DNA of 64,000 bases from positions 124,001 through 188,000 of IMG/VR virus record IMGVR_UViG_3300042549_005931. One strand, given 5' to 3'. Shown here one piece after another: positions 1 through 64,000 of this stretch. The position numbers were made by a program, and so were the translations under genes. Numbering within the stretch: the stretch's first letter is position 1; each line of letters begins with the position of its first letter. The notes below the pieces were generated by a model. The model saw only the letters and a list, made by a program, of their open reading frames with translations, was not told the DNA's origin and ran no database searches.

Positions 1-36
1 ATTTCTTTCTTCCATAATATTTTTTTAAAAAGTTAA

Positions 37-483
37 TTAAAGTTGGTAATTTAAATAAGTTGTTTCCAATTCTTCAGATGATAATATGTCAGTAAGGTTG
101 CCCAACATTCTCTTTAGTTTCGGACGAATATCCACGGTATATCTCACCTTTGGGTGAAAATAATGTGCCGGAAATATCCTTTCAATAAATACATCCTCAC
201 CCAACTTTATTTGTAGTAAAAATTGTTCTTTATCCTTATCAGAATTTTCTTCCACATAATCAGAGGACTGGAAAAAATTTTGATTTTCACACATGTAATC
301 GGAAGTTTTTATTTTCAAATCATTCGAAATTTCCTCACAAATATTTTTAACATAATCATAAAGGTCCAATGAACGACGTGATTTAGGGGTGTGTTCCATC
401 ACATTAAAAAAACGTTGACATACAATATTTTTTTCTAATGTTAAGATGAATTCGAATTTAGTAATTGATTGCTCGTTACTCAT
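37..483 (-). CDS. hypothetical phage protein (148 aa)
   Basis: Intact ORF overlapping the end of the exonuclease gene; no recognisable motif. Confidence 0.7.
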   Translation of the reverse strand: MSNEQSITKFEFILTLEKNIVCQRFFNVMEHTPKSRRSLDLYDYVKNICEEISNDLKIKTSDYMCENQNFFQSSDYVEENSDKDKEQFLLQIKLGEDVFIERIFPAHYFHPKVRYTVDIRPKLKRMLGNLTDILSSEELETTYLNYQL

Positions 484-1495
484 AGTTTTTGATTTTAATA
501 ATTCTTTTATTTTTTTCTTTTCTTGTTAATCTTAGGAAAGGATTTAAGAATTTTGCAAATGCATCATCTGATTTTGGTAGGATATTATTAATCCCATCTT
601 CCGTCATTAATTTTATTGCGTTCTTATACGACCTTCCTTCAGAGTCAAGATTCTCCCCTATTAACTGGTTAATATTTTCCTTAGCATCTTCAGTTAGTAA
701 TGGTTCATCTAAATTAACGATTTTATTGTTAATTTCAAAAAACTCATCACCAAAAACACCATGTTTTGTTACACCGGTTAATAAATTTGTTATTAATTTA
801 TTATTTTTATCTTGTTCGAAGATAACATTACTTTTTTTAATAATATCATCTAAAGATAATTGTTTTGTTTGTACTTCAGGGAAGAGAGAAATCAATCTTT
901 TAATACCCATATTTTTAATACCTGAAATATTATCAGATGGGTCACCACATAATATCTTAATGATTTTTACATTTTCAATTAAGACATCTTCATGACTATA
1001 CTTAATAGTATCATTGACACTATAAAGTTTATGATGTGATGGATTATAAATTTTTGTGTTTTCGGAAACTAATTGAGTTAAGTCTCCATCTGAGGAATAG
1101 ACTATTTTCTTTTCCTCTGGTGAGTTCTTAGTGTAGTAAGCAATACAATCGTCAGTTTCACAGAATTCGTACTCTCCTTGACGAACAAATAACTCCTCAA
1201 GGTATTGTTTAACTCTATCTCTTTGATAATTGTATGAGTTTAATTCCTCATCACTACGAAGTCTGCTCTTTCTATTTTCTTTATAGAGATGATAAACTTT
1301 TCTTCGTGATGACGAACCTTCATGTCCATCCCAAAATACTACAATCTTGTCTAAGTGATATTCTTCGAAAGACCTTCTAAGGGTATTGAGGAAATGATAT
1401 ATTCCCCCAATATGATTTCCCCTATAAAAGAAGTTCTTACACCCGTAAAATCCGATTGTTAATAAATTGTCACCGTCGACAAGTAAAACGGACAT
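476..1495 (-). CDS. 5'-3' exonuclease / T4 RNase H-like flap endonuclease
   Basis: LLVDGDNL, VFWDG, YKENR, ETDDCIA, SSDGDLTQL and GDPSDNISGIKNMG (H3TH) motifs. Confidence 0.92.
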   Translation of the reverse strand: MSVLLVDGDNLLTIGFYGCKNFFYRGNHIGGIYHFLNTLRRSFEEYHLDKIVVFWDGHEGSSSRRKVYHLYKENRKSRLRSDEELNSYNYQRDRVKQYLEELFVRQGEYEFCETDDCIAYYTKNSPEEKKIVYSSDGDLTQLVSENTKIYNPSHHKLYSVNDTIKYSHEDVLIENVKIIKILCGDPSDNISGIKNMGIKRLISLFPEVQTKQLSLDDIIKKSNVIFEQDKNNKLITNLLTGVTKHGVFGDEFFEINNKIVNLDEPLLTEDAKENINQLIGENLDSEGRSYKNAIKLMTEDGINNILPKSDDAFAKFLNPFLRLTRKEKNKRIIKIKNYE

Positions 1496-1518
1496 TTGTT
1501 TTAATTTAAAATGTGAAA

Positions 1519-2559
1519 CTATTCTTCGTCTGAATCTGTGGCATCTAAAACATCTTCGAATTTGATGTCTTTTAAGTCAGATACTTTTTCACCAAACAAC
1601 TTGCTAATATAATCTAAATTATCTTTAACATATTGTTCACGGGAAATTTTTTCTTCAGCCGTTTCTTTTGCTCTCAAGAATCCATGTGGTGTTACCATAA
1701 TCTTACCATCAGCAAACGCAATACCATTAACGTGATTTTTCATTACGGAAATTTTACTTCTCGTAGCCACACTAATAGTTCTTTTGTTTTTTGTGATAGG
1801 TATTTTAGTTGTACCCGCATTCTTTTGATTACCAAATAAGAAAACCAATGTTGAGTTCAAATAAATTGCCTCACCACCTTTTGCTTTAATCTTTGGTTGT
1901 CCATAGATATTGTCCGGTAATTCAACCCAAGGTTGATTAACAATAATCAATGTATTTGTGTGTGGTTTCTCAGAACGACGAGAACCTGAAATACGTTGAT
2001 TGATACCCATACCAATTTTGTCAGCTAACGCCGCCGCATTGTGTTGTTTACCACCTTTACCTTCGTATGTCATCTTACAAGGTACTGAACCCACAGAATC
2101 CCAAAGGAATAACAAATCGTAAGGTATGTTACCTTTATCTTGAGCATCCATCAAATCGTTCATAAAGTCCGTAATTTGTTCGATGTAATCAAAATCGTTC
2201 TTGAAAATGTAAGGACCTGAATAAGTTACCTCACCAGTTGCCTCGTCAACTTCTTGTTCAACAGGGATACCCATAATCCTTGCGTGCTCAAAATCAAACT
2301 TTTGTTCTGTGATAATAAACACAGGTAACATTCCTTTTTTGACACCATCAGCCGCAGCACCTAATAGAGCCGTTGTCTTACCTGTATCTGAATGTCCTAA
2401 CAACATATTGATGTGACCAATTGCGGGACCAGGAATACCCGTTGCATCCAAGAAAGCATCACCTAAATCCAAGAACCTGTCGGCCTTGTAAGTAGTTTTA
2501 GTTGAGTATTTGTTTACAACACTCTCAATGCTTGAAAAATCTTGTTTTTTAATTCCCAT
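1519..2559 (-). CDS. uvsX: RecA/UvsX-like recombinase
   Basis: Walker A GHSDTGKTT, Walker B LFLWDSVGS, IVNQ and KAKGG motifs; lies next to SSB. Confidence 0.9.
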   Translation of the reverse strand: MGIKKQDFSSIESVVNKYSTKTTYKADRFLDLGDAFLDATGIPGPAIGHINMLLGHSDTGKTTALLGAAADGVKKGMLPVFIITEQKFDFEHARIMGIPVEQEVDEATGEVTYSGPYIFKNDFDYIEQITDFMNDLMDAQDKGNIPYDLLFLWDSVGSVPCKMTYEGKGGKQHNAAALADKIGMGINQRISGSRRSEKPHTNTLIIVNQPWVELPDNIYGQPKIKAKGGEAIYLNSTLVFLFGNQKNAGTTKIPITKNKRTISVATRSKISVMKNHVNGIAFADGKIMVTPHGFLRAKETAEEKISREQYVKDNLDYISKLFGEKVSDLKDIKFEDVLDATDSDEE

Positions 2560-2573
2560 ATATTTTGTTTTTA

Positions 2574-2599
2574 AAATGGGGTGGATATTTCACCACCCC
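2574..2599 (-). terminator. stem-loop between ssb and uvsX (terminator or processing hairpin)
   Basis: GGGGTGG-N8-CCACCCC followed by a short T run on the minus strand. Confidence 0.5.
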
Positions 2600-2605
2600 G
2601 TGATA

Positions 2606-3478
2606 TTAGAACGGTAATTCTTCGTCGATATCGTCATCCGCTTGTGGGTCCTCAACTACAGGAGCCTTAGCCGGTGCTGACGGTGTTGAAGGAGCTTGTG
2701 GTGATTGACCCATTGTTTCTTCGCCCGATGAGTTAGAAACCCATTTGCTCAAGTTAGAATCCCAACGTGGAACTTCACCATTTGCAACCATCTCTAAGTA
2801 ATCTTCACCTTTCTTAGAATAAACATCTGACCAAGTTAATTCGTCATTTGACCACGTACTACCGATGTTTTCATCTGTATGTAAAGGTCCCTTGTCTTCA
2901 GGAATTACTGAATTGATTGTTGTATACTCTTTACCGTTACCTGACTTAGCCAATGTTAACGATAAGATTAAATCACGACCATCAGCAACATTTGTGATGT
3001 CACCTTTATTACGGAAGATAGGGATAATTTTATCCAAGATACCATCTCCTTTTGCGTTGTGTTTAAATCTCCAAAACTTAACACCATCATTTTCGTTATC
3101 ACGGTCGATAACTTTCACAATATAAAATTTACGAGAACGATATTGACGAGCTAACTCACGGTCAGACTCAACACCTGTCATCATTAATTCATCATGAATC
3201 TCGTTTAATGGTGAACGTTTTCCTTCTTGTTTAGGGTCATATAATTTTACCCATTTTCCATCCACTTGAACTTCGTGGAAATATACCTCAACAAATGGTG
3301 AAGAACCATCTTTTGTTGGTAGAATACGAATACGTTTTTCCTCACCTTTAGAACCTTTTGGTAATACGGTAGTGAAATACTTCTTCATGCGGTCCTCAGA
3401 GGACACTCGATTTGCGTTGCCACTTGTGGCGTTCTTGTTTTTTTCGTACTGAGCCAGTACTGCATCAAATGTAGACAT
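2606..3478 (-). CDS. ssb: single-stranded DNA-binding protein, T4 gp32-like
   Basis: IRILP..DGSSPFVEVYFH, YIVKVIDRD..NDGVKFWRF and acidic tail DDDIDEELPF. Confidence 0.88.
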   Translation of the reverse strand: MSTFDAVLAQYEKNKNATSGNANRVSSEDRMKKYFTTVLPKGSKGEEKRIRILPTKDGSSPFVEVYFHEVQVDGKWVKLYDPKQEGKRSPLNEIHDELMMTGVESDRELARQYRSRKFYIVKVIDRDNENDGVKFWRFKHNAKGDGILDKIIPIFRNKGDITNVADGRDLILSLTLAKSGNGKEYTTINSVIPEDKGPLHTDENIGSTWSNDELTWSDVYSKKGEDYLEMVANGEVPRWDSNLSKWVSNSSGEETMGQSPQAPSTPSAPAKAPVVEDPQADDDIDEELPF

Positions 3479-3504
3479 AATTATATATGTTTTTAGTTAT
3501 GGAA

Positions 3505-3512
3505 CAAATATA
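3505..3512 (-). promoter_or_regulatory. Bacteroidota-type sigma70 -7 element (TATATTTG) upstream of ssb
   Basis: Matches TAnnTTTG; lies directly after a terminator and 26 nt before the ATG. Confidence 0.65.
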
Positions 3513-3515
3513 CAT

Positions 3516-3544
3516 AAAAAAAACCGCATTACGAAATACGGTTT
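3516..3544 (-). terminator. rho-independent terminator
   Basis: Minus strand AAACCGTATT-TCGT-AATGCGGTTT followed by a T tract. Confidence 0.8.
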
Positions 3545-3573
3545 AGTTATTAACATTAATTTTTTTAATAAAA

Positions 3574-3801
3574 TTACCAATTAATAGTATATTTTGGGTA
3601 CGTCCCCATGGTGTCAAAAGATTCAGTAACCGTATAACCATACTGTTTAAGTATGGTTATCATAGCGGAATTAATTTTTCCTCCATCTACTATTATTGTA
3701 TATAAACCCTGAGCGGTTGCTCCGGTTACTAAACTATCAATATATGATAGTGAACTTGTTGCCGTATTTGATGCAATTCTTGCTGCTGAACCTGATATCA
3801 T
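3574..3801 (-). CDS. small hypothetical protein, possibly virion-associated (75 aa)
   Basis: Intact ORF at the end of the late operon; Ser/Thr/Gly-rich with a TGAT motif. Confidence 0.65.
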   Translation of the reverse strand: MISGSAARIASNTATSSLSYIDSLVTGATAQGLYTIIVDGGKINSAMITILKQYGYTVTESFDTMGTYPKYTINW

Positions 3802-3819
3802 TTTATTTTATTTTTTTTC

Positions 3820-4200
3820 TTATTTGTTTAATGTAAGTAAATATTTTAATTTTTGGAATAAACCAAGCATTTCATCTCGTAAATTTAAAAGATTTGTATC
3901 TTTTTCATCGATACTGTCAGTCCATTGAACAAAAGATTTACACACGGTTTCTATCATTTCTTCAGGTTTTACATCTCCAATATTTACTAATTCAATTGTA
4001 TTTGTTTCATCATCTAACTGAAATCTACCGTATTGGCCCATTGATTGTTCAACAAATTCATCCATCAAATCTTCCAACGCATCTCTTGTTTTAGCAAACG
4101 CTTTGTGTCTTGCTAAACCTTTAGTTTGCCAATGAAATATTTTCAATTGACTGTGTAATCCTATAAGGAAATTTACATTAGAACTTAAATTCATTTTCAT
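3820..4200 (-). CDS. ferritin/Dps-like four-helix bundle protein
   Basis: HWQTKG..RH.....DALEDLMDEFVE pattern resembles the Dps ferroxidase-centre helices. Confidence 0.7.
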   Translation of the reverse strand: MKMNLSSNVNFLIGLHSQLKIFHWQTKGLARHKAFAKTRDALEDLMDEFVEQSMGQYGRFQLDDETNTIELVNIGDVKPEEMIETVCKSFVQWTDSIDEKDTNLLNLRDEMLGLFQKLKYLLTLNK

Positions 4201-4834
4201 TTTCTTCTCCCGTATCGTTAAATGTATCTCTTAATGTTTCTGGTGTAAAATCATTTACATCATCTTTTGTTAAAATGTATTCGTTTTTACCACTTGCTCT
4301 CATTTCTTCTTGTTTTTGTGAAAAGAAATCAGTTGGTTTTTGATTAAATGGATATGAATCTAATGAACGCATTTCCAATTTTTCTTGTGGTGTTTCAGGT
4401 TTCATTTGTTTTACCTCAGCACCTAATTGCTCAATCTTTTGAACTAAAGTATCCATCTCAGATAATTTGGATGCCAAGTCATCAAGTTTAGTAAATACAT
4501 CGTCCATTTTACCGATAACAGTTGAATTGTCGTTTTGTGTTCCCTCAATGTCTTTCTTAAGACTCTTAGTCATATTAACTAAGTCTGTAATATCGATTTC
4601 TTCTGTATCACCCATTGCCGGGTCTGCAGGTACGTCCATTGGTGCAGGTGCTTCACCACCTAATGCCGGGTCCGCAGGTGCTCCACCCAATGCTGGGTCA
4701 ACAGGTGCTGCCGCAGCATCTAATGCCGGGTCTGCCGGTGGTAGTGGTGCTTCTTGTTCCACTATCATTTTCTTAGCGTATTTGTTAATCGCATTATAAC
4801 GATTTAGTTCTTCTTGTAGTTTGTTTTCTAACAT
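4178..4834 (-). CDS. acidic Pro/Ala-rich protein, putative internal head protein
   Basis: N-terminal LQEELNRYNAI helix, IVE site, PADPAL repeats, coiled coil. Confidence 0.65.
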   Translation of the reverse strand: MLENKLQEELNRYNAINKYAKKMIVEQEAPLPPADPALDAAAAPVDPALGGAPADPALGGEAPAPMDVPADPAMGDTEEIDITDLVNMTKSLKKDIEGTQNDNSTVIGKMDDVFTKLDDLASKLSEMDTLVQKIEQLGAEVKQMKPETPQEKLEMRSLDSYPFNQKPTDFFSQKQEEMRASGKNEYILTKDDVNDFTPETLRDTFNDTGEENENEFKF

Positions 4835-4837
4835 GGC

Positions 4838-5041
4838 TTAATCTTGTAATAATTGTCTACCGTCGTTGGTAATATATTTTTTATTTATTCTTTCGACTAT
4901 TCCGTCTTTTTCTCTGATAGTATAACATTCTCCTGTTACCATATCACACTCTTCTCTTTCCATTCCATCGTTAGATGTGTTTCTAACTTGTTTTGGAGTT
5001 AAGAATTGGTCCATTGCGTTGTTAATTCTTGAATTATTCAT
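4838..5041 (-). CDS. small hypothetical protein (67 aa, CDMVTGEC motif)
   Basis: Intact ORF preceded by TATTTATA at 5053-5060. Confidence 0.7.
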   Translation of the reverse strand: MNNSRINNAMDQFLTPKQVRNTSNDGMEREECDMVTGECYTIREKDGIVERINKKYITNDGRQLLQD

Positions 5042-5081
5042 AACATTTTTATTATAAATATCTGTAATTAGTTAATATTCA

Positions 5082-8000
5082 CTATTCCATTTGAAAATAA
5101 ACCACATCTCCATCACCAACATCTAATTTCTTTGCCAATTGGTTAGATATTGCAACACCGTAACCCGTAATATTTGGTCCAATATTGATAGGTCCACTTA
5201 CTTGTGCCGGTGTAATGACGTTTTGATTACCAATTGCCGGTATATTAACTTTCTTTTCCAAATTTTTCGGATTAAAGAACGTAATGTTAGATGAAAGTAT
5301 ATGATTACCTGCCGGAGTATATTGAATATTAGGTAAATCAAATCTTAATGAATAATAATATGCGTTTGGTACAACTTTTTTTACTTCACGCCAAACAATA
5401 GCATTACCCGTATCACCAGTTACTACAATGTTTTTCGTGTAACTATAGATGTTCATTTTATCTTCAGATTCGATTTTGTATTTATCATCATTCATTTTAA
5501 CAGCAATGGCTCTAAAATATTCAACACCATTAAGTGTAACCTTCTGTATGTATTTCTCACCATTATATCCGTTGAATCTAACACCATATTGATTAACACC
5601 AGCCTCATTTACCAACTGTTCTCCATTAATAATATTCTTGGAATCTCCCTTATCAATTGTTAAATTACCTTGAGGTGTATTAATAGTTGTTTCATTGGCT
5701 TTCGGTCCTTTAATCATATTATCAGCCTCATTTTGTCTCGCCTGTGCCCTTTCTGTGATTTTATCAAATAATACACGGTAACTTGCCATGAACGAATCTT
5801 TTGGATTTGGTAATGATGCATAAGGTATTCTTGTACCCTTAAATGAGGTAGATATGATGTTACTTTTATTAATATTGTGTGTTACCTCAGTAATCCAATA
5901 TGTACCCCTAAACATTGGTACATTTTTTAAATAAAAATACATTGTAGGTTGTATCATCACATTACCTAAACAAGTAACGTCACATGTATATGATACACTT
6001 CTATAGATATCAAATAAACTTGTATCTATTTGTTGTGCGCCGGCACCATTTTCTGAACGACCTAAATTTTCAAGTACCGCAAATGATTCTGTGGTATTTT
6101 TTACTGAGGACTGGTCTAAGCTTACACTTTTAAAAATATTTTGATTTTGGTCACCCACACTAACTTCAAAAGCAACAACCTTATTTGATTTGGTCATATC
6201 ACTATTACTAAAAATACCCGGTATCGTTACAATTAATGGATTGTTATTAGCATCACCAATATCAAAACTATCATCACGGAATAAGTTTTTATCACTTATA
6301 TCTCTCATTTCAAGATGTTTAGATGTTGGACCAGAATATTGTACAACCATTTTAGGTGATGACTCCTCGTAATCAACATCTAAGAATGTACCAAATAAAT
6401 TATTGGCAGTCTTTTTAGAAGCATTTACCTTGCCTTTACTTTGATAGTTATTTCCGTAGAAATTAACATATGCCGGCATAGCCCTCATGTCAAATCCGGT
6501 ATCTTGAATTAACATTGATATTACACCATATAAGTTTTGTTTACTGTTGTTGACGTTTTCTAATGTCAATAATTTATCTAATGAAAGATATGCTTGATTA
6601 CCAATATATTTGTTAGCCTTATCTAAGAACATAAATTCTTCAATTAGTAATCTTTGTCCTAATGAATTACCGGCAACCCATTTATCATTAAATGATTTAA
6701 AGAAATTATATAATTCAAGTTTTAACGTTGTTTCATTATAACCCCTATCATATGTTAATGTCTGTGTGAATGTTTTTGGTTTTAACGTACCGAGTTTTGC
6801 GGTTAATGTAGCTAAAAACAATTCGTGTCTAACACTAGCACCATTTATGTCGGTTGTACTTGTGAAAACATTATCTCTAATATATTTTTGAAATTCTGAT
6901 TTGGTTAATGTGTTACCCATTTTAGCGTATCCCGCAAATATGTGAATCAATGTTCTAAATGTTAATATATTTTCCTCATTTAACTCAACGTCATTTGTAA
7001 TAAAGAATTCTTTATAGTAATCATCGTTTAAATCGGGATTACCACCAACATATAATTTTAATAGTTTTTGATTTTCGGTAGTATATTGAGACTCATTATA
7101 AGGATTAACCTTAAATGTTGTATTGTTATTCAACGCACTTAATCCCGACCAAGCGTATAAATCAATTTCTTTTGGGTTACCAATTGTAATCTTTAATAGA
7201 TTATTATCATTGATTATTTCTTGAGTTATTGTTTTTAATTTTTCAACTTGCTTTGTCTTTAATAATTTAATATATGTGTCATAGTTTGCGGTATCTGAAA
7301 TAACGACAGGGATAGTAGTCATTTCTTTTAATAAGGAAATGAAATTGTCATGTTTTATATTACTATAAACCTTTAATGGAATTTGTTCACCACTTTTATC
7401 TGATGCAAAGTCTAAAAATAACTTTTCAAACTCATCTAATATATTTGGATTAAATGTCGCAATAAGGTCATAGATTTCTCTATTAATATTAGTTATTAAA
7501 TATTGATTATCTAAGTTTCTGTTTGTTGGGTTGTATGATAAATTATATTCTTGAAAATTTGGGAATGGTAATGAATCATAGTCATCATTTAACTGAGTAT
7601 CTTCCCAAATAATACGGAAATTACTTTGTCTTGCCGACGCTACACTATTGTTTTTTAAATTAGTGGCACTATTAAAACCGTCACTAGGTAATAATGTGGT
7701 AAATTCATCAGTTAATTTTAAATCTTTATTATTTACAAATGCAGTCCAATATCTATTATTATTTACCACCTTTGACCTATAATATAATCCACCAAGTGTT
7801 GTTCCACTAGTGAATCCGGTGAGGGTATCATTGAATGTGTCATATCCGTTTATTATTTTATTATAAACAGATTGATAGTAAGGATGAAACCCACAATCAA
7901 AAGTTCCATTATAATTTATGTATTTTGTTGATAAATTATTATAATCATATGTTGGATATGTATTATCTGCCCCATTTTTATCATAATAACTTAGACCATT

Positions 8001-10850
8001 TATTGCTGTGGTTATGTTTTCATTCAAAAATCCATCTAATATATCAATTGGTGCACCTAAACCATCTTCTTGTGTTAAATAAGTTTTATATCTATGATAT
8101 AACGAACCCCATTTTAAAATCAAATGATATGGGATATGATGTGACGCACCAATTTCTTTTAAGGTTGTAGCAATTAGTGGACGACCTGAACCACCGGCCC
8201 ACTTATCAGATAAATCTCTAAATGGTAATGAATTTAATAACAAGTATGCAGAACCGGCATACTTTCCGTATGGACTTGTTTTTTTATAATCTTCAAAAAG
8301 TTGTTTATGAAAGTATGGTGTGTTTAAAATGTTTTCACTTGTATTATTTACCTTTAACTTTTGTGAAAATATGTTTTCACGCCAAGAACCATCAAGATTA
8401 TCTTTAATCCAAAATGTTGAACCTTTTGGATATGAAACAACAAGACCTTCGGTTGTATTAACACTTAATATACCATCAAACTTAAAATTATCTTTTAGTA
8501 ATTGTGGTTGATTAAGATATAAAAGATATTCATCGGAATTAAATGGATAGATACCCATTCTATATTCTTCAATTTTATAATTTAAAATATTGTCCGCTAA
8601 TTTTGTGTATTTATTATCGGTATCAACATTTTTAGTTGCTCCACTATATTGTTCTATTTTAAATGGACTATTTAAAAATTCGTTAATATATGGTGTAGTT
8701 GGTAGACTGTCTTGATAATACGGATATCTTTCAAAAGGTGATGTTGTTTTAAGTTTTTCTCTTAATTTATCTGTTGTGTTTACACCTTTTAATATACTAA
8801 TAACATCAAAATCTTCCTCAAGTACTTTTTGTAAAATTTCAAATTCAATATTAGCCAACTCTTTAATTGATTCGTTGTTAAATGAATCAACCAATGTTGC
8901 ATATTTTGAACGTTCCCATATTTCGTAAACAAGTGACGTGATATCTTTTGAAATATATGGTTGATAATTCATCCATTGGAATAGTGTAGAAATTTTTGGT
9001 ATATCTACATTTTTTTCATCATTAGCAAACACATAACTTATATTTCCAACACCACCCTCTTTTTCAGTGTTTGTGTCTAACTTTTTACTTGCAACTGCAT
9101 AATAATTTTCAAGAAAATCAATTTCGGGCCATAATCTTGGATTATTTGATTCTAATTTTTTTTCTAAATCTGGGTCACGAGGATATGCTAATATTTTTTG
9201 TTGTGATGTTGAAACTTTTTTAATTTCAGGCCACGGATAAATTGGTTTACCTTTTGTTTCATCACTTAAATTACCAATCTTTTTTGCTCTCTCCTCACCA
9301 ACCTCAAATGATTTTCTATGTGTATCTTTAAATAAACGAATATAAACATCGGCGTTAGCCATGATTACCGCAAAGATGTTCTGTATTGTAGGTTCAAAAC
9401 CAATACCCTTATCTTTATCTCGGATAATCTTATTCATTTCTTCTTCAATATTTTGAATAACCTTATTACGTTGTTTAACAAATGTATTACTTATCTCATA
9501 AATGTCTTTTAATATTTCATTTTTTGCTATACCATATATACCATTACTATCATCTTGATATGATTTATAATCTTTTATTTTAGTCGCCAAACTAATTTCT
9601 AACGCATTTTTGTCAAAATTTGCCCTTTGGTCCGCTTTTATTGTATCAAGAAGAACTTTTGAATTAGCCAATCTTCCAATATTTTGTCTAATAATATAAT
9701 CTAATGTACCACTACTGTTTTGGTCTGAATTATATACATTTTTTAAACTATTATTCTCTGATGTTGCTAATTTAAAATAATCAACACCATTTTTCACAAA
9801 GAAGTCATTTGATAATCGTACAGAAGACCATGACTTAATTTGTTCCTCAAATGTTGTGATACTTGTTTCAAATTCTTTAATACCTGAAAGAATTCTAAAA
9901 TCTACTTTTTGGTCAAATATTTCCCTTTCTAATATTTTATCTAATGAAGACGCAATAGTGATTATCTCTCTAAGAGTTCTTGGTCTTACATTAAAATCTT
10001 TCGGTAAAAAACCTTTTTGTATATATTCATCATATACCGCCTTCAATAAAACAAATCCTTTTGATGTTTTACTAATACTTTTTTCTACTCTATTTGTTTT
10101 TGGATTAAACTTACCTTTCTTATCTGTTTCTGATAAAAACATATAAGGAGCGTTTAAAATACCCTCTAAAGGTATGTCACTTAAAAAAGCGTATGTTGAG
10201 CCAACAAATGATGTTGCAATTTCAAAATTACCATTTTCGGTAAATTTTGATGTAAACTTAGTCATGTGTAACCTATAACGAATTGCCTTACCATAATAAC
10301 CTTTAACGGTTAAATAAAATATTGGCCATGGTAAATGAAAAAATGCTTTATATGGGGAATTTTCAGGTGATTCAAATAATGTCTTACCTCTAACATCAAC
10401 AAAGTTGATATTGATTTGTGGAATAAATCCACCACCCTTTATATTAATAACGATACTTTCAATACCAAAAGATTGTGCGGTGTCATCGCTTTGATAAAAT
10501 TCACCCGTTCCGACCATGTTACCATTTTTATCTTTAACCATCTTTTCACGGTTATCAAAAAATGAATCAGTCCAAGTAGAATCGTAATCCGAACCACCAT
10601 TCTTTTTCATGAAATTAAGTGTTCCTTGAGCAACTGATGTTAATGAACTTTTTTCGTCATTTGAAATTAATGTAGTTCTTGGAATTAAATCTGCCTCCAA
10701 GTTTACATACGTTACTAAATTTTCTTGTTTAACGCCCCTTGGTTGAATTTGTCCATCAACAACAGTACTATTTGGGTCAACATAAATTAAATTATTTTGG
10801 TCAACCTTTATTAAAATGTCCTCATGTTCATTAGTGTTACTGTTCTCCAT
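5082..10850 (-). CDS. very large baseplate hub protein (gp27/VgrG/late-control-D-like)
   Basis: C-proximal TCDVTCLGNVMIQPTMYFYL...GTYWITEVTHNI..STSFKG pattern typical of hub proteins; follows the tape measure, tube initiator and wedge genes. Confidence 0.65.
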   Translation of the reverse strand: MENSNTNEHEDILIKVDQNNLIYVDPNSTVVDGQIQPRGVKQENLVTYVNLEADLIPRTTLISNDEKSSLTSVAQGTLNFMKKNGGSDYDSTWTDSFFDNREKMVKDKNGNMVGTGEFYQSDDTAQSFGIESIVINIKGGGFIPQININFVDVRGKTLFESPENSPYKAFFHLPWPIFYLTVKGYYGKAIRYRLHMTKFTSKFTENGNFEIATSFVGSTYAFLSDIPLEGILNAPYMFLSETDKKGKFNPKTNRVEKSISKTSKGFVLLKAVYDEYIQKGFLPKDFNVRPRTLREIITIASSLDKILEREIFDQKVDFRILSGIKEFETSITTFEEQIKSWSSVRLSNDFFVKNGVDYFKLATSENNSLKNVYNSDQNSSGTLDYIIRQNIGRLANSKVLLDTIKADQRANFDKNALEISLATKIKDYKSYQDDSNGIYGIAKNEILKDIYEISNTFVKQRNKVIQNIEEEMNKIIRDKDKGIGFEPTIQNIFAVIMANADVYIRLFKDTHRKSFEVGEERAKKIGNLSDETKGKPIYPWPEIKKVSTSQQKILAYPRDPDLEKKLESNNPRLWPEIDFLENYYAVASKKLDTNTEKEGGVGNISYVFANDEKNVDIPKISTLFQWMNYQPYISKDITSLVYEIWERSKYATLVDSFNNESIKELANIEFEILQKVLEEDFDVISILKGVNTTDKLREKLKTTSPFERYPYYQDSLPTTPYINEFLNSPFKIEQYSGATKNVDTDNKYTKLADNILNYKIEEYRMGIYPFNSDEYLLYLNQPQLLKDNFKFDGILSVNTTEGLVVSYPKGSTFWIKDNLDGSWRENIFSQKLKVNNTSENILNTPYFHKQLFEDYKKTSPYGKYAGSAYLLLNSLPFRDLSDKWAGGSGRPLIATTLKEIGASHHIPYHLILKWGSLYHRYKTYLTQEDGLGAPIDILDGFLNENITTAINGLSYYDKNGADNTYPTYDYNNLSTKYINYNGTFDCGFHPYYQSVYNKIINGYDTFNDTLTGFTSGTTLGGLYYRSKVVNNNRYWTAFVNNKDLKLTDEFTTLLPSDGFNSATNLKNNSVASARQSNFRIIWEDTQLNDDYDSLPFPNFQEYNLSYNPTNRNLDNQYLITNINREIYDLIATFNPNILDEFEKLFLDFASDKSGEQIPLKVYSNIKHDNFISLLKEMTTIPVVISDTANYDTYIKLLKTKQVEKLKTITQEIINDNNLLKITIGNPKEIDLYAWSGLSALNNNTTFKVNPYNESQYTTENQKLLKLYVGGNPDLNDDYYKEFFITNDVELNEENILTFRTLIHIFAGYAKMGNTLTKSEFQKYIRDNVFTSTTDINGASVRHELFLATLTAKLGTLKPKTFTQTLTYDRGYNETTLKLELYNFFKSFNDKWVAGNSLGQRLLIEEFMFLDKANKYIGNQAYLSLDKLLTLENVNNSKQNLYGVISMLIQDTGFDMRAMPAYVNFYGNNYQSKGKVNASKKTANNLFGTFLDVDYEESSPKMVVQYSGPTSKHLEMRDISDKNLFRDDSFDIGDANNNPLIVTIPGIFSNSDMTKSNKVVAFEVSVGDQNQNIFKSVSLDQSSVKNTTESFAVLENLGRSENGAGAQQIDTSLFDIYRSVSYTCDVTCLGNVMIQPTMYFYLKNVPMFRGTYWITEVTHNINKSNIISTSFKGTRIPYASLPNPKDSFMASYRVLFDKITERAQARQNEADNMIKGPKANETTINTPQGNLTIDKGDSKNIINGEQLVNEAGVNQYGVRFNGYNGEKYIQKVTLNGVEYFRAIAVKMNDDKYKIESEDKMNIYSYTKNIVVTGDTGNAIVWREVKKVVPNAYYYSLRFDLPNIQYTPAGNHILSSNITFFNPKNLEKKVNIPAIGNQNVITPAQVSGPINIGPNITGYGVAISNQLAKKLDVGDGDVVYFQME

Positions 10851-11163
10851 AGTATAATTTATACAACTCTATTCCTCTTTTATAATCTTGTAGAGAGGTT
10901 GTTAATGGAAATGGAATTCTAATATACGCATTGTCCGGTATTTCAAATTCAAGACTACTGACAGTAGGATTTGCTTGTAATATTAACCAACCATACAAAG
11001 GTGAACCATAAAATTCTTCTGAAATCTTATCTAATCTATCTTTTCCATTTTTATATTGGTGATATTTGTCCGTACCCTTTATTGGTAATTCAATACCCGG
11101 TACAATTTTAAATTCACCATCAACTAAAAAATCCACATACCTATTGTAATATTGTCTACTCAT
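10837..11163 (-). CDS. baseplate wedge protein, gp53/LysM-like
   Basis: DRLDKISEEFYGSPLYGWLILQANP...IRIP is the gp53/tail-X LysM-like signature. Confidence 0.82.
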   Translation of the reverse strand: MSRQYYNRYVDFLVDGEFKIVPGIELPIKGTDKYHQYKNGKDRLDKISEEFYGSPLYGWLILQANPTVSSLEFEIPDNAYIRIPFPLTTSLQDYKRGIELYKLYYGEQ

Positions 11164-14100
11164 TTCTTATAATAGTTTAAGGTGGTACCTAATTTATTTT
11201 GTGCACTCATTATTTTAGTTAAAACCTCAGTATCATATCCCACTTCATTTGTTGGTGTACCGTATGAATATTCAACTTTTTTGTTTACATCATATGTTGG
11301 TACTTTACTATATTTAAATTTCACAGGACTCGGTGTTTCAATAAATTTTTTAAGTTTATCGTCAATTTTACTTATTATTTTATCTGTAAAATTTTTAGAG
11401 TCATTTTTATACAAATCAACAATATTTTTCTTCTCTCCTTGTAAGAATACAGATAATATTTCTTTTAATGTAGCCGTATCTATAGATGATGGATTAAATC
11501 CACTTGATAAGGTATCAACCTTACCACTTAATTTTGTATGATTATCTTTTATGAAATTAATTATTGGACTATATTCTTTATAAAAATTAGTACTACTAAA
11601 TTCACTTACGTTTAAATATAACTCCGTAAATAATTCACCCTCAATTTTACCATCAGACCCATATTGTGTTATAAAGTTCAAACTATCTAATGTTGACGTA
11701 ACGGATTGTCTATATTTTTCCAAATTTTTAATGGATTCCTTATTCATCATACCATCAATGTAACCTTCAACAAACTTAATCATATAAGGTTGTAATATTT
11801 TTTCAGAAGTTGAGCGTAATGATGATGGTATAACACCACTTAAATTTAAAATATCCGTTAAATCATTAGTGTTTATTGCGGTTACCATACCGGTTTTTAA
11901 TCCTCTTGTTTGATTTGATAAATCATCGGATACTTTATATTCACCAAGTAATTCTATCGTTTCATCCGCACCATCTGTTTTTACCGTAAACGTATTTATT
12001 TTTCTATATGTGTTTGAGAAAAATAAACTTACCGGTTTTTCACCGTATAATTTTAATAACTCATTATACGTTTTGTCATATAAATCAAAATATGCCTTGG
12101 TTCCTTCAAACGCCGGGTATATTAAAGATGGATTATAAGATAATTTTTCCCCTTGATTACCAATATATTTACCTTGAATATTTGTAATAGCACCGGCAGA
12201 ATCCGCCTCACTTTTAGGTTTAGTATTTGAAGGTAGATTAAGTCCATCTAAAAATTCTTTTGTGTATTCATCTACCGATTTACCATTAATTTTTGAAGTT
12301 ATGGTTGCTCTTTCATCATACATCTCAGTATTTGCATAGAAGTTTGAACTTAAAGCATTTTGTAATCTATCGACAGGTGCCTCTAAACCTTGTCCACCAA
12401 TAAACGCAATTTGTAATGACACATTTGCAATCATTGGTTGTACTCCAATACCTTCAGGATTTAAATCCCATACGTTATCGTCAAATGTTATATTAACATC
12501 CCTAATAATAATTTTTGAGTGATAAAAATCTCCAACTCTCATAACACAGATTGGTGGTGGACCAAATGATGTATTTCTTGCACCAATATCAAGACTATCT
12601 GAAATACCTTTAACAGGTATAGTATCACCCGGTCTTACACATTGTAATAAGAACGTTAGTCTACTATTCAATCCTTCAGGTGTCATTGAGTGAAATGCCG
12701 GATGGAAATACTTAATCTTCTCACTTAACGACTTAAACGCTAATGGTGAGTCATCTTCTAACTTCTTAAAGTAATAACACTCAGATAACATCTTCATGAT
12801 GATTCTTTGCATCACATTAATGGTTGGTTTTTTAGGTGCCGTACCTGGAATTGTATCATCATATTCCTCCATTAATGTTGTAACCGTTGTAATCGGGTCG
12901 GATACAGTTTCCTTTTGTTTTTGTGGTAATGGGGTATATTCAAGTTTAGCCGTTGCCTGTCTACAGAAAAATGCAATAGGTGCAGTAACTTTTAAACCTT
13001 TTTTAGTTGTAATCTTTTGTTTACAATTTATATTACCTTGTTCACCGGTTGGATTAGAAATATCACTATTTTCACCGTTTGTTGTGAATTTAATATTTAA
13101 TTTACCATCTTTTGCAAATCCTAAATCTTTGAAACTAAACTCTATTGGTAACGAAAATGAACCCGCTAAACCAACCAATTTCTTTACACCATCCGGTGTT
13201 ATCCATTTTTTGTTTAGAATTTCATCACTTGAGGTTCCCATTAAAACGTTTAGAAAATGTTTTAAAATACTGTTACCTCTTCTTACACCTAATAATAGGT
13301 TATAATTGTCGTCAGCAACTTCCGATGTTGCGGTTGTTATTGTTAAAGTAGCGGCATTTACTTCCCCACTTTCAATTTTAGTTTTTAAATCACTAATTTT
13401 AGTATTTAACTCACCAAATGTGGTATCCATAGTTGTGAATCCACCTGTTACAGATGTGGTTTGTCCACTAATTATTTCGTTTTTCTTAGTTGTTAAAGCA
13501 CCACCGGTTAAACCTTTTAATGGATATGGTGATTTAAAAATAACACCTCTATCATGTTCACCAGTTTTACCACTTAATGGACCAATAAGTAATTCATTTA
13601 AATCCTCAACCAATAATTTTATATACGAATCTTTTTTATTTTTATAATCGGTATATGTGTCGGCATATGTTTGACTAGCAACCGTATCACTTGACCCAAC
13701 TTTAGGGAAATCGTTTCGGAAATATAATTTTGCATTATAATTTACCGGTTCTCCACCTTTTGGTGGTGGTAATTGTGTTATAGGTACACCGGGGGTTGTT
13801 ATGGTTGTTGTAATTGGTCTCCATTTTTTAATGGTTACAGGGTCAGGATTATCACCTGAATTAAGATATGTCTGAATTAATATAGCATCCTCAATATCAA
13901 TAGTGATATAAGTTTTTAATAACTCATATAAATCTAAATCTTTACAACCAGCAAAGAAAGCATTGATATAATTGTCGGCTTCAGCTTCACTCATATCCTT
14001 GAATAAGTCTTGTGACATTAAATTCATAATACTTGGGTGGTCAACAATTACTTTAAATGAAACTTGACCACTTCTTGATGTGTTTTGATATGTGTAAATT

Positions 14101-15977
14101 GGTTCTGGTCTACCAATAAAACTATTCTCATCCCATCTTGCATTATTTTGTTCAGACACCTTTAAATCATATGGCGGAAACCACATTACACGACCACCGT
14201 TTGGTCCTCTTTCACATGCCGGTAAATCCGAAACTCTAAAACCATCGGTATTGGAACTCTTCCAAGCTAAGTTTTCAAGTGAAAACATATATTTTTTAGC
14301 GTAAAAATCACCTGAACCTTGTGTTTTTTCAACTATATTTGTTGAACCATCAAATGAACGTTTACCATTTGACATCGGCGCAATGTTTAAATTCCAAACT
14401 CTACTATCACCACCTAATACACTTGAATCAAACTTTCTAATATTTGAAGTTTTTTTCATTGTATCTGAATAATTCATATAACCTCTATCCTTTGTCCACA
14501 CTCTACAATACTCCACACCAGCTTCATCACTTGAATATTTATCAGTATATTTTATTGCAGAACCTCTTGATATTCTTGTGTCACCATCAACAAATACTCT
14601 ACTTGTTTGGTCAATAACATTTGCAACATGTGAACGAGACGCTCCACCATCTGATGGCATTGAATCTAATATTCTTTGAGTTTCTCCTAAAATTGAATCG
14701 TCTCTAAAACCATACTTGGTTGATAATGTCTCTTCAAATATTGATTGTTCCTGATTTGTATATTCGGCATTATTTGAACCTAACTTATTTTTTGAATTTT
14801 TACTATACCATGTTAAATTACCACCAATACTTCCACCTTCTGTAATATTTTTAGATTTGTGAAAAATTTCAGCCGAAACTTTATCAAACATTAATGAAAG
14901 ATAATAACTACTTCTAACGGGTCTATCGTTAAAATCACTCATCGCAAATTTTACATTATCACCCCTATCATCACCAATATACGCACTACCCTTAGGTGCT
15001 TCAAGACCTAAAACATTTTTTACACCTTGAGCCACATCATCAATAAAATTAAAAACTTTTGATGTATTTTGTGAACGAGCGGTTGTTGTATAGTCCGGTG
15101 CGTATTTTGAAAAAGCTAAACTATTGAATAATGACTGTTTTGGACCTTGACCCATATACTCAATAAGAAGGTCAGAAGGTTTTCTTGAATCTAATGGTCT
15201 TCTTTGAATACCAATTAATGAACCAATTGCCCCTGTAGCATCTTGTAAAAATTTACCGACTTCTGTTGTCGCCACAGGTCTTGTGTTGGATGGTCCGTTA
15301 AATGGGTTGGTTAAATAATCTCCAGGAATTTCTGTAAATGGAAGTGTTACACCGGCAACACTCTGTAAAAAATCAACAGCTTTACCGGGTAATGTTTTTG
15401 CTACAGTGATACTATTATTAAATTCAACTAATGGTTCTCTACCTGTAAGTAAATTAAGTGCGGTCGACGTATTACCATTTAACGCATCTATTAATCTTAC
15501 CTTACCATTGATTGTTTTTTCAATATTACGAGTTAATCTCGAATAAATTGGTCCTTCAGGACTATTTTTAATATAAGAAGACGCAAATTGAAATAATTTT
15601 GATTCGGAATCATATGCACTCGCATTTAAGATACCATATAAATTATATTTTGGTGGTTCAACATCAAAATATGGATATAATCTTAAAGGTAAACCAGTTT
15701 GGTCTAAAATATTTGTGTTTAATACTCTATCTAATCCTTCATAACCGTCTATTGGTCTGTAAAGATTAATATTGGAAGTTCTATTTAAAGTGTCTTCACG
15801 GTTCATTGTGTCATTTACAACAACATCACCGGAATTTGTATTTGGTAAGCTACTTAAATTATTATATGCATAGGTTGAATTAGTAAAAGTCTGAGGACCA
15901 TTTGGTTGATTCAGTGTTTTCCCAATGATAAAATCTCTAAATTTTTTGGTTGAGTCGAAATCTAAGTAACTTGGCAT
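11160..15977 (-). CDS. large baseplate/tail-tube initiator protein with an inserted OmpA-like domain
   Basis: Tube-fold halves (FPPYDLKVSEQNNARW..IGRPEPIYTY..TSRSGQVSF and PPICVMRVGDFY..IIIRDVNITFD..PMIANVSL) flank YN..LGVRRGNSI. Confidence 0.6.
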   Translation of the reverse strand: MPSYLDFDSTKKFRDFIIGKTLNQPNGPQTFTNSTYAYNNLSSLPNTNSGDVVVNDTMNREDTLNRTSNINLYRPIDGYEGLDRVLNTNILDQTGLPLRLYPYFDVEPPKYNLYGILNASAYDSESKLFQFASSYIKNSPEGPIYSRLTRNIEKTINGKVRLIDALNGNTSTALNLLTGREPLVEFNNSITVAKTLPGKAVDFLQSVAGVTLPFTEIPGDYLTNPFNGPSNTRPVATTEVGKFLQDATGAIGSLIGIQRRPLDSRKPSDLLIEYMGQGPKQSLFNSLAFSKYAPDYTTTARSQNTSKVFNFIDDVAQGVKNVLGLEAPKGSAYIGDDRGDNVKFAMSDFNDRPVRSSYYLSLMFDKVSAEIFHKSKNITEGGSIGGNLTWYSKNSKNKLGSNNAEYTNQEQSIFEETLSTKYGFRDDSILGETQRILDSMPSDGGASRSHVANVIDQTSRVFVDGDTRISRGSAIKYTDKYSSDEAGVEYCRVWTKDRGYMNYSDTMKKTSNIRKFDSSVLGGDSRVWNLNIAPMSNGKRSFDGSTNIVEKTQGSGDFYAKKYMFSLENLAWKSSNTDGFRVSDLPACERGPNGGRVMWFPPYDLKVSEQNNARWDENSFIGRPEPIYTYQNTSRSGQVSFKVIVDHPSIMNLMSQDLFKDMSEAEADNYINAFFAGCKDLDLYELLKTYITIDIEDAILIQTYLNSGDNPDPVTIKKWRPITTTITTPGVPITQLPPPKGGEPVNYNAKLYFRNDFPKVGSSDTVASQTYADTYTDYKNKKDSYIKLLVEDLNELLIGPLSGKTGEHDRGVIFKSPYPLKGLTGGALTTKKNEIISGQTTSVTGGFTTMDTTFGELNTKISDLKTKIESGEVNAATLTITTATSEVADDNYNLLLGVRRGNSILKHFLNVLMGTSSDEILNKKWITPDGVKKLVGLAGSFSLPIEFSFKDLGFAKDGKLNIKFTTNGENSDISNPTGEQGNINCKQKITTKKGLKVTAPIAFFCRQATAKLEYTPLPQKQKETVSDPITTVTTLMEEYDDTIPGTAPKKPTINVMQRIIMKMLSECYYFKKLEDDSPLAFKSLSEKIKYFHPAFHSMTPEGLNSRLTFLLQCVRPGDTIPVKGISDSLDIGARNTSFGPPPICVMRVGDFYHSKIIIRDVNITFDDNVWDLNPEGIGVQPMIANVSLQIAFIGGQGLEAPVDRLQNALSSNFYANTEMYDERATITSKINGKSVDEYTKEFLDGLNLPSNTKPKSEADSAGAITNIQGKYIGNQGEKLSYNPSLIYPAFEGTKAYFDLYDKTYNELLKLYGEKPVSLFFSNTYRKINTFTVKTDGADETIELLGEYKVSDDLSNQTRGLKTGMVTAINTNDLTDILNLSGVIPSSLRSTSEKILQPYMIKFVEGYIDGMMNKESIKNLEKYRQSVTSTLDSLNFITQYGSDGKIEGELFTELYLNVSEFSSTNFYKEYSPIINFIKDNHTKLSGKVDTLSSGFNPSSIDTATLKEILSVFLQGEKKNIVDLYKNDSKNFTDKIISKIDDKLKKFIETPSPVKFKYSKVPTYDVNKKVEYSYGTPTNEVGYDTEVLTKIMSAQNKLGTTLNYYKK

Positions 15978-16067
15978 TTATTTATATTTTATAATAAATA
16001 GATGAATATTATTTTCCTTTTCTTTTGTTCGGAGTTAAATTAACAAATCCTTTGGTATTTTTATGTG

Positions 16068-18002
16068 TTAAGCGTATTCTCTTGGGTTTACAGTCCTTGC
16101 AGCAAAACCGACTGCCGCATTTTTTCTTGCAGCTTCCGCAAATATGTCACCACCAGGATTTGATATAATATTGTGAGTATATTCAACTTTCTGTGGTGAT
16201 TGTTGTTGTACCGAAGCTATTGGATTTGGTGTCATTGTTTTTGTTAAATTATCTCTAATTATTTTTGCCTTCTCCATCCAACTTTCATAACTTGTTACGT
16301 CTAAATCTTTAATCGCATTAACAACATTTTTACCAGATTCTTGTGCCTTTTTAGGATTAGAGTCTAACTGTGTCTTTGATATTGTGTTCAGTAACTCTTT
16401 CATCTCTTTACCAAGTGCTGCCTCACCCATACCTTTTGCAAAATTTGCCGCCTGCACTTTAGCCCAAGTTGCCATAACCTCAATACCTTTTACCATTTGT
16501 TGAGTTTCTGTAAGTTGTTTCATCGCCATATCTTTAGGGCTCATATCTTCAAATGCCTTTTTGTTTGCCAATAACACATTCTTTTGTTCTTCGGTTAATT
16601 TAGATAATGTGATTTCACTTTGTTTACCTAATTTATCTTGTAAACTTTCAGGTACCACAATCTTCATTTCACCATCCTGCATTCTACTTAAGTTGGTAAT
16701 GAATTCTCTATCCTTATCGGTCATTGTTAATCCTCGAGACATTAGAGCTGTTGATGCTGCAACCCTTTCTTGTGCGGCAACTGCAGTTTTACCCAATTCT
16801 TCCATCGTCATACCTAACGCACTAGCCATTTCTCTTCCTCTTCTTAAGTTTATTCCTGTAATCTCAAATCTTCCTTGTGCTTGGTTATATGTTGCCAATC
16901 CTTTTGCCGCCCCAATTATCGAGTCTTGTAATCCCTCCATATTATTGGTAGATTCGTACATCATTTTTATTGGGTCACCCAAAGAACCTACAGCACCACC
17001 TAACACTTGTAATTTAGCCGCCATATCAATTGCACCATCAGGATTCATAACATCTTCAGCAACCTTAGCGACCTTATCCATACTTAATTTAAACTCAATG
17101 GATTTTTGAACCATTCTCTCTAAACCCTCAACACCGTTTTTAAAACCATATTCATTTAATTTACCGACACTATTTTTTATTTCAGTTGCAACCTTTGATG
17201 CATTTAATCCTAATGAAACTGACCTTGTTGCTGATTTACCAATAGCTTCTGTGGCTTCTTTAGCCCCAATACCAACTTTTTCATATTCACCAAGACTACC
17301 GGCCAATTCGGATAATGTCATGTTTAACGATGCTGCAACAGGTAATGCTTGTTCAATTGTTTGACTATTAATTAATGCAAATTTTCCTGATTGGTCAACT
17401 AAGGTTGTGTAGAACGAACCAATATCAGCTAATTCAAATCCATATCTTTTAGCCTCACCCTGAGCCGCAATCATTGACAGTTGGAGTCCGTCTGATAATT
17501 CACCACTAATACCTGTTTTTGTATTAATTTCCGACAATAAAACAGATTGTTCTTTTAATTGACCTAAAACCGCCTCACCTCCTTGTTTCGCTAACGACAT
17601 CGCTCCACCAAGAAAACCTTGCGTTTTTATTGTTTCTGCAATTTGTAAAAGAGTTTCATCACCTTGACCCTTACCTATTTGGGTCTCTAACGCCAATTTT
17701 GCTCCACCGGCAACAACTTTCACCGCACCATCAACAAGACCAAAAGCCGACTTTATACCACCGGTTAACGTGTTAATTGCATTTCCAACAAATCCTTTAT
17801 CACCAGTGGGTAATTCGGGTGTTTTGGTGAGACCACCACCAGTAAAACTTGTACTACTACCACTACTATTACCAATATTATTTTGCATTTTTTTAAATTG
17901 GTCATAAAGTTTACCCGCATTCGGGTCATTAGCGTTTTTGGAAATAAAATCACTTCTACTTGATGATTGATTAAATATGTCTAATGGAGTTAAGTTTGCC
18001 AT
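16068..18002 (-). CDS. tail tape measure protein
   Basis: Ala/Gly/Met-rich helical protein downstream of the tube and chaperone genes and upstream of the baseplate genes. Confidence 0.72.
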   Translation of the reverse strand: MANLTPLDIFNQSSSRSDFISKNANDPNAGKLYDQFKKMQNNIGNSSGSSTSFTGGGLTKTPELPTGDKGFVGNAINTLTGGIKSAFGLVDGAVKVVAGGAKLALETQIGKGQGDETLLQIAETIKTQGFLGGAMSLAKQGGEAVLGQLKEQSVLLSEINTKTGISGELSDGLQLSMIAAQGEAKRYGFELADIGSFYTTLVDQSGKFALINSQTIEQALPVAASLNMTLSELAGSLGEYEKVGIGAKEATEAIGKSATRSVSLGLNASKVATEIKNSVGKLNEYGFKNGVEGLERMVQKSIEFKLSMDKVAKVAEDVMNPDGAIDMAAKLQVLGGAVGSLGDPIKMMYESTNNMEGLQDSIIGAAKGLATYNQAQGRFEITGINLRRGREMASALGMTMEELGKTAVAAQERVAASTALMSRGLTMTDKDREFITNLSRMQDGEMKIVVPESLQDKLGKQSEITLSKLTEEQKNVLLANKKAFEDMSPKDMAMKQLTETQQMVKGIEVMATWAKVQAANFAKGMGEAALGKEMKELLNTISKTQLDSNPKKAQESGKNVVNAIKDLDVTSYESWMEKAKIIRDNLTKTMTPNPIASVQQQSPQKVEYTHNIISNPGGDIFAEAARKNAAVGFAARTVNPREYA

Positions 18003-18022
18003 ACATATAAATAGAAGAGTTA

Positions 18023-18181
18023 TTATTTTTCAGACTCTAATTCGATAATATAATTTACGTAATATCTTCTAATAAAAATAGGCATAGAAAGAATATCACC
18101 ATATGTGAATCCTTTCTTAACTAAAAATAAAATTTCGTCTAATTGATTTTTTCTATATTCCGAAGAAAGGGCGAAAAAATT
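18023..18181 (-). CDS. start-less 52-codon frame (gp51-like / gpT-type chaperone extension), probably reached by frameshift
   Basis: Open frame NFFALSSEYRKNQLDEILFLVKKGFTYGDILSMPIFIRRYYVNYIIELESEK fills the gap; no ATG/GTG/TTG before codon 33; overlaps the 3' end of 18153..18902. Confidence 0.75.
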   Translation of the reverse strand, partial: NFFALSSEYRKNQLDEILFLVKKGFTYGDILSMPIFIRRYYVNYIIELESEK

Positions 18182-18902
18182 CTACCCCGAATCCAATTTC
18201 AACTTGGATTGTGTCTCCTGACGGGGTTGTGATTGCTTGGGTTAAATCCAACCCCGGTTTATTTGCTAAAACATATTTTCTAAACTCTTGAGAATCTTTA
18301 ATAGGTAAATTTTCTACGAAGTTGTGAATGTTCATAATATCTTTATTACCACCAACCGATTTAATCATAAATTCAAGTTGTTTAGTAATTATCGGTGCAA
18401 CACCTAATCCGTTCCAATTTTTTTCAAGTTCATCAAGTTCTTTTAATTGTTTTACAGTTAAAAAATTAAACGTAATATTCACTTGACTTTTATTCATGAA
18501 AAATGGATACTCACCGTTTGCGTCTTCTTGTAAATTAAAATCTTTGACTTTAAGTGTTGTTAAATCAACTTTGGTGGTAAATGATTGATTAGTTTTTGGG
18601 TCTGTTGTTGTAATAGAATATTCTGTCCCAAATGAGGTATTTCTTAAAAATATTAAAATTGCTTGTTTGTCTTCTTCAATTAGTTCATCGATTGATAAAT
18701 CTCTATCTAAAATTTTTCTTTTTAATAATTCATCAGTCATTGTTCCAGAAATTAACAACATATTTGATGATAAAATATTTTCATCTGCAGCAGTTAAAAA
18801 GGATACCTTAACTGATTTCTTCTTATTTTTGTAGTAAATTCCTCTACTTGGTAATTCAACCACATCGTATGCGATAGTTGGGTCTATTCTATATTCTTCC
18901 AT
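18153..18902 (-). CDS. tail assembly chaperone / baseplate hub assembly protein (gp26-like)
   Basis: VELPSRG.YY, FLTAADENIL, AILIFLRNTSFG and C-terminal GVEFFRP; lies between tube and tape measure. Confidence 0.78.
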   Translation of the reverse strand: MEEYRIDPTIAYDVVELPSRGIYYKNKKKSVKVSFLTAADENILSSNMLLISGTMTDELLKRKILDRDLSIDELIEEDKQAILIFLRNTSFGTEYSITTTDPKTNQSFTTKVDLTTLKVKDFNLQEDANGEYPFFMNKSQVNITFNFLTVKQLKELDELEKNWNGLGVAPIITKQLEFMIKSVGGNKDIMNIHNFVENLPIKDSQEFRKYVLANKPGLDLTQAITTPSGDTIQVEIGFGVEFFRPFFGI

Positions 18903-18950
18903 AACCTATAATTTATATAATATATAGTTGAAAGTCAAGTTTTTGAGCAT

Positions 18951-18999
18951 AATAAAACCGGAAACCATTAGACAGATTTACTATTTTGGTTTCCGGTTT
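18951..18999 (-). terminator. 13-bp perfect stem-loop after the tail tube gene
   Basis: AAACCGGAAACCA (18955-18967) / TGGTTTCCGGTTT (18987-18999), 19-nt loop. Confidence 0.65.
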
Positions 19000-19017
19000 A
19001 AATAAATTTTTAAAATA

Positions 19018-19506
19018 TTAGTAAACTTGAATACATCTATCCATTCTCAAGTTACAAGTAATTGAAGCAATGGCGTCTTGACTATAATCCAAACTACCAA
19101 AATCTAAACTTGTTAAGAATGTTCCTTGGATAATCCATTTTTCCACAACAACACCTGTTGGGTCTAACATTTCTAATTCAATATCTTTCTTATATCCAGC
19201 AGCATAACCCATACGACCAGTTACTGATTCTGCATGTAAACGAAACCATTCCATCAATGCTTGTGAAGCTGAAGGTCCAATTGGGTCCTTAAACGTAACA
19301 TTCATTTCATCCCAAGTAAATCTACCAGCAACATATGTTGATGTATTTAAAAAAGGAATTTCAGTTGAAGTAATTTTAGCTGAAGGTCTTTTAGTTGATG
19401 TTACATACCATTCATTGATACCCATAGAAGAAGGGAATCTTAGAATAAATCTATTTTGTCTTTTCGGTTCAAATGGAACCGGCATTTTCATTAGTAAATC
19501 TGCCAT
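19018..19506 (-). CDS. tail tube protein (T4 gp19-like)
   Basis: FEPKRQNRF, YVAGRFTW, YKKDIELEMLDPTGVVVEKW; directly downstream of the sheath. Confidence 0.92.
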   Translation of the reverse strand: MADLLMKMPVPFEPKRQNRFILRFPSSMGINEWYVTSTKRPSAKITSTEIPFLNTSTYVAGRFTWDEMNVTFKDPIGPSASQALMEWFRLHAESVTGRMGYAAGYKKDIELEMLDPTGVVVEKWIIQGTFLTSLDFGSLDYSQDAIASITCNLRMDRCIQVY

Positions 19507-19626
19507 TTTGTATTTGTTAAATTTTTCTTTATTTTACTCTTATAAATATATAATATTTAAAAAAGTCATTTATTTTCTATTAATTATTTGACTTTGTCGT
19601 TTTTTTTGTTTAGTTTTTTACAAACA

Positions 19627-19739
19627 CCCAGTATTACTAGTTCCAGTATAACTTAATTTCTTTTATTTTACTAGAAAATTATTAATAATAAAGCTTATTA
19701 ATATAAATACTAGTATTACTAGTTCCAGTTTATACTGGG
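19627..19739. repeat. intergenic direct and inverted repeat element
   Basis: AGTATTACTAGTTCCAGT at 19630-19647 and 19712-19729; terminal inverted CCCAGTAT/ATACTGGG; central TATTAATAA/TTATTAATA. Confidence 0.85.
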
Positions 19740-19740
19740 C

Positions 19741-19770
19741 AAAAAAATGGGGATACCATCGTACCCCCAA
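19741..19770 (-). terminator. probable terminator after the sheath gene
   Basis: Imperfect GGGGTAC..GTATCCCC stem followed by T7 on the minus strand. Confidence 0.55.
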
Positions 19771-19787
19771 ATTCCCTTTAATTCATA

Positions 19788-22715
19788 TTAGATATTCTCG
19801 AATGATGCTCCTGTTGGAGTAATGATGAATTCTAAGTCAATAAATTCAAGTGCTCTCGTTGGCTTGATATAAATCTTACCTCTTAAAGTATTTGCATCAA
19901 TGTCCTCAGGGTCATTAGATACTGTAACTTTGAATTCATTTAAACCTCTTTCTTTCTTAATTGAATCCAAGATAGGATTAACCAATCTCAAGAACTCATT
20001 TCTTACTTGTTCGTCATTTTGTTCGAATAGTAATCTAACTGCTACTGCTGAAATTAACTTTCTTGCTCTTAACAATAATCTTCTTACGTTGATTCTGTCT
20101 AATGCAGATTCTTTAACTTGTAAAGTTTTGTTACCCCAAATGATTGTACCTGTATCAGCAAATGTTGCGATAGGGTTAATTCTATTTTTGTATAACTCAT
20201 CTCTTTCATCAAGTGTTAATTTTTTAGTTGCTTTGATTGCATTTACTAAACCTCTTGAATAACCTGCCGGTGCAAACCAAGGATACGCTACGTTATCTGT
20301 CAACGCGATGTTCTTTAATACTTCACCTGTTGGTGGGATGTAAAGTTGTGTTGAGTTATCAGTATCTTTTATTTGAACCCAAGGCCAATATGTTGCTGAA
20401 TAATTAGAGTCAATTGACATATTATCTAATTCACTTGCAATATCATCAGCGGTTGTGATATATTCAGGACCCGGAGCGTTTATTACGTATAATGAATCAG
20501 CTCTATCGTTTTCCACCATATCAATCGCATTAGAAACTAATGAACCATGATTTGACCAATCGATACCCGGTGTTGCGAATAAGTTAATATCAACAGCTTC
20601 AGGATTAGAGAATGTTTGAATACCTTGTAAGTAAGCGTAGTAGTCTGAGTTAGGTGAACCATCGGTGGTTACCTTAAACACACCACCATTATCAGTATTA
20701 CCACTTGTGTAAGTCGCTCTACCTAAAACAAATGCATCTGTATTTGTTCTTGTGTTTCTATAGATATCCCAACCATCAAATCCACCAAACAATGCAAATG
20801 TAAATTTACGATAATTGATATTTGTTAATTTATTATCTGTACCTGTTTGACCTTCTAAATCGTATGGTGTTGTTTGGAACTCAAATGATGGTATTGTATT
20901 ACCAGTAGCCTCACCTATTGTTGCTGCGTTAGATGATAAATGGAAACCATAAGTTACCGTATCCCCACTTACTCCTTTGAATTTCAATAAGTCACTATCA
21001 AATCCAACCTGTGTAGACAATCCTAACATTACCTTTTTAACTTTATCTCCACTTGTAGTATTTGGTACACCTGATGTACTGTAACCTGTTACATCACCCG
21101 CATCATAATATTGTGTTTTAAAAAGTACACTACCTAATGTATTACCATTATCATTGGTGAATGAACTAAAACCCTTGAAACCTGCCGGTATTGCATCTGT
21201 TGGATGATTGTCAGCTAAAATAATTGATACATATTTTGAACGTAATTCATAATCACCATCCGAAGTACCAATTTTTCTACCAATATAGCCGGTCGCCTCA
21301 GGATTCATTGAACATCTTGAATATTTCTCTAATACCACCATATTTTCGTCGGTATCACCATAATCACGAATTAATAAATCAAATTCCGCCGTGTCTAAAT
21401 TAATGTTAATTACAGAAATTTTCAATTGGAAGTTAGCGTCTTCACCATCTGAAATAGTTTGTAATTGGAATAAATCGGATACATTTCCACCACGTACCTC
21501 AGATACAACCATTGGTGATACAGTAGTATCCCACTCAGTTGCAAAATTACTTGTCTCAGAAGTATCTGTTAAAGATGAAACATCTAAACCTCTAATATAT
21601 CCTTTTTCAAAAGCGGTTGCCAATAATTTTGGATAAACTTCGTGTACATATAACGGGAAATCAGAAGCCGATTTATCGAATACTTTTCCACCTAATACTT
21701 TCTTAATGTATTTTGAAGATGATGTGTCTAATGAACATACGAATGAAGTTCCACCCGTAACGGTTGCCCCTGTTACGTTAATTACAAACTCACCTAATGG
21801 ATTAGTTGATAAATCAAAACCCGTATTATCAGAAATCGATACTTGAGTTGAACCAGTAACTTCAAGATTTAATTGTTGGGTAACACCATATGAACCACGT
21901 GGTCTTAATGCCGTAACAACAATTCCATCATAATCTGTATTTAAAACCGCATCAAATGAAAATCTTGTTACGTTAAAAATATTAGCACCACTACTCCATT
22001 CAAATAAGTATGAATAAACCGTGTCAGTACCATCGTTATATGTGTTATACCAGTTTTTATTATATGTTGATGATGCATAATTTGCACCCGTCATTGGTGA
22101 TACCACTTCAGTACCTGTCGGAATTTCAGCAGTTGGGATAACCCCAATTGCAAACCATAGACCAGTATTACCTGTTAGACCACTATATGTTTCATAAATG
22201 TAGTCAGTTACGGTACTACCATCAAAAGCCATCTTAGTTGAAAGTTCAGCATAATATGTACTACCTGTAAATCCTGATAATGGATTTGGGTCCATATTTT
22301 CAGTTACACCTGTAATCACATTATCCAACCATTGGTCTTCCAACGTCGCACCTGTTGCAACTACCGGTGAAAATCCACCTAATGTTGTGATACCTAAAGT
22401 AATATTAGGTTTATATCCAGTTAAACCAAGTACTCTTGTTACGAATAATTGATTTGACTCTTGTAAATAAGATTTTGCTACGTAAGGTAACTCATATTTT
22501 GGATTGTTGTTTCCGAATTTCTCAGGAGACGTTCCACCAAAATAAGTTTTGAATTCGTCGAAATTAGAAATTAAAATTGGTTCAAATGCTGGACCTTTTA
22601 ATGTCTCACCAACTAATCCCAATGTTGTTACTCCGACACTTTGCGCTACGAATGTTAAGTCTTTCTCGGATGTATAAACACCGGGAGAAACGAATACTCT
22701 GTTTGAATTTGCCAT
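19788..22715 (-). CDS. tail sheath protein (T4 gp18-like)
   Basis: VSPGVYTSEKDL N-terminus; YSATYWPW, WFAPAG..RG, WGNKTL, RINVRRLL, FEQND C-terminal domain. Confidence 0.96.
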   Translation of the reverse strand: MANSNRVFVSPGVYTSEKDLTFVAQSVGVTTLGLVGETLKGPAFEPILISNFDEFKTYFGGTSPEKFGNNNPKYELPYVAKSYLQESNQLFVTRVLGLTGYKPNITLGITTLGGFSPVVATGATLEDQWLDNVITGVTENMDPNPLSGFTGSTYYAELSTKMAFDGSTVTDYIYETYSGLTGNTGLWFAIGVIPTAEIPTGTEVVSPMTGANYASSTYNKNWYNTYNDGTDTVYSYLFEWSSGANIFNVTRFSFDAVLNTDYDGIVVTALRPRGSYGVTQQLNLEVTGSTQVSISDNTGFDLSTNPLGEFVINVTGATVTGGTSFVCSLDTSSSKYIKKVLGGKVFDKSASDFPLYVHEVYPKLLATAFEKGYIRGLDVSSLTDTSETSNFATEWDTTVSPMVVSEVRGGNVSDLFQLQTISDGEDANFQLKISVININLDTAEFDLLIRDYGDTDENMVVLEKYSRCSMNPEATGYIGRKIGTSDGDYELRSKYVSIILADNHPTDAIPAGFKGFSSFTNDNGNTLGSVLFKTQYYDAGDVTGYSTSGVPNTTSGDKVKKVMLGLSTQVGFDSDLLKFKGVSGDTVTYGFHLSSNAATIGEATGNTIPSFEFQTTPYDLEGQTGTDNKLTNINYRKFTFALFGGFDGWDIYRNTRTNTDAFVLGRATYTSGNTDNGGVFKVTTDGSPNSDYYAYLQGIQTFSNPEAVDINLFATPGIDWSNHGSLVSNAIDMVENDRADSLYVINAPGPEYITTADDIASELDNMSIDSNYSATYWPWVQIKDTDNSTQLYIPPTGEVLKNIALTDNVAYPWFAPAGYSRGLVNAIKATKKLTLDERDELYKNRINPIATFADTGTIIWGNKTLQVKESALDRINVRRLLLRARKLISAVAVRLLFEQNDEQVRNEFLRLVNPILDSIKKERGLNEFKVTVSNDPEDIDANTLRGKIYIKPTRALEFIDLEFIITPTGASFENI

Positions 22716-22759
22716 TGATTAATGTTTGGTTAAAATTTTTTTATTAGTTTTATTATAAA

Positions 22760-22839
22760 TATCTTTGTTTTTACCAAAGATTTCGATACTTTTCACATAA
22801 AAGATAGTAAATTATCTTTTTCTATCTTTATTTATCTTT
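22760..22839. promoter_or_regulatory. TATCTTT operator-like array between the divergent sheath and RHH genes
   Basis: TATCTTT at 22760, 22813, 22823 and 22833; inverted copies at 22776-22781 and 22800-22806. Confidence 0.6.
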
Positions 22840-22840
22840 T

Positions 22841-22999
22841 ATGGAAGAAAACAAATCTAAAAACGTAAAAATCAGTGAAAAACACCATGAGATGTTAAAA
22901 AACCACTGTGAAAAAAATGGATTAAAAATTTATAAAGTTTTAGAAAGGTGGATTGAAGATTATTGTAAACCCAAAAAGAAAGATATCTACGGTGATTAG
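22841..22999 (+). CDS. small ribbon-helix-helix DNA-binding protein (52 aa, not in ORF track)
   Basis: MEENKSKNVKISEKHHEMLKNHCEKNGLKIYKVLERWIEDYCKPKKKDIYGD: alternating beta strand, helix, Gly turn, helix; TATTTATC 4 nt before the ATG. Confidence 0.75.
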   Translation: MEENKSKNVKISEKHHEMLKNHCEKNGLKIYKVLERWIEDYCKPKKKDIYGD

Positions 23000-24246
23000 A
23001 ATAAATAAGTTACACCAATTCTTGAACCTAAATAAGGTGCACTTAACAATTTAATATTTCTTATACCATCAATATCATAACCCGAACCTTCCTCTTCTTG
23101 AAGACCGTTAATATCAACTGAAACAATACTATTAATAGGATTATTTAATTCAAATATTAATGATGAACCATCATAATCAAAATATTCCGTTGAAACTTGT
23201 AAAATGTTTCCATAATTGTCTATTACAATTGTATTTTGTCTACCCTTATAATATGTAATTGTCACAGTACTACCATCTGATGGTGGAGTATCAAATGTAA
23301 CTTTAGATGTATATGCAATATGGTAATAATCGACATTTTTTTCTTGTAACAAACCATTAACCGATACACTAAATAAAACACCAATACTTTCACCCACACT
23401 AAATTGTGTCTGAATACCATCGGCGGGAAAACTTACAATTGTTACATCAATATCTCTATTAAGAGATTTTCTCTTAGGTGCACCTTCTCTTGCAAACTCG
23501 TTTAATAAAAAGAATCTACTAATTGCTGGTTTAATTTCAAAATCATCACTATCAATTAAGAAACCTAACATTGTGAATTTGTAATTTTGTACATAATATC
23601 TACGGCCATCTATAGTATCTAATGGTGTACTATCATTAACACTATCTAAAACTATTGGGATATAATGACCTTTTACCGTTGTATACGCTTGACGAGATGA
23701 GAATTTTTGTAAAACTTTTTGATTAAACTTATTCAATTCTCTAAACTTTGTACATACAATTGTTACCTCGAAACTAATATCAACGGCAACAGGTTGTGGT
23801 ATTCTATATATGTCGGCACCAACCTGTGTACCATTCCAAGTTGGAACAGACGCATAAAAGAAAGTATCTCTATCAGGAATTGTTCTTTGTGTTACAGGAT
23901 TTGTACCGGGTTGAACATCAGGTTGTCTAATAATTGCAATAAATGGTAACTTTATATTTCTATCCTCATCAACAAATTCCCAACTATTTTCTAACTCCGC
24001 CCATCTTTGTATGGTTAAAATTTTTGGAATGATTGGTATTTGTTCACCATCTGAAACTATTTTAAAGTTTTCCTTAATGAAATCCAACATACCTAAATCT
24101 AAATCATCATGCAATATAGAATCAGGTAAGAATGTGTCGGATTTAGTTATTCTATCCAATAATTCTTGTCTTCTAACAGGTGCACTGTACACATCTTTGT
24201 TTGCACCATATACTTCTATATTGTTTTTTCTTTTAGGTATTGCCAT
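22996..24246 (-). CDS. tail terminator / sheath stabiliser (gp15-like) with two C-terminal beta repeats
   Basis: KLPFIAI.R and IPQPVAVDISFEVTI patterns; lies between neck and sheath; start reassigned to MAIPK (24246). Confidence 0.65.
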   Translation of the reverse strand: MAIPKRKNNIEVYGANKDVYSAPVRRQELLDRITKSDTFLPDSILHDDLDLGMLDFIKENFKIVSDGEQIPIIPKILTIQRWAELENSWEFVDEDRNIKLPFIAIIRQPDVQPGTNPVTQRTIPDRDTFFYASVPTWNGTQVGADIYRIPQPVAVDISFEVTIVCTKFRELNKFNQKVLQKFSSRQAYTTVKGHYIPIVLDSVNDSTPLDTIDGRRYYVQNYKFTMLGFLIDSDDFEIKPAISRFFLLNEFAREGAPKRKSLNRDIDVTIVSFPADGIQTQFSVGESIGVLFSVSVNGLLQEKNVDYYHIAYTSKVTFDTPPSDGSTVTITYYKGRQNTIVIDNYGNILQVSTEYFDYDGSSLIFELNNPINSIVSVDINGLQEEEGSGYDIDGIRNIKLLSAPYLGSRIGVTYLF

Positions 24247-24247
24247 T

Positions 24248-24760
24248 TTATACTCCTCTAAATTCAGTTTCTTGTGCCGGTGCACATGTTATTGTTCTGT
24301 AGAATGGTTTGTAACCAAACATACTATGTTTTCCATCTGAAACTACTTTACCATCGTTAGTAACTTGATAATATCTTACTCTATCTTCAGATTCTGCGTA
24401 TCCAATAAAATCACCATACTTTATATCTACACCCAATTCTTGTAAATGTTTGATATAAACTGATATTGTAATGTTACCTGGCTCATTAAATTTTATCAAT
24501 CCCGTTTTATATGATTTGTTTGTTGGTGCATCTATTTTAACCAATCCGTTAAATTCAACAGGTGGAAAATATTTGATTTGGTCTTTACCAACCTCACCAT
24601 ACACGTCGTCAGTCGTAGTTCTTGTTGTATCAACACGATATAAAACCAACTTCATATTCAAATCTCCATGTAGATACTCTGAACCCATTTGGACGTTCAA
24701 ATCAAAATCATCATTTGAAAGGAATTTAGATAGTCTTGTGATTGGTAATTTGTTTTCCAT
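24248..24760 (-). CDS. neck / head completion protein (gp14-like)
   Basis: DDVYGE..YFPPVEF and HLQELGVDIKYGDFI patterns; TATTTATA 5 nt before the ATG. Confidence 0.62.
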   Translation of the reverse strand: MENKLPITRLSKFLSNDDFDLNVQMGSEYLHGDLNMKLVLYRVDTTRTTTDDVYGEVGKDQIKYFPPVEFNGLVKIDAPTNKSYKTGLIKFNEPGNITISVYIKHLQELGVDIKYGDFIGYAESEDRVRYYQVTNDGKVVSDGKHSMFGYKPFYRTITCAPAQETEFRGV

Positions 24761-24810
24761 ATCCTTATAAATAGTAGATTTTTACGAACTTATTATTTAT
24801 ATTATAAATT

Positions 24811-26562
24811 ATGGAAATAATGATTCCCGAAATAGAGGCGAGAAATATACTTTTATCATATGAAGGGTCTAATAATCAATTATTAGATTGGAAGAAAAAA
24901 TTCACAGAGCTTAAAAGTTTTAAACTTACACGACCACAATCAGAATATGTACAAAAATATCATACTGTGGTACCAAAGGTTGCAAGAAAATATATTAACA
25001 TTGTGAGTACATTTGGTGAAAAACTTGCCGACGATAAATTACTACCAACAGTACCCGAAAAAATTTGGTGTGAAAAGTTATTATGTGAATCCGATAAGGC
25101 GTATCACATTTGGGGTAAATTATTTGAAAACGAACAACTTAGTGCTATGTGGTTACCAAAGGCCGCTATTATGCAGGAAGAAAAGAAACTAAATCGTGTA
25201 ATTGATTATTCAAAATATGGTAGTCGTCCACCAATGGACCACCAAAAAATTGCCATCGAAAAACTATTAGCAAATAATAAATTCATTTTGGCTGATGACA
25301 TGGGACTTGGTAAAACAACGTCCGCAGTTATTGGAGCTCTTGAGAGTGAAGCAAAAAAGATTTTGATAGTATGTCCCGCTTCATTGAAAATAAACTGGGA
25401 GAGAGAGATTAAGAACTACTCAGACCGACGTGTACTAATTGTCGAAGGACGTAAATGGGGTTCGACATTTGACTTTTATATTATTAACTATGATATCATT
25501 AAAAACTACCACTCGACAGATAATTCTAAAGATAGTGATGACTATAAGTTATTGGTTAATGCCGGTTTTGACTTGGCAATCGTAGATGAAGCTCACTACA
25601 TTTCAAATGCAACCGCAAACAGAACAAGATTGTTAAATGACGTACTTGACCAAATCCCAAAAGTTTGGTTATTAACAGGTACACCTATGACATCAAGGCC
25701 AATTAACTATTTCAACTTATTAAAGATTGTTGAATCTCCGTTAACATTAAATTGGCAATCATATGTTCGTAGATATTGTGCCGGTTATCAATTTAGAGTT
25801 GGTAATCGTAAAGTATGGAATACAAACGGTGCAAGTAATTTAGATGAACTTCGTGAAAGAACAAAGAATTTAGTTCTTCGTAGAATGAAAACTGACATTC
25901 TTGATTTACCTGAAAAAATTGTTACACCGGTATTCGTTGAACTTAATAGTAAAATGTACGATGAGGAATTAGAAGAATTTGCACGTATCACCAATGATAA
26001 AAAGAATGATGAAACCATTACAGTTACATTAAATCGTTTAATGAAAATTAGACAATTAATTTCTTACGAAAAAATTCCATATACTTGTGAAATAATTGAC
26101 AAATGTATTGAACAGGGTAAAAAGGTTATTGTTTTAACCAATTTTACTATGACATTGGATATGTTACATGAGAAATATAAAAAGAACTCAGTAACACTTG
26201 ACGGACGTATGCATAAAGATAAACGTCAGGAAAATGTTGATAGATTTCAAACCGATGATAAAATAAAGGTATTCATAGGAAATATTAAAGCTGCGGGTGT
26301 TGGTATTACATTAACTGCCGCTGAGGTTGTTATTATGAATGACTTATCATTTGTACCTGCAGACCACTCTCAAGGTGAAGATAGAGCGTATAGATATGGA
26401 CAGAAAAATAGTGTACTTGTTTACTATCCTGTATTTGAGAATACTATTGAAAAAATTATCTATAATATTCTACAGAAGAAAAAAGGTGTCATTGACCAAG
26501 TTATGGGTGACGGTGAATATTCTGAAACTTTTGGTAAAGACTTATTAAAGCAACTTATTTAA
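24811..26562 (+). CDS. SNF2-family helicase (HARP/SMARCAL1-like)
   Basis: LADDMGLGKT, VCPASLK.NW, DEAH, LTGTP, GVGITLT and QGEDRAYRYGQ motifs. Confidence 0.93.
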   Translation: MEIMIPEIEARNILLSYEGSNNQLLDWKKKFTELKSFKLTRPQSEYVQKYHTVVPKVARKYINIVSTFGEKLADDKLLPTVPEKIWCEKLLCESDKAYHIWGKLFENEQLSAMWLPKAAIMQEEKKLNRVIDYSKYGSRPPMDHQKIAIEKLLANNKFILADDMGLGKTTSAVIGALESEAKKILIVCPASLKINWEREIKNYSDRRVLIVEGRKWGSTFDFYIINYDIIKNYHSTDNSKDSDDYKLLVNAGFDLAIVDEAHYISNATANRTRLLNDVLDQIPKVWLLTGTPMTSRPINYFNLLKIVESPLTLNWQSYVRRYCAGYQFRVGNRKVWNTNGASNLDELRERTKNLVLRRMKTDILDLPEKIVTPVFVELNSKMYDEELEEFARITNDKKNDETITVTLNRLMKIRQLISYEKIPYTCEIIDKCIEQGKKVIVLTNFTMTLDMLHEKYKKNSVTLDGRMHKDKRQENVDRFQTDDKIKVFIGNIKAAGVGITLTAAEVVIMNDLSFVPADHSQGEDRAYRYGQKNSVLVYYPVFENTIEKIIYNILQKKKGVIDQVMGDGEYSETFGKDLLKQLI

Positions 26563-26761
26563 ACAGAAAGTCTTTTAATTCATTTAAAACACCTTTTAAT
26601 AATTCATTTAAATTTTCATCTTTTGGGTTCCCAATAAAGACTTCAATCTTTTTACCCTCTAAATCAACACTCGCACTATTTTCACCCTCACCCATTTTAT
26701 AGGAGAATTCATAATTGTACCTACCACCAATTTCAAAAAGTTCTATTAATATCTTGTTCAT
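26555..26761 (-). CDS. small hypothetical protein (68 aa)
   Basis: Intact ORF filling the gap; TATATTTA 4 nt before the ATG. Confidence 0.6.
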   Translation of the reverse strand: MNKILIELFEIGGRYNYEFSYKMGEGENSASVDLEGKKIEVFIGNPKDENLNELLKGVLNELKDFLFK

Positions 26762-26798
26762 ATCTTAAATATAAAGTATTTATAAGAATAAATCAATT

Positions 26799-27923
26799 AT
26801 GGCATCATCAATTATTACTACCGAAGAAAAAGATAAGTTATACACTCAAGTGTTTCATTTATTAGGTATGCCTGTTCGTGGTATTGAACTTACCGAAGAA
26901 CAAATGGATACTTTTTTGGAATTATCTTTATCAGAATACGAGCAATACGTATCAGATTGGTTAATCGAATCACAATGGTCCGCACTTGCCGGATTAAACT
27001 TGGACACGGCATCTTTAACACGAGCATTCACAACAAGAAGTTTAGATTATGAAACTCAATTTACACATGCATATTCTAAAATCGTCGGATTACAGACAGG
27101 TGGTGATAGTGAATTGAAAAAAGACTTCTTTACCGTTTCAGGTGGTACACAAACATATATTTTACCTGCAGGTCGTGAAATCAATGAGTTATTATGGTTT
27201 ACACGTGCTGAATTGACAGATTCCATTATTGACCCATTTTTAGGTGGATTTGGTGGTATAGGTGGTGTAGGTTTTGGAGGTATTGGTGGTTTTGCACAAA
27301 TTGGTTCTGCGGGTTCTTATTTTATGATGCCTGCTAACGACCTTTTATTGAGAATGCAAGATAGAAGTATCAAGAATAGATTAATTGGTGGAGATTTAAC
27401 ATATAGAATTACTGCGGGTCCTGAAGGTACCAAAATTGTACACTTATATAATGTGCCGGGTGGTAGATTTGACTTTGGTTCAACACAATCAAACAATTAC
27501 CAAGTTTGGTATTGGTATTATGATACTAACACTAAAGATAGAGATGAGTGTCTTGCTAAAAATAAAGATATTATTAGATTACCATCGGATGTACAAACAG
27601 AAGAATTAAAATGGTCTGACTTAAATCAACCCGCACAAAACTGGGTTAGAAAATATCTTATTGCATATTCCAAAGAAGGTTTAGGTAGAATTTGGGGTAA
27701 ATTCAGTGGAGACCTTAAAGTTCCTGATTCTGAATTAAAATTAGATTACACTTCATTACTTACAGAAGGTAAAGATGAAAAATCTAAATTGGTTGAAGAA
27801 TTAATGGCAAGACTTGAAAGACTTCGCCCCGACAAACTTCTCGAAAGAAAAGGTGCCGAGGCTGAAAATCTTAATAAGTCATTGAAATATAGAGCATTCC
27901 AAACTCCAATTACATCGTTCTAA
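26799..27923 (+). CDS. neck protein / head-tail adaptor (T4 gp13-like)
   Basis: LLGMPVRGIELTEEQMD N-terminus and WVRKYLIAYSKEGLGRIWGKF C-terminal signature. Confidence 0.82.
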   Translation: MASSIITTEEKDKLYTQVFHLLGMPVRGIELTEEQMDTFLELSLSEYEQYVSDWLIESQWSALAGLNLDTASLTRAFTTRSLDYETQFTHAYSKIVGLQTGGDSELKKDFFTVSGGTQTYILPAGREINELLWFTRAELTDSIIDPFLGGFGGIGGVGFGGIGGFAQIGSAGSYFMMPANDLLLRMQDRSIKNRLIGGDLTYRITAGPEGTKIVHLYNVPGGRFDFGSTQSNNYQVWYWYYDTNTKDRDECLAKNKDIIRLPSDVQTEELKWSDLNQPAQNWVRKYLIAYSKEGLGRIWGKFSGDLKVPDSELKLDYTSLLTEGKDEKSKLVEELMARLERLRPDKLLERKGAEAENLNKSLKYRAFQTPITSF

Positions 27924-30817
27924 ACTTCAACTGCGTGTAACACTGCATCAGTATCGGTATTCCCGATAATTTCGTCTTCATTACTTACAGTACTCTCTGC
28001 TTGTAAAAGTAGAACCTTTCTATTATGGTCTACCCAATATTGGTCGGCAAGCTCCAAACTATCTTCAACATACATAAAGAATGGGTCACGACCTACTTTA
28101 TTCCAAAAGACAACCTCACTATCCGATAAGGTCATAACCTCATCAAACTTATCTTGACCACTTTCTTTAAGTGGATGACCATTAACAAGTTCACATTGTA
28201 ACTTGGTAAAGTATTGTCTATCCTTAGGGTCTTCAATAAGAATGTCTTCACGAATGCTTGGACTAAACGCAACTAATAAAGGTTCCACACGTTTATTAAA
28301 GTTTGTTAAATAACGAGGAACATTATAATCACCCAATAAATCGGGATTATTTGTAATCTCCTTTTCATCAATCATATAACAATTAACTTCAATATAACCA
28401 TCCGGCATTGGGTATCCGTTTTTTGCAGTGAATTCTTCTTGTTGTTTCTTTGTGGGTTTTGTAATTTTCTGAACATCACCCGAAGATTTCTTTTCACCGT
28501 TATTCACATAATAGATGGTATCACCAAGACCGGCGGGATAATCACTCATCATGATTAATTCCATATGTGCTTGTCTTGACATAAGAGACCCCGATTTAGT
28601 GGTTTTCTTTACATACTTCTTATACTCATCAATCGATTGTTTAACACGAGCCTTATTGGCAATCTTTGATAATGGAATCTCTTTATTGTAAATCTTTTCC
28701 ACATAATCATAATACAACTCAACAAATGATAAACCATCACCATTCAACAAGTACTTTAAACCCTCATCCAAAAACTCCACAACATATTGTTGTAACTTCT
28801 TTGATTTAATGGTGTTACCGGTCAATTTGATTTTCTCTTTACCTTTCTTAATCAACTTGATGATATAGTTCTTACGAGATACGTTAATACAAGATGGTGC
28901 GGTGTAGTCAATATCAAGACCCATTTCGTTTCGCATAAAGATATCATTGAATTCGGCGGTGTGTGCTTCAATACCACGATATTCTTTACCTTCCTTAACA
29001 AGTTCATTAAGACCTTTACCAATGTATACGGCATCTGCAGCACTTTCAGGTGTTTCAAAGTTTACACCGTCCGTATCCATTACAAGTGGTTTATATCCTT
29101 TTTTCATATAGAACATAATCATCATACGAAGACATTGACGACCGATACAAGTAATCGTTTCACCCGAATCCATCTCACCCCAAGGAAATACATGTGGTGC
29201 AGATAATGAACCAAAGTATGCGTTGATGAAAATCTTAATTGGTAATTGTTTACGGTCGTACATCTCAGCAGCAACGGGGTCACTATCCTTCAATTCACCG
29301 GCAAGATGTTTGTACTTAATACGAATGTTACGGAAATACTTCAACATAGATTTCTGTACACCCATAACATCACAAGCGGGAAACACATCATATACTAATT
29401 GAATTGATGGATATAAGGATGAGTAGTCAAACTTTACAATGTTCTTTGCATAACCCACATTTAATAAACGAGATAACCCACCCGTGAATGGTCGTTTAGA
29501 ATCTTTTGCAGGTATTGCCAAATTATTTTCATATGACCACGCTAACATGATAATCTTCCATAATGTTGCAGTGCCCATAGTCGCAATTCGCTCATACGTT
29601 GTTGGTACAAGCTTTGAAAGTAAGAATGTAGACTGAGAGAATGAGTCATCAACAATCATTGTCTCATAAAGGTCATCATCAAGATATTGTTCAACAATTT
29701 TTCTACCCGTCCATATTTCAAACTTGCCGGGGAATCTTGTAAGTAAATCCTGTGTACCAGGTTCACCAATCATTTTGTAACCACCGGTTTTTGGATTCAC
29801 ATAATAACTCTCGTTCTCAAGATATATTTCAGAAATCTTATTACCTTTTACATAAACCCGATTTGGTTTTTCTTTTTCCAAATATGTGGTAATATACTTC
29901 AAACCCCAAGATTTAATCTCTGAGTTGATTGCTTGTGCTCTACGAACAGAGTGTGCAATATCGATAATATTAAAACCCCAAATCACGTGTTGGACATAAT
30001 CCTCCATTTCATTAGCAAGTTTTAATACACCTTTCTTTTCTTTCATCCCCGTACCTGTCAAGATTTTAGTTAAACCTTGAACATCAACACCTAAAATTTC
30101 TGCACGTTTTAAGATAAATGGAAAGTCAAAGAATGCGGAGTTATAACCAGCAACGATTGTTGGTTTTAATTCTCTAATTAAATTAAAGAATCTTTCAATA
30201 CATTTCTTTTCACCATCTTCACCAAATGCTGGAATTGTTTCTTGTAGACCACGGTTATCCTTAACTCCAATCAAAATGATTTTACAAGTCTCAGGGTCTA
30301 AACCTGTAGTCTCAATATCGAATACAAATCGATACACATCAGCATAATCCTCAATTCCTTTGAATAATCGTTTTCTTGTTTGAACAAGATACTGTTCTAC
30401 TGGTGATAGGATAGTAAAACATTGTTTTGTGTGTTCACCCCAAGGGTCAATACCACCTGTTTTGAAGAAACTGATAAGGTCGGTGTATGTCTTGATACTT
30501 TTAACCAAGAATTTCATACCAGATTCAAGTCGTTCATCACCGTGAGTATCCAACTTATCAATGATGATACCGTACTTACCCATCATTTGTTTTTGTTTTT
30601 GCTTGGAACCACCGTAGAAATTAAACTCGGTTAAGTCACCAACCCACAAAAATGGAGTAAATGAATCTGATTTAACGATTTTACCCTTTTCGGGGTCTTG
30701 AATGATTTTTGAAATCATGTTTGTGGGGTAGTCATACTCGACTCCAACGATGTACTTCTCATCGTCACCCCCGTTCAGGAAGCTCTCGATAACCTCCTGT
30801 GAGATTACTTCTTTCAT
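27920..30817 (-). CDS. family B DNA polymerase
   Basis: ExoI FDIETTG, ExoII YNSAFFD, PolA DYSSLYPS, PolB KIFINAYFG, PolC DTDG. Confidence 0.96.
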   Translation of the reverse strand: MKEVISQEVIESFLNGGDDEKYIVGVEYDYPTNMISKIIQDPEKGKIVKSDSFTPFLWVGDLTEFNFYGGSKQKQKQMMGKYGIIIDKLDTHGDERLESGMKFLVKSIKTYTDLISFFKTGGIDPWGEHTKQCFTILSPVEQYLVQTRKRLFKGIEDYADVYRFVFDIETTGLDPETCKIILIGVKDNRGLQETIPAFGEDGEKKCIERFFNLIRELKPTIVAGYNSAFFDFPFILKRAEILGVDVQGLTKILTGTGMKEKKGVLKLANEMEDYVQHVIWGFNIIDIAHSVRRAQAINSEIKSWGLKYITTYLEKEKPNRVYVKGNKISEIYLENESYYVNPKTGGYKMIGEPGTQDLLTRFPGKFEIWTGRKIVEQYLDDDLYETMIVDDSFSQSTFLLSKLVPTTYERIATMGTATLWKIIMLAWSYENNLAIPAKDSKRPFTGGLSRLLNVGYAKNIVKFDYSSLYPSIQLVYDVFPACDVMGVQKSMLKYFRNIRIKYKHLAGELKDSDPVAAEMYDRKQLPIKIFINAYFGSLSAPHVFPWGEMDSGETITCIGRQCLRMMIMFYMKKGYKPLVMDTDGVNFETPESAADAVYIGKGLNELVKEGKEYRGIEAHTAEFNDIFMRNEMGLDIDYTAPSCINVSRKNYIIKLIKKGKEKIKLTGNTIKSKKLQQYVVEFLDEGLKYLLNGDGLSFVELYYDYVEKIYNKEIPLSKIANKARVKQSIDEYKKYVKKTTKSGSLMSRQAHMELIMMSDYPAGLGDTIYYVNNGEKKSSGDVQKITKPTKKQQEEFTAKNGYPMPDGYIEVNCYMIDEKEITNNPDLLGDYNVPRYLTNFNKRVEPLLVAFSPSIREDILIEDPKDRQYFTKLQCELVNGHPLKESGQDKFDEVMTLSDSEVVFWNKVGRDPFFMYVEDSLELADQYWVDHNRKVLLLQAESTVSNEDEIIGNTDTDAVLHAVEV

Positions 30818-30874
30818 ACTTTATTTGTTTAAGTGACACATTAGCTTACGGTACTTCCGTAGTTAGTCTTGATG

Positions 30875-30889
30875 TTACAAATATAAATA
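30875..30889 (-). promoter_or_regulatory. composite promoter TATTTATATTTGTAA upstream of DNA polymerase
   Basis: Overlapping TATTTATA and TATATTTG; the same 15-mer occurs upstream of bS21. Confidence 0.6.
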
Positions 30890-30904
30890 CAAAATATTAA
30901 TTTA

Positions 30905-31261
30905 TCAAATTACGTTAATGAATAGTTTTTCTTTGATTGGTGTAATCAATATATTACCGTCACTAAATGTGATTGTAATAATACCCTCAAATCTTCCTTT
31001 TACCGATGTGTGTTCTGTGGTAAATCTATGTGTGATATAATACTCGTCTGTGGTACTATTGAATTTTTTAGTTCTTGTTGTTACAAGACATGGACTACCC
31101 AATATTGAATACTCGTTTGTTCTAACGTCAAACATCTCGAATGTAATTGTTGCACCACTCTCAAGCATGTCGTTAAATGATGATTTATCATTTTTTCCGT
31201 CATCAATTAGTCTCATTTTTAATATTGGGTCAGTTGCTCCCTGTCTGATAAAAAATTCCAT
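30905..31261 (-). CDS. virion protein, BppU-N-like beta domain
   Basis: FFIRQGATDP.L...L.D and GRFEGIITITFSDG..LITP patterns. Confidence 0.55.
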   Translation of the reverse strand: MEFFIRQGATDPILKMRLIDDGKNDKSSFNDMLESGATITFEMFDVRTNEYSILGSPCLVTTRTKKFNSTTDEYYITHRFTTEHTSVKGRFEGIITITFSDGNILITPIKEKLFINVI

Positions 31262-31272
31262 ATTATATAATA

Positions 31273-32085
31273 TTATGTTAATCTAATTAAAACGTAACTA
31301 CCACTTCTATATAGTCCTTGTAATGGTACTCCACCAGCCGCGGCTGCCGCGTCATTTGTAAAACTTGAGGTTACATTTGATAATATTGTAAATCCGTCCG
31401 TTTTTAAATTATTATTTAATTTAAGACTGCCGCTAAACTCGTATGTGTAACCACTTGTTACTGAACCGGTATTAAAACTAATTGTTGTTCCCGTGTGTAA
31501 AGTTATATGTGGAGTTTGCCAATTACCCATCGTAAATAACTTAACTTTGGCAGGATGTTGAGAACCACCTAATGTTCCGACATACATGTCTTTACCGGAA
31601 TTTATTAAGTACGAGTCATTAGCCAAACCAACCGCACCACCATTATACGTTGATGAGTTAATACCCAAATCAACATAATGAATTATCTCATTACCATTAT
31701 CTGCGGTTAATACTAAATCCGTACTGGCAAATGTACCACTATTGGTGTTTTTAATGTTAACTTGTGCATATACTTGGTTATTTCCCTCAAAATGTGCAAT
31801 GTTATAACTTCCATTATTTTGAACATGTAATATTTCAGGTTGTATGTCTTGACCACTTTGAAATGACCCGGTACCAATAATTAAACTTGGTATCTTTCCT
31901 GTAATTGTTAAATCACCATTAATTGTTTGACTCCCCGTAAATGAGTGTGAGCCACTATCAACTAATGACTGTCTTAATATAGATAATGTTGATTTATATG
32001 TTGTGCCACCATGGACAATTGCCGTTACCCCACTTAATGGTGGTGCTAGTGAACTTGATAATTCCGATATTTTTTTACTTGCCAT
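31273..32085 (-). CDS. short tail fibre / virion appendage protein
   Basis: KKISEL N-terminus, FTGSQTINGDLTITG, and C-terminal NDAAAAAGGVP..GLYR typical of fibres. Confidence 0.6.
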   Translation of the reverse strand: MASKKISELSSSLAPPLSGVTAIVHGGTTYKSTLSILRQSLVDSGSHSFTGSQTINGDLTITGKIPSLIIGTGSFQSGQDIQPEILHVQNNGSYNIAHFEGNNQVYAQVNIKNTNSGTFASTDLVLTADNGNEIIHYVDLGINSSTYNGGAVGLANDSYLINSGKDMYVGTLGGSQHPAKVKLFTMGNWQTPHITLHTGTTISFNTGSVTSGYTYEFSGSLKLNNNLKTDGFTILSNVTSSFTNDAAAAAGGVPLQGLYRSGSYVLIRLT

Positions 32086-32098
32086 TTAGATAAATAGT

Positions 32099-33211
32099 TT
32101 AATATAATAATATATTATTGTCCTCAGTTAATAAATTTTCACTATTTTCAGATAAAATACCCACATCCGTGAACCCATTCAAAACGTCACTACATGTATT
32201 TGTAACATCGGTTATATTATAATATGGTTTAACGGATGTTAAATAGTTATGATTTATCTGTATTGGGTTTAGTGGCTCTTCATAATATCTAAATCGCTCA
32301 AACCTAAAAGATGTATCTGAAAATTCATGAATACCACCTGAATAAAATAATCCACCACCCCAAACGTGTTCAATAAGGTGTTCTCCATCCCTAACTGACG
32401 GTATAATCTCTTCCCAATTCTCTAATTTGTAAATTCTTTTACCGTTTACAAATATTGACAAAGTACCTAATCTTTTATTTCTCTCATTCCACCACTTTTC
32501 ATTTAACACCTCAATAAATGACACGTCTTCAGTTGCGCCCGTTAGTGTATCCATTGGATTACTAACAGTGACTCCGGTTATCATGTCATTATAACCACCC
32601 TCATTTGCAATATCACAATCTGTATATTCGGAATAACGTTTGAAAGTAATTGCAATGTTGAATATTAAGTTATTATTACTTAAAAATGGTTCTTCAAACA
32701 TTTGTTCAGTTTGACCTGATGAGATATAACTGGTTTCAGTAAATCCTGAAATGGTATTACAATATCCAGAATACCTATAAGATAACCACTCAATCCTACC
32801 ATCTGATGTAAATTTAAATGATAAATTATTATCTAAATAATGTTCAGGTTCAGATTCGGAATTAATACCAATATAAAACAAATTATTCCCATTAGACCAA
32901 GGTTGACCAAATTTATTAATTGTGGCATCGATTGTCCAACCAAGTTCAGTTCTTCTTCTAATAAAAAATTCACAAGTACCACCTGAGTATTGTTCATTAA
33001 TATCGTAACTATAAGGTAATAAAAGACCGTTAACACAGTTAGAATCAAAAACTAAAGAATCATAGGTTATTGTACCACCGGTGGTTAAATCCAACAAGTC
33101 TTTGTCATAATCCGAGTCTGTTTGAACTAATTCAAAGTCATATAACTCCGAATTGTCTAATTTTAAATCCAATTTAGACCCATAAAACTTTAAAATATTC
33201 TGACTATTCAT
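32099..33211 (-). CDS. putative virion structural protein, lectin/LamG-like beta sandwich
   Basis: GTLSIFVNGK...FRYYEEPL...I..NY pattern; six [ST]GxT motifs; late motif upstream. Confidence 0.5.
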   Translation of the reverse strand: MNSQNILKFYGSKLDLKLDNSELYDFELVQTDSDYDKDLLDLTTGGTITYDSLVFDSNCVNGLLLPYSYDINEQYSGGTCEFFIRRRTELGWTIDATINKFGQPWSNGNNLFYIGINSESEPEHYLDNNLSFKFTSDGRIEWLSYRYSGYCNTISGFTETSYISSGQTEQMFEEPFLSNNNLIFNIAITFKRYSEYTDCDIANEGGYNDMITGVTVSNPMDTLTGATEDVSFIEVLNEKWWNERNKRLGTLSIFVNGKRIYKLENWEEIIPSVRDGEHLIEHVWGGGLFYSGGIHEFSDTSFRFERFRYYEEPLNPIQINHNYLTSVKPYYNITDVTNTCSDVLNGFTDVGILSENSENLLTEDNNILLY

Positions 33212-33264
33212 ATTTTAATAAATATCTTTCATTTGGTTTGATATTTATATAAAAAATATATCTA

Positions 33265-34038
33265 ATGAATAATTTTATAAAACAAGTTATTGAGGAGAAA
33301 TTCGCATCAAAGGCACAACAAAGGTTTTTTTATGCTCAGGCAGGTGAAGGTGGAAAAAAAGGTAAGAAGTGGTCAAAATGGGCAAAAGAATTTTCTGATA
33401 AAACAAATTATGATGAAATACCTGATAAAGTAGAGGAAGAGGATATTGATGAGATTATTGACACTAATGGAAACATTGAAACTAGTAAATTACCAACAAA
33501 TTTTAATTCAAAACAAACAACATCAAAAAGAACTTCAGATGACAACCAAAAAACTCGAGCAAATATGATGGGTAATTACGGTACAACAGGTGTTCAAAAT
33601 TATAGAAAGTATTGGATGGAAAATAGAAAAATAACTAAAGGTGAAATACTTGAAGTTATGTTAGGTGATACATTAGGTGCTGATGAGACTATATTAAAGG
33701 ATAAGTCATATAAAGAAGCGTATGTATATTTTACAAAAGAATTAGGATTAACAAGAGAAAAGGCACTTGATAAAATGGCGGACTTAGGTTATAGTGAAGA
33801 TTTACCTAAAGGTCAGGTTATTATGGTTGAAAATCCTAAAAAATACATTGAAGAATATATCGACGAACTTTTAAAGAAAAAAAATAATAATGATGATTTG
33901 GTTTCTAAAGATGAAGAAATAGAAGAAGTTGAAATCAACCCGATAGTAAAAAGACAAATCAATTCATTAAAAAATAGCATGAAGACTTATGGTTTAAAAC
34001 CTGACCACATAATGAAAGGTTTAAAAGACGATGAATAA
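33265..34038 (+). CDS. hypothetical protein, putative internal head protein
   Basis: IKQVIEE tag followed by a basic KFASKAQQRFFYA module; TATTTATA at 33242-33249. Confidence 0.65.
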   Translation: MNNFIKQVIEEKFASKAQQRFFYAQAGEGGKKGKKWSKWAKEFSDKTNYDEIPDKVEEEDIDEIIDTNGNIETSKLPTNFNSKQTTSKRTSDDNQKTRANMMGNYGTTGVQNYRKYWMENRKITKGEILEVMLGDTLGADETILKDKSYKEAYVYFTKELGLTREKALDKMADLGYSEDLPKGQVIMVENPKKYIEEYIDELLKKKNNNDDLVSKDEEIEEVEINPIVKRQINSLKNSMKTYGLKPDHIMKGLKDDE

Positions 34039-34528
34039 AGAATTAAAAGATAGAGTTTTTAATATCCCACAAAATGTTTTAAATCAAATCAATCATACGG
34101 TTGGTGGTTTAATGGGTAAACATGCAGATGGATTAATGAGAGCTAAAAAACTTTTATCAGACAAAACTGTAACTTACGGACAATTAAAAAGAATTATTCA
34201 CGATTTACAAACAATTGATAAGGTTAATAATATTACAAAATATAATTTGGCGGGTGGTGATTTAATGAACACTTGGTCTAAACAATTTTTACAAGGTGAA
34301 AGAAATTTAGTTAGTAATGCTAAAGATTCAAGAAAAAGAGCGGATGATATAGGTAGTATAACTGGAGAAAGAAGAAATAGTCACTTATCTTCACATAAAA
34401 AGAAAGATAATTTTAGAATACCGACAAATCCATTAAAAAGTAATTCAGATAAAACATCGGTTTCATCAATAACATCAACCGGTTTATTCGAAGAAATTGA
34501 AAAAATTAAAAAATTAATTATTTACTAA
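34031..34528 (+). CDS. basic hypothetical protein with C-terminal LFEEIEKIKKLI tag
   Basis: Intact, translationally coupled ORF. Confidence 0.65.
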   Translation: MNKELKDRVFNIPQNVLNQINHTVGGLMGKHADGLMRAKKLLSDKTVTYGQLKRIIHDLQTIDKVNNITKYNLAGGDLMNTWSKQFLQGERNLVSNAKDSRKRADDIGSITGERRNSHLSSHKKKDNFRIPTNPLKSNSDKTSVSSITSTGLFEEIEKIKKLIIY

Positions 34529-34529
34529 T

Positions 34530-35201
34530 ATGGAAAACAAAACACAATTAGAAATATTGGCAGAACAATACAGACAAGAAGTCGTATCAAAAAATTCTTA
34601 TAGTTCAAATCAAATATATGATTCTAACAATCCTAATTCATTATCTAATGGTGATGAAAAAGGTAAAGGAGACTATAACGGACAAATAGGTTCCTCAATT
34701 GATATTCAAAACCGTATTGGCAACTTAGCTAAAAACACTTACAACGAAAATAGTATATACGATAGTAATAATCCAAACGCATTATCTACCGGAGATGATA
34801 AAGGTAAAGGTGATGTGGGTGGACAGGTTGGTTCTTCGGTTGATATTCAAAATAGAATTGCAAACCTATCTAAAAATACATATAATGAAAAGTTTTCATA
34901 TGACTCTAACAATCCAAACGCACTATCAAACGGAGACGATAAAGGTAAGGGTGAATTAGAAACAAAAATTGGTTCATTAACTGACATTAATTCAAGAAAT
35001 GAAGTTATAGCTAAAAACATTTATAATTCTGAAAACCAATACTCGTCAATTAATTTAAATGCATTATCTAATGGTGACGATAAAGGTAAGGGAGATGTTG
35101 AAGGAAGGGTTGGTTCTTTAACTGACATAAATGTAAGAACAGAAGTTGTAGCAAAAAATAAATATAACGGTACAAAAGGATATCCTGACTTTGTAATATG
35201 A
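34530..35201 (+). CDS. protein with four tandem 47-aa repeats
   Basis: Repeat KNxY..YDSNNPNALSNGDDKGKG...GS..DI..R four times plus a partial copy. Confidence 0.8.
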   Translation: MENKTQLEILAEQYRQEVVSKNSYSSNQIYDSNNPNSLSNGDEKGKGDYNGQIGSSIDIQNRIGNLAKNTYNENSIYDSNNPNALSTGDDKGKGDVGGQVGSSVDIQNRIANLSKNTYNEKFSYDSNNPNALSNGDDKGKGELETKIGSLTDINSRNEVIAKNIYNSENQYSSINLNALSNGDDKGKGDVEGRVGSLTDINVRTEVVAKNKYNGTKGYPDFVI

Positions 35202-35896
35202 TTTTAAACAATGTTGTCCTTAAAATAATTGAGGAACAAAATATTAATACAAGTAAAACAAGACCTATTATTAACGCGATTAAAAATAGGAACAAGATTT
35301 CTTTTTATTACAAAGGACCAACAAGACCTAAAAAAACAAGTGTTAAACCCGGTTATCGTATTAAAGCTGAAGTGGTTGCATTAGGATTAAGTAAAAAGGG
35401 TAATCTACTTATTAGAGCATTTGTTAAGCCACCATCTACCTCTAAAAAAGGATTCACCAAGACGGGATGGAGAACTTTTATGGTTAGTAGAATGAGCGGT
35501 TTACAAATTACGGATGATGTATTTAATGAAAAAAGACCGGGATATAACGAGGGTGATGATAGAACATTTAGTGTGACTTATGTTAAAACAGATTGGGGCA
35601 CTAAGAGCGAACCAAAATCTATTGAAAAACCACAGGTGGAACCAACACCACAACCAAAACCACCGGTACAGGAACCAACAACTACAGTAGAACCAGAAAA
35701 AACAGAACTACCACAACCAAAACCAGTTGAAAAACCACAGGCGGAACCAACACCACAAGAAGAAAAACCGGAACCTGAAGAGTTACCTCAACCAAAACCT
35801 GAAGAAAAACCATTAGAAAATCCTGAAGAGGATGAAGATGAGAATCTTATGGAAAATATTAAACGAATAAAAGGTTTAATGTTATTGTTAAATTAA
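35198..35896 (+). CDS. stand-alone WYL-domain protein with Pro/Glu-rich tail
   Basis: AIKNRNKISFYY..G.R.......LG....GN.LIRAF....GWRTFMVSRMSGLQIT matches the WYL fold; no HTH. Confidence 0.75.
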   Translation: MILNNVVLKIIEEQNINTSKTRPIINAIKNRNKISFYYKGPTRPKKTSVKPGYRIKAEVVALGLSKKGNLLIRAFVKPPSTSKKGFTKTGWRTFMVSRMSGLQITDDVFNEKRPGYNEGDDRTFSVTYVKTDWGTKSEPKSIEKPQVEPTPQPKPPVQEPTTTVEPEKTELPQPKPVEKPQAEPTPQEEKPEPEELPQPKPEEKPLENPEEDEDENLMENIKRIKGLMLLLN

Positions 35897-35920
35897 TTAT
35901 AATAATAAAAAAATATAGAT

Positions 35921-36535
35921 ATGTCACAGGGAAACAACGGATTAAAGACTGGTCCAATTTCAGCAAATGATTTAATGAGTAAATTAGCTAAGGCAAGTAA
36001 AGTAATGCAAAAAGTACAGGGAGGAGATTTTTCAAGAGGTAATGTTAACGAGTCTATGTTATCAGGTGGATATGATGATGGTGGTGAATATGCACAACAA
36101 TCATACACTCAACCACAATTACAACAAAACCAATATAGTGCTCCTGATTTTGACGTATCTAAAATTCAAAATTCTAAATTACCTGACGCAATTAAAAAAG
36201 CTATGATGGAAAACCCAATCTCTCAAATCTCTTTAGGTGAAACTCTTGACATGGACTTTGTAAAAGGTGCTAAACGGTTAATTGAACAAGAAAATCGTGC
36301 CAACAACCCATCAAAATCAAACCAACAATCTAAACCAGTACAAAATGTTGGTGGTAATATTGATATGAACGCAATTGCAGTATTAATAGAGAATACTGTT
36401 CGTAAAGTAATGGATGAGAAACTAAATCAAATCTTAACTGCACAAACAACATCAACAATTAATGAAAATCTTGTGTTAAAAGTGGGAGATTCAATTTTCA
36501 AAGGTAAAATTACGGGAGTTAATAAATCTAAATAG
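35921..36535 (+). CDS. hypothetical protein (204 aa)
   Basis: Intact ORF with VNE, LIE and INE sites and an IENTVRKVMDE helix. Confidence 0.7.
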   Translation: MSQGNNGLKTGPISANDLMSKLAKASKVMQKVQGGDFSRGNVNESMLSGGYDDGGEYAQQSYTQPQLQQNQYSAPDFDVSKIQNSKLPDAIKKAMMENPISQISLGETLDMDFVKGAKRLIEQENRANNPSKSNQQSKPVQNVGGNIDMNAIAVLIENTVRKVMDEKLNQILTAQTTSTINENLVLKVGDSIFKGKITGVNKSK

Positions 36536-36583
36536 ATTTGTTTTTTAATTTTTTTTGTTTATTATTGGTTTAATAGTAAACAT

Positions 36584-37810
36584 ATGTCAAAAATTAAAAT
36601 ACTCGCTATTCCATCGGATTCACACGGTGTTGGCAAATTCAGAATCTTAGACCCATACAAATATATTGGGGATAATTACATTGGTGATATTCACGTTGAT
36701 ATTTCATTTAATGTACCCAATACAAACGAATCTTTCAATGGATACGATATTGTAGTATTCCATAGTTTTATACATCAAACAACACACGAAGATAATATTG
36801 ATAGAATCAAGTGGTTAAAAAAAGAAGGTATTAAAACTATCATGGATATTGATGATTTTTGGTCACCGGACCAAAGACATCCAATGTATCAACAAATAGT
36901 TACATCAAGAATTGCAGAAAGAAAACTGGATATGTTAAGATTGGTTGATTATATCACAACAACCACACCAATTTTTGCAAAAACAATCCAGAATAAATTA
37001 AACACAAAAAATGTATTAATTTACCCCAATTCAGTTAATGATGAGGAACCACAGTTTAAACCAAACCCAATAAAATCAGATAAAGTAAGATTTGGATGGT
37101 TAGGTGGTTCATCACACTTACATGATATTGAATTAATGTCCGATGGTATCTCAACAACATTAGATAATCTTAAAGATAAGACACAATTTGTGTTATGTGG
37201 GTTCGATTTAAGAGGCTCCGTAACTGAAATTGATAGAAATACCAATGAACAAAGAAAAAGACCTATCAGACCAACAGAAACTGTGTGGTATCGATATGAA
37301 CAGGCGTTTACCAAAAATTATACATCCTTAGATTTGGATTATCGAAATTATCTACTTAATTTTACGGAGTTACCATATAACGATGAGGATAAAATTTATA
37401 GAAGAAGATGGACTCAGGATATTATGAAGTATGCTAACAACTACAATTATTTTGACGTGTCTTTAGCACCATTAGTTGAGTCAACATTCAACGCAAATAA
37501 ATCTCAGTTGAAAGTTATTGAGGCGGGTTTCCATAAAAAAGCAATCATTGCAAGTGAAACTGACCCTTATACATTAGATTTAATATCTGCAGTTGATAAT
37601 GGTAACTTTAATAGTAATGGTAACGCATTATTAGTTAACCCAAAACGTAATCACAAAGATTGGGCTAAACACATGAAACGTTTAGTTGATAATCCTAATA
37701 TGATTGAAGATATGGGTAATCGTTTATATGAAACAGTAAAAGACAAATATTCATTAAGAAAAACCTGTCAAGATAGAGTAGAATTTTTTAAATCAATTAT
37801 TAACAATTAA
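36584..37810 (+). CDS. glycosyltransferase, GT-B fold (GT4-like)
   Basis: DIDDFW, RFGWLGGSSHLHD, DVSLAPL...FN..KSQLKVIEAG. Confidence 0.88.
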   Translation: MSKIKILAIPSDSHGVGKFRILDPYKYIGDNYIGDIHVDISFNVPNTNESFNGYDIVVFHSFIHQTTHEDNIDRIKWLKKEGIKTIMDIDDFWSPDQRHPMYQQIVTSRIAERKLDMLRLVDYITTTTPIFAKTIQNKLNTKNVLIYPNSVNDEEPQFKPNPIKSDKVRFGWLGGSSHLHDIELMSDGISTTLDNLKDKTQFVLCGFDLRGSVTEIDRNTNEQRKRPIRPTETVWYRYEQAFTKNYTSLDLDYRNYLLNFTELPYNDEDKIYRRRWTQDIMKYANNYNYFDVSLAPLVESTFNANKSQLKVIEAGFHKKAIIASETDPYTLDLISAVDNGNFNSNGNALLVNPKRNHKDWAKHMKRLVDNPNMIEDMGNRLYETVKDKYSLRKTCQDRVEFFKSIINN

Positions 37811-37820
37811 ATAAACAATT

Positions 37821-38054
37821 ATGTATTACACAGTAACAGTTGGCTACGAGTCAGAACAATTAGACAGAGAAGGTAATCCACGTATCACTAAATCAAGTGT
37901 TGTGGTTGCCGCACAATCAAATGTTGAGGCGAACATCACCGCAACAAAATTCTTGGCAGAAGATATGCGTTCAAGCCATATCATCGATGTGAAGAAATTA
38001 AAAATTGATTGCGTAATTGATGAGAAAAATTACCCATCATACTACGAAAACTAA
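37821..38054 (+). CDS. small protein resembling Bacteroidota DUF4494
   Basis: YY.V.V.YE......G......S.VV.A.S.VEA pattern. Confidence 0.5.
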   Translation: MYYTVTVGYESEQLDREGNPRITKSSVVVAAQSNVEANITATKFLAEDMRSSHIIDVKKLKIDCVIDEKNYPSYYEN

Positions 38055-38060
38055 TAAACA

Positions 38061-38096
38061 AACACCAGTCGTTAATTCGGCTGGTGTTAATTTTTT
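38061..38096 (+). terminator. rho-independent terminator
   Basis: AACACCAGTCG-N6-CGGCTGGTGTT followed by a T tract. Confidence 0.75.
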
Positions 38097-38104
38097 ATTA
38101 AGAA

Positions 38105-38716
38105 ATGGACAGAAAACAATTAGAAGAATATATTGAAAAATTAAAAAACTACGAAGAAATTCTTTCTTCAGAGGATGGTGTTGACCAAAAATTTATCAAT
38201 GAGTTAAACAGTGTTTTTAAACAATTGTCTCACGATGTTACACAAACACAACATCAAACAACACAGTCAAACTCATTTAATCCGCAACAATTAATTGTAA
38301 AGGTAAAAAAATTACATGAAAATGCAGTGATACCCTCGTACTCTAAACCTGGTGATGCCGGTATGGATTTAACCATCACAAGTCAAATGTCAAATACAAC
38401 ATTTGATGCGTCATATGGGTTTGGTATTGCGATGGAAATTCCCAATGGATATGTGGGTTTAGTTTTCCCACGTTCTTCGGTTAGAAACCAAGATTTACTA
38501 TTAACAAATTGTGTTGGTGTAATAGATAGTGGTTATCGTGGTGAATTACAAGCTACGTTTAAAAAAACAAATGGTTTCGAGTCAATAAAATATAATGTGG
38601 GAGACAGAGGGGCACAAATAATTATTTTACCATATCCACAGGTATTTATGGTGGAAAGTGATGAATTATCAGACACCGAAAGAGGAACCGGTGGATTCGG
38701 TTCTACGGGATTATGA
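38105..38716 (+). CDS. dut: trimeric dUTPase with N-terminal extension
   Basis: GDAGMDL, PRSS, GVIDSGYRGE, GDRGAQ and RGTGGFGSTG motifs. Confidence 0.96.
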   Translation: MDRKQLEEYIEKLKNYEEILSSEDGVDQKFINELNSVFKQLSHDVTQTQHQTTQSNSFNPQQLIVKVKKLHENAVIPSYSKPGDAGMDLTITSQMSNTTFDASYGFGIAMEIPNGYVGLVFPRSSVRNQDLLLTNCVGVIDSGYRGELQATFKKTNGFESIKYNVGDRGAQIIILPYPQVFMVESDELSDTERGTGGFGSTGL

Positions 38717-38756
38717 TATTTATCTACATAATAAACTTATTATAAATTAGGAAACT

Positions 38757-39470
38757 TTGATAAAGCCGAAAACTAAAACAGTAGTTACAGAGGAAAGAAA
38801 AACACCACATAAACAAAGAATTAGAGAGTTAATTAAAAGACCGAAAGAGAAATTCCTAACTAAAAACCAAGAAGAGTATTGGAGAATACTTGGAGAAAGT
38901 CAAATCACATTATGTTTTGGTCCGGCGGGTGTTGGTAAATCTTATATCGCGATGAAACGTGCGGTCGATTTATTATACGATGAAGATAACAAGTATGAGA
39001 AAATCATTATTGTTAGACCGGCAGTTGAAGCTGAAGAAAAACTTGGTTCTTTACCTGGTGGTTTGGAAGAAAAATTAGACCCGTACATCTATCCTTCTTA
39101 TTATCTTTTAAACAAGATTATTGGAAAAGAGGCTAGAGAAAGATTAAAAGATGAAGGATTTATTGAAGTAGCAGCTTTAGCTTACATGAGAGGATGGAAT
39201 GTAGACAATACAATACTTGTGTTCGAAGAAGCTCAGAACGCAACACCAGCTCAAATTAAACTACTTCTAACACGTATTGGTTTCAATTCAAAGTTCTTCA
39301 TTTCAGGAGACCTTGAACAATCGGACAAATACAAAGACAAAACTAAATCAGGATTATATGATGCCAAAAAGAGATTAGAAGATTTAAGTGGTGTTGGTAT
39401 ATTCGAGTTTAGTATCGATGATGTAGTTAGAAATCCTTTGATTGGTCAAATTTTAAAAAGATACGATTAA
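38757..39470 (+). CDS. phoH: PhoH-like ATPase
   Basis: GPAGVGKS, RPAVEAEEKLGSLPG, AYMRG, EEAQN, LTRIG, GDLEQSD. Confidence 0.95.
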   Translation: MIKPKTKTVVTEERKTPHKQRIRELIKRPKEKFLTKNQEEYWRILGESQITLCFGPAGVGKSYIAMKRAVDLLYDEDNKYEKIIIVRPAVEAEEKLGSLPGGLEEKLDPYIYPSYYLLNKIIGKEARERLKDEGFIEVAALAYMRGWNVDNTILVFEEAQNATPAQIKLLLTRIGFNSKFFISGDLEQSDKYKDKTKSGLYDAKKRLEDLSGVGIFEFSIDDVVRNPLIGQILKRYD

Positions 39471-39490
39471 CAATAAAGTTAATTTTGCAC

Positions 39491-39534
39491 AATAAACCCA
39501 CATCGTTTATCATAATGGTGTGGGTTTATTATTT
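39491..39534 (+). terminator. rho-independent (possibly bidirectional) terminator
   Basis: AATAAACCCACATCGTT / AATGGTGTGGGTTTATT inverted repeat. Confidence 0.75.
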
Positions 39535-39566
39535 ACTTATAGATTATTTAATTGTATATTTCCTAT

Positions 39567-40214
39567 ATGGAAATTTTTATTAGTATTGACGGTGTAATTA
39601 GAAACACGATACAGAAATTTGACTATCATTATAAGAACGAGTTTATTGATTCCGAATTCGATGAGGAAAATACATTTGAATACGGTATTTCAGATAAAGT
39701 CTTAAATGATAATCTTTTTAATTATTATAAATTCCAAGATAAAAATGAATACGACTTCTTTTTATACATGGAATATCCAATAGAAATATTTGGACACGCA
39801 GGATTAAGTTATCAAACTACGTTTACTGATTTGCATAAAATCATGCACGAAAATCCTGAACATACATTTACACTTATTGGTTTAGATGAATTAGGTAAAG
39901 CAAAACCGGCAACCTTATTCTTTTTATCAAAGAATGGATTCTTAGGTGATAACATCAAATTTATTAAAACATCACAAATTGAAGAAATGTGGTCCAAATG
40001 TGATGTGTGGATTACGGATAATAAATCAATCATTGACTTATGTCCTGAAGAAAAAGATTCAATCAAATTCAACACACCATATAACGAATACTTTACTAAT
40101 AAAAAAGAAATAACTAAATTAACTGAAATAACAGAACCATGGTTGAAATCTACGGAAAACACTACTACATTGACCTTGACGCAGTCACAGACAGATGTAG
40201 AATCGAGTCAATAA
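39567..40214 (+). CDS. HAD-superfamily 5'(3')-nucleotidase-like protein with degenerate motif I
   Basis: IFISIDGVIRN, CDVWITD and FNTPYN patterns; start reassigned to MEIF (TATATTTC + 4 nt + ATG). Confidence 0.6.
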   Translation: MEIFISIDGVIRNTIQKFDYHYKNEFIDSEFDEENTFEYGISDKVLNDNLFNYYKFQDKNEYDFFLYMEYPIEIFGHAGLSYQTTFTDLHKIMHENPEHTFTLIGLDELGKAKPATLFFLSKNGFLGDNIKFIKTSQIEEMWSKCDVWITDNKSIIDLCPEEKDSIKFNTPYNEYFTNKKEITKLTEITEPWLKSTENTTTLTLTQSQTDVESSQ

Positions 40215-40444
40215 AAAAATATGAAGAGGATGAAGAAGAGGATGAAAATTCAGGTTCTTTAAACATTTTCAAATACGAAATAGTAAAAATGTGTTTGGAA
40301 CGAGTTTTAGGTGAATATGATGAACAAGATGATGACTCCGATATATTTGGGGTGAAGAAAGCATCACAATCATTTAAAATTGCTTTTAACACATTAATAA
40401 AATATGAAATATTAATAGAAGAATTAAACGAAGACGATGAGTAA
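40139..40444 (+). CDS. acidic hypothetical protein (101 aa)
   Basis: Intact ORF coupled to both neighbours. Confidence 0.65.
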   Translation: MVEIYGKHYYIDLDAVTDRCRIESIKKYEEDEEEDENSGSLNIFKYEIVKMCLERVLGEYDEQDDDSDIFGVKKASQSFKIAFNTLIKYEILIEELNEDDE

Positions 40445-41501
40445 TATAGAAAACATTGAAAAATTAGAATCCGCATTGGGTAAATTAGAGTCGAGTGAAA
40501 ATGTTGTGTATTTTTTAACATACGACACGAGAAATAATGCAAGAGCATCAATTAAATACATTTATGATTTGGCTAAAACACTAAAAGAGAATGGAACAAA
40601 AACTAAGATTTTAGTTGAGGACAAAACTTATGCCGGTGTTGAATCTTGGTTAGGTGACATGTATAAAGATATTGAAGTAGTTTCAATTAAAGATGATAAA
40701 CCGGTTATTAACTTGGAAGATGTTTTAGTAATACCGGAATATTATTCAAACGCATTACAACAATTATCAAACATTCGTTGTGTGAAAGTAATGTTAGTAC
40801 AACAAAAAGATTACATCTTTGAAAACTTACCTATCGGTAGTAGATGGAGTGATTATGGTATTGATAGAGTAATCACTACCACGGAGGCAAGTAAAAAATA
40901 CATAATGGATTATTTTCCTGAATCGTTAGTATTCATTATACCACCAATCATTGAAGATATTTTCTCACCACTTGATTTACCGGCAAAACCATACGTAGCA
41001 ATTAATTGTAGAGATAGAATCATGCAGAGAAGATTGATTTCAGAATTCTATATTAAATTCCCACAATTAAGATGGGTTACATTTAGAGATATGATTCAAT
41101 TATCATATGATGAATTTGCAACAAATTTAAAAGAATGTATGGTTTCACTTTGGGTTGATGATGAATCGACATTTGGTACATTCCCATTGGAATCAATGAA
41201 ATGTGGTGTACCGGTAGTTGGTAAAATACCTAATACTGAACCTGATTGGTTAAATGAAAATGGTATGTGGACATATGACTCTAATAAATTGGTTGAAATT
41301 TTAGGAACATATGTTTTAGCTTGGTTAGAAGGTGTTGAATTAACTGGTGAAGTTAACAACAAAATGAAAGAAACACTTTTACCATACGAAAAATCAATAA
41401 CACAAAAAAACATAACATCAGTATTTGGTTCGTTTAAAAACAAAAGAATAACAGATATTACAAAAGCGATAGATAATTTAAAACAAGAAGAAACAGTATG
41501 A
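40437..41501 (+). CDS. glycosyltransferase-like protein, GT-B fold
   Basis: DVLVIPE and STFGTFPLESMKCGVPVVG (GT4 E-x7-E region, first Glu diverged). Confidence 0.78.
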   Translation: MSNIENIEKLESALGKLESSENVVYFLTYDTRNNARASIKYIYDLAKTLKENGTKTKILVEDKTYAGVESWLGDMYKDIEVVSIKDDKPVINLEDVLVIPEYYSNALQQLSNIRCVKVMLVQQKDYIFENLPIGSRWSDYGIDRVITTTEASKKYIMDYFPESLVFIIPPIIEDIFSPLDLPAKPYVAINCRDRIMQRRLISEFYIKFPQLRWVTFRDMIQLSYDEFATNLKECMVSLWVDDESTFGTFPLESMKCGVPVVGKIPNTEPDWLNENGMWTYDSNKLVEILGTYVLAWLEGVELTGEVNNKMKETLLPYEKSITQKNITSVFGSFKNKRITDITKAIDNLKQEETV

Positions 41502-42280
41502 AAAATATAACAGTTATTTTACCCATCCATAGATTAGATGGTAACTATAAAGAAATGTTTAGCAACGCAATTGAATCTTTAAAAGATTTCCATAATGACG
41601 TTAAACTATCTATCGTATGTCCAAACGATGTCAATATTACCCAAGAATTAAGTTCCATTACAAGTAATTTAGAAATTAATACTTTAACACATAATGGTCC
41701 TACCGATTTTTGTTCCCAAATTAATTATGGTGTTGAAAATTGTGATACAGAATGGTTTTCAATTTTAGAAATTGATGATGTTTATAAACCGATATGGTTA
41801 AAGTCAATGAATGAATATGTAAACATTTATCCAGATGTTTCAGTGTTCTTACCAATTGTAAAAGATATTAATGAAGAAGGTAAGTTTGTTAGTTTCACTA
41901 ACGAATCTACATGGGCTTACGGATTTAGTGAAAGACAAGGATTTTTAGATAATGAAGTATTGTTAGATTTCCAAAACTATCAAACAAGTGGTGGTCTTTA
42001 TAAAACACAAGTTATTAAAGATAATGGTTTATTTAAGGACAATATCAAATTAACTTTTAGTTACGAGTTCTTATTACGTTTAACACATAATGGTGTTGCG
42101 ATTATGACAGTACCTAAAATCGGATATCAACACGTAAATTTTAGAGAAGATTCATTATTTTGGAGTTATCAAAATGAAGGTACTAAACTATCTGAAAAAG
42201 AAGCTAAGTTTTGGTTGGAAACTTCTAAGAAAGAATTTTTCTTTAAGAATAAACGTGAGATTGAATATGTAGAAGCTTAA
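41498..42280 (+). CDS. glycosyltransferase family 2 (GT-A fold)
   Basis: ITVILPIH, INYGV...DTEWFSILEIDD, YEFLLRL. Confidence 0.85.
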   Translation: MKNITVILPIHRLDGNYKEMFSNAIESLKDFHNDVKLSIVCPNDVNITQELSSITSNLEINTLTHNGPTDFCSQINYGVENCDTEWFSILEIDDVYKPIWLKSMNEYVNIYPDVSVFLPIVKDINEEGKFVSFTNESTWAYGFSERQGFLDNEVLLDFQNYQTSGGLYKTQVIKDNGLFKDNIKLTFSYEFLLRLTHNGVAIMTVPKIGYQHVNFREDSLFWSYQNEGTKLSEKEAKFWLETSKKEFFFKNKREIEYVEA

Positions 42281-42978
42281 TGCCAAGAAAAAGAACCCAA
42301 AAGATATACTTTGGGGAGGAACAAGAACAAGCGGTAGTACGATATTTAGAATCCGATTCCGATATAGAAAGAAACAAGATATTCAATGAATATTTAAGAG
42401 ACCCCCTCGTTATAATGGTTGAATCAATTATTCGACGTTATAAATTATATAGAAAAGACTTAGAATTTGAAGACATACATTCAGATACTATGTCTTTTCT
42501 TATTACCAAAATTAATAAGTTTGACCACACTAAAAACCATAAGGCATATTCTTACTTTGGAACTATTTGTAAGAATTACCTTATGGGTGCCATACAAAAA
42601 GATACCAAAGAAACTAATCGTAGTGTGTCTTATGATGATATTTCATCTGACATCGAGGATAGGGCCGATTTATCTTATGTTATCGATGAGTACGTAATTG
42701 ACTATAGAGATGTTATCATTAAATTGACAATGTCTTTAGAAGAATTTATGGAAAGTGAACAACTAACGGATAATGAACAAAAATTAGGATACGCTTTACT
42801 TGAAATCTTTAGTAATTTTGATAAAATTTTTCAAGTTGGTGACGGAAATAAATTTAACAAAAATCTTATTTTATTGTCATTGAGAGAAATGACATCACTA
42901 TCCACTAAGGAAATTAGAATATCCTTAAAAAGATTTAAAAGAATGTATGACGGTATTTTAGGTGGATTTTTAGAATAA
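42280..42978 (+). CDS. phage RNA polymerase sigma factor (T4 gp55-like late sigma)
   Basis: Region 2-like EDIHSD...LITKINKFD..K.HKAYSYFGTICKNYL. Confidence 0.75.
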   Translation: MPRKRTQKIYFGEEQEQAVVRYLESDSDIERNKIFNEYLRDPLVIMVESIIRRYKLYRKDLEFEDIHSDTMSFLITKINKFDHTKNHKAYSYFGTICKNYLMGAIQKDTKETNRSVSYDDISSDIEDRADLSYVIDEYVIDYRDVIIKLTMSLEEFMESEQLTDNEQKLGYALLEIFSNFDKIFQVGDGNKFNKNLILLSLREMTSLSTKEIRISLKRFKRMYDGILGGFLE

Positions 42979-42992
42979 ATCTATTTATTACT

Positions 42993-43373
42993 ATGAGACC
43001 GAAAAGAAATTTAATAACGTTGGAGATTGATTCAGCGTTATCTTTGATGCAAGAAATCTACAATGACATTGTAGAGCAAAAAAACACGGCATCTTTAATT
43101 ATGAAAAAGATGTTATCGTTTATGAAAGACGCTGAAGACATGAGCGTTATTGGACCTGTCATTAAGGAACAACAAAAAATTCTTAATGAATGTACCGAAA
43201 AGAAAATATCATTAGTTAAGTTACAAGGTGTTATGTTGAAACAACAACAATCAAGTGGTGCTGCCGGTGGTGGTTTCACAGGTAAATTAACATTATCTGA
43301 TGAGGATAGAGATATATTAGATAAGTTAATGAATGATGATTCAGATAAAAGTACTAACAACTACAAGATATAA
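42993..43373 (+). CDS. helical hypothetical protein (possibly terminase small subunit)
   Basis: Two long helices plus a flexible tail; late motif 3 nt before the ATG; function is a guess. Confidence 0.4.
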   Translation: MRPKRNLITLEIDSALSLMQEIYNDIVEQKNTASLIMKKMLSFMKDAEDMSVIGPVIKEQQKILNECTEKKISLVKLQGVMLKQQQSSGAAGGGFTGKLTLSDEDRDILDKLMNDDSDKSTNNYKI

Positions 43374-45283
43374 TGAGTAAGATAAAAGATTTACGAAATA
43401 AGATTAAGTCCAATATTGAGTCAGTTAAGAGAATTAACGACCAAACAAAAGACAAGGTATCTGAAAGTAAAAAGAATGCGTCAGATAAATTTGATAATTT
43501 CTTAAAAGACCTACCAAGTTCGGACAAACTTTTTAGTAAAAAAATATCTGATTACGCAAACAACAAAAAAAATAATAAACAACAAAAAAATAAAGTTTTT
43601 GAAGATTTATTAGAAATTGTTCAAGGGTTTGTTGGTGTTAATAATGTTGTTGAAACTTCTGATTTATTAAGTAACAAACAAAAATTAAAAAACATTACTT
43701 TAAAATCAATTGACCACACATTAAAAAGTTCACAAAATGTAATTACGGGTAATGTTAAAAAAGTGTTATTTACGGGTGATGGTATATGTGGAGGTAATCC
43801 AATAATGCCGGTTAATTCGATACAATTAAAACCTACCGAATTTGATTTTATGAATGTTTTAACTGTAGACCCAAATAGTAATAGCGGTAAAATTGTATAT
43901 GAACAAGATTCAACACTACACAATAGTGGACTAATCAAAATGAATAGTTTATTATATGAATCATTTTCAGGTGGTGTTAAACCATTCGATTTAAAAAATG
44001 ATATCACACTTTTTAATATGGAATGGAGTGAATCAAATCAAGAATACAACTTTACTAATTTAACTGGTGGTACAAATAATATTGAAGATTGGGTTACATC
44101 ATATTATAGTAATATTGAATTCCTTGACATAAGTGGTGTAACAAAAAATGCTGTGTTAATGACCTTAAAAGGTGACGGAAATGAACCACCATTATTTGAC
44201 AAGGGTTGGAATGATTTAAATCGTTTAATGGCTAAAATGTGTGCAAGTTGTGGTAATCCAAATACTGGTTTAAATCCAAGTACTGCAACACAATTTAATG
44301 AAAATGATGAAGATGTCTCATCATACTTTGATTTTGAATCAAGTGAAGGTATTGATGTGGACGAAGAGTCTGCAAGATACAATAAAGTCTTAAAATTTAA
44401 AGATTGTAACAACTATGAAGTAAAAAGTAATCCGGAACATTTTGAGGATTTTGCGTATACGTCACAAAAAAAGAATATTAACGATGCGGTAAATGATGCA
44501 TTACTACATAGTGCCGGAGAAGCTTATGAAAAATCGGGTCAGTCACAACCACTTGATAATTTTCATATTTCTATTATGAATTCATTTATTGCAAATTTAC
44601 CAAACGCTTTAATGGGTGCAGTATTGTCTCCAAAATATATATTACCGATTTCGTTGATATATAAAGCAGTAACAACCACTGAAGAAACTGTTAAAAATTT
44701 AATGAGAAAATTATCAAAATTATTTAATCAAATCATTACAGATTTATATTGGATTTTTATTGAACAATTTTGGAAATTGATAAAAGTTGAATTACTTGCA
44801 CTTTTAAGTAAAACTGCTGCCAAAATATTACGTAACAAATTTGCAGATTATACATTAATAATTACAACATTAATATCGTTATTAACTGACATATTGGATA
44901 ATACTTTAGATAATTGTGATGGGCTATATAATGTTATTTCAAAAACCATAGACATTGCACTTAGTGGGAAAGGTGGTACACCGGCAATACCGGGATTATT
45001 ACTATCAATTGCAGATTTAAAAGGTGGTTACAGTACTGATTTAGCACAAATAGACATTATGCAAAGAGTTGAAGGTTTAGGTGTTAATACCTCAACAATT
45101 AATGGAGAAACAAATAAATTACATGATTTAGTAAAAGGTATTTTAGATGGACAATGGTCAACACAAAAGAAACATGGTTATACTGAAGCGTCTAATCAAT
45201 TTGTGATATTACCCCCACCAGTACCTGGAGTCCCAATGATTTTACCACCGGGTTTAATAAAAACAGTAGGTATACAAAGATAA
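43373..45283 (+). CDS. hypothetical, probably structural protein (636 aa)
   Basis: Intact ORF in the late operon upstream of the spike-like gene. Confidence 0.65.
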   Translation: MSKIKDLRNKIKSNIESVKRINDQTKDKVSESKKNASDKFDNFLKDLPSSDKLFSKKISDYANNKKNNKQQKNKVFEDLLEIVQGFVGVNNVVETSDLLSNKQKLKNITLKSIDHTLKSSQNVITGNVKKVLFTGDGICGGNPIMPVNSIQLKPTEFDFMNVLTVDPNSNSGKIVYEQDSTLHNSGLIKMNSLLYESFSGGVKPFDLKNDITLFNMEWSESNQEYNFTNLTGGTNNIEDWVTSYYSNIEFLDISGVTKNAVLMTLKGDGNEPPLFDKGWNDLNRLMAKMCASCGNPNTGLNPSTATQFNENDEDVSSYFDFESSEGIDVDEESARYNKVLKFKDCNNYEVKSNPEHFEDFAYTSQKKNINDAVNDALLHSAGEAYEKSGQSQPLDNFHISIMNSFIANLPNALMGAVLSPKYILPISLIYKAVTTTEETVKNLMRKLSKLFNQIITDLYWIFIEQFWKLIKVELLALLSKTAAKILRNKFADYTLIITTLISLLTDILDNTLDNCDGLYNVISKTIDIALSGKGGTPAIPGLLLSIADLKGGYSTDLAQIDIMQRVEGLGVNTSTINGETNKLHDLVKGILDGQWSTQKKHGYTEASNQFVILPPPVPGVPMILPPGLIKTVGIQR

Positions 45284-45284
45284 T

Positions 45285-45485
45285 ATGGATGTAGAAAAAT
45301 TAATTGATGTAACAAAAGATTATGAAAACAAATCAAATAAAGACTTATTTGATGCTGTTAACTTATTATACGAAGAACATGAAAAAACTAAAGAACTTAT
45401 TATTGAATTAACAAAACATTTAGAAAATGTTGAATATTATTATAATAAAGTTAATGACGAAGTAGGAAAAAGAATAAAGAAATGA
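45285..45485 (+). CDS. small coiled-coil protein (66 aa)
   Basis: Intact, coupled ORF. Confidence 0.65.
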   Translation: MDVEKLIDVTKDYENKSNKDLFDAVNLLYEEHEKTKELIIELTKHLENVEYYYNKVNDEVGKRIKK

Positions 45486-46993
45486 AAATAATTGATATTG
45501 CGGTTTGTATTGATAATAGAGACCCCGAAAATTTAGGTAGAATACGTTGTATACGTTATTCAAATTACACCGGACAAATAGAAAAGGCTTTTGATTATGA
45601 GGCGTGGGATGATAAAGATTTATTCACAGCTTTACCATTCTTACCAAACAATATCAACTTCATTCCCGAGATTGGTCAAACTGTTAAGGTTATAAATTAT
45701 AATACTGACAAAGAAACTTCAAATGCGGAATATATTGCGGGTCCATTTACTACTCGTCATGATTATAACGCACAAACACACTCCGTACAACTTGAAAGAA
45801 CCACATATGGTAATGCCGCAAAACACGGTAAAAAAATAATTGACGATAAAGGTAATTTTATAGATAAAAAATCCCAAGGTGTTTTAGCAAAACATAGTGA
45901 CTTTGGTGTATATGGAAAATATGGTTCAGATGTTTTATTTACTGAGAATGGTCTACAATTGAGAGGTGGTAAATTAACCACCAAAGATTCAGCAAAAGGG
46001 AAAGAAAAGAAGGATATGTTATACAAACCTTTATTAAGTAAAAAATTGGCAATTTTGTATTTAAAAAAATTCTCTAAAGCAAAAGAATATAAAATCGAAG
46101 AAGTTGAAACCAAAAAATTAGCTAGTGCCGACATTAGATATTTTATTGAATATAATATTAATAATTTTAATGGAGGCTCTGTCACCATAGATTATTATGT
46201 TTATCAAGTTAATAAAGCGTATGGAGATGTTTATAGAACATATAACCCAACATTACTTGACGCTAAATTAATTGATGGTCATTATAAATTAATTAATACA
46301 GATGGAACAACAACAACACCAACATTTACAAAAACGGCATCCAATTTAGTTGAAACTTATGTAACCATAAGAAATGATATAAAGTCATTACACTATAAAG
46401 GTTTAAATGAATTTAATGTCACCTATACTAGTGATGATTTACACCCATTTTATTTTAGACCAACAAAAGAATCTAGAGAAAATTTGGATTTAACTAGTGC
46501 ACAATTAGAAAACCGTATTAATATTTTTAAAAATATTTCTATTAATTCAAAATCAGGTCCCGAACATGGTTTAGCATTTCAAAAAACATCAATATCACCG
46601 CCGGAAATAACAATAAAACGAAAAGAACAAGTTTTAAAAGATTTGACAGGTAGTATGGAACAGACATTTTCCGCATTAAAATCTGATAAGATTTATTTTT
46701 TAACAACCGACCCATACAACTCTTCACAAAAACCGATTAATTTTGAGAAATTAGACAAATACGAATTAACTCAAGATAATTATTTAAAAGATATTGAACC
46801 TAACACTTATGCGACGGTAAGAGGTGAAACGTTATTAGAATTTTTACGTTCAGTGTATGAAGTATTAACAACCCACATACACAACATTAACGAACCTTAT
46901 GCTAAGTTAGCATACGATTCACATGATAATATGGAAATATTATATCAAAAACTTGAAGAGGATATTTTAAATAAATCGATTAGAATAAATTAA
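45482..46993 (+). CDS. baseplate central spike-like protein (gp5/VgrG N-terminal OB fold)
   Basis: DNRDPENLGRIRC, IPEIGQTV.V...YIAGPF, and C-terminal VRGETL....THIH. Confidence 0.7.
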   Translation: MKIIDIAVCIDNRDPENLGRIRCIRYSNYTGQIEKAFDYEAWDDKDLFTALPFLPNNINFIPEIGQTVKVINYNTDKETSNAEYIAGPFTTRHDYNAQTHSVQLERTTYGNAAKHGKKIIDDKGNFIDKKSQGVLAKHSDFGVYGKYGSDVLFTENGLQLRGGKLTTKDSAKGKEKKDMLYKPLLSKKLAILYLKKFSKAKEYKIEEVETKKLASADIRYFIEYNINNFNGGSVTIDYYVYQVNKAYGDVYRTYNPTLLDAKLIDGHYKLINTDGTTTTPTFTKTASNLVETYVTIRNDIKSLHYKGLNEFNVTYTSDDLHPFYFRPTKESRENLDLTSAQLENRINIFKNISINSKSGPEHGLAFQKTSISPPEITIKRKEQVLKDLTGSMEQTFSALKSDKIYFLTTDPYNSSQKPINFEKLDKYELTQDNYLKDIEPNTYATVRGETLLEFLRSVYEVLTTHIHNINEPYAKLAYDSHDNMEILYQKLEEDILNKSIRIN

Positions 46994-47015
46994 TTGATAT
47001 TTATAATATAAAAAG

Positions 47016-48395
47016 ATGTCATATTTTCGTTCATATTTTGAGAAAAACAACACATTAATAAAAAATGCTCATGTCAATACATCTAAAAACCCGACCACTG
47101 AGATTTTTTATGGTTCCGCATATTCAAGATTTTTATTTAAAATTGATATGGTTGAACTACAATCAATGATTAATAATGGTGACTTAGTTGTTGATGATAA
47201 TACAAGACATTATCTTAAAATGACTAATACCATTTTTGGTGATGAAGGTTTAAAAGGACAAAACAGACAAACAGGTAGAGATAGAGCAACATCGTTTAGA
47301 TTGGAGTTATTTGAAATAACTGAAGATTGGAATGAAGGTTACGGTTTTGATTATGAAGATGCTGGTTATGATTTTACTTCAGGTAATAAAACATTTAGTG
47401 AAGTCCCATCAAACTGGTTTAAAAAGAATACATTGTCGGATTGGCAAACACAAGGAGCATATATTGGTACCGGTACAACATTAACAATTGTTGAATTTGA
47501 TAACGGTAACGAAAATTTAAATGTTGATATAACTGATTACGTAAATGGTATTTTAACAGGTAACACCACAAACCACGGAATTGGTATTAAATTTGTAGAT
47601 GATTACGAAACGTTAAATGCAGACGTTGACCGTTCAGTTGCTTTCTTTACAAAATATACACAAACATTCTTTGAACCATTTATGGAATCTGTTTTTGATG
47701 ACAGAATAAGTGATAACAGACAAGACTTTGTTGAAAAGACATATCAGAATCTTTATCTATATGTAACTAAAGGAACAAACTATTATGATTTAGATGAATT
47801 ACCGATAGTTAACATTTTAGATAATACAAATACCCCAATTGCCGGTTTAAGTGATTTAACTACAACAAAAATTAAAAAAGGAGTTTATCAAGTTACATTT
47901 GGTATTGATGGCGATGTATTTGTGTGTGACGGAAAGAAATTCTTCTATGATAATTGGAGTAACTTATCAATTGATGATGTTTCATTATCCGACGTAAAAC
48001 AAAAATTCATTCCAAAACCATTAACATCAAAATATACAATTGGAGATAATCCAACAGAATTAAAAAGATATTCTATTCAATATTTTGGAATCAATCAAAA
48101 TGAAAAAGTAAAACGTGGTGAATTACGTAAAATTGTAGTTTCATTCAGGTCAATAAATGAACCTAAAACAGTTTTATTTGATGAGGTTTATTATAGAATG
48201 TTCATCAAAGAAGGTAGAGTTGATGTAATGGTACATGATTGGACTCAAATTGATAAAACAAATGAGAATTCTTTCACATTAGACACATCTTATTTAATAC
48301 CAAGAGAATATTTTTTAGAAATTAAAGGTAAAACACATTCTGAAGAAATATTTTATAACAACTACATAAAGTTTGAAATACTATCCGAAAAATAA
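47016..48395 (+). CDS. virion structural protein (DNRLRE-like plus Ig-like domains)
   Basis: SRFLFKID, ITEDWNEG.G, VDITDYVNG, NHGIGIK patterns; late motif upstream. Confidence 0.55.
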   Translation: MSYFRSYFEKNNTLIKNAHVNTSKNPTTEIFYGSAYSRFLFKIDMVELQSMINNGDLVVDDNTRHYLKMTNTIFGDEGLKGQNRQTGRDRATSFRLELFEITEDWNEGYGFDYEDAGYDFTSGNKTFSEVPSNWFKKNTLSDWQTQGAYIGTGTTLTIVEFDNGNENLNVDITDYVNGILTGNTTNHGIGIKFVDDYETLNADVDRSVAFFTKYTQTFFEPFMESVFDDRISDNRQDFVEKTYQNLYLYVTKGTNYYDLDELPIVNILDNTNTPIAGLSDLTTTKIKKGVYQVTFGIDGDVFVCDGKKFFYDNWSNLSIDDVSLSDVKQKFIPKPLTSKYTIGDNPTELKRYSIQYFGINQNEKVKRGELRKIVVSFRSINEPKTVLFDEVYYRMFIKEGRVDVMVHDWTQIDKTNENSFTLDTSYLIPREYFLEIKGKTHSEEIFYNNYIKFEILSEK

Positions 48396-48409
48396 AAATA
48401 TTTATTAAT

Positions 48410-48922
48410 ATGAAAAATTTAAATCAAATCATTAAAACTCAACTTAGAAAAGTTATTGAGGAACAAGAAACTGAGAACTATATGTTTTTTGGTAATTTAG
48501 AACAAATCAAAAGACAATGTGAATTGTTATTAAGTTTTGATAAACAAATGATTGAAAATTTATTACAAAATGGACACGATTGGGCTGATGACCATGTATC
48601 GGAGGCTAAGAATAATATGGACCAAGTTTTTGATTTTATTATGAATGAAAAAGAAAAAGGTCAAACAGTTAATGAGGCATCATCAGCAGCACAACAAGCA
48701 GCAATTGCTATCAACATGAAGAAGAAAGGTATTAAACCTAAAAACGAATCTGTTGAAATGGAAATTGATGAGAGTAAAAATTGTCCGACAGACCCAGCAA
48801 AATGGGCTGCATCAAAAGCCGCAGCGAAAAGAAAATTTGACGTATATCCTTCAGCATATGCAAATGGATGGGCTGCAAAAAATTATAAAGCTAAAGGTGG
48901 TGGTTGGAAAAAATGTAAATAA
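48410..48922 (+). CDS. modular protein, putative internal head polyprotein
   Basis: IIKTQLRKVIEE tag; basic modules after VNE and IDE sites. Confidence 0.65.
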   Translation: MKNLNQIIKTQLRKVIEEQETENYMFFGNLEQIKRQCELLLSFDKQMIENLLQNGHDWADDHVSEAKNNMDQVFDFIMNEKEKGQTVNEASSAAQQAAIAINMKKKGIKPKNESVEMEIDESKNCPTDPAKWAASKAAAKRKFDVYPSAYANGWAAKNYKAKGGGWKKCK

Positions 48923-48923
48923 T

Positions 48924-49673
48924 ATGAAAATATTAGTATCAAAAGAAGATAAGGATTATATTTTTGAATCAATTAAATCCGGTGAAGTTTTAGCGGAGGA
49001 TTTAAGAAGATGGTTTAAAGAGAAGTGGGTAGATGTATCTAAAAAAGTAGACGGTAAACACCCACCATGTGGTAGAAAAGATGCCGATGGTAAATCATAC
49101 CCAAAATGTAGACCATCTAAAAAAGTTTCTAAAGAAACACCAAAGGTGGCATCATCATATAGTAAAAAAGAAAAAAAATCAATGACTTCTCAAAAGAGAA
49201 GAGCTGAAAAGAAAGACCCTAAAGTTGGTAAAGGAAATAAACCGACAATGACACATTTTGATGAACAAAATCGTAAAAAAATGAATATAACAATTACAGA
49301 AGAACAATTTAAAAGATTGTTTGAAAATAATGAAGAAACTCCCGTATTGATATATGAAGATGAATTTGGTTCTATTGAAAATACTGACTTTGTTGTGGAC
49401 AATTTATTAAACGAAGCTGAATACCAAGGACGTAAAGTACAACTTGGTAAAATAATGCAAGGTGATATTAAAAAATTCAAAGTATACGTTAAAAACGATA
49501 AAGGTAAAGTTGTAAAGGTAAACTTTGGTTTTGGTGGTAAATCCGCTAAAGGTAAGAGAATGGTTATAAAGAAAAATAATCCAGCAAGACGTAAATCATT
49601 TAGAGCTAGACATAATTGTGCAAATCCAGGTCCACGTTGGAAACCAAGATATTGGAGTTGCAAAGCGTGGTAA
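48924..49673 (+). CDS. basic two-module protein, putative internal head polyprotein
   Basis: Start reassigned to MKILV (48924); modules DLRRWFKEKWVD..CG..YPKC and AEYQGRKV..RKSFRARHNC..YWSC..W follow LAE and LNE sites. Confidence 0.7.
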   Translation: MKILVSKEDKDYIFESIKSGEVLAEDLRRWFKEKWVDVSKKVDGKHPPCGRKDADGKSYPKCRPSKKVSKETPKVASSYSKKEKKSMTSQKRRAEKKDPKVGKGNKPTMTHFDEQNRKKMNITITEEQFKRLFENNEETPVLIYEDEFGSIENTDFVVDNLLNEAEYQGRKVQLGKIMQGDIKKFKVYVKNDKGKVVKVNFGFGGKSAKGKRMVIKKNNPARRKSFRARHNCANPGPRWKPRYWSCKAW

Positions 49674-49811
49674 TTAATTTTTACAAAAGATTGGAATCAT
49701 AATACACTGTATTGGTCTTCAACCAAATACACAAAAAATGATAAAATCACTAGAGGTAAGCATAAAGGTTTTAAAGTTACATTAATAGAATCCCCTAATA
49801 AAATTGTTTAA
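49674..49811 (+). pseudogene. possible remnant of a homing endonuclease C-terminus
   Basis: Start-less 45-codon frame ending ..ITRGKHKGFKVTLI.. Confidence 0.3.
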
Positions 49812-49838
49812 TTAAACATACTTTCATATATTTGTCAC

Positions 49839-50003
49839 ATGAAAGTCACAAAGAATGGTAATGGGTATATTTTTGAGGTGTCACTTAATGAAAAAGAAAA
49901 CCTTTATAAAATCGGGCAACTTATACTAAAAAAACAATGTAAATTCTTTTACTTCGCTACTGACAAATTATATTACATTTCAGATGTTAAATTAGAATCA
50001 TAA
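49839..50003 (+). CDS. small hypothetical protein (54 aa, not in ORF track)
   Basis: MKVTKNGNGYIFEVSLNEKENLYKIGQLILKKQCKFFYFATDKLYYISDVKLES; TATATTTG at 49827-49834, 4 nt before the ATG. Confidence 0.6.
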   Translation: MKVTKNGNGYIFEVSLNEKENLYKIGQLILKKQCKFFYFATDKLYYISDVKLES

Positions 50004-50437
50004 TAAATAACATCGACACCACACTCACCTAACATCTGTTTAGACATTTCCTGAGATTCTAACCATTTATCTTTATTTTTAGTTGTACATTCCGATTTAC
50101 AATATACAGTAGTAATTCCCGAATTAATGATTGCACGAGCACAATCTGCACAAGGTAATCCCGATGTTAAGTATATTGCAGAACCTTTAAGTGAGACACC
50201 TATACGAGCAGCGTTGTAGACTGCATTCCTTTCCGCGTGTTCAATCCAAAAGTATTTCTGTGGTCTTTCCTGACGTTCAGGTAAATCGTCTCTTAAACCC
50301 CGAGGAAATGAGTTATAACCCGTAGATAAAATTTCTTTATCCTTACCAACAATAACTGCACCTATTTGTGTTGATTCGTCTTTTGATTTGAACTTAACTT
50401 GTTCAGCAATATTTAAAAAATAATTTTTCCAATTCAT
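49973..50437 (-). CDS. dCMP deaminase
   Basis: SKDESTQIGAVI, TGYN, HAERNA, PCADC; start reassigned to MNWK (TATATTTG + 4 nt + ATG). Confidence 0.93.
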   Translation of the reverse strand: MNWKNYFLNIAEQVKFKSKDESTQIGAVIVGKDKEILSTGYNSFPRGLRDDLPERQERPQKYFWIEHAERNAVYNAARIGVSLKGSAIYLTSGLPCADCARAIINSGITTVYCKSECTTKNKDKWLESQEMSKQMLGECGVDVIYYDSNLTSEM

Positions 50438-50465
50438 ATTACAAATATACCAAAAAATTGATAAT

Positions 50466-50494
50466 AAAAAAAGGGACAACTTCGTGTCCCTTTT
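50466..50494 (-). terminator. rho-independent terminator after the major capsid gene
   Basis: AAAAGGGACA-N6-TGTCCCTTTT with a T tract on the minus strand. Confidence 0.82.
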
Positions 50495-50516
50495 AATATT
50501 ACTACAATTCTATTGA

Positions 50517-52241
50517 TTAACGTAAAGTATCGATAGAGAATGTTTGTAAACCACTTACATTAATTACACCAAAGTAACGGTTGTTAACCATTTTCTTCGC
50601 ATAACGAGTCATGATACCTTTGATAGGTGTGAAGTTAAATGGATTGTACATTGTTGGAGTTAATTGTAATGGTACGTATGGTGCGTAGATGTAACCTGCA
50701 TCCAATAATGACTTACCTTTGTGTCCAATCAAGATTTTTCCTGCTGGGAAGTAAGGGTCACGGAATACTTGGTAACGACCTGCTAATGTACCAACTTTTT
50801 CAATACCCATGTTGTATGAGTCTTGCTCAGGACCTGCGTTTGAAACGTGGAAGTACTCTAAATCGTCAAATACTGCAGAAACTTCTGAAGAAATAACAAT
50901 CCAGTTAGCACCACCTCTCAAAGTAGTCTTGTGGATTTGTGCTGAAATTTGGTTAACTTTAGTAATTAAAGTTTGGTTCCAGTCTTTTTGAGTGTAACCT
51001 TGTAAAGTTGCACCACCGTTTCCACCATATTTCCACTCATTGTAATCCCACTTAGCTGTCCAAGCCGCACCTTTACGTAAATCACGTAAGATTTCACGGT
51101 CAACCTCAGCAGCGATTTGCTCAGATAACAATGCAGTTAATTCTGCTTCAGCATCAATGTTGTGGAACGCTGAAACGTCTTGAGCTAACTCAGGAGACCA
51201 AGAAGCTCTTAATTTTCTTTCAGTTACAGAAACTGTTACAGAATCTAAATCGAAAGAAACCTCACCGATAGCATCTTCAAATTCTAAAGAAGCGTATTGA
51301 CGATAAGTTGCAACAAAGTCAGAACCAACTAAAGTTGAACCTGCAACTGTGTGGTTACTGAAACCTGCTGTAGATGAATAAGTTTGTAAATCAACGTTTA
51401 AGTAGATTACACCATTAGCATCACAAATGTCATTATATTGACCAGTAATACCTGCAGATTTTGTTCCGTATTCTACAATACCTTTACCGTATTTTTGAGT
51501 TACCACAGTAAATGGTAAAGCCGCACCCGATTGAACTTGTGCCGCTGAGATAGCCAAAGAAGCTAAGAATTCTTCAGTATCCATTTCGTTTCCGTTAGGA
51601 CCCGCTAATTTACCTGCACCACCACTAGTGAAACCTGATAACTTAACGATAACAGAACTTAAAGAAGTACCTGTAGTTCCTGTGTAAGCACTTTCAACAC
51701 CTGAAGCGAAAGTAACGATTGATGTTCCAGTTAAAGAAATTGTTGAATAATCACCTTTTGAGTAATCAAACAATCCTGAATCAGCAGCATCTGAAGTTTC
51801 ATAGAAACGGTCATAAAGATTAGTTCCTGTGTAACCAGTTGTTGCAGATGTTCCACCAGCACCACCAGGGATACCGTATGGAGAATAGTGTGCTCCTGCA
51901 TTTCTTTCCTGAATTTTAGGAATGAAATAGAATAATTTACCGATAGGTAAGTTCATAGCCTGAACTGAAACGATATCGTTCGCTAATAATTTAGAGAATA
52001 CACGACGGATGATAGGGAATACCACTGTCTCGAATGAACCTGAAGCGTCAGATACTGCTGCTTCGTTGATTAAGTAAGACGCTTGGTTTTCATATAATTG
52101 CGCGATGTTATCTCTTTGGTGACCGTTAAGACCTTCTAAAAAGCCTAAATCATCCCATTTTTTGATGGTATCTTCTTTGATAACACGAAGGTGCTTAAGA
52201 CCGATGTTACCAACCATACCTGATTCTAATAATGCTCCCAT
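50517..52241 (-). CDS. major capsid protein (T4 gp23-like)
   Basis: VSVQAMNLP.G, RKLRASWSPELAQD..AFH.IDAEAEL, YAPYVPL, P.KGIMTRY. Confidence 0.97.
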   Translation of the reverse strand: MGALLESGMVGNIGLKHLRVIKEDTIKKWDDLGFLEGLNGHQRDNIAQLYENQASYLINEAAVSDASGSFETVVFPIIRRVFSKLLANDIVSVQAMNLPIGKLFYFIPKIQERNAGAHYSPYGIPGGAGGTSATTGYTGTNLYDRFYETSDAADSGLFDYSKGDYSTISLTGTSIVTFASGVESAYTGTTGTSLSSVIVKLSGFTSGGAGKLAGPNGNEMDTEEFLASLAISAAQVQSGAALPFTVVTQKYGKGIVEYGTKSAGITGQYNDICDANGVIYLNVDLQTYSSTAGFSNHTVAGSTLVGSDFVATYRQYASLEFEDAIGEVSFDLDSVTVSVTERKLRASWSPELAQDVSAFHNIDAEAELTALLSEQIAAEVDREILRDLRKGAAWTAKWDYNEWKYGGNGGATLQGYTQKDWNQTLITKVNQISAQIHKTTLRGGANWIVISSEVSAVFDDLEYFHVSNAGPEQDSYNMGIEKVGTLAGRYQVFRDPYFPAGKILIGHKGKSLLDAGYIYAPYVPLQLTPTMYNPFNFTPIKGIMTRYAKKMVNNRYFGVINVSGLQTFSIDTLR

Positions 52242-52277
52242 TTTTTAGTTTTTGTTTTTTGGTTTAATTTTAATTTA

Positions 52278-53456
52278 TTATTTTATTTTTGACATCAAAT
52301 CCTTCATTCTTTTGAATTGTGGATTTTCGTACGCCTTTGATTCCGCTAACATTTCTTTAGAAGATGATGTTGTTGGAGTGTTAGAAATTTTATTAGCCAC
52401 TGTTTCTGTTATAGGGTTTTTAGTTTCTAACTCATTTTTTATTGTATTGAAAAGTGCTTTTGATTCGTTCATATTATTGATACCATCAAATCTCTTCAAT
52501 ATGTTTAATTTTTCTTGTTTTGTAGTTGAATGTTCTGTGAACAAACGAGTTGAATATGCTAAGTTTGCGTTGAAAACTGCAACCTCGTTAAGTTTTTCCT
52601 TGAATAAAACTAAGGCTTTCTTATATTCACCATTTTGTTTTTTCAATTTTTCAACTTCTTCGTTAATTGCTCCTGAACCTGCTTTGTATTTTGTTTTACT
52701 ATCTAAACCAGCTCTGTCTTGACCACCTTTGTTGCCATGTACATTTGATTTAGTTCTTGCAGCTTCTTCCATTTCTTCTTCTTTAGAATCATCATCTTCT
52801 TCATCTAATTCGATTTCGTAGATAACCTCATCCTCAGTCATTTCAACGTCATAAGACATATCATCACCTTCTAACATATCATCATCATCATATGACATAT
52901 CATCTTCTTCGGCAATCTCTTCACCATCTTCGTCATCGAGTTTAATGATATAATCATTATCTCCATCACTGAAGTGAACAGAGTCACCATCTTTCTTTAC
53001 GATAATACCATCTTCAGGTTTCATAGCTTTGAATACTTTCATTACTTCTTCATCAGAAGCTCCTGTCATATCCATTGCATCATCTTCATCTTCAAAAGGA
53101 TTCTCATCTTCTTCACTTTCTGAAGAATACTCATCGTCTTCTCCTTCTTCTGAATCTAAATCTTCACCTTCCTCAGAATCTAATCCTGCTGGCATTTCGT
53201 TATCAAGGTTTTCTTCTCCTTCAGCATCTTCAGCACCTTCTTCATCGGCACCTTCGTCTGACATGTCATCTGTTTCCTCTTCTTCAGGATTTGGTTGCTC
53301 AGCAACGTCTTCCTCTTTTTCCATACTTTCTTTAAGCAAGTCATTTAGTTCTTGTTTCATTGTTGAAGCAAGTATACCCTTTGCATTTTGCTTTACTGCT
53401 TCTTCAAGTGTTTGTACTTGAAGTAACGCTTGTTCTAAAATTGATTTTTCAGTCAT
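52278..53456 (-). CDS. prohead core / scaffolding protein (gp22-like)
   Basis: Highly acidic with coiled coils; lies between protease and MCP. Confidence 0.8.
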   Translation of the reverse strand: MTEKSILEQALLQVQTLEEAVKQNAKGILASTMKQELNDLLKESMEKEEDVAEQPNPEEEETDDMSDEGADEEGAEDAEGEENLDNEMPAGLDSEEGEDLDSEEGEDDEYSSESEEDENPFEDEDDAMDMTGASDEEVMKVFKAMKPEDGIIVKKDGDSVHFSDGDNDYIIKLDDEDGEEIAEEDDMSYDDDDMLEGDDMSYDVEMTEDEVIYEIELDEEDDDSKEEEMEEAARTKSNVHGNKGGQDRAGLDSKTKYKAGSGAINEEVEKLKKQNGEYKKALVLFKEKLNEVAVFNANLAYSTRLFTEHSTTKQEKLNILKRFDGINNMNESKALFNTIKNELETKNPITETVANKISNTPTTSSSKEMLAESKAYENPQFKRMKDLMSKIK

Positions 53457-53537
53457 TTTTTTGTTTTATTATCTTATAAATACTATGGTTTTATTAAAAA
53501 ATCTCTTTTAACGGGGTCATAAACAAAATAAAATCTA

Positions 53538-54221
53538 TTATTTAGATAAAAATTTGTCTAAACCACCCATTAATTTTTTCATTCTGTCATTAAGTTCAGG
53601 TTTCTCTTGTATAGACTCTTGATATTGGTCTCTATCTGCTGGGTCATTAAATACATATGCCCCCGGTGTAGATGGAGACGACACTAAGTCAAAACATACT
53701 AATTCAAAATCATCTTGAACAATATTTTGACCTCTTTCACTTTTTAATGAACCAACACCACGTGATGATATACCTAAAGTTGCACCATTCATGATTAACA
53801 TTGCCGCTTGGTCACCTTTAGTAGAAACAATACCCATCTTCTTCCAACCTGGAGAAGTGAATAACTTTATTTTACCCATTAATATTTTTCCATCCCAATA
53901 TGTTTCAAGAATTGAATGGGATACTCTATCTAAGTCGATAAGAGATGATGATGGGTGATTTAACTCATTAAGAGCACCACCTTTTTTAATAAGTGTTTGA
54001 TATTTTTCTACTTCTCTTTTAAGAAGCATTTCAGGATAGATTCTCCCGTTCTTATTTGGTGTATCGTATTTCTGTAAAACAGCATAAAGGATAAGGTCTT
54101 CTGAAAAGTCCATATCCCTCATCTCTGATATAATTTTTTTATTGTCGTCAGGGGACACATGACCCGCGTCATATTCAATAAGAATACCTTTCCCTGTTTC
54201 GTTCGGACCTAAAATCTTCAT
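53538..54221 (-). CDS. prohead protease (T4 gp21-like)
   Basis: NKNGRIYP, ELNHP, VSH, GISSRGVGS, DLVSSPSTPGA. Confidence 0.95.
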   Translation of the reverse strand: MKILGPNETGKGILIEYDAGHVSPDDNKKIISEMRDMDFSEDLILYAVLQKYDTPNKNGRIYPEMLLKREVEKYQTLIKKGGALNELNHPSSSLIDLDRVSHSILETYWDGKILMGKIKLFTSPGWKKMGIVSTKGDQAAMLIMNGATLGISSRGVGSLKSERGQNIVQDDFELVCFDLVSSPSTPGAYVFNDPADRDQYQESIQEKPELNDRMKKLMGGLDKFLSK

Positions 54222-54256
54222 TTATAGTTTTTACTATAAATACATCGATAATTAAG

Positions 54257-54682
54257 TTATTTCTTTGTTTTGTGAAAATTGTATAAATTTTTGTTAGTTA
54301 AACTATCATCAATTATACCCGAAATTAATTTTTTGATTGTATTTTTTATATCTTTTGTTTTAATATCAAATTGATTTTCAACAAAAAGTGTAATCTCTAA
54401 GTTCATAAAGGACCTTTTTTCAAGTTTTATTCCTTTTGTTCTTATATCCAAATCAACAATACATTGTTGTTTAAATAATGGATTTCTTAATTCGTAAATT
54501 GAATCTTTTATTTTACGTCTTGTTTTAAAAATTGATGAGTCGAAATCATCAGTTTCGTTTTCGGGTTGAACCCACGAATTTAATTTTAAGTAAACGGTTT
54601 TTAAATTTTTGTAATCAACGGTACCATAACCAATTTTTACGTTATTGTATTCCCCTAAAGGGATATACTTTCCTATTTTCAT
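54257..54682 (-). CDS. hypothetical protein (141 aa)
   Basis: Intact ORF divergent from bS21. Confidence 0.7.
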   Translation of the reverse strand: MKIGKYIPLGEYNNVKIGYGTVDYKNLKTVYLKLNSWVQPENETDDFDSSIFKTRRKIKDSIYELRNPLFKQQCIVDLDIRTKGIKLEKRSFMNLEITLFVENQFDIKTKDIKNTIKKLISGIIDDSLTNKNLYNFHKTKK

Positions 54683-54755
54683 TAACTTTTCATATTATTA
54701 TATTTTTATGGTGTATTCAAAATATAAGTAAAAAAAATTTAAATACAAAAAAATA

Positions 54756-54770
54756 TATTTATATTTGTAA
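54756..54770 (+). promoter_or_regulatory. composite promoter TATTTATATTTGTAA upstream of bS21
   Basis: TATTTATA 54756-54763 overlapping TATATTTG 54760-54767. Confidence 0.6.
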
Positions 54771-54787
54771 TATAAACTAATTTCCAT

Positions 54788-54976
54788 ATGTTAATTGTTG
54801 ATTTAAGTAAAGAAAAAAGTATTGAGAGTGCTTTGAGAACTTTTAAGGGTAAAGTTTTAAAAACTAAGCTTGTTCAAAAATTAAGAGAAAGACAAGAGTT
54901 CACAAAACCCTCAGTTACTAAGAGAAAACAGAAATTGAAAGCTGTTTATCTACAGAAAAAAAATGGTCTTGATTAA
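54788..54976 (+). CDS. rpsU: ribosomal protein bS21 (phage-encoded)
   Basis: IESALRTFK.KV.KT......RERQEFTKPSVTKR...KAVY, Bacteroidota-type bS21. Confidence 0.93.
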   Translation: MLIVDLSKEKSIESALRTFKGKVLKTKLVQKLRERQEFTKPSVTKRKQKLKAVYLQKKNGLD

Positions 54977-54991
54977 ACAAGACCATTTTTT
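54958..54991. terminator. bidirectional terminator spanning two convergent stop codons
   Basis: AAAAAATGGTCTTG-ATTAAA-CAAGACCATTTTTT perfect 14-bp stem. Confidence 0.75.
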
Positions 54992-55710
54992 AATTGTACC
55001 AATCTGTAATAATTAAATTTCGATGGTTTCATTTCATTAACCTCGTCTTTTACTTTGGTTAATTTACCGGTTAAATCATTATCTTTAGACTCACTCAGGA
55101 TATTACCTACTTGACCTAAAATAGATTCTTTTAAATCACTTATTTTAACTTCAAGGTCTTCGTCCGTTAAAGATAAAATACCCTGTAATTCTTTTTTCTG
55201 TGATTCATTTAATGAATTATTATATAATACATTAAAATTGTTTGCTAATACTGCATATAGAAGATTTTCATTTTCTACTAATTGTGTTTCTTCTTTTTTA
55301 ACGATTTCTTTTTTTGTTGTTAAATGTTCTACTAATTTTTTCTTCGCAATAATTTTTTTGTCAACATTACTTAAATTTTCTTCTTGAACTAATAAGTCTA
55401 AGTTTGAATATAATTCGTTTTCGTTAATTTCTACGTTTTTTAACTTTGTATTTAAATTTTTTGTGAAACTTGCGATTTTATCTGACTTGTCTTTTAAGAC
55501 CGATTGAATTTCTTCTACATACAGTTTAGCTATTTCTTTATCATCGAAGTATTTGTTTTCGATTTCTTCATAAAACAAATACATTTCTTTGAAATCTTTG
55601 TTTTCTTTAATTGTATTTAAGATATCCTTAACTTCACCTTTATTCTTGTTTGAATAAGATTCAGTTAGTTTCTTTAATATCTTTGTTTTTAATATTCCAA
55701 ATTTGTTCAT
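54973..55710 (-). CDS. head-module hypothetical protein (245 aa)
   Basis: Helical K/E-rich ORF directly downstream of portal; LTE, LNE, LKE and LSE sites. Confidence 0.7.
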   Translation of the reverse strand: MNKFGILKTKILKKLTESYSNKNKGEVKDILNTIKENKDFKEMYLFYEEIENKYFDDKEIAKLYVEEIQSVLKDKSDKIASFTKNLNTKLKNVEINENELYSNLDLLVQEENLSNVDKKIIAKKKLVEHLTTKKEIVKKEETQLVENENLLYAVLANNFNVLYNNSLNESQKKELQGILSLTDEDLEVKISDLKESILGQVGNILSESKDNDLTGKLTKVKDEVNEMKPSKFNYYRLVQLKNGLV

Positions 55711-55712
55711 TT

Positions 55713-57527
55713 TTAGTCGTTTAATATGTCTGTTATTTTAGTTTCTATTTCATAAATATTCTGTTGTGCTTTATTCATATCAAATAAGATATTAAAATCT
55801 TCTTTTTCCTCACCTAACATACCTAATATTTTTGATTTTCTTGAAGTAGATTCACTTAATGGTTCCGCAGCAGGTGCTTCGGCAGGTGCTCCACCACCCA
55901 TATCCATTCCACCACCGGCAGCAGCTTCACCACCACCTGCGGCAGCTTCAGCCTTTTCTCTTTCTTCCTCAGGGATACCATACTTAGCATCCACATTGTC
56001 GAAGATACCTGAACGTTTAATGATTAACTGACTCGTATTCATTAATTCGAAACCAACCGCTCTTTCAAGACGTTGTTGTTGTAAATCAAGTAATACTTCA
56101 GCATCACTCATACCAAGAATATTTTTCTTAGCCCATGTATGAGACACCGGTAAAATACCCATTTGAGATTGGTCAGATGTTGCATCCTTATAAAGAGTAA
56201 CCTTTTCTTTCCATTGTTCAATACGTAATAAATCAGATTGTGCTGATGGATTAGTTAAACCTAACGTAAAGTTATTTAATTCATCCTCTAAACCTAATAG
56301 ATACAAGTGAACTAATGCTATTTTATTTAACTCTTGAATAACTGATTTTTGAATTCTGTTAATTGTACGAGCAAAACGAATATCCATTAATGCTAAACTC
56401 TTACCTTCACCAACAACCTCTTCAAAACCTAAGAAAGCTTTTGGTATACGTAAAGCTGCAAGTAGTTTCTTTTGAATATATTCAATATCGGCAATTTCAC
56501 CTAAGTTTGTTGCTCCGGGTAATGTATCGATTGGACTTGGAGCTGCAGGGTCACGTACAGGGATAAAATAATCTTGGTCTACTGACATTTGATTATATCT
56601 CATATCTACCTGACCATTACGTGGGTCGGATATTTGGTCTCTTTTGAATTTACTTGCCACACGTTGTACATAAGCTTCAATATCTTTATCATCCATGTTA
56701 CCCACAAATATTTTAAAGATACGTCTTTCAGGTGCTCTTGATGTTCTATAAATTAACATCGCATCTTCAGCAAGAAGTAATTGTTTCCAAATACGTCTAA
56801 TCTTATCTAACATAGAAGTACCATAAGGTAATTTTCTATCGTCACCTAAAATTCTAAAGTGTGCAACTTCCCAAGCTTGGAATTCCATATCTTTATTCTT
56901 CCAATGGAATCTCAATTCACGTGACGGCATTTTAACATCTCTAGCTTGTCCCGCAGTTTTACTTGATGCGCCTTCCAATCTTTCAATTTCAATGTTTGGT
57001 AATTGTTGACACCCAATGATACCCTTTTCAGGGTCAATTTTTAAGTATACAAAGTTATCCCCATACTTACATAGACCTCTTGTCCACATTTGTAAGTTGG
57101 TGTTAACATCTAATACGTTTTTGAATAAGTCATCAAGGATATTCTTTACTCTTGTTGATTCAGAAAATATTGTTAATATTTCACCCTTCTCAGACATTGT
57201 GGTTGATTCTTCAGCATAGATATCTAAAGCTGCGGAAATCTCCGGAGTAAATTCCATAGATTCATAATCATAATATGCAGCCAATCTATTTGGTTCGTAA
57301 TAAACCGATTGGTTATATAATGATTGGTCAAGTTTAGCCCATTTATCAGCAATGTACTGACTTTGTTGAGCTTGTAATAACGCCTTTTCGTATTCTTCTC
57401 TACTATCGGTCTTTAATAATTCGTCTTTTGAGAAACTAAATGATGGTACTTGGTCGGGTCTTGTTTTCCCCGGATATCCAAACATCTTGGTCAATTTCTG
57501 AAAAACTGTAAAATTCTGTTCTGCCAT
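55713..57527 (-). CDS. portal protein (T4 gp20-like)
   Basis: PEISAALDIYAEE, EDAMLIYRTSRAPERRIFKI.VGN, DYFIPVR, IDTLPG, ALRIPK. Confidence 0.96.
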   Translation of the reverse strand: MAEQNFTVFQKLTKMFGYPGKTRPDQVPSFSFSKDELLKTDSREEYEKALLQAQQSQYIADKWAKLDQSLYNQSVYYEPNRLAAYYDYESMEFTPEISAALDIYAEESTTMSEKGEILTIFSESTRVKNILDDLFKNVLDVNTNLQMWTRGLCKYGDNFVYLKIDPEKGIIGCQQLPNIEIERLEGASSKTAGQARDVKMPSRELRFHWKNKDMEFQAWEVAHFRILGDDRKLPYGTSMLDKIRRIWKQLLLAEDAMLIYRTSRAPERRIFKIFVGNMDDKDIEAYVQRVASKFKRDQISDPRNGQVDMRYNQMSVDQDYFIPVRDPAAPSPIDTLPGATNLGEIADIEYIQKKLLAALRIPKAFLGFEEVVGEGKSLALMDIRFARTINRIQKSVIQELNKIALVHLYLLGLEDELNNFTLGLTNPSAQSDLLRIEQWKEKVTLYKDATSDQSQMGILPVSHTWAKKNILGMSDAEVLLDLQQQRLERAVGFELMNTSQLIIKRSGIFDNVDAKYGIPEEEREKAEAAAGGGEAAAGGGMDMGGGAPAEAPAAEPLSESTSRKSKILGMLGEEKEDFNILFDMNKAQQNIYEIETKITDILND

Positions 57528-57580
57528 TTATATAAATACTTTTTTTTATAATATAAACTAAATTATTAGTAATGGAAATA

Positions 57581-59365
57581 TTATTTTTTTCTTCCATTAA
57601 ACAACCATGAGTATTCCATATATGCTTCTCTACCAACTTGTTGATTAGTATTACCCCCATACATTGAATTGCTACTATCCATACCCATAGAACCTATTTG
57701 GTCAAATGACCCACCATATGAATAAAAAGATTTTTGTGGCTCATACGTTCTTTCAGACATTGTCCATGATTCAATCATTGCTCTATTAACTGATTCGGTT
57801 TTTTGTAATTGATTGAAACATAAATCACCAGCATATAATGCCATTGACATACTCATAATAGCATCATCGTGAGAACCTTTCATGTGGTCAGGTCTTCCGT
57901 TCATATAAACAAACGTATTAAGTTCATTTAATAGTCTACTTGACCTAACTTGAAAACCTTTTCTTAATTGTTCTTCAAATGCCGCAACAATCTGCGTTCT
58001 TTTATTGTTAAAGTTAAGACCGGGTATTTTTTCCATGGCCTTAGCGTTATATTCCCAAATGTTTTGAGTATTAACACCATCAATATAAATATTTTTATAA
58101 TTTAACTCTTGTAATTTTCTTGATGTTGCAACACCCATACCACCGGTGATATCAATAACGATAAAAGCGTTACCATATATCACACCCCACTTATACGCAA
58201 TTTGTGCCAAATCGTCCGGTGGTATCTTACCAATATATTCAAGTACTTGTTCTCTATCATCAAAATCGACAATACTAATTGCTGAAAAGTCTTCACTATC
58301 ACCTCTACTAACATCGACACCCATAATATAACGGTGACCTTCAATTGGTTCTTTCCACTGCCATAATGTAGCTTGCATGTATTTCTCAATAGGAACACGA
58401 ATCATGTTCTTAGAAATATTCTCTTGAACAAAACCCGGTATAACACCATCACCCGAACCCAAGAAGTCACACTCTAATTCTTGTGAAATTTTACGTCTAT
58501 CGTATTTGAACTTTTTAGACATAGACTCAAACCAAGATGAATATGGTTTATAACCCTGTTCTTCCAATTCTTTATAATTGGACATATCAAACTCATAAAT
58601 AACAACTTCGTTATCATCATATTGTTCTCTGTTTAACATGTAATGACATATATCCTGACATTTAACCCATCGTAAGTCTTTGGTATAACGAGGGTCTTTA
58701 AACCACCTTAAATCTGTTATGTGGAAATCATTAATTCCACGAATAGCTTGGTCGTATACACCATAATAAATTGGGTCGTAACCATTTGGAGTTGAGATTA
58801 GAATAATCTTACCACCCGTAGATAGGGAGGCCATAGATGCAGCCCAAAAATCTTCTCCTGCTTCAATATATGCAGCCTCGTCAAATACAAGTACGGTAGG
58901 TGTAAAACCACGAAGTGCATCCGCAGATGTTGCAACAGCTTTAACTTCGGAACCGTTATTTAATCTAAATCTACTCTCAGAGTTTTTATCGGGTGAAAAT
59001 CCAACATTAATCCATTCGGGCCATTGGTCTAAGAAGTTTCTAATCTTATTAGCCATTTCCACGGCGGTATCTTTCTTATTGGCAATAATCAAAACTCTTT
59101 CAGGATTTTCTGGTTTGGCAAATTGTAATTTCTTTGATAACCAAGCGGCTGTTACGGTTGTTACACCGGCCTGACGATATTTCTTTGTGATGTTTTCGTT
59201 ATAATCTTCGTAATCTTGAATTAATTGTAATTGGTCAGGAAATAGGTTCATTGGAACGAATTTCTTTTGCGTGTTATCGTATGTTTGTAGATACGTTCTT
59301 AACGCATATGGTGTATCTTTAATGATACGGGCATATTCTTTTAGTTGTTCTAATTTACTATTCAT
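57581..59365 (-). CDS. terL: terminase large subunit (T4 gp17-like)
   Basis: KYRQAGVTT, DEAA, ISTPNG, QELEC.F, GVDVSRG, HDDAIM; start reassigned to MNSKL (59365). Confidence 0.96.
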   Translation of the reverse strand: MNSKLEQLKEYARIIKDTPYALRTYLQTYDNTQKKFVPMNLFPDQLQLIQDYEDYNENITKKYRQAGVTTVTAAWLSKKLQFAKPENPERVLIIANKKDTAVEMANKIRNFLDQWPEWINVGFSPDKNSESRFRLNNGSEVKAVATSADALRGFTPTVLVFDEAAYIEAGEDFWAASMASLSTGGKIILISTPNGYDPIYYGVYDQAIRGINDFHITDLRWFKDPRYTKDLRWVKCQDICHYMLNREQYDDNEVVIYEFDMSNYKELEEQGYKPYSSWFESMSKKFKYDRRKISQELECDFLGSGDGVIPGFVQENISKNMIRVPIEKYMQATLWQWKEPIEGHRYIMGVDVSRGDSEDFSAISIVDFDDREQVLEYIGKIPPDDLAQIAYKWGVIYGNAFIVIDITGGMGVATSRKLQELNYKNIYIDGVNTQNIWEYNAKAMEKIPGLNFNNKRTQIVAAFEEQLRKGFQVRSSRLLNELNTFVYMNGRPDHMKGSHDDAIMSMSMALYAGDLCFNQLQKTESVNRAMIESWTMSERTYEPQKSFYSYGGSFDQIGSMGMDSSNSMYGGNTNQQVGREAYMEYSWLFNGRKK

Positions 59366-59369
59366 ATAG

Positions 59370-59377
59370 TATAAATA
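59370..59377 (-). promoter_or_regulatory. putative late promoter TATTTATA (one representative of about 20 copies)
   Basis: 4 nt before the TerL ATG and directly after a terminator; see findings for the other copies. Confidence 0.7.
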
Positions 59378-59378
59378 C

Positions 59379-59405
59379 AAAAAAAGGAGGTTAAACGCCT
59401 CCTTT
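59379..59405 (-). terminator. rho-independent terminator
   Basis: AAAGGAGG-N7-CCTCCTTT with a T tract on the minus strand. Confidence 0.8.
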
Positions 59406-59425
59406 ATTGTTTGTAGTCATAATGA

Positions 59426-60964
59426 TTACCTAAATTGATTTAAGAAATCTTCGTCAGATTCCTCATCATCTAAGTCGTCTTTTGAAAGTGATATTCCTTT
59501 ATCACCTAAAAAACCATTTAAATCATTTAATAATTGGTCATCATTTGTATTGTTTGACATGGAGTCAAGTTCCGTTTGATATTGTTCCATTGCATCTTCA
59601 TAATCCTCATCACGTAACATTTTAACAATACCTCCATAGATTAATGCGATTAGTCGTTTACCTCTATCCGTTTCACCCATTATTTCTTTCATTAATACCA
59701 AGAATTTTTTTGCCGGTAATGCAAAAATTTCCATCATGATATAGTTTTGAAGATTTTTATTTTGTTCTTCTAAAGTCTCTATTGGGAACGACTCATATAA
59801 TCTACGCCAAATTGCAGGTCCTAAACGTAAATCCCATATTTCATACGACAGCAATTCTTGTTTATCTCTAATTTCGGTATACATACCTTTTGATGGTTGA
59901 CCTTCTAATGCCAAAGTTTTCATCAAACCCTTTAATATTTCATGAATTAATACAGGGAAATTAACACCTTTAACTATGATATTTGTTTTTTCGGGGTCAA
60001 TTCTTGGGTCATTTGGTGTAAAATCATCCTCATCATCCTCAGGTTCATCCATATCACCACCCCCCATCATATCCCCTTCAAACTCATCGTCATCATCATC
60101 GTTCCCTGAAGTTGGTCTAACAACATCAACTCTACCGGCAATTGAACCTGCCTGAGCCATTTCTAAGTTAGCAGCACTAAATTGCCAATAATTTAAATCA
60201 TTAACTGACATCATCACACCATATAAATTGAATAATTGGTCTGAACCTGTAATTTGACGTAATCTTTCACCTAAAAGTTGGTACATCCAATGACCTTTTT
60301 TAGAAGAACCCGCAACTATCGCTTTAATTAAACGAAGCTTTGATTCTTCTAATTCTTGAGATGAATCCACATTTTGAACATCTTGAAATAACTCCATTTC
60401 CATTTCTTGATTTTCAGGTGTAATGTTGGCGATTTCTTCATCTGATAACATTTCCTCATCACTAACATCGGGGCTTTCTTGTTTTGCCGGTGAAATTTGT
60501 CCACCCATTTTAAAACCTTCTGAATTAGGATGACCCATATCTACAATAAATTTTATTTTATTTTCAATATTATCAGGTAATCCCATTTCTTTTTTAACCA
60601 CCTCAATTGCTAAATCAATAAGCTCCTGATGATAATTGCGTTCAAGTCTTTGAATTTCTGTATGTGCATTTATCATCATCATACCTAATGGTCCCATATT
60701 TTGACCAACAATTGGTCCTTGATATTGAGTTATTTGTCTAACTTTATCAACTACCTCCTTATATCTTTCAGAAGCTAAAAGTTCAAGAAAATTTTGGTTA
60801 GCCCTACCTGTTTCTGGTGTTGGAACAATACTAAGCGGTGTATTACCCGCTTCAAGGTCCCTATCAACATCAGGGTTTGGTCTTTCAGGTCCTTCGTAGT
60901 CAATTGCCATCTCTTGTAAATTTTGTTTCACCAAAGATAACAATTCTTTCTTTGTAACTTTCAT
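59426..60964 (-). CDS. acidic hypothetical protein, putative head core protein (512 aa)
   Basis: MKVTKKELLSLVKQNLQE tag; internal HEILKG; upstream of TerL. Confidence 0.65.
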   Translation of the reverse strand: MKVTKKELLSLVKQNLQEMAIDYEGPERPNPDVDRDLEAGNTPLSIVPTPETGRANQNFLELLASERYKEVVDKVRQITQYQGPIVGQNMGPLGMMMINAHTEIQRLERNYHQELIDLAIEVVKKEMGLPDNIENKIKFIVDMGHPNSEGFKMGGQISPAKQESPDVSDEEMLSDEEIANITPENQEMEMELFQDVQNVDSSQELEESKLRLIKAIVAGSSKKGHWMYQLLGERLRQITGSDQLFNLYGVMMSVNDLNYWQFSAANLEMAQAGSIAGRVDVVRPTSGNDDDDDEFEGDMMGGGDMDEPEDDEDDFTPNDPRIDPEKTNIIVKGVNFPVLIHEILKGLMKTLALEGQPSKGMYTEIRDKQELLSYEIWDLRLGPAIWRRLYESFPIETLEEQNKNLQNYIMMEIFALPAKKFLVLMKEIMGETDRGKRLIALIYGGIVKMLRDEDYEDAMEQYQTELDSMSNNTNDDQLLNDLNGFLGDKGISLSKDDLDDEESDEDFLNQFR

Positions 60965-60967
60965 TTT

Positions 60968-61990
60968 TTATTTTTTATTTTTTACTAATTTATCTTCTTT
61001 TAATGCATCGGGTCTTGGATTAGGTCCAGGTCCCGGTTGGAATGGAGTACGTCTTTTTGGTTTTTGACCTGGTTTTACTTTTGGTGGTGCCTTAACAGGT
61101 GCAGGTTGTTGTTCTGCAACTTCCAACGCAACCGGATAGTCTTTTTTCTTTTCCTCTTTTTTCTTTGGATTTGTTTTAGGTTCCTCAGGTTCATTGAATC
61201 TTCTCATTGGGTCATTTTTATATGGTCCTCTAAATGGGTCGATTGGGTCGTTGTCTCTTTTTCTCTGTGGTAATTTAAATTCATCTAATTCCATTACAGC
61301 ATCAGGTCTTGGATTAGGTCCAGGTCCCGGTTGGAATGGAGTACGTCTTTTTGGTGTTGTACCCGGCTTAGTCTTTGGTGGCGCGATTACGGGTGCGGGA
61401 TTGTTACCAGTTATTGATTTAGATGAAAACCATTCAGGAATACCATTGTGACCCTTTGTTACATTTGGTCCAAATTCGTGAATTTCTGATTCATTTAATT
61501 TCATTGAGATTAATTCCATGATTTCGTTTTTAGATGTGAAACTGTGATAATTTGTTTCAGCTAAGTTACCAACCCACTCATTAATTTCCAACTGTGATTC
61601 TTTTAAACATTTATCTTTCAAAGAATTTAATGTACAATCGTGTTTCTTCATGTATTTGAAGATATCCAATTTCATTTCTTTTCTTGACGGTTCTTCACCA
61701 CCTTTAATATGATTCCAAATTTTAGAAATTTCATCAGACTTCAATGTATCAACATCATTTAATCCACCTTCTTCTTTTTCTCGTAATTCAACATTCATAC
61801 CAGAATCGGTAACTTTTTTAATGTCACTTGGATTACTACCCTTTCTCATTATCACAGCACCTCTACCGGTTGATTGTTCACCTAACATTCTTGATGATAA
61901 ATCATTAAGTTGTTTATCGGTGAAGTTAACTAAAGTTTTCTCTGAGAATCCTTCGTTTATCATTTTCTGAATTATTTCGTTTCTTTTCAT
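60968..61990 (-). CDS. modular protein with a duplicated Pro-rich basic peptide
   Basis: Two copies of PAPVxAPPKxKPGxxPKRRTPFQPGPGPNPRPDA; many (L/I)xE sites. Confidence 0.7.
   Translation of the reverse strand: MKRNEIIQKMINEGFSEKTLVNFTDKQLNDLSSRMLGEQSTGRGAVIMRKGSNPSDIKKVTDSGMNVELREKEEGGLNDVDTLKSDEISKIWNHIKGGEEPSRKEMKLDIFKYMKKHDCTLNSLKDKCLKESQLEINEWVGNLAETNYHSFTSKNEIMELISMKLNESEIHEFGPNVTKGHNGIPEWFSSKSITGNNPAPVIAPPKTKPGTTPKRRTPFQPGPGPNPRPDAVMELDEFKLPQRKRDNDPIDPFRGPYKNDPMRRFNEPEEPKTNPKKKEEKKKDYPVALEVAEQQPAPVKAPPKVKPGQKPKRRTPFQPGPGPNPRPDALKEDKLVKNKK
61005..61355. repeat. 57-bp intragenic direct repeat (one mismatch)
   Basis: Copies at 61005-61061 and 61299-61355, 294 bp apart and in frame. Confidence 0.9.
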
Positions 61991-62388
61991 TAGTCTTTGA
62001 ATTTTATTTCTTCATTTATTAGAAGATAACTTCTAAATTTTAATTTCTTTGTAACACTATCAATTGATTCACCGAATTTAAATGTTAATCTTTCTTCATC
62101 CGAGTCAATATCAAATTTTTCCCATGCTAAAGCAACTACACCATCTACAGCGTCAATAACTCCGAAATAATCGGAGTCTTGAACTAATTCTAACTGTAAA
62201 TCTGTGTCTTTTAATAATCCCACGGTATCAACGTATTCAACGTCAGGGGATTTTGATGATACTTCTAAAGAAGCGGGAATTGTAAACCACTCATCCATGT
62301 CAATCTCAGTACTTGTACTAAAAATGAACTCATACTGTTTTTGACCCTTATAATCGGAACCAATTTCGTTGACATAGATGAGGTGCAT
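61990..62388 (-). CDS. hypothetical protein (132 aa)
   Basis: Intact, coupled ORF. Confidence 0.7.
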   Translation of the reverse strand: MHLIYVNEIGSDYKGQKQYEFIFSTSTEIDMDEWFTIPASLEVSSKSPDVEYVDTVGLLKDTDLQLELVQDSDYFGVIDAVDGVVALAWEKFDIDSDEERLTFKFGESIDSVTKKLKFRSYLLINEEIKFKD

Positions 62389-62391
62389 TGT

Positions 62392-63594
62392 TTACTTAAA
62401 ATATTTTGATAATGTTGTGTGAATATTATTGTTAATTTCGTTTTTAATTTCGTCTAAGTCGATTTCAACTTCATCTTCCATAATATCATCATCTTCCATT
62501 ATTTCTTCATCTTCCATTATTTCTTCATCTTCCATAGATTCTTCCCCACTTAAACTTGGTGATACGTAATCTGGTTTGAAATCAAACATACTATCATCAA
62601 TAGCTTCTTCATCTAAGTCAGCGTAATCATTGATGTTAAATTCGTACATTTCTTCTTCATTATCTAATCCTGATAAATCTTCCTCGTTAAAGTCTGTATA
62701 TTCTTCATCAATTGATGAATTAATAAAACTTTCTAAAGCGTCCATTGGATTTGATTCTTCACCTAATTCTTCATCAGCTGCGACAGGCTCTTCTGCAGGT
62801 AATTCCTCACCGCCAAGTTCTTCACCCCCAAAATTATCTTCTCCACCCTCAACTGCTCCTTGTTCTTCATCTCTTTCAAATTTTTCTGCAATGTCTTCGA
62901 TATCTTCATCGTCTAATTTGTCTAAATCAACTGCGGAAATAATCATATTAAGAATGTACTTAATATCATCACTTTCCATTTTATCTTTAATATCTCTTAA
63001 TTCTTGACCTAATCTACCAGCATGTTTTTGAGCTTCTGACATATAATCAGAACGTTTTCCTTCTGAAGGTGCTTCTTCTTCACCACCCATGTCTTCACCA
63101 CCTTCCACAGGAGGTAATTCAGGTAATGGTTCTTCACCTGCAGGAGACTCACCACCCTCTGCCGGTGGCATTGGAGGTAATGCCTCATCCGCAACTGGTT
63201 CTTCAGGCATTGCAGGTACAGGTGCTGGTGCTTCAGCTTGTGCTGGCTTATCAGTTTTTAAAACATATTTTGTAGCTTCGTTAATTAACTCTTCTTGACC
63301 TTTAATTAATTCAAGACGTTTAACCGCTTCAGCATATGATGAAAACTTATTTTTGTTCTTCATGAACATTCCTCCGATATAGTCAAGAGAATTTTCATTC
63401 AATCCTCTCTTTACATAGTATCCGTCTTTTTCTTTAACGACACCATATACACCACCTGTCTTAGATTCTGCTACAACCTCAGCTTTCGATGTATTTTTTT
63501 TATTATCGGTTTTGTAGTATGCCAATTCAAGGATTCTTTTTAATTTGTCATCCCCATTGAGCTTCTCACTACCAAGTGGTTTTAAATCTGCCAT
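62392..63594 (-). CDS. very acidic protein, putative prohead core protein (400 aa)
   Basis: KLKRILEL helix, LINE site, E/D/P-rich linkers; TATTTATA at 63629-63636. Confidence 0.65.
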   Translation of the reverse strand: MADLKPLGSEKLNGDDKLKRILELAYYKTDNKKNTSKAEVVAESKTGGVYGVVKEKDGYYVKRGLNENSLDYIGGMFMKNKNKFSSYAEAVKRLELIKGQEELINEATKYVLKTDKPAQAEAPAPVPAMPEEPVADEALPPMPPAEGGESPAGEEPLPELPPVEGGEDMGGEEEAPSEGKRSDYMSEAQKHAGRLGQELRDIKDKMESDDIKYILNMIISAVDLDKLDDEDIEDIAEKFERDEEQGAVEGGEDNFGGEELGGEELPAEEPVAADEELGEESNPMDALESFINSSIDEEYTDFNEEDLSGLDNEEEMYEFNINDYADLDEEAIDDSMFDFKPDYVSPSLSGEESMEDEEIMEDEEIMEDDDIMEDEVEIDLDEIKNEINNNIHTTLSKYFK

Positions 63595-63665
63595 TTTGTA
63601 TATAAATTAGATTAACTTATTCTTATCCTATAAATACATTGTAATACGGAAAAAAATAAGGTTCT

Positions 63666-64000
63666 TTATTGTGTTATGGATAATTTCTTATCCGCAACTT
63701 CACTTTTTAAATTAATTAATTTTTCTATATAACCGTTTCTACGAAGTAATTTGAAGGTTAAATTCTCATATGAGTACTCGCCACCGTCATCTAAACCACT
63801 TTGTCTAAATCTCTTTATCTTATCTTTTAATTCATCAATTTCTTCACTTACATCTTCACCATCCTTACTTTTTGAAATTAAATTGTCTATTTGGGTACCA
63901 TATTCCTCACCTTTTTCAATAATTTTTCTATCATCAATCTTGGGATTTGATTTTTCAGGTTCTACTAACCATTTATCATGTAGTACAGAATATACTCCGG
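63666..64000 (-). CDS. 3' part of a phage nucleotidyltransferase-like protein (truncated by window edge)
   Basis: Frame GVYSVLHDKWL..P...KRFRQSGLDDGGEYSYENLTFKLLRRNGYIEKL; catalytic N-terminus lies outside the window. Confidence 0.5.
   Translation of the reverse strand, partial: GVYSVLHDKWLVEPEKSNPKIDDRKIIEKGEEYGTQIDNLISKSKDGEDVSEEIDELKDKIKRFRQSGLDDGGEYSYENLTFKLLRRNGYIEKLINLKSEVADKKLSITQ

What the first reader, a model, noticed from the sequence alone, without database searches (positions are those of the whole stretch)
4178..63594. Shared amphipathic tags plus (L/I/V)-x-E sites on many unrelated proteins: candidate capsid-cargo addressing system
Seen: otherwise unrelated proteins carry one of two short helices. 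Type A ('xx-E-hydrophobic-x-R/K-hydrophobic-K-x-L'): LFEEIEKIKKLI (34031 C-term), LMENIKRIKGLM (WYL C-term), ENPQFKRMKDLM (scaffold C-term), ELNDRMKKLM (protease C-term), LQEELNRYNAI (4834 N-term), DDKLKRILEL (63594). Type B (N-terminal helix ending in hydrophobic-x-E): FIKQVIEE (33265), VVLKIIEE (35198), IIKTQLRKVIEE (48410), ELLSLVKQNLQE (60964), plus internal ITITEEQFKRLFE (48924). Most of these genes sit behind the TATTTAT motif. Known: T4 gp21 cleaves after (L/I)-x-E and T4 internal proteins use a cleavable capsid-targeting peptide; the MCP here has LINE|A at residue 60. Inference: this phage uses a portable tag resembling the scaffold/protease terminus to load a large, dispersed set of cargo proteins into the prohead, then releases them by proteolysis for ejection.
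Basis: partly seen in the sequence, partly recalled or inferred. Interest (0 to 1): 0.8.

Follow-up and report, generated by a model that had tools for sequence, protein, structure and literature searches.

The report
Shared scaffold-like tail tag on phage proteins
In an uncultured freshwater jumbo phage with a T4-type head, the scaffold, the head protease and at least two unrelated proteins end in the same short conserved helix sitting just after a protease-type cut site, which most likely addresses them to the assembling capsid, whereas the proposed N-terminal tags are only a loose T4-like class that sequence alone cannot prove.

Summary
The window is part of a 269-kb IMG/VR contig: an AT-rich jumbo myovirus with a T4-type head module (large terminase, portal, gp21-family protease, acidic scaffold, gp23-like capsid protein).

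The C-terminal "type A" tag is real. Its core is [KR]-[IM]-K-x-[LI]-[MIL], usually preceded by (L/I)-x-E. It lies at the extreme C-terminus of the scaffold, the protease, gene 34031 (unknown helical protein) and gene 35198 (WYL-fold protein). It stays nearly invariant in relatives while the adjacent linkers diverge. A scaffold-tail profile picks out these families and the Dps-like gene 3820 among 39 families (0 of 20,000 internal control blocks each). The portal tail resembles it marginally. The two N-terminal "type A" instances (4834, 63594) are not type A.

The "type B" N-terminal helices exist and keep a hydrophobic-x-Glu at their border in homologs. Their mutual similarity is weak, and the DNA polymerase N-terminus scores as well.

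Best reading: a scaffold-mimicking C-terminal docking helix, removable by the gp21-type protease, plus T4-like N-terminal propeptides. This is a new variant of known capsid-targeting systems, and no step has been shown experimentally.

The 34031 body domain occurs widely in uncultured phages with tag A or a second terminal motif, which suggests portable terminal modules.

The parts
52281..52322 (-). Scaffold C-terminal tag PQFKRMKDLMSKIK (residues 379-392 of the acidic 392-aa scaffold-like protein, gene 52278-53456)
   Evidence: Nearly invariant in 100 relatives while the whole protein is about 58% identical. A related tail is present in cultured distant relatives: Mel-JY01 ..VVERMKKLAGIVK and immuto ..VSRWQKLAGIIK. 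A conserved L-A-E site lies at residues 370-372 upstream.
53541..53594 (-). Prohead protease C-terminal tag LNDRMKKLMGGLDKFLSK (gene 53538-54221, Peptidase_S77)
   Evidence: DRMKKLMGxLDxFLSK is conserved in 114/114 relatives, while the preceding EEKPxxx stretch varies. The scaffold-protease pair is the top C-terminal profile pair of 703. An I-Q-E site at residues 204-206 is 93% conserved.
34484..34525 (+). C-terminal tag LFEEIEKIKKLIIY of the 165-aa protein 34031-34528 (candidate cargo, unknown helical fold)
   Evidence: L152, F153, E154, K160 and L162 are invariant in alignment A2. LFE152 is the only conserved [ILV]xE site in the family. The AF2 model shows a helical domain at 3-111, a disordered stretch at 119-151 and a helix at 150-164. 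There is no PDB fold match.
35846..35893 (+). C-terminal tag LMENIKRIKGLMLLLN of the 232-aa WYL-fold protein 35198-35896 (candidate cargo)
   Evidence: L217, E219, K225 and L227 are invariant in A1, while the Pro-rich linker is hypervariable and carries module insertions. AF2 predicts a helix at 213-231 after a disordered stretch at 152-212. The profile score against the 34031 tag is 30.2.
35198..35239 (+). N-terminal helix MILNNVVLKIIEEQ of the same WYL-fold protein (type B)
   Evidence: E13 is invariant, and IEE at residue 11 is one of only two conserved [ILV]xE sites in the family. AF2 predicts a helix at 2-14 followed by a beta-barrel at 21-130 that matches the WYL domains of PafBC and DriD.
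55716..55757 (-). Portal C-terminus IYEIETKITDILND (marginal tag-like tail)
   Evidence: YEIE(T/N)K(I/L)(K/N/T)DILND is conserved. Its profile match to the 34031 tag has P about 0.01, and to the scaffold tail P about 0.04. The regex hits 81 of 129 relatives.
3823..3870 (-). C-terminus MLGLFQKLKYLLTLNK of the DUF5856 (Dps/ferritin-like four-helix bundle) protein 3820-4200; a doubtful tag
   Evidence: It scores 17.3 against the scaffold-tail profile, exceeded by 0 of 20,000 null blocks, and is conserved in 39/39 relatives. However, the helix lies inside the Pfam domain and the predicted bundle and is not set on a linker.
33265..33300 (+). N-terminal helix MNNFIKQVIEEK of 33265-34038 (type B)
   Evidence: MNNFIKQVIEEKFASKAQQ is nearly invariant in 22 homologs that are about 48% identical overall. 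The pair with 35198 is the top N-terminal 10-mer pair in the window.
34530..34568 (+).
   Evidence: The L-A-E site is 90% conserved, and the sequence matches the pattern (hydrophobic)(hydrophobic)-x-E-[QE] within the first 30 residues.
48410..48469 (+). N-terminal helix MKNLNQIIKTQLRKVIEEQE of 48410-48922 (type B)
   Evidence: Homologs keep hydrophobic-x-E before a variable linker and the conserved NYMFF core. Some relatives carry the IKLTEEQLKKVV variant instead.
49281..49325 (+). Internal MNITITEEQFKRLFE at the domain border of 48924-49673 ('B2' motif)
   Evidence: It is conserved in 22 homologs. In one relative the second domain appears as a separate ORF with the motif near its start, although that ORF could also be a truncation. 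The same motif is terminal in distant 34031-like proteins.
4751..4834 (-). N-terminal helix of 4178-4834, ending KKMIVEQE before a Pro/Ala-rich region (type B, not type A)
   Evidence: The conserved form is ..RF/YxAINKYxKxLLxEQ(D/E)AP in 20 or more relatives.
60911..60964 (-). N-terminal helix MKVTKKELLSLVKQNLQE of 59426-60964 (type B)
   Evidence: L-x-E-M is 100% conserved in a family only 39% identical overall. Two relatives, L031 and L049, start exactly after this Glu and have stop codons upstream.
61949..61990 (-).
   Evidence: The N-terminal 34 residues are conserved, while the rest of the protein is 32-42% identical.
63514..63594 (-). Conserved N-terminus MADLKPLGSEKLNGDDKLKRILELAYY of the acidic protein 62392-63594
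   Evidence: It is almost invariant in 21 homologs, and I-L-E at residue 21 is 100% conserved. It is not detected as type A.
55660..55710 (-). N-terminus MNKFGILKTKILKKLTE of 54973-55710, which lies between portal and protease, where T4 has gp67 and gp68
   Evidence: L-T-E at residue 15 is 100% conserved. Homologs in immuto and Mel-JY01 occupy the same position after the portal gene.
52062..52241 (-). Predicted propeptide of the gp23-like major capsid protein (residues 1-60, ending LINE|A)
   Evidence: Conserved sites are LLE4, IKE21, LYE49 and INE58. The protein matches phrog_138 at 1.8e-65. T4 gp23 aligns over this region with a second candidate site, SFE70|T.
53538..54221 (-). gp21-family prohead serine protease
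   Evidence: Pfam Peptidase_S77 at 2.4e-21. It is 30% identical to T4 gp21, and the ELNHP and SSRG(L/V)GS motifs align.

Best explanation
This phage builds its head the T4 way. A core of scaffold, gp21-type protease and accessory proteins forms on the portal, the gp23-like shell closes around it, and the protease then cuts after Glu in (L/I/V)-x-E.

The last 12-16 residues of the scaffold form an amphipathic, basic helix with the core [KR]-[IM]-K-x-[LI]-[MIL]. I take this helix to be the docking element of the core. It would bind either the inner face or propeptide of the capsid protein, or other copies of itself in a short coiled-coil bundle.

The protease and at least two proteins with no role in morphogenesis carry the same helix at their extreme C-terminus. 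These are 34031 (unknown helical domain) and 35198 (WYL-type nucleic-acid-binding fold). In each the helix sits behind a disordered linker and a conserved (L/I)-x-E. They would therefore be co-assembled into the prohead and then clipped free of the tag.

A second, looser class of proteins begins with a short helix ending in hydrophobic-x-Glu. It comprises 33265, 34530, 35198, 48410, 4178, 59426, 60968, 62392 and 54973. This is the same layout as the N-terminal propeptides and capsid-targeting sequences of T4 head proteins.

What is shown: the motifs, their terminal position, their conservation against diverging surroundings, their co-occurrence in nine genomes, the protease family, and the shared promoter-like element.

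What is inferred: binding, packaging, cleavage and ejection.
For: Positional enrichment: 4 of 6 regex hits lie in the last 15 residues, and 277 of 511 hits in related ORFs are C-terminal and fall almost entirely in five families.

Conservation: the tags hold while the linkers vary.

Profile tests:
- The scaffold-tail profile finds 34031, 35198, 3820 and the protease, each exceeded by 0 of 20,000 null blocks, followed by a sharp drop in score.
- The scaffold-protease pair is the best of 703 C-terminal profile pairs.

Cut sites: the only fully conserved [ILV]xE sites in the diverged families lie at the tag borders. These are 34031 LFE152, 35198 IEE11 and LME217, and 59426 LQE16.

Structure: AF2 models show a terminal helix, a disordered linker and a folded core.

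Protease: Peptidase_S77, with the catalytic motifs shared with T4 gp21.

Modularity: natural 59426 homologs start exactly after the predicted cut.

Co-occurrence: all five tags are present together in 9 genomes.

Expression: operons of tagged genes share the TATTTAT element with the portal, protease, scaffold and sheath genes.

Precedents:
- The T4 capsid-targeting sequence directs proteins to the scaffolding core and is removed by gp21 (PMC3012670, PMC5694885).
- The SPN3US protease C-terminal region is proposed to target that enzyme into the prohead (PMC7411985).
- Scaffold coat-binding regions are C-terminal, and HSV capsid protein binds the 25 C-terminal residues shared by UL26 and UL26.5 (PMC12005531).

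T4 head proteins themselves start with degenerate hydrophobic-x-E peptides: MNEPQLLIE, MLKEQLIAE and MAKINELLRE.
Against: - There is no experimental or proteomic evidence. The phage is uncultured, and none of the tagged proteins has a homolog in a cultured phage.
- On single sequences the C-terminal similarity is within the range of other K/E/I-rich pairs. Leave-one-family-out PSSMs recover only 35198 above the 95% null.
- Type B similarity is weak, and the DNA polymerase N-terminus scores alike.
- In Microcystis phage Mel-JY01 only the scaffold has the tail, so sharing the tag is not a general rule.
- The scaffold tail is almost invariant, so no co-variation between scaffold and cargo tags could be measured.
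- The receptor of the tag is unknown.
- The 3820 helix is part of its fold.
- The tag of the 34031 family is far older and more widespread than this clade, so it may serve a family-specific function.
Confidence: 0.55

Rival explanations
1. The C-terminal helix is a membrane-targeting amphipathic helix of the MinD/FtsA kind. It would bring the scaffold, the protease and a few other proteins to the inner membrane, where T4-type and giant-phage proheads assemble. It would not be a capsid-addressing signal.
For: The tags are C-terminal, basic and amphipathic, with a hydrophobic moment in the 76th-97th percentile of window 14-mers and a net charge of 0 to +4. SPN3US proheads accumulate on the inner membrane (PMC7411985). 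The resemblance to MinD-type tails is from my own knowledge only.
Against: Membrane-targeting helices tolerate wide sequence variation. Here specific residues (R/K, I/M, K, L, M) are shared across unrelated families and are invariant within them. The portal-type tail is acidic, with net charge -3. The adjacent conserved (L/I)-x-E is not explained by this model.
Confidence: 0.12
2. The helix is a generic short coiled-coil (zipper) oligomerisation element. It would have been acquired independently, or exchanged between the neighbouring genes 34031 and 35198, and its likeness to the scaffold and protease tails would be convergent and without a shared partner.
For: The core hexapeptide RIKKLI occurs in the literature only in engineered GCN4 isoleucine zippers. 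The 34031-35198 tags are far more alike (30.2) than either is to the scaffold (18-20), and the two genes are separated by a single gene. The tag ends 47 of 150 representative clusters of the 34031 family in many other phages.
Against: Four families match the scaffold-tail profile, each exceeded by 0 of 20,000 null blocks, and all matches are at the extreme C-terminus. A conserved cut-site-like triplet lies next to the tag in every family. The tagged genes share promoter-like elements with head genes.
Confidence: 0.15
3. For type B only: the N-terminal helices are ordinary first helices of K/E/I-rich proteins in an AT-rich genome. In that case the hydrophobic-x-Glu is compositional, and there is no N-terminal addressing tag.
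For: [ILV]xE occurs 355 times in 20.4 kaa and is not enriched at N-termini (39 against 30 expected). The unbiased N-terminal profile comparison places no type B pair at the top. The DNA polymerase, SNF2 helicase and terminase families also keep an N-terminal [ILV]xE.
Against: The pattern (hydrophobic)(hydrophobic)-x-E-[QE] has 6 of its 20 hits in the first 30 residues, against 1.7 expected (P 0.005). The site is the only conserved one in very diverged families. Homologs of 59426 begin exactly after it. The proven T4 set is equally degenerate.
Confidence: 0.4

Closest known systems
T4 capsid targeting sequence (CTS) and gp21-processed N-terminal propeptides (IPI-III, Alt, gp22, gp24, gp67, gp68)
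   Same: The protease family is the same (Peptidase_S77), and so is the head gene order. Short N-terminal peptides end in (L/I)-x-E on head-associated and unrelated proteins, and the targeting peptide is removed after assembly (PMC3012670, PMC5694885).
   Different: The T4 internal proteins share a near-identical 10-residue CTS. Here the N-terminal helices are only loosely alike. The strongest shared peptide here is C-terminal, for which I found no T4 counterpart. T4 gp22 ends differently, and gp21 ends ..AEAMKKAL.
C-terminal capsid-binding or targeting regions of scaffolds and maturation proteases (HSV UL26/UL26.5, P22 gp8 hook, HK97 gp4, SPN3US gp245)
   Same: A C-terminal element is shared by scaffold and protease. 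Basic residues lie on a short helix, and the element is proposed to dock to the shell or core (PMC12005531, PMC7411985; the HK97 example is from my own knowledge).
   Different: In herpesviruses the shared tail arises from nested genes. Here separate genes carry it, and it also ends non-morphogenetic proteins, a WYL-fold protein and an unknown helical protein.
Encapsulin cargo-loading peptides
   Same: A short C-terminal peptide on a flexible linker is attached to unrelated cargo proteins and presumed to bind the interior of an HK97-fold shell. A ferritin-like protein (3820) is among the candidates.
   Different: This is a DNA-packaging tailed phage with a portal, a scaffold and a protease. 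The tag sequence does not resemble the encapsulin consensus as I recall it. The tag is predicted to be cut off. The 3820 helix is part of its fold.
Propeptide-bearing ejection and inner-body proteins of giant phages (phiKZ, 201phi2-1, SPN3US)
   Same: These are jumbo myoviruses in which many head proteins are processed after Glu by a gp21-related protease, and the propeptides are proposed to act as targeting signals (PMC5694885, PMC7411985).
   Different: Those propeptides are mostly more than 100 residues long and N-terminal, with an A/S/G-x-E motif. Here the peptides are 12-28 residues long, lie at either end, and use hydrophobic-x-E.

Membership tests
T4-type CTS / gp21-processed propeptides | The phage encodes a gp21-family (S77) prohead serine protease with the catalytic His and Ser motifs | tested here: met
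   Pfam PF03420 at 2.4e-21. BLASTP against T4 gp21 gives 30% identity at 2e-21, with ELNHP and SSRG(L/V)GS aligned.
T4-type CTS / gp21-processed propeptides | A 10-20-residue N-terminal peptide ends in (L/I)-x-E directly before the body of the protein | tested here: met
   Conserved sites are IEE9 (33265), IEE11 (35198), LQE16 (59426), LTE15 (54973), ILE6 and LEE17 (scaffold) and LIE14 (protease). The 4178 and 48410 families were checked by inspection.
T4-type CTS / gp21-processed propeptides | The same peptide sequence is shared by otherwise unrelated internal proteins | tested here: inconclusive
   Profile similarity among the N-termini is weak (P 0.003-0.05), and the DNA polymerase scores alike. 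Only the 33265-35198 pair stands out.
T4-type CTS / gp21-processed propeptides | The peptide is cleaved in proheads and is sufficient to package a foreign protein | not testable with these tools
   This needs virion proteomics and a reporter-fusion assay in a cultured relative.
Scaffold/protease shared C-terminal capsid-docking element | Scaffold and protease carry a related sequence at the extreme C-terminus | tested here: met
   RMKDLM against RMKKLM. This is the top pair of 703 C-terminal profile pairs, scoring 23.6 against a 99.9% null of 22.6. It is conserved in 100 and 114 relatives respectively.
Scaffold/protease shared C-terminal capsid-docking element | The element is under stronger constraint than its surroundings | tested here: met
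   The scaffold is about 58% identical overall while its tail is nearly invariant. The protease linker varies while its tail is fixed. The scaffold tail is related to those of immuto and Mel-JY01.
Scaffold/protease shared C-terminal capsid-docking element | The element binds the major capsid protein or the core | not testable with these tools
   No multimer prediction or binding assay is available.
Encapsulin-like cargo-loading peptide | A short C-terminal peptide on a disordered linker is attached to unrelated cargo proteins | tested here: met
   34031 is disordered at 119-151 and helical at 150-164. 35198 is disordered at 152-212 and helical at 213-231. The two bodies are unrelated: a WYL-like barrel and a helical domain with no PDB match.
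Encapsulin-like cargo-loading peptide | A shell without portal, scaffold or genome packaging, and a peptide matching the encapsulin consensus | tested here: not met
   The locus encodes a portal, a large terminase, a scaffold and a protease. This is therefore an analogy and not membership. The consensus comparison itself was not run.
Membrane-targeting amphipathic helix (MinD/FtsA type) | A C-terminal amphipathic basic helix in which only the physico-chemical pattern is conserved | tested here: inconclusive
   The hydrophobic moment lies in the 76th-97th percentile. However, specific residues are invariant within and shared between families, which is not typical of such helices.

The most novel reading that the evidence does not exclude
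Uncultured aquatic phages may use a small vocabulary of portable terminal peptides as addresses that load diverse non-structural proteins into the prohead. Tag A would be E-E-I-x-R-I-K-x-L-M, copied from the scaffold tail. A second motif, I-x-I-(S/T)-E-E-Q-(L/F)-x-x-L, works at either end. This would be a phage counterpart of encapsulin cargo-loading peptides. The cargo here would include a WYL-type nucleic-acid-binding protein and perhaps a Dps-like ferritin, released by the gp21-type protease and ejected with the DNA.
Probability: 0.25. Interest if true: 0.85.

Novelty: new variant of a known kind. Interest (0 to 1): 0.6.

Why it matters
If the C-terminal helix is a scaffold-mimicking address, the set of proteins a phage injects could be read directly from uncultured genomes. 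At present that requires virion proteomics. It would also point to a WYL-fold protein as injected cargo, possibly with a role in counter-defence. A tail tag of 12-16 residues would be a compact handle for loading foreign proteins into large T4-type capsids, complementing the N-terminal T4 CTS. Finally, it would link three known principles in one system: scaffold C-terminal docking, protease targeting and encapsulin-style cargo peptides. This phage lineage is abundant, with 537 relatives of the protease in IMG/VR.

Tried and rejected
- PHROGs and Pfam on the tagged proteins gave almost nothing. The exceptions were a weak WYL hit, DUF5872 and DUF5856.
- tblastn of 59426 and 35198 against cultured phages found no usable homologs. 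megablast of 17 kb found no match.
- A word-based homolog search for 35198 returned 922 proteins, none with an informative name among the 120 listed.
- Leave-one-family-out 14-column PSSMs were overfitted to family-specific flanks and recovered only 35198 above the 95% null.
- Pairwise 10-mer BLOSUM comparison of single termini was not discriminating in this K/E/I-rich proteome.
- A test for co-variation between cargo and scaffold tags was uninformative because the scaffold tail is invariant.
- The fold search for 34031 found no match. phmmer of 3820 against the PDB found nothing.
- The 8 kb beyond the window's right end held no obvious further tagged genes. It encodes a ClpB-like protein, an Hsp20 and proteins with signal peptides.
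- Mel-JY01 has no 34031 or 35198 homologs, and no second protein with its scaffold tail.
- I considered and rejected a clamp-binding motif. The polymerase tail is unrelated, and the motif carriers are head proteins.
- I considered and rejected a degradation tag, because the last residues vary.

Full report
**Context**

The window corresponds to bases 124001-188000 of IMGVR_UViG_3300042549_005931, a 269-kb contig. It is 29-35% G+C and carries no tRNA genes.

It encodes a T4-type head module on the minus strand:
- large terminase, 57581-59380;
- portal, 55713-57527;
- two small proteins, 54973-55710 and 54257-54682;
- a gp21-family protease, 53538-54221;
- an acidic scaffold-like protein, 52278-53456;
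- a gp23-like major capsid protein, 50517-52241.

It also encodes tail sheath, tail tube and baseplate hub proteins and a family B DNA polymerase. No cultured phage is close. The best capsid-protein matches are Rhodothermus phage RM378, Flavobacterium phage immuto and Microcystis phage Mel-JY01, at 30-44% identity. The lineage is nevertheless abundant, with 537 IMG/VR stretches encoding a relative of the protease.

**The observation**

I treated the two tag types separately.

**Type A, the C-terminal tag**

Position in the window:
- The pattern [KR][ILM][KR].[LI][MIF] occurs six times in the 20,399 residues of the window proteome.
- Four of those hits lie in the last 15 residues of a protein: 34031, 35198, the scaffold and the protease.

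Conservation in relatives. I fetched 238 related loci. In them the tag sits at the extreme C-terminus of every protease (114/114), every scaffold (100/100), every 35198 homolog (31/31) and 29 of 34 homologs of 34031.
- The scaffold is only about 58% identical across relatives, yet AYENPQFKRMKDLMSKIK barely changes.
- In the protease the stretch just before the tag varies, while DRMKKLMGxLDxFLSK is fixed.
- In the 35198 family the invariant columns are E13, the core of the fold, and L217, E219, K225 and L227 of the tag. The Pro-rich linker between them is hypervariable and even takes up whole inserted modules.
- In the 34031 family L152, F153, E154, K160 and L162 are invariant.

Statistics:
- Single-sequence tests are weak. 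Pairwise 10-mer scores between termini fall within the range of other K/E/I-rich pairs. Leave-one-family-out PSSMs are overfitted.
- At the level of family profiles the signal is clear. The scaffold-protease pair is the best of 703 C-terminal pairs.
- With the scaffold tail as the a priori query, the four best of 39 families are 34031 (19.6), 35198 (18.2), 3820 (17.3) and the protease (17.0). None of 20,000 internal blocks reaches any of these scores. The next family scores 12.1.
- The tags of 34031 and 35198 score 30.2 against each other.

The portal tail, YEIE(T/N)K(I/L)xDILND, is a marginal relative (P 0.01-0.04).

**Cut sites at the tag borders**

I asked which (I/L/V)-x-E triplets are kept in at least 80% of homologs.
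- In the strongly diverged families very few are kept, and they fall at the tag borders.
- 34031 keeps only LFE152.
- 35198 keeps only IEE11 and LME217.
- 59426 keeps LQE16 and one other.
- The scaffold, protease and portal each have such a site just upstream of their tails (LAE370, IQE204, IYE591).

The protease is a true gp21 relative with the His and Ser motifs. The T4 rule of cleavage after Glu in (L/I)-x-E is therefore a fair expectation, but it is an inference.

Structure predictions agree with a tag-on-a-leash layout.
- 35198 has a helix at 2-14, a confident beta-barrel at 21-130 that matches the WYL domains of PafBC and DriD, a disordered stretch at 152-212 and a helix at 213-231.
- 34031 has a helical domain at 3-111 with no PDB match, a disordered stretch at 119-151 and a helix at 150-164.

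**Type B, the N-terminal helices**

Homologs of 33265, 35198, 48410, 59426 and, as I found, 4178, 34530, 60968, 62392 and 54973 all begin with a short helix that ends in hydrophobic-x-Glu. This helix is often much better conserved than the rest of the protein.

Points in favour:
- The pattern (hydrophobic)(hydrophobic)-x-E-[QE] has 6 of its 20 hits in the first 30 residues, against 1.7 expected (P 0.005).
- Two natural homologs of 59426 start exactly at the residue after the conserved Glu, with stop codons just upstream. This marks the spot as a module border.

Points against:
- The bare triplet is not enriched at N-termini.
- Unbiased profile comparison places no type B pair at the top.
- The DNA polymerase N-terminus scores as well as the proposed members.

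The experimentally established T4 set is equally degenerate: MNEPQLLIE, MLKEQLIAE, MAKINELLRE and MEGLIE. Small head-module proteins of immuto and Mel-JY01 begin the same way. Type B is therefore plausible as a T4-like class of propeptides, but sequence alone can neither prove nor refute it.

**Expression context**

TATTTAT is a genuine upstream element. Of its 38 copies, 21 lie in the right orientation within 60 nt of a start codon, against 0.9 expected.
- It precedes the sheath, tube, portal, protease and scaffold genes.
- It also heads the operons 4838-4178-3820, 33265 to 35198, 48410-48924 and 62392 to 59426.
- It also precedes an SNF2 helicase and a PhoH gene, so it is not purely structural.

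**Wider distribution**

- The scaffold tail is old. Mel-JY01 ends ..VVERMKKLAGIVK and immuto ends ..VSRWQKLAGIIK.
- In the complete Mel-JY01 genome no other real gene carries this tail. It also has no 34031 or 35198 homolog. Sharing of the tag with the protease and cargo is therefore specific to the lineage.
- A profile of the 34031 family finds 390 representative clusters among 1.84 billion proteins.
- In the best 150 clusters, a relaxed tag A occurs 49 times, and 47 of those lie in the last 26 residues.
- Other members end in a different domain.
- Still others end in, or begin with, the motif I-x-I-(S/T)-E-E-Q-(L/F)-x-x-L. This is the same motif as the internal ITITEEQFKRLFE of gene 48924 and the N-terminus of some 48410 homologs. 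It was terminal in all six regex hits.
- Two relatives also carry tag-like tails on a 340-aa protein and on a GDSL-like 221-aa protein.

These data fit portable terminal modules. They also show that tag A is not private to this clade's head.

**Mechanism**

I commit to the following model, at about 0.55. The scaffold tail is the docking helix of the prohead core. The protease, 34031 and 35198 mimic it and are co-assembled. The gp21-type protease then removes the tags at the adjoining (L/I)-x-E.

There are two candidate partners:
- the inner face or propeptide of the capsid protein, as with the P22, HSV and HK97 precedents (PMC12005531);
- self-association as a short coiled coil. The core hexapeptide RIKKLI appears in the literature only in GCN4 isoleucine zippers.

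The rivals are a membrane-targeting helix, a generic zipper with no shared partner, and, for type B, plain composition.

**Comparison and novelty**

The closest known systems are:
- the T4 CTS (PMC3012670, PMC5694885);
- the C-terminal targeting regions of scaffolds and proteases (PMC7411985, PMC12005531);
- giant-phage propeptides;
- by analogy only, encapsulin cargo-loading peptides.

The new element is a scaffold-like C-terminal peptide on unrelated, non-morphogenetic proteins of a T4-type phage, combined with a cut-site-like triplet. That makes it a new variant of a known kind. All functional steps remain to be shown.

Noticed in passing
window 54788-54976 (+): A ribosomal protein S21 gene (Pfam PF01165, 7.7e-12) sits inside the head module on the opposite strand, behind a TATTTAT element. 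Mel-JY01 also has rpsU in its head module, between protease and scaffold.
   Followed up: partly
window 48410-48922 and 48924-49673 (+): Pfam DUF5872 is split across two adjacent genes in different reading frames. Profile positions 1-39 match the C-terminus of the first gene and 40-115 match the N-terminus of the second. The two-gene arrangement is conserved in relatives.
   Followed up: partly
window 3820-4200 (-): A DUF5856 protein predicted as a Dps/ferritin-like four-helix bundle (structure match TM 0.75 to Dps). It lies in one operon with the Pro/Ala-rich protein 4178, and its last helix matches the scaffold-tail profile.
   Followed up: partly
window 34530-35201 (+): This protein consists of four tandem repeats of about 47 residues (..YDSNNPNALSNGDDKGKGD..GS..DIQNRI.NL.KN.YN). 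It lies between the two type A cargo genes.
   Followed up: no
window 60968-61990 (-): The protein has a conserved N-terminal domain and two copies of a Pro-rich basic repeat (..KPG..PKRRTPFQPGPGPNPRPDA). Its length varies widely among relatives, from 190 to 440 aa.
   Followed up: no
L031:1710 and L049:958 (homologs of window 59426-60964): Two relatives encode the 59426-family protein without the N-terminal helix. They start at the residue after the conserved L-x-E and have stop codons immediately upstream.
   Followed up: yes
L161:1-8700 (contig bases 187.7-196.4 kb, just right of the window): This stretch encodes a ClpB-like AAA+ chaperone (673 aa), an Hsp20-like protein, and two proteins with signal peptides, one with a long Ser/Ala/Lys/Glu low-complexity region.
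   Followed up: no
L101:8844-9866, L103:16031-17053 and L186:4630-5295: Relatives carry extra proteins with tag-like C-termini that have no counterpart in the window. One is a 340-aa protein ending ..SIEMLDKLKEMFK. The other is a 221-aa GDSL-like protein ending ..LLDKIKKML. Neither has a Pfam assignment.
   Followed up: partly
proteins P0121-P0270 (representatives of the 34031 family): The 34031 N-terminal domain (MN.xL...Y.IP..I) is widespread in uncultured phages and is combined with at least three alternative C-terminal endings. P0225 carries the I-x-I-S-E-x-Q motif at both ends.
   Followed up: partly
window, 38 copies (for example 33242, 48399, 53476, 54236, 57532, 63630): TATTTAT is a strongly positioned upstream element. 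Of 38 copies, 21 lie oriented within 60 nt of a start codon, against 0.9 expected. It is probably the late or middle promoter core of this lineage.
   Followed up: partly

What the first reader, a model, noticed from the sequence alone, without database searches (positions are those of the whole stretch)
5053..63636. Late promoter candidate TATTTAT(A/T/C), the reverse complement of the T4 TATAAATA box
Seen on the coding strand upstream of genes of both orientations. Minus-strand genes: 5053, 15993, 18006, 19541, 22754, 24766, 32089, 33217, 53475, 54235, 57531, 59370, 63629. Plus-strand genes: 22829, 24794, 26777, 33242, 38717, 42982, 46998, 48399, 54756. These are mostly structural and packaging genes, and the orientation follows the gene. 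Known: T4 gp55 recognises a lone TATAAATA element. Inference: the gp55-like sigma at 42280 has a distinct specificity. A naive scan for TATAAATA would assign these sites to the wrong strand.
Basis: partly seen in the sequence, partly recalled or inferred. Interest (0 to 1): 0.68.

Follow-up and report, generated by a model that had tools for sequence, protein, structure and literature searches.

The report
TATTTATA late-promoter box of jumbo phage
A strictly conserved 7-8 base box, TATTTAT(A/T), sits on the coding strand just upstream of the head, tail, packaging and lysis operons of this uncultured freshwater jumbo phage and its relatives; it is most likely the late promoter read by the phage's own T4-gp55-like sigma factor, and it differs from the classic T4 late promoter TATAAATA at two central bases.

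Summary
All 22 listed sites exist. The word is not over-represented by count (35 in the window, 42 expected), but its placement and strand are far from random. In the whole 269-kb genome, 80 of 162 TATTTAT copies lie 40 nt or less upstream of an ATG-started ORF on the same strand. Same-composition control words average 12.5% (p about 5e-30), and the reverse orientation gives 25 of 162.

The box has these properties:
- It is the top de novo upstream word.
- It tolerates no core mismatch.
- It has no -35 partner.
- It heads operons, follows terminators, and stands back to back in two 50-nt divergent gaps.
- It is kept exactly in dozens of relatives while its flanks drift.

It precedes sheath, tube, portal, terminase, prohead protease, baseplate and endolysin genes. 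The same test recovers TATAAATA in T4.

The cultured Flavobacterium phage immuto shares the gp55-like sigma (28% identity) and the box, but lacks the second, sigma-70-like sigma of this genome.

Best reading: a T4-type lone -10-like late promoter with altered specificity. It differs from TATAAATA only at positions 4-5; the reverse-complement relation is incidental. About a third of sites lie only 3-6 nt from the ATG, which predicts leaderless late mRNAs. No RNA data exist, so start sites, timing and sigma dependence remain inferred.

The parts
42280..42978 (+). gp55-like sigma factor gene (232 aa). It has no TATTTAT box of its own, and its ATG overlaps the stop of the upstream glycosyltransferase gene.
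   Evidence: Pfam Sigma70_r2, 24.4 bits. phrog_234 'late sigma', E 1.8e-4. T4 gp55 is the best PDB sequence hit, E 1.2e-3, and the only profile hit, E 2.2e-3. hhalign versus T4 gp55: E 5.6e-5, 114 columns. AF2 model residues 9-109 match gp55 chain 7d7d_F at Z 10.9, rmsd 2.5, rank 2 of 48,161. Reciprocal phmmer hit with T4 gp55.
5053..5060 (-). TATTTATA, 11 nt before the ATG of a 67-aa ORF (4838-5041) that heads a minus-strand gene string
15993..16000 (-). TATTTATT, 15 nt before the ATG of the 1605-aa ORF (11160-15977)
18006..18013 (-). TATTTATA, 3 nt before the ATG of the 644-aa ORF (16068-18002); short-spacer class
19541..19548 (-). TATTTATA, 34 nt before the ATG of the tail tube gene (19018-19506)
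   Evidence: Immuto has the box 22 nt (7-mer to ATG) before its tube gene.
19702..19709 (-).
22754..22761 (-). TATTTATA, 38 nt before the ATG of the tail sheath gene (19788-22715)
   Evidence: Immuto has the box 26 nt (7-mer to ATG) before its sheath gene.
22829..22836 (+). TATTTATC, 4 nt before the ATG of a 52-aa ORF (22841-22999), divergent from the sheath promoter
24766..24773 (-). TATTTATA, 5 nt before the ATG of the 170-aa ORF (24248-24760); one of two outward-facing boxes in a 50-nt divergent gap
24794..24801 (+). TATTTATA, 9 nt before the ATG of the helicase gene (24811-26562); partner box in the same 50-nt divergent gap
26777..26784 (+). TATTTATA, 14 nt before the ATG of the head-tail adaptor-like gene (26799-27923)
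30882..30889 (-). TATTTATA, 64 nt before the DNA polymerase ATG (30817). It overlaps a host-type TTTG-N20-TATATTTG promoter, so this copy may be incidental.
32089..32096 (-). TATTTATC, 3 nt before the ATG of the 270-aa ORF (31273-32085); short-spacer class
33217..33224 (-). TATTTATT, 5 nt before the ATG of the 370-aa ORF (32099-33211); one of two boxes in a 53-nt divergent gap
   Evidence: Exact box kept in 25/25 distinct upstream sequences of relatives.
33242..33249 (+). TATTTATA, 15 nt before the ATG of the 257-aa ORF (33265-34038) that heads a four-gene overlapping string
   Evidence: Kept in 25/25 relatives.
38717..38724 (+). TATTTATC, directly after the dUTPase stop and 32 nt before the TTG start of a PhoH-like gene (38757-39470)
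   Evidence: Immuto phoH has TATTTATT with 24 nt between the 7-mer and the ATG.
42982..42989 (+). TATTTATT, 3 nt before the ATG of the 126-aa ORF (42993-43373), directly after the sigma gene; heads a four-gene string
   Evidence: Exact box in 42/42 distinct upstream sequences of relatives; 7-mer-to-ATG spacing 4-6 in 39 of them. Immuto has a box 14 nt (7-mer to ATG) before the gene after its sigma.
46998..47005 (+). TATTTATA, 10 nt before the ATG of the 459-aa ORF (47016-48395)
   Evidence: Kept in 37/38 relatives; 7-mer-to-ATG spacing 11-15.
48399..48406 (+). TATTTATT, 3 nt before the ATG of the 170-aa ORF (48410-48922); short-spacer class
   Evidence: Kept in 12/14 relatives; 7-mer-to-ATG spacing 4-5.
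53475..53482 (-). TATTTATA, 18 nt before the ATG of the 392-aa ORF (52278-53456). The major head protein gene (50517-52241) follows and has no box of its own.
   Evidence: The MCP upstream region lacks the box in 0/19 relatives.
54235..54242 (-). TATTTATA, 13 nt before the ATG of the prohead protease gene (53538-54221)
54756..54763 (+). TATTTATA, 24 nt before the ATG of a 62-aa ORF (54788-54976)
57531..57538 (-). TATTTATA, 3 nt before the ATG of the portal gene (55713-57527); short-spacer class. The protein starts MAE, as in immuto.
59370..59377 (-). TATTTATA, 4 nt before the ATG (59365) of the large terminase gene, directly after a GC-rich hairpin plus T-run
   Evidence: Immuto TerL has the same terminator-box arrangement.
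63629..63636 (-). TATTTATA, 34 nt before the ATG of the 400-aa ORF (62392-63594) that heads a four-gene string ending at 59426

Best explanation
TATTTAT(A/T) is the late-class promoter of this phage. It is a lone, extended -10-like element without a -35 partner. It is read on the non-template strand by host core RNA polymerase carrying the phage's gp55-like sigma (window 42280-42978). It works like the T4 late promoter TATAAATA but differs at the two central positions (AA to TT).

Shown here:
- The box is strand-specific, position-specific, strictly invariant and conserved in relatives.
- It heads operons.
- It precedes virion, packaging and lysis genes.
- A gp55-like sigma is present and co-occurs with the box in a distant cultured relative.

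Inferred:
- RNA polymerase starts a few bases downstream of the box.
- Expression is late.

Also inferred: for the roughly one third of sites whose 8-mer ends 3-6 nt before the ATG, the transcript must begin at or within a few bases of the A of AUG. That would make these late mRNAs leaderless or nearly so. This fits a host that does not use Shine-Dalgarno sequences, probably a member of Bacteroidota.
For: Placement and strand:
- 80/162 copies lie upstream of ORFs against 12.5% for control words (p 5e-30). Sense versus antisense in co-directional gaps is 57:11.
- It is the top de novo 7-mer.

Strict core, no partner element:
- Every single-base variant of the first seven positions falls to 4-31% upstream, against 67% for TATTTATA.
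- There is no -35 element: information is 0.16 bit or less at every position from -49 to 0.

Promoter-like context:
- Boxes occur at the first gene of overlapping gene strings, not at internal genes.
- 13 sites directly follow a strict hairpin plus T-run, 8% against 0-2.7% for control words.
- Two divergent gaps of 50 and 53 nt each hold two outward-facing boxes.

Footprint in relatives:
- The exact box is kept in 42/42, 37/38, 12/14, 25/25 and 25/25 distinct upstream sequences of IMG/VR relatives, while flanking columns vary and downstream proteins are 36-98% identical.
- Genes without a box lack it in relatives too, 0/38 and 0/19.

Gene classes:
- Boxes precede sheath, tube, portal, TerL, prohead protease, adaptor, baseplate wedge, two virion proteins and endolysin.

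Method control:
- The same test puts TATAAATA first in T4 (23/32).

Sigma:
- Flavobacterium phage immuto has the gp55-like sigma (28% identity) and the box before its TerL, portal, sheath, tube, hub and tail-fibre genes, and before the gene after its sigma. It has no homologue of this genome's second sigma.
- The orientation bias also holds in two further sigma clades: 27/61 against 7/61, and 103/255 against 42/255.

Structural rationale:
- T4 gp55 flips non-template A-12, A-9 and A-8 into pockets (PMC7892883).
- Here the bases equivalent to -12 and -8 are still A and the -12 pocket residue Y97 is invariant (Y92).
- The -9 base is T, and both -9 pocket residues differ: N13 to G/T and H95 to Y/F.

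No phage RNA polymerase was detected.
Against: - There is no transcript data. No public RNA run holds this phage, so start sites, timing and sigma dependence are all untested.
- Sequence homology to gp55 is weak (E 1e-5 to 2e-3). The structural match of the N-terminal domain is tied with ordinary sigma region-2 domains (SigB Z 11.1, gp55 Z 10.9).
- No homologue of the T4 co-activators gp33 and gp45, nor of a beta clamp, was found. The T4 activation mechanism is therefore not supported, although the record is only about 81% complete.
- Some boxes precede non-structural genes: a helicase, a RuvC-like resolvase, endonuclease V, an HNH endonuclease and a phosphoesterase. The class may be 'middle plus late'.
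- Mel-JY01 has a homologous sigma but no genome-wide enrichment; only 4 of 10 late orthologues carry the box.
- With a 3-nt spacer, both T4 geometry (-13 to -6) and Flavobacterium sigma-A geometry (-12 to -5) would put the start inside the ATG. The start must therefore lie 1-2 nt closer than in either known system.
Confidence: 0.72

Rival explanations
1. The box is a promoter but is read by a different factor. Candidates are the phage's second sigma, a canonical sigma-70-family protein with regions 2 and 4 at genome 80206-81015 (outside the window), or the host primary sigma, as a variant of the Bacteroidota -7 box.
For: - A second sigma gene exists: Sigma70_r2 59 bits and Sigma70_r4 41 bits.
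- The box shares TA at positions 1-2 and T at positions 5 and 7 with the host consensus TAnnTTTG (PMC9723704).
- The homology of the 42280 product to gp55 is weak.
Against: - Immuto uses the same box but has no homologue of the second sigma.
- A sigma with region 4 would be expected to need a -35 element, and none is present.
- Host-type promoters of the form GTTATATTTGTAA, with an upstream TTTG, form a separate class concentrated at 253-268 kb and before the DNA polymerase gene.
- The 7-mer tolerates no mismatch. This is typical of T4 late promoters and unlike the degenerate primary-sigma boxes.
Confidence: 0.14
2. The box acts at the RNA level and is not a promoter. It could be an AU-rich processing site that cuts polycistronic late transcripts just before each cistron, or a translation-initiation enhancer replacing the Shine-Dalgarno sequence in a host that lacks one.
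For: - About a third of sites are only 3-6 nt from the ATG, with tight spacing kept in relatives. This is the distance expected of a translation signal.
- Only 5% of genes have an SD-like word.
- Many boxes lie between co-directional genes, where read-through RNA would contain them.
Against: - Spacing to the ATG ranges from 3 to about 40 nt in this phage and is mostly 10-26 nt in immuto. In Mel-JY01 the four boxes before late genes lie 22-45 nt upstream. This is too variable for a ribosome-positioning signal.
- Most genes, including internal genes of the same operons and the abundant major head protein gene, lack the box.
- Boxes directly follow terminators.
- Boxes occupy both sides of 50-nt divergent gaps, where no upstream transcript exists on that strand and promoters must lie.
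Confidence: 0.1
3. The pattern is a by-product of AT-rich intergenic composition and has no function.
For: - The genome is 32% GC.
- The word is not enriched by count.
- All-A/T words are common before genes.
Against: - The 20 other words of identical composition show 6.5-22.6% upstream placement against 49%. In co-directional gaps, 14 of the 20 lean to the antisense strand.
- Single-base variants lose the effect.
- The box is exactly conserved in relatives while neighbouring A/T columns vary.
- The word is depleted inside genes.
Confidence: 0.01

Closest known systems
T4 late promoter TATAAATA, read by gp55 with gp33 and the gp45 sliding clamp (PMC2988020, PMC7892883, PMC1524935)
   Same: - Both are a lone 8-bp A/T-only -10-like element with no -35 partner.
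- Both are near-invariant and lie on the coding strand before virion, packaging and lysis genes.
- In both, the phage encodes a small sigma with a region-2-like domain.
- Six of eight bases are identical, including the bases equivalent to the flipped A-12 and A-8.
- The same upstream-placement test singles out each phage's box.
   Different: - Positions 4-5 are TT, not AA, so the box reads as the reverse complement of T4's.
- The eighth position accepts T as well as A.
- The minimum distance to the ATG is 3 nt here against 13 nt in T4.
- No gp33 or gp45 homologue was found.
- The sigma is 232 aa, with an extra C-terminal helical domain of unassigned fold.
- The probable host is Bacteroidota, which does not use Shine-Dalgarno sequences.
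Known divergent late-promoter variants of T4-like phages: NATAAATA (S-PM2 and other cyanophages) and CTAAATA (Aeromonas phage Aeh1, which has a divergent gp55) (PMC2984593, PMC1524935)
   Same: They set a precedent that the late box drifts together with a diverged gp55.
   Different: The published variants change the first one or two positions and keep the AAATA core. Here the central AA is replaced. No paper in the searchable library reports TATTTAT(A) as a phage promoter.
Bacteroidota primary-sigma promoter: TAnnTTTG at -12 to -5, with TTTG near -33 (PMC9723704, PMC7366714)
   Same: Both are A/T-rich 8-mers that start with TA and lie close to the start site. The phage appears to use genuine host-type boxes for its early-like genes and its DNA polymerase gene.
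   Different: The terminal TTTG, the defining part of the host box, is ATA or ATT here. No upstream TTTG is present. The host box is degenerate, whereas this one is invariant.
Leaderless-mRNA promoters of Deinococcus and Mycobacterium, where a -10 box lies a fixed few bases before the start codon (PMC4007540, PMC4633059)
   Same: For 29 of 83 sites the box ends 3-6 nt before an ATG, with spacing conserved in relatives. This is the arrangement that gives transcripts starting at the A of AUG.
   Different: - The leaderless state is only predicted here.
- It concerns a phage late regulon, not host genes.
- Flavobacterium hosts have only about 5.5% leaderless mRNAs (PMC9723704).

Membership tests
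T4-type (gp55-dependent) late promoter | Lone -10-like element of about 8 bp, with no -35 element | tested here: met
   Information content is 0.16 bit or less at every position from -49 to 0 in 80 aligned sites. The 7-mer is invariant and position 8 is A or T.
T4-type (gp55-dependent) late promoter | Consensus TATAAATA on the non-template strand | tested here: not met
   The coding-strand consensus is TATTTAT(A/T). TATAAATA faces an ORF at only 9/67 sites, against 45/67 for TATTTATA.
T4-type (gp55-dependent) late promoter | Located upstream of late (virion, packaging, lysis) genes | tested here: met
   Boxes precede sheath, tube, portal, TerL, protease, adaptor, baseplate wedge, virion protein and endolysin genes. 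They are absent before the gp41-like helicase, dUTPase, glycosyltransferase and sigma genes. Timing itself was not measured.
T4-type (gp55-dependent) late promoter | Box at -13 to -6 relative to the transcription start | not testable with these tools
   No RNA run holds this phage. The 3-4 nt spacers argue that the start lies closer than in T4 for a third of the sites.
T4-type (gp55-dependent) late promoter | Activation through co-activator gp33 and sliding clamp gp45 | tested here: inconclusive
   There is no PF02916 (gp45) or PF00712 (beta clamp) match, and no phmmer hit from any T4 ORF other than the core genes listed. The record is about 81% complete, and gp33 is small and fast-evolving.
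gp55 family of late sigma factors | Sigma region-2 homology domain that contacts the RNA polymerase clamp helices and the non-template -10-like strand | tested here: met
   Pfam Sigma70_r2 at the gathering threshold. AF2 residues 9-109 match gp55 (7d7d_F) at Z 10.9, rmsd 2.5 A, 96 residues, tied with SigB at Z 11.1.
gp55 family of late sigma factors | Specific sequence relationship to gp55 rather than to cellular sigmas | tested here: inconclusive
   gp55 is the best single-sequence PDB hit (E 1.2e-3) and the only profile hit (E 2.2e-3). hhalign gives E 5.6e-5 but only 66% probability. phrog_234 matches at E 1.8e-4. There are reciprocal phmmer hits with T4. The results are consistent but weak.
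gp55 family of late sigma factors | No region 4 (no -35 reading domain) | tested here: inconclusive
   There is no Sigma70_r4 Pfam hit even at E 10. The C-terminal 95 residues, folded alone (pLDDT 76), give no clear match: best Z 6.1, and SigA region 4 only Z 4.7 at rank 43. The domain exists but its fold is unassigned.
gp55 family of late sigma factors | Pocket residues for the flipped bases A-12 (Y97), A-9 (N13, H95) and A-8 (T99) | tested here: inconclusive
   From the alignment: Y97 maps to Y92 (invariant in both clades), F86 to F81 (invariant), H95 to Y/F, N13 to G/T, and T99 to G/Q. The pattern fits a change at -9, but it rests on a low-identity alignment.
Bacteroidota primary-sigma (-7 box) promoter | TAnnTTTG at -12 to -5, often with TTTG near -33 | tested here: not met
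   Positions 6-8 are ATA or ATT, not TTG. Variants toward the host box lose the upstream placement: TATTTTTA gives 10/112. Host-type boxes form a separate set.
Leaderless mRNA | Primary 5' end at the A of the AUG start codon | not testable with these tools
   This is only predicted from the 3-6 nt spacing at 29 of 83 sites and its conservation in relatives.

The most novel reading that the evidence does not exclude
The box drives a largely leaderless late regulon. For about a third of the late transcription units, including portal, terminase and several virion genes, RNA polymerase carrying a gp55-like sigma would start at or next to the A of AUG. This would be 1-2 nt closer to the -10-like element than in T4 or in the Flavobacterium host. 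One 8-bp element would then fix both transcription start and translation start in a host without Shine-Dalgarno sequences. The sigma would also work without gp33 or a gp45 clamp, perhaps through its extra C-terminal domain. That would make this very abundant aquatic family (thousands of homologues) a distinct branch of late-transcription machinery.
Probability: 0.35. Interest if true: 0.78.

Novelty: new variant of a known kind. Interest (0 to 1): 0.6.

Why it matters
T4 late transcription is the textbook case of a minimal promoter read by a minimal sigma. The late boxes found in the literature searched here (T4 and KVP40, S-PM2 and other cyanophages, Aeh1) all keep the AAATA core.

Here the central AA is TT. 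A cultured relative (Flavobacterium phage immuto) and well over a hundred uncultured aquatic phage contigs share both the box and the sigma. The sigma family has about 8,000 database relatives for each of two clades.

This gives a natural specificity variant for testing how the gp55 pockets read the non-template strand. The residues that hold A-9 in T4 are the ones that differ here.

It has a practical use for annotation. Scanning these phages for TATAAATA marks the wrong strand, while TATTTAT(A/T) predicts late operon heads.

It also raises a testable prediction of leaderless late mRNAs in Bacteroidota phages. Transcription in Bacteroidota phages remains little studied, and immuto on its Flavobacterium host offers an experimental system.

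Tried and rejected
- RNA evidence: the look-up of sequencing runs returned only DNA metagenome runs from lakes and fresh water, with no RNA holder. Read laying was therefore not used, since contigs cannot show starts.
- Near-identity search against named phages found nothing.
- Literature: no paper links TATTTAT(A) to a phage promoter, and none describes promoters of immuto or Mel-JY01.
- A -35 partner was sought and none found.
- Mel-JY01 was first taken as a negative control because it shows no genome-wide enrichment. It turned out to be ambiguous: 4 of 10 late orthologues carry the box 22-45 nt upstream, with SD-like words in between. It is reported as weak support only.
- Global enrichment of the host box TAnnTTTG upstream of genes is weak (24% against 15-22% for controls). 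Only the longer form GTTATATTTG(T) clusters clearly, in the 253-268 kb region.
- Sigma region 4 in the C-terminal domain is not supported.
- gp45, beta clamp and gp33 were not found.
- No phage-encoded RNA polymerase was found with PF00940, PF00562 or PF00623. The PF00940 control rang nowhere, so that search is uninformative.
- Foldseek of the whole sigma model gave only weak E-values, although every top hit is a sigma factor.
- No alternative genetic code was needed.

Full report
**What the window is.** The window is bases 124,001-188,000 of a single 269,133-bp viral contig (32% GC, about 81% complete by CheckV). Near-identical DNA occurs in many lake and freshwater metagenomes but in no RNA run. 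It is a distant T4-like jumbo myophage.
- PHROG matches identify tail sheath, tail tube, baseplate hub, portal, large terminase, prohead protease and major head protein.
- T4 ORFs for gp17, 18, 19, 20, 21, 23, 25, 41 and 55 find single counterparts.
- The nearest named relatives are Flavobacterium phage vB_FspM_immuto and Microcystis phage Mel-JY01.

The host is probably a member of Bacteroidota.
- Only 5% of genes have an SD-like word upstream. The figures are 6% in immuto, 36% in Mel-JY01 and 65% in T4.
- Host-type boxes of the form GTTATATTTGTAA, some with an upstream TTTG, stand about 20 nt before small genes at 253-268 kb and before the DNA polymerase gene.

**The observation.** All 22 coordinates are exact matches on the stated strand. 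By count the word is not enriched (35 against 42 +/- 7). Genome-wide it is the rarest of the 21 words made of five T and two A (162 against 203-395). What is non-random is where it lies.
- 80 of 162 copies are 40 nt or less upstream of an ATG that opens an ORF of at least 50 aa on the same strand. Control words average 12.5% (maximum 22.6%), and the same sites read on the other strand give 25 (p 5e-30, 9e-14 and 7e-11).
- In co-directional intergenic DNA, 57 copies are sense and 11 antisense (p 1.3e-8). Of the 20 control words, 14 lean the other way.
- Density is 4.4 per kb outside genes and 0.31 per kb inside.
- An unbiased scan of upstream regions puts TATTTAT first among 7-mers (10.3x), and its extensions first among 8-mers.
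- As a method control, the same ranking puts TATAAATA first in T4 (23/32). Here TATTTATA (45/67) comes second of 11,121 words, behind only CTATTTAT, an overlapping form of the same box.

**Anatomy of the box.**
- The 7-mer core tolerates no change. Every single-base variant of positions 1-7 drops to 4-31% upstream placement.
- Position 8 is A (67% of such copies lie upstream) or T (44%), and more rarely G or C.
- The base before the box is rarely T.
- No other position from -49 to +12 carries more than 0.3 bit, so there is no -35 element.

**Why it is a promoter.**
1. It marks the first gene of gene strings and is absent from the tightly packed internal genes. Examples are 33265 followed by three overlapping genes, 42993 followed by three, and 63594 followed by three.
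2. Thirteen copies directly follow a strict GC-rich hairpin plus T-run, 8% against 0-2.7% for control words. The terminase gene shows this in both this phage and immuto.
3. The divergent gaps 24761-24810 (50 nt) and 33212-33264 (53 nt) each contain two outward-facing boxes and little else. Two promoters must lie there, and no upstream transcript can supply an RNA-level signal.
4. Across 80 IMG/VR relatives whose sigma is 80-90% identical, the exact 7-mer is kept in 42/42, 37/38, 12/14, 25/25 and 25/25 distinct upstream sequences at five junctions. Flanking columns and the spacer vary, and downstream proteins are 36-98% identical. Two genes without a box lack it in all relatives, 0/38 and 0/19.

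**Gene classes.** Genes directly behind a box include sheath, tube, portal, terminase, prohead protease, the 392-aa gene followed by the major head protein gene, an adaptor-like gene, baseplate wedge, two virion structural proteins and an endolysin. A few are enzymes: a helicase, a RuvC-like resolvase, endonuclease V, an HNH endonuclease, a phosphoesterase and PhoH. The gp41-like helicase, dUTPase, glycosyltransferase and sigma genes have none. The DNA polymerase gene has one copy 64 nt upstream, but it overlaps a full host-type promoter. 'Late' is therefore a reasonable label, but it rests on gene content only.

**Which factor reads it.** The 42280-42978 product is a sigma region-2 protein.
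- Pfam Sigma70_r2 matches at threshold, and PHROG 'late sigma' at E 1.8e-4.
- T4 gp55 is the best PDB sequence hit (E 1.2e-3) and the only profile hit (E 2.2e-3). hhalign gives E 5.6e-5 over 114 columns.
- The AlphaFold model (pLDDT 69) superposes on gp55 at Z 10.9 over 96 residues. This is rank 2 of 48,161 chains, tied with cellular sigma-2 domains.
- Its C-terminal 95 residues form a helical domain with no assignable fold and no region-4 signal.

The genome also encodes, outside the window at 80206-81015, a canonical sigma with regions 2 and 4. Immuto decides between them. It has the gp55-like sigma (28% identity) and the box before its TerL, portal, sheath, tube, hub, tail-fibre and phoH genes, and before the gene after its sigma (TATTTATA 25/45 upstream against TATAAATA 8/45). 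It has no homologue of the second sigma. The orientation bias also holds around sigma genes of the immuto clade (27/61 against 7/61) and of a further clade whose sigma is 57-64% identical to the immuto-clade query P0137 (103/255 against 42/255). No phage RNA polymerase was detected.

**Relation to T4.** TATTTATA and TATAAATA are reverse complements, but they also differ at only two positions, 4 and 5. In T4 the box spans -13 to -6 (PMC1524935), and gp55 flips non-template A-12, A-9 and A-8 into pockets lined by Y97, by N13 and H95, and by T99 (PMC7892883).
- Mapped onto that frame, this box keeps A at -12 and -8 and has T at -10 and -9.
- In the alignment, Y97 is invariant (Y92).
- Both -9 pocket residues differ, N13 to G or T and H95 to Y or F. 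T99 becomes G or Q.

This is a coherent but unproven rationale for the changed specificity. Published variants (NATAAATA, CTAAATA) keep the AAATA core (PMC2984593, PMC1524935). No paper in the searchable library reports this box. No gp33, gp45 or beta-clamp homologue was found, so clamp-dependent activation cannot be assumed.

**The short-spacer class.** The distance from the end of the 8-mer to the ATG is 3 nt (12 sites), 4 nt (11), 5 nt (3) or 6 nt (3) at 29 of 83 sites, and 7-39 nt at all but two of the rest. The start codons are real: portal begins MAE in both this phage and immuto. The short spacing is kept in relatives. Measured from the 7-mer, it is 4-6 nt in 39 of 42 sequences at one junction and 4-5 nt in 12 of 12 at another.

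In T4 the minimum is 13 nt. In Mel-JY01, whose genes use SD-like words, the four boxes before late genes lie 22-45 nt upstream. With T4 geometry the start would be the sixth base after the 8-mer. With Flavobacterium sigma-A geometry (-12 to -5; PMC9723704) it would be the fifth. With 3-4 nt spacers the A of ATG is the fourth or fifth base. These transcripts must therefore start at or just before the A, which makes them leaderless or nearly so. Only about 5.5% of Flavobacterium host mRNAs are leaderless (PMC9723704). This is an inference, and I rate it near even odds.

**Rivals.**
- Recognition by the second sigma or by host sigma A is disfavoured by immuto, by the missing -35 element and by the separate class of host-type boxes.
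- An RNA-level role (processing site or translation enhancer) is disfavoured by the variable spacing across genes and phages, by absence from most genes, and by the terminator and divergent-gap contexts.
- A compositional artefact is excluded.

**Verdict.** It is a new specificity variant of a known kind of system, not a new kind. It gains interest from its breadth in aquatic phages, from the availability of a cultured model, and from the leaderless prediction.

Noticed in passing
G000:C1:80206-81015 (minus strand; outside the window; L110:206-1015): A second phage-encoded sigma factor of 269 aa with canonical Sigma70_r2 (59 bits) and Sigma70_r4 (41 bits) domains. It is preceded by a TTATATTGTA box resembling the host-type -7 element. 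It has no homologue in immuto, Mel-JY01 or T4. It may direct a middle class of transcription; its promoter was not identified.
   Followed up: partly
G000:C1:254000-269133 (outside the window; L116, L117): There is a dense array of a short repeat, (A/G)TTTACCGGGA(T): 35 of the 43 genome copies of TTACC[GT]GG lie here, often paired with an inverted CC(C/T)GGTAA (54 of 59 copies). The repeats are interleaved with small plus-strand ORFs that carry host-type GTTATATTTGT(A/G) boxes about 20 nt before the ATG. The region looks like an early or host-takeover region with a repeated regulator-binding site. It touches the contig end.
   Followed up: partly
window 30882-30913, minus strand: The DNA polymerase gene (27920-30817) is preceded by a full Bacteroidota-type promoter, TTTG-N20-TATATTTG, which overlaps a TATTTATA copy. 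This could be a dual early/late arrangement of the kind described for some T4-like phages, or a coincidence.
   Followed up: partly
G000:C1:203660-215870 (L113:15660-19352, L114:163-7870): A cluster of 21 tRNA genes plus a tmRNA gene (tag peptide ending in ...NVAVA). Some TATTTAT boxes lie directly after tRNA 3' ends, for example at genome 210604.
   Followed up: no
window 5082-10850 and 11160-15977, minus strand: Two giant ORFs of 1922 and 1605 aa have no PHROG match. The second is preceded by a box, and the first follows through a 108-aa ORF, so they are probably late virion (tail-fibre or baseplate-like) proteins.
   Followed up: no
window 15979-16000: A near-palindrome in which TATTTATA on the plus strand (15979-15986) and TATTTATT on the minus strand (15993-16000) face each other across 6 nt. 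Only the minus copy faces a gene.
   Followed up: no
L081-L083 (Flavobacterium phage immuto) and L119-L134: Immuto and its clade carry a second, much longer conserved upstream element, about TATATTTAGGTATCAATAATTAA (for example TAGGTATC at 39 of 44 copies upstream of ORFs). It lies before many small genes and is a candidate early or middle promoter. It is absent from the window's genome.
   Followed up: no
L085-L094 (Microcystis phage Mel-JY01): The words enriched upstream of genes differ here: AACAACCTAACAGGA-like and TATTAGAGAA-like. TATTTAT(A/T) is seen only before the tube, portal, TerL and endolysin genes, at 22-45 nt, with SD-like GGAG in between.
   Followed up: partly
window 38757-39470, plus strand: A PhoH-like ATPase gene (Walker A GPAGVGKS) appears to start with TTG. 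No in-frame ATG lies near the 5' end.
   Followed up: no
window 42280 (sigma start) and the sigma C-terminus: The sigma ATG overlaps the stop of the upstream family-2 glycosyltransferase gene, so sigma is co-transcribed with non-late genes. Its C-terminus ends in a hydrophobic GILGGFLE (AGFSIQ in the immuto clade), which loosely recalls C-terminal clamp-binding tails. This was not tested.
   Followed up: no

What the first reader, a model, noticed from the sequence alone, without database searches (positions are those of the whole stretch)
18002..59377. Two spacing classes imply many leaderless mRNAs
Seen: the motif-to-ATG distance is only 3-5 nt for tape measure (3), RHH (4), gp14-like (5), fibre (3), 33211 (5), 42993 (3), 48410 (3), portal (3) and TerL (4). 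It is also 4 nt for the host-type TATATTT(G/C/A) element before dCMP deaminase, 49839, 39567 and 26761. High-copy proteins have long A-rich leaders (sheath 38, tube 34, scaffold 18). No SD motifs are evident. Inference: low-copy virion parts are made from leaderless transcripts and high-copy parts from leadered ones, so stoichiometry is encoded in leader length, possibly interacting with the phage bS21.
Basis: partly seen in the sequence, partly recalled or inferred. Interest (0 to 1): 0.62.

Follow-up and report, generated by a model that had tools for sequence, protein, structure and literature searches.

The report
Phage promoter box abutting start codons
A freshwater jumbo phage of Bacteroidetes carries an 8-base promoter-like box (TATTTATA/T) that in about a third of cases sits only 3-6 bases before the start codon, conserved gene by gene in relatives; this predicts many leaderless mRNAs, but no transcript 5' ends could be mapped here.

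Summary
Observation confirmed. The window lies in a 269-kb IMG/VR freshwater myophage of the published bS21-phage group.

The box TATTTAT(A/T):
- It is the most enriched upstream word: 44 forward, 8 reverse, 2 expected.
- 82 of 126 copies lie in the 6.9% of the genome that is intergenic.
- It is depleted inside genes on both strands and has no -35 partner.

Box-to-ATG distance has a sharp peak at 3-4 nt. No copy lies at 1-2 nt, and a broad continuum runs from 8 to about 40 nt.

The spacing class is conserved per gene across relatives:
- Portal: 3-5 nt in 52 of 52 unique upstream sequences.
- TerL: 3-6 nt in 41 of 41.
- Protease: 13-20 nt. Scaffold-like gene: 17-27 nt.

TerL's box sits between a covarying terminator and an invariant ATG.

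Best reading: a T4-late-like, -10-only phage promoter, possibly read by a phage sigma factor. The short class would then yield leaderless or near-leaderless mRNAs. This is inferred, because no 5' ends could be mapped.

The stoichiometry rule is only anecdotal. The long class also holds helicase, DNA polymerase and a 1605-aa protein. The bS21 link is unsupported; bS21 itself has a host-type promoter.

The parts
18006..18013 (-). Box TATTTATA, 3 nt before ATG 18002 of the 644-aa tape-measure-like gene (16068-18002). Short class.
   Evidence: The tape-measure assignment is only a lead (atlas 0.92 to PhageMin_Tail/TMP_3). No PHROG or Pfam hit.
22829..22836 (+). Box variant TATTTATC, 4 nt before ATG 22841 of a 52-aa Arc/RHH-like ORF. 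Short class.
   Evidence: PHROG Arc-like repressor, E = 2.9e-4.
24766..24773 (-). Box, 5 nt before ATG 24760 of the gp14-like neck protein (24248-24760). Short class. Back to back with the helicase box.
   Evidence: Atlas 0.96-0.97 to PF11649 T4_neck-protein. Orthologs have d = 5 and 4.
24794..24801 (+). Box, 9 nt before the helicase gene (24811-26562). Intermediate spacing.
32089..32096 (-).
   Evidence: No family hit.
33217..33224 (-). Box TATTTATT, 5 nt before ATG 33211 (370 aa, unknown function). Divergent partner of the box at 33242-33249 (+), which lies 15 nt before ATG 33265.
42280..42978 (+). Divergent sigma-70-family gene (232 aa), gp55-like by sequence. Candidate reader of the box.
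   Evidence: Pfam Sigma70_r2 24.4 bits, cut-off 24. PHROG late sigma factor, E = 1.8e-4. Best PDB sequence hit T4 gp55 7d7c_F, E = 1.2e-3. A low-confidence AF2 model gives only sigma factors as weak top hits.
42982..42989 (+). Box TATTTATT, 3 nt before ATG 42993 (126 aa), packed into the 14-nt gap after the sigma gene. Short class.
   Evidence: In 79 of 79 related loci (44 unique sequences) d = 3 (54), 4 (23) or 5 (2).
48399..48406 (+). Box TATTTATT, 3 nt before ATG 48410 (170 aa). Short class.
57531..57538 (-). Box, 3 nt before the portal ATG 57527 (55713-57527). Short class.
   Evidence: 52 of 52 unique ortholog upstream sequences have d = 3-5. The ATG is invariant and codon periodicity starts at codon 2.
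59370..59377 (-). Box, 4 nt before the TerL ATG 59365 (57581-59365). Short class.
   Evidence: 41 of 41 unique orthologs have d = 3-6. The ATG is invariant.
59379..59405 (-). Intrinsic-terminator-like hairpin plus T-tract, ending 1 nt before the TerL box.
   Evidence: 36 of 36 unique orthologs keep a perfect stem of at least 6 bp. Several different stem sequences occur (GGAGG/CCTCC, GGTGG/CCACC, GGGAG/CTCCC, GACGG/CCGTC, GGGGG/CCCCC).
19541..19548 (-). Box, 34 nt before the tail tube gene (19018-19506). Long A-rich leader.
   Evidence: Orthologs 39 and 41.
22754..22761 (-). Box, 38 nt before the tail sheath gene (19788-22715). Long A-rich leader.
   Evidence: Orthologs 37 and 38.
53475..53482 (-). 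Box, 18 nt before the 392-aa scaffold-like gene (52278-53456). The MCP gene (50517-52241) follows it without a box of its own.
   Evidence: Orthologs 17-27 in 30 of 30; MCP has none in 27 of 27. Matches the co-transcription reported in PMC9723584.
54235..54242 (-). Box, 13 nt before the prohead protease gene (53538-54221).
   Evidence: Orthologs 13-20 in 40 of 40.
30882..30889 (-). Box, 64 nt before the DNA polymerase gene (27920-30817).
   Evidence: Not conserved in the two relatives compared.
15993..16000 (-). Box TATTTATT, 15 nt before the 1605-aa gene (11160-15977).
   Evidence: Orthologs 14 and 6.
63629..63636 (-). Box, 34 nt before a 400-aa gene of unknown function (62392-63594).
   Evidence: Orthologs 35 and 37.
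50442..50449 (-). Host-type -7 box TATATTTG, 4 nt before the dCMP deaminase ATG 50437.
49827..49834 (+). Host-type -7 box TATATTTG, 4 nt before ATG 49839 (54-aa ORF).
39555..39562 (+). TATATTTC, 4 nt before ATG 39567 (215 aa). Deviates from the host consensus at the last base.
26766..26773 (-). TATATTTA, 4 nt before ATG 26761 (68 aa). Deviates from the host consensus at the last base.
54760..54767 (+). Host-type TATATTTG, overlapping a phage box at 54756-54763, 20 nt before the bS21 gene (54788-54976).

Best explanation
TATTTAT(A/T) is most likely the single-element, -10-like promoter box of this phage clade. It is built like the T4 late promoter: an 8-bp TATA-type box with no -35 element. It is probably read by host RNA polymerase carrying a phage sigma factor. 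There are two candidates: the gp55-like 232-aa protein at window 42280-42978, and a SigA/RpoS-like 269-aa protein at G000:80206-81015.

Transcription is inferred to start about 4-6 nt after the box. In about a third of box-bearing genes the ATG lies 3-6 nt after the box. The RNA would then begin at, or within 1-2 nt of, the AUG. That would make leaderless or near-leaderless mRNAs, translated without any upstream ribosome-binding region. The remaining boxes give leaders of a few to about 35 nt, which are A-rich and SD-free as is usual in Bacteroidetes.

Shown here: the box, its statistics, its DNA-level avoidance inside genes, the spacing peak, its per-gene conservation, the true start codons, and the terminator insulating TerL.

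Inferred: the promoter function, which sigma factor reads it, the position of +1, and therefore the leaderless state.
For: Enrichment and orientation
- TATTTATA is the top upstream word: 44 forward, 8 reverse, 2 expected.
- 82 of 126 copies lie in the 6.9% of the genome that is intergenic.
- Inside genes there are 28 sense and 15 antisense copies, against 74 +/- 9 and 53 +/- 7 in codon shuffles. Avoidance on both strands argues for a DNA-level signal.
- No conserved upstream element.

Spacing
- This genome: d = 3 (9 genes), 4 (8), 5 (3), 6 (2); none at 1, 2 or 7.
- Three genomes pooled: 3 (18), 4 (21), 5 (8), 6 (4), 7 (4), 8 (1).
- p = 6e-10 for the 3-4 peak.

Conservation
- Portal 3-5 nt (52 of 52), TerL 3-6 (41 of 41), protease 13-20 (40 of 40), scaffold-like 17-27 (30 of 30).
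- The gene after the sigma gene: 3-5 nt in 79 of 79 loci.
- Ortholog class concordance: 11 short-short, 16 long-long, 2 crossed; Fisher p = 2e-6.

True start codons
- The ATG is invariant, and third-position variability starts at codon 2 in portal and TerL.

Insulation
- A covarying terminator hairpin ends 1-3 nt before the TerL box in 36 of 36 unique relatives.
- 12 box copies follow a co-oriented terminator-like hairpin within 30 nt.

Register
- Long-class sites have A at nt 5 and 6 after the box in 79% and 75% of cases.
- Short-class genes have T or C at -1 in 82%, against about 50% elsewhere.
- The host-type -7 box occupies -12..-5 in Flavobacterium psychrophilum (PMC9723704).

Other
- Sigma genes.
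- T4 late promoters are an 8-bp TATA box at the -10 position without a -35 element (PMC2988020; PMC7892883).
- Transcription units reported from RNA mapping in this phage group match the box positions: MCP with its upstream gene, and the region not transcribed as one operon (PMC9723584).
Against: - No 5' end was mapped. The only RNA data reachable were short metatranscriptome contigs of 100-300 nt, which cannot show starts.
- One of those contigs (X18, 53456-53574) runs across the scaffold-gene box. This could be read-through or DNA in the library.
- With strict T4 geometry (box centred about 10 bp upstream of +1), +1 would fall 1-3 nt past the A of the ATG for d = 3-4.
- Both sigma genes lie in units headed by the same box, so what reads it first is unclear.
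- The box also precedes replication genes, so 'late' may be the wrong label.
- No T4-type sliding clamp was found by Pfam.
- The gp55-like assignment rests on weak scores. The structure model was poor (pLDDT 60).
- Leaderless mRNAs are only about 5.5% in a characterised flavobacterium.
Confidence: 0.6

Rival explanations
1. Leader architecture is the main device that sets virion stoichiometry: leaderless for low-copy proteins, long A-rich leaders for high-copy proteins. Phage bS21 tunes the ribosome's choice between the two.
For: - Annotated short-class genes are low-copy or non-structural: TerL, portal, tape-measure-like, gp14-like neck, gp25-like wedge, Arc-like.
- Sheath, tube and scaffold/MCP have conserved leaders of 18-41 nt.
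- The class is conserved per gene.
Against: - The long or intermediate class also contains helicase (9 nt), DNA polymerase (64), a 1605-aa protein (15) and the protease (13).
- Most short-class genes are unannotated.
- No expression or proteome data exist for this phage.
- Leaderless mRNAs are not generally poorly translated outside E. coli (own knowledge).
- bS21 has a host-type promoter, and its own spacing class flips among relatives. Nothing ties it to either class.
Confidence: 0.25
2. The box acts in the RNA, not the DNA. It would be a translation enhancer or ribosome/bS21 recognition element, or a processing site for an RNase. Transcripts would start further upstream.
For: - The box is AU-rich and sits directly before start codons in a host lineage that does not use SD.
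- One RNA contig crosses a box.
- No TSS data exclude it.
Against: - In about 60% of cases the box lies 8-64 nt from the ATG, with no fixed spacing.
- It is avoided on the antisense strand of genes as strongly as on the sense strand.
- It follows terminators.
- TerL would need read-through of a conserved terminator whose hairpin lies about 15 nt before the ATG.
- Its form matches T4 late promoters.
Confidence: 0.12
3. The box is a promoter, but transcripts from short-class copies start at or beyond the ATG. They would serve downstream genes, and the adjacent gene would be made from upstream or read-through transcripts. The tight spacing would only reflect genome compaction.
For: - T4-type geometry would place +1 1-3 nt past the A for d = 3-4.
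- Some short-class boxes fill 14-nt gaps inside gene arrays (42982, 48399).
Against: - Compaction does not explain the hard lower limit of 3 nt or the mode at 3-4.
- It does not explain the pyrimidine at -1 (82%) or the matching A peak in long-class sites.
- TerL is followed by portal, which has its own box, and is preceded by a terminator.
Confidence: 0.12
4. Artefact: chance words in AT-rich spacers, or wrongly called start codons.
For: The genome is 32% GC and the intergenic DNA is AT-rich.
Against: - 81 intergenic copies against 26 +/- 5 in shuffles.
- 44 forward against 8 reverse.
- Per-gene conservation across relatives with portal proteins down to about 79% identical, and across other orthologs down to about 39%.
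- Invariant ATGs with codon periodicity from codon 2.

Confidence: 0.02

Closest known systems
T4 late promoters (TATAAATA box read by gp55, with gp33 and the gp45 clamp)
   Same: - An 8-bp TATA-type box at the -10 position, with no -35 element and AT-rich DNA downstream (PMC2988020, PMC7892883).
- 6 of 8 box positions are identical, in the same orientation.
- The phage has T4-like neck, wedge, sheath, portal and TerL genes, and a gp55-like sigma protein.
   Different: - The two central bases are TT instead of AA.
- No T4-type clamp was detected, and gp33 was not searched.
- T4 late mRNAs carry SD-bearing leaders (own knowledge). Here a third of boxes abut the ATG and SD is absent.
- The box also precedes replication genes.
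Bacteroidetes sigma-A promoters (-7 box TAnnTTTG, -33 TTTG)
   Same: - An 8-bp box starting with TA.
- The inferred register (+1 at about nt 5 after the box) equals the host's -12..-5 placement (PMC9723704).
- A few true host-type boxes in the phage also sit 4 nt before an ATG.
   Different: - The phage box fails the conserved TTTG (it has TATA or TATT).
- There is no -33 element.
- Host-type boxes in the phage mostly lie 16-40 nt from the ATG.
Leaderless gene architecture of Deinococcus, mycobacteria and other Actinobacteria (-10 element at a fixed short distance from the start codon; bimodal spacer pattern used by GeneMarkS-2)
   Same: A promoter element at a tight, short distance from an AUG, next to a leadered class in the same genome (PMC4007540, PMC4633059, PMC6028130).
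   Different: - In those organisms the state is proven by TSS mapping. Here it is inferred.
- Here it is a phage-specific box in a host phylum where leaderless mRNAs are about 5%.
bS21-encoding freshwater Bacteroidetes phages (Chen et al. 2022, PMC9723584)
   Same: - The same gene neighbourhood: bS21 on the reverse strand between portal/TerL and protease/MCP.
- The same habitat.
   Different: That study did not analyse promoters, leaders or start-codon context: 'promoter', 'motif' and 'UTR' each occur 0 times in its main text.

Membership tests
T4-type late transcription system | 8-bp AT-rich TATA-type box at the -10 position | tested here: met
   TATTTAT(A/T) shares 6 of 8 positions with TATAAATA. 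It is strongly enriched and oriented upstream of genes.
T4-type late transcription system | No conserved -35 element | tested here: met
   The logo of 64 sites shows no informative upstream column.
T4-type late transcription system | gp55-family sigma factor encoded by the phage | tested here: inconclusive
   The 232-aa protein scores Sigma70_r2 24.4 bits (cut-off 24), PHROG late sigma E = 1.8e-4 and PDB gp55 E = 1.2e-3. The AF2 model is poor (pLDDT 60). Foldseek gives only weak sigma-factor hits.
T4-type late transcription system | Sliding-clamp (gp45) and gp33 co-activation | tested here: not met
   No match to PF09116 or PF02916 in the 269-kb record. The record is about 81% complete and the proteins may be too diverged. 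gp33 was not searched.
T4-type late transcription system | Box restricted to late genes | tested here: inconclusive
   The box also precedes helicase and DNA polymerase. No time-course data exist.
Leaderless mRNA | Primary 5' end at, or within a few nt of, the start codon | not testable with these tools
   Only assembled RNA contigs were available.
Leaderless mRNA | Promoter -10 element at a fixed short distance from the start codon | tested here: met
   Peak at 3-4 nt, none at 1-2. Conserved per gene.
Leaderless mRNA | AUG start codon that is the real start | tested here: met
   The ATG is invariant in portal and TerL orthologs, with codon periodicity from codon 2. Other genes were called with ATG only, so they are not informative.
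Leaderless mRNA | No SD or other upstream ribosome-binding signal | tested here: met
   6 of 305 genes have GGAG/GAGG at -20..-4. TerL has a terminator hairpin and T-tract where a leader would be.
Bacteroidetes sigma-A promoter | -7 box TAnnTTTG | tested here: not met
   The phage box has A at position 6 and A or T at position 8. Only a minority of sites in the genome (46 upstream, weakly enriched) fit TAnnTTTG.

The most novel reading that the evidence does not exclude
A whole clade of freshwater Bacteroidetes jumbo phages expresses about one third of its transcription units as leaderless mRNAs from a T4-late-like box. It uses the leaderless/leadered choice as a conserved, gene-specific dial for protein yield. 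The phage bS21, made from a host-type promoter, shifts ribosomes between the two mRNA classes.
Probability: 0.12. Interest if true: 0.8.

Novelty: new variant of a known kind. Interest (0 to 1): 0.5.

Why it matters
Bacteroidetes do not use Shine-Dalgarno pairing, and how their phages direct translation is poorly understood. A conserved promoter box abutting a third of start codons gives a concrete, testable prediction: large-scale leaderless expression, in a phage group already noted for carrying ribosomal protein bS21. It also supplies an undescribed promoter consensus and two candidate sigma factors for this group. These improve gene-start and operon annotation of many related freshwater metagenome contigs. 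If confirmed, the group would be a natural system for comparing leaderless and leadered translation on SD-blind ribosomes.

Tried and rejected
- **RNA evidence.** Four metatranscriptome runs were laid on window 53420-59400 (5981 letters, within the operators' limit). Only contigs of 100-300 nt came back, many from 90-95% relatives. They give no information on starts.
- **Close relatives in GenBank.** Megablast against GenBank phages found no match.
- **Consensus fold of TerL upstream regions.** RNAalifold found no pairs because MAFFT shifted the 5' arms. I replaced it with a per-sequence stem search.
- **Function of short-class genes.** PHROG and Pfam were mostly blank for them, so the stoichiometry rule could not be tested broadly.
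- **T4 sliding clamp.** No Pfam match.
- **Structure of the gp55-like protein.** The alignment was shallow (80-90% identity) and the model poor. Foldseek gave no hit at E <= 0.001.
- **Literature.** No paper in the library combines TATTTATA with phage promoters. None links leaderless mRNAs with crAss-like or Bacteroidetes phages.
- **Rejected: mis-called starts** **and chance**.
- **Not done.** The large protein searches were not used, as the operators advised. No alternative genetic code was used.

Full report
**What the window is**

The 64-kb window is bases 124001-188000 of a single 269,133-bp IMG/VR virus record. The record is 32% GC, linear, and about 81% complete by CheckV. Near-identical DNA occurs in lake-water and freshwater metagenomes from several studies.

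Gene content is that of a distant T4-like myophage:
- sheath, tube, baseplate hub, a gp14-like neck protein
- portal, TerL, prohead protease, major capsid protein
- helicase and DNA polymerase

A ribosomal protein bS21 gene lies at window 54788-54976 on the opposite strand, between the portal/TerL genes and the protease/capsid genes. This is the arrangement described for the bS21 phages of freshwater Bacteroidetes (PMC9723584). That paper contains no promoter, motif or UTR analysis.

'The motif' is TATTTAT(A/T). That includes the Arc-like 52-aa ORF at 22841, the gene at 32085 (both with TATTTATC), and the four TATATTT(G/C/A) elements 4 nt before the ATGs at 50437, 49839, 39567 and 26761. SD motifs are absent: 6 of 305 genes have GGAG/GAGG at -20..-4, against 14 in a control window.

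Genome-wide, the box is the top enriched word upstream of genes:
- TATTTATA occurs 44 times in gene orientation and 8 times reversed, with 2 expected.
- 82 of 126 copies lie in the 6.9% of the genome that is intergenic.
- Intergenic copies number 81, against 26 +/- 5 in shuffles.
- Inside genes the box is depleted on both strands: 28 and 15 observed, against 74 +/- 9 and 53 +/- 7 after codon shuffling.

**The spacing distribution**

- In this genome the distance from box end to ATG is 3 (9 genes), 4 (8), 5 (3) and 6 (2). None lie at 1, 2 or 7. A broad spread follows, from 8 to 38.
- Pooled with two related contigs of 217 and 136 kb: 3 (18), 4 (21), 5 (8), 6 (4), 7 (4), 8 (1), then a continuum.
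- The 3-4 peak has p = 6e-10 against a uniform spread.

So there is one sharp class and one broad class, rather than two discrete ones.

**Conservation**

Among IMG/VR relatives with portal proteins 79-100% identical, counted on unique upstream sequences:

| Gene | Box-to-ATG distance | Unique sequences |
|---|---|---|
| Portal | 3-5 nt | 52 of 52 |
| TerL | 3-6 nt | 41 of 41 |
| Protease | 13-20 nt | 40 of 40 |
| Scaffold-like | 17-27 nt | 30 of 30 |
| Capsid gene | no box | 27 of 27 |

- The gene after the sigma gene keeps 3-5 nt in 79 of 79 loci.
- Across whole-contig orthologs, some only 39-45% identical, the class is kept in 27 of 29 pairs (Fisher p = 2e-6).
- The bases between box and ATG vary, but the spacing does not.

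**Are the ATGs real starts?**

In portal and TerL orthologs the ATG is invariant. From codon 2 onward the third positions vary while the first and second positions are conserved. The next in-frame ATG is not conserved. Mis-called starts are therefore excluded for these two genes.

**Promoter or RNA element?**

Several results point to a DNA-level promoter:
- The box is orientation-specific.
- It has no fixed distance to the ATG in most cases.
- It is avoided on both strands inside genes.
- It has no -35 partner.
- It often follows terminator-like hairpins.

TerL is the clearest case. In 36 of 36 unique relatives a perfect GC-containing stem plus T-tract ends 1-3 nt before the box. The stems use several different sequences that keep pairing. 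TerL mRNA must therefore start in the roughly 12 nt between terminator and ATG, or arise by read-through.

The form matches T4 late promoters: an 8-bp TATA box at the -10 position, no -35 element, and AT-rich DNA downstream (PMC2988020; PMC7892883). Six of the eight bases are the same.

The phage encodes two sigma-family proteins:
- Window 42280-42978 (232 aa): Sigma70_r2 just over the cut-off, PHROG 'late sigma transcription factor', and best PDB sequence hit T4 gp55.
- G000:80206-81015 (269 aa): SigA/RpoS-like, with regions 2 and 4.

Both are conserved in relatives. A structure model of the first was poor (pLDDT 60). It gave only weak matches, nearly all to sigma factors. Which of the two reads the box is open.

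**Where would +1 be?**

This step is inferred.
- In long-class sites, A reaches 79% and 75% at nt 5 and 6 after the box, against about 55-60% nearby.
- In short-class genes the A of the ATG falls at nt 4-6.
- The base before the ATG is T or C in 82% of short-class genes, against about 50% in other genes. This is the usual pyrimidine(-1)/purine(+1) start preference.
- The host-type -7 box occupies -12..-5 in Flavobacterium psychrophilum. That also puts +1 at nt 5 (PMC9723704).
- Strict T4 geometry would put +1 slightly further downstream, which is a caveat.

If the inference holds, about 36% of box-bearing genes give leaderless or 1-2-nt-leader mRNAs. That compares with 5.5% leaderless mRNAs in that flavobacterium, and with none reported among the early TSSs mapped for phiKZ or among the mapped AR9 transcripts.

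**Stoichiometry and bS21**

Annotated short-class genes are low-copy or regulatory:
- TerL and portal
- a tape-measure-like protein (lead only)
- the gp14-like neck protein
- a gp25-like wedge protein
- an Arc-like protein

Sheath, tube and scaffold/capsid have conserved long A-rich leaders. However, the long class also includes helicase, DNA polymerase, the protease and a 1605-aa protein, and most short-class genes are unannotated. The rule is plausible but not established.

Nothing links bS21 to either class. Its own gene is preceded by a host-type TAnnTTTG box 16-20 nt upstream in 28 of 45 unique relatives. Its neighbours never have one.

**RNA data**

Six metatranscriptome runs hold parts of the region. 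Only assembled contigs were served. They are short, partly from diverged relatives, and cannot show starts.

**Verdict**

- The sequence observation is real, statistically strong and conserved in evolution.
- The most likely mechanism is a T4-late-like phage promoter placed directly at the start codon of about a third of its genes, yielding leaderless mRNAs (confidence 0.6).
- It is a new variant of known kinds: T4-type late promoters and leaderless gene architecture.
- The stoichiometry and bS21 extensions remain speculation.

Noticed in passing
window 54760-54767 (+), upstream of bS21 (54788-54976): The phage bS21 gene is preceded by a host-type -7 box (TATATTTG), 20 nt before its ATG. In 28 of 45 unique relatives a TAnnTTTG box lies 16-20 nt upstream. 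Portal, TerL, protease and scaffold genes never have one. bS21 may therefore be transcribed by unmodified host polymerase, possibly early, rather than with its late neighbours.
   Followed up: partly
window 42280-42978 (+) and G000:C1:80206-81015 (-): Two phage sigma-family genes. One is gp55-like and highly conserved (80-90% identity in 80 relatives). The other is SigA/RpoS-like with regions 2 and 4. Both lie in units headed by the TATTTATA box.
   Followed up: partly
window 57550-57558 (-), 11 nt upstream of the portal box: A second conserved element, GTTTATATT, is kept in nearly all portal relatives, while the flanking intergenic bases vary. It is not seen at other box sites. It could be a portal-specific regulator site or a second promoter element.
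   Followed up: no
window 19630-19650 and 19712-19732, flanking the box at 19702-19709 (-): A 21-nt direct repeat (95% identical, 82 nt apart) brackets an 'orphan' box. The box lies between the sheath terminator and the tube promoter, with no ORF of note behind it. It may be a small RNA or a regulatory module.
   Followed up: partly
window 24766-24801 and 33217-33249: Two back-to-back divergent box pairs, 20 and 17 nt apart. Each pairs a short-class gene with a 9-15-nt-class gene on the other strand.
   Followed up: no
window 62392-63594 (-): A 400-aa protein without any family hit. It has a sheath/tube-like long leader (34 nt; 35 and 37 in relatives) and the same ATGGCAGAT start as the tube gene. 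It may be an abundant virion protein.
   Followed up: no
window 58084-58091 (-), inside TerL: One of the rare intragenic boxes. It is followed after 3 nt by an out-of-frame ATG opening a 38-codon ORF.
   Followed up: no
whole record G000: Codon 2 is GCA (Ala) in 18% of short-class and 22% of long-class box-bearing genes, against 4% of genes without a box.
   Followed up: no
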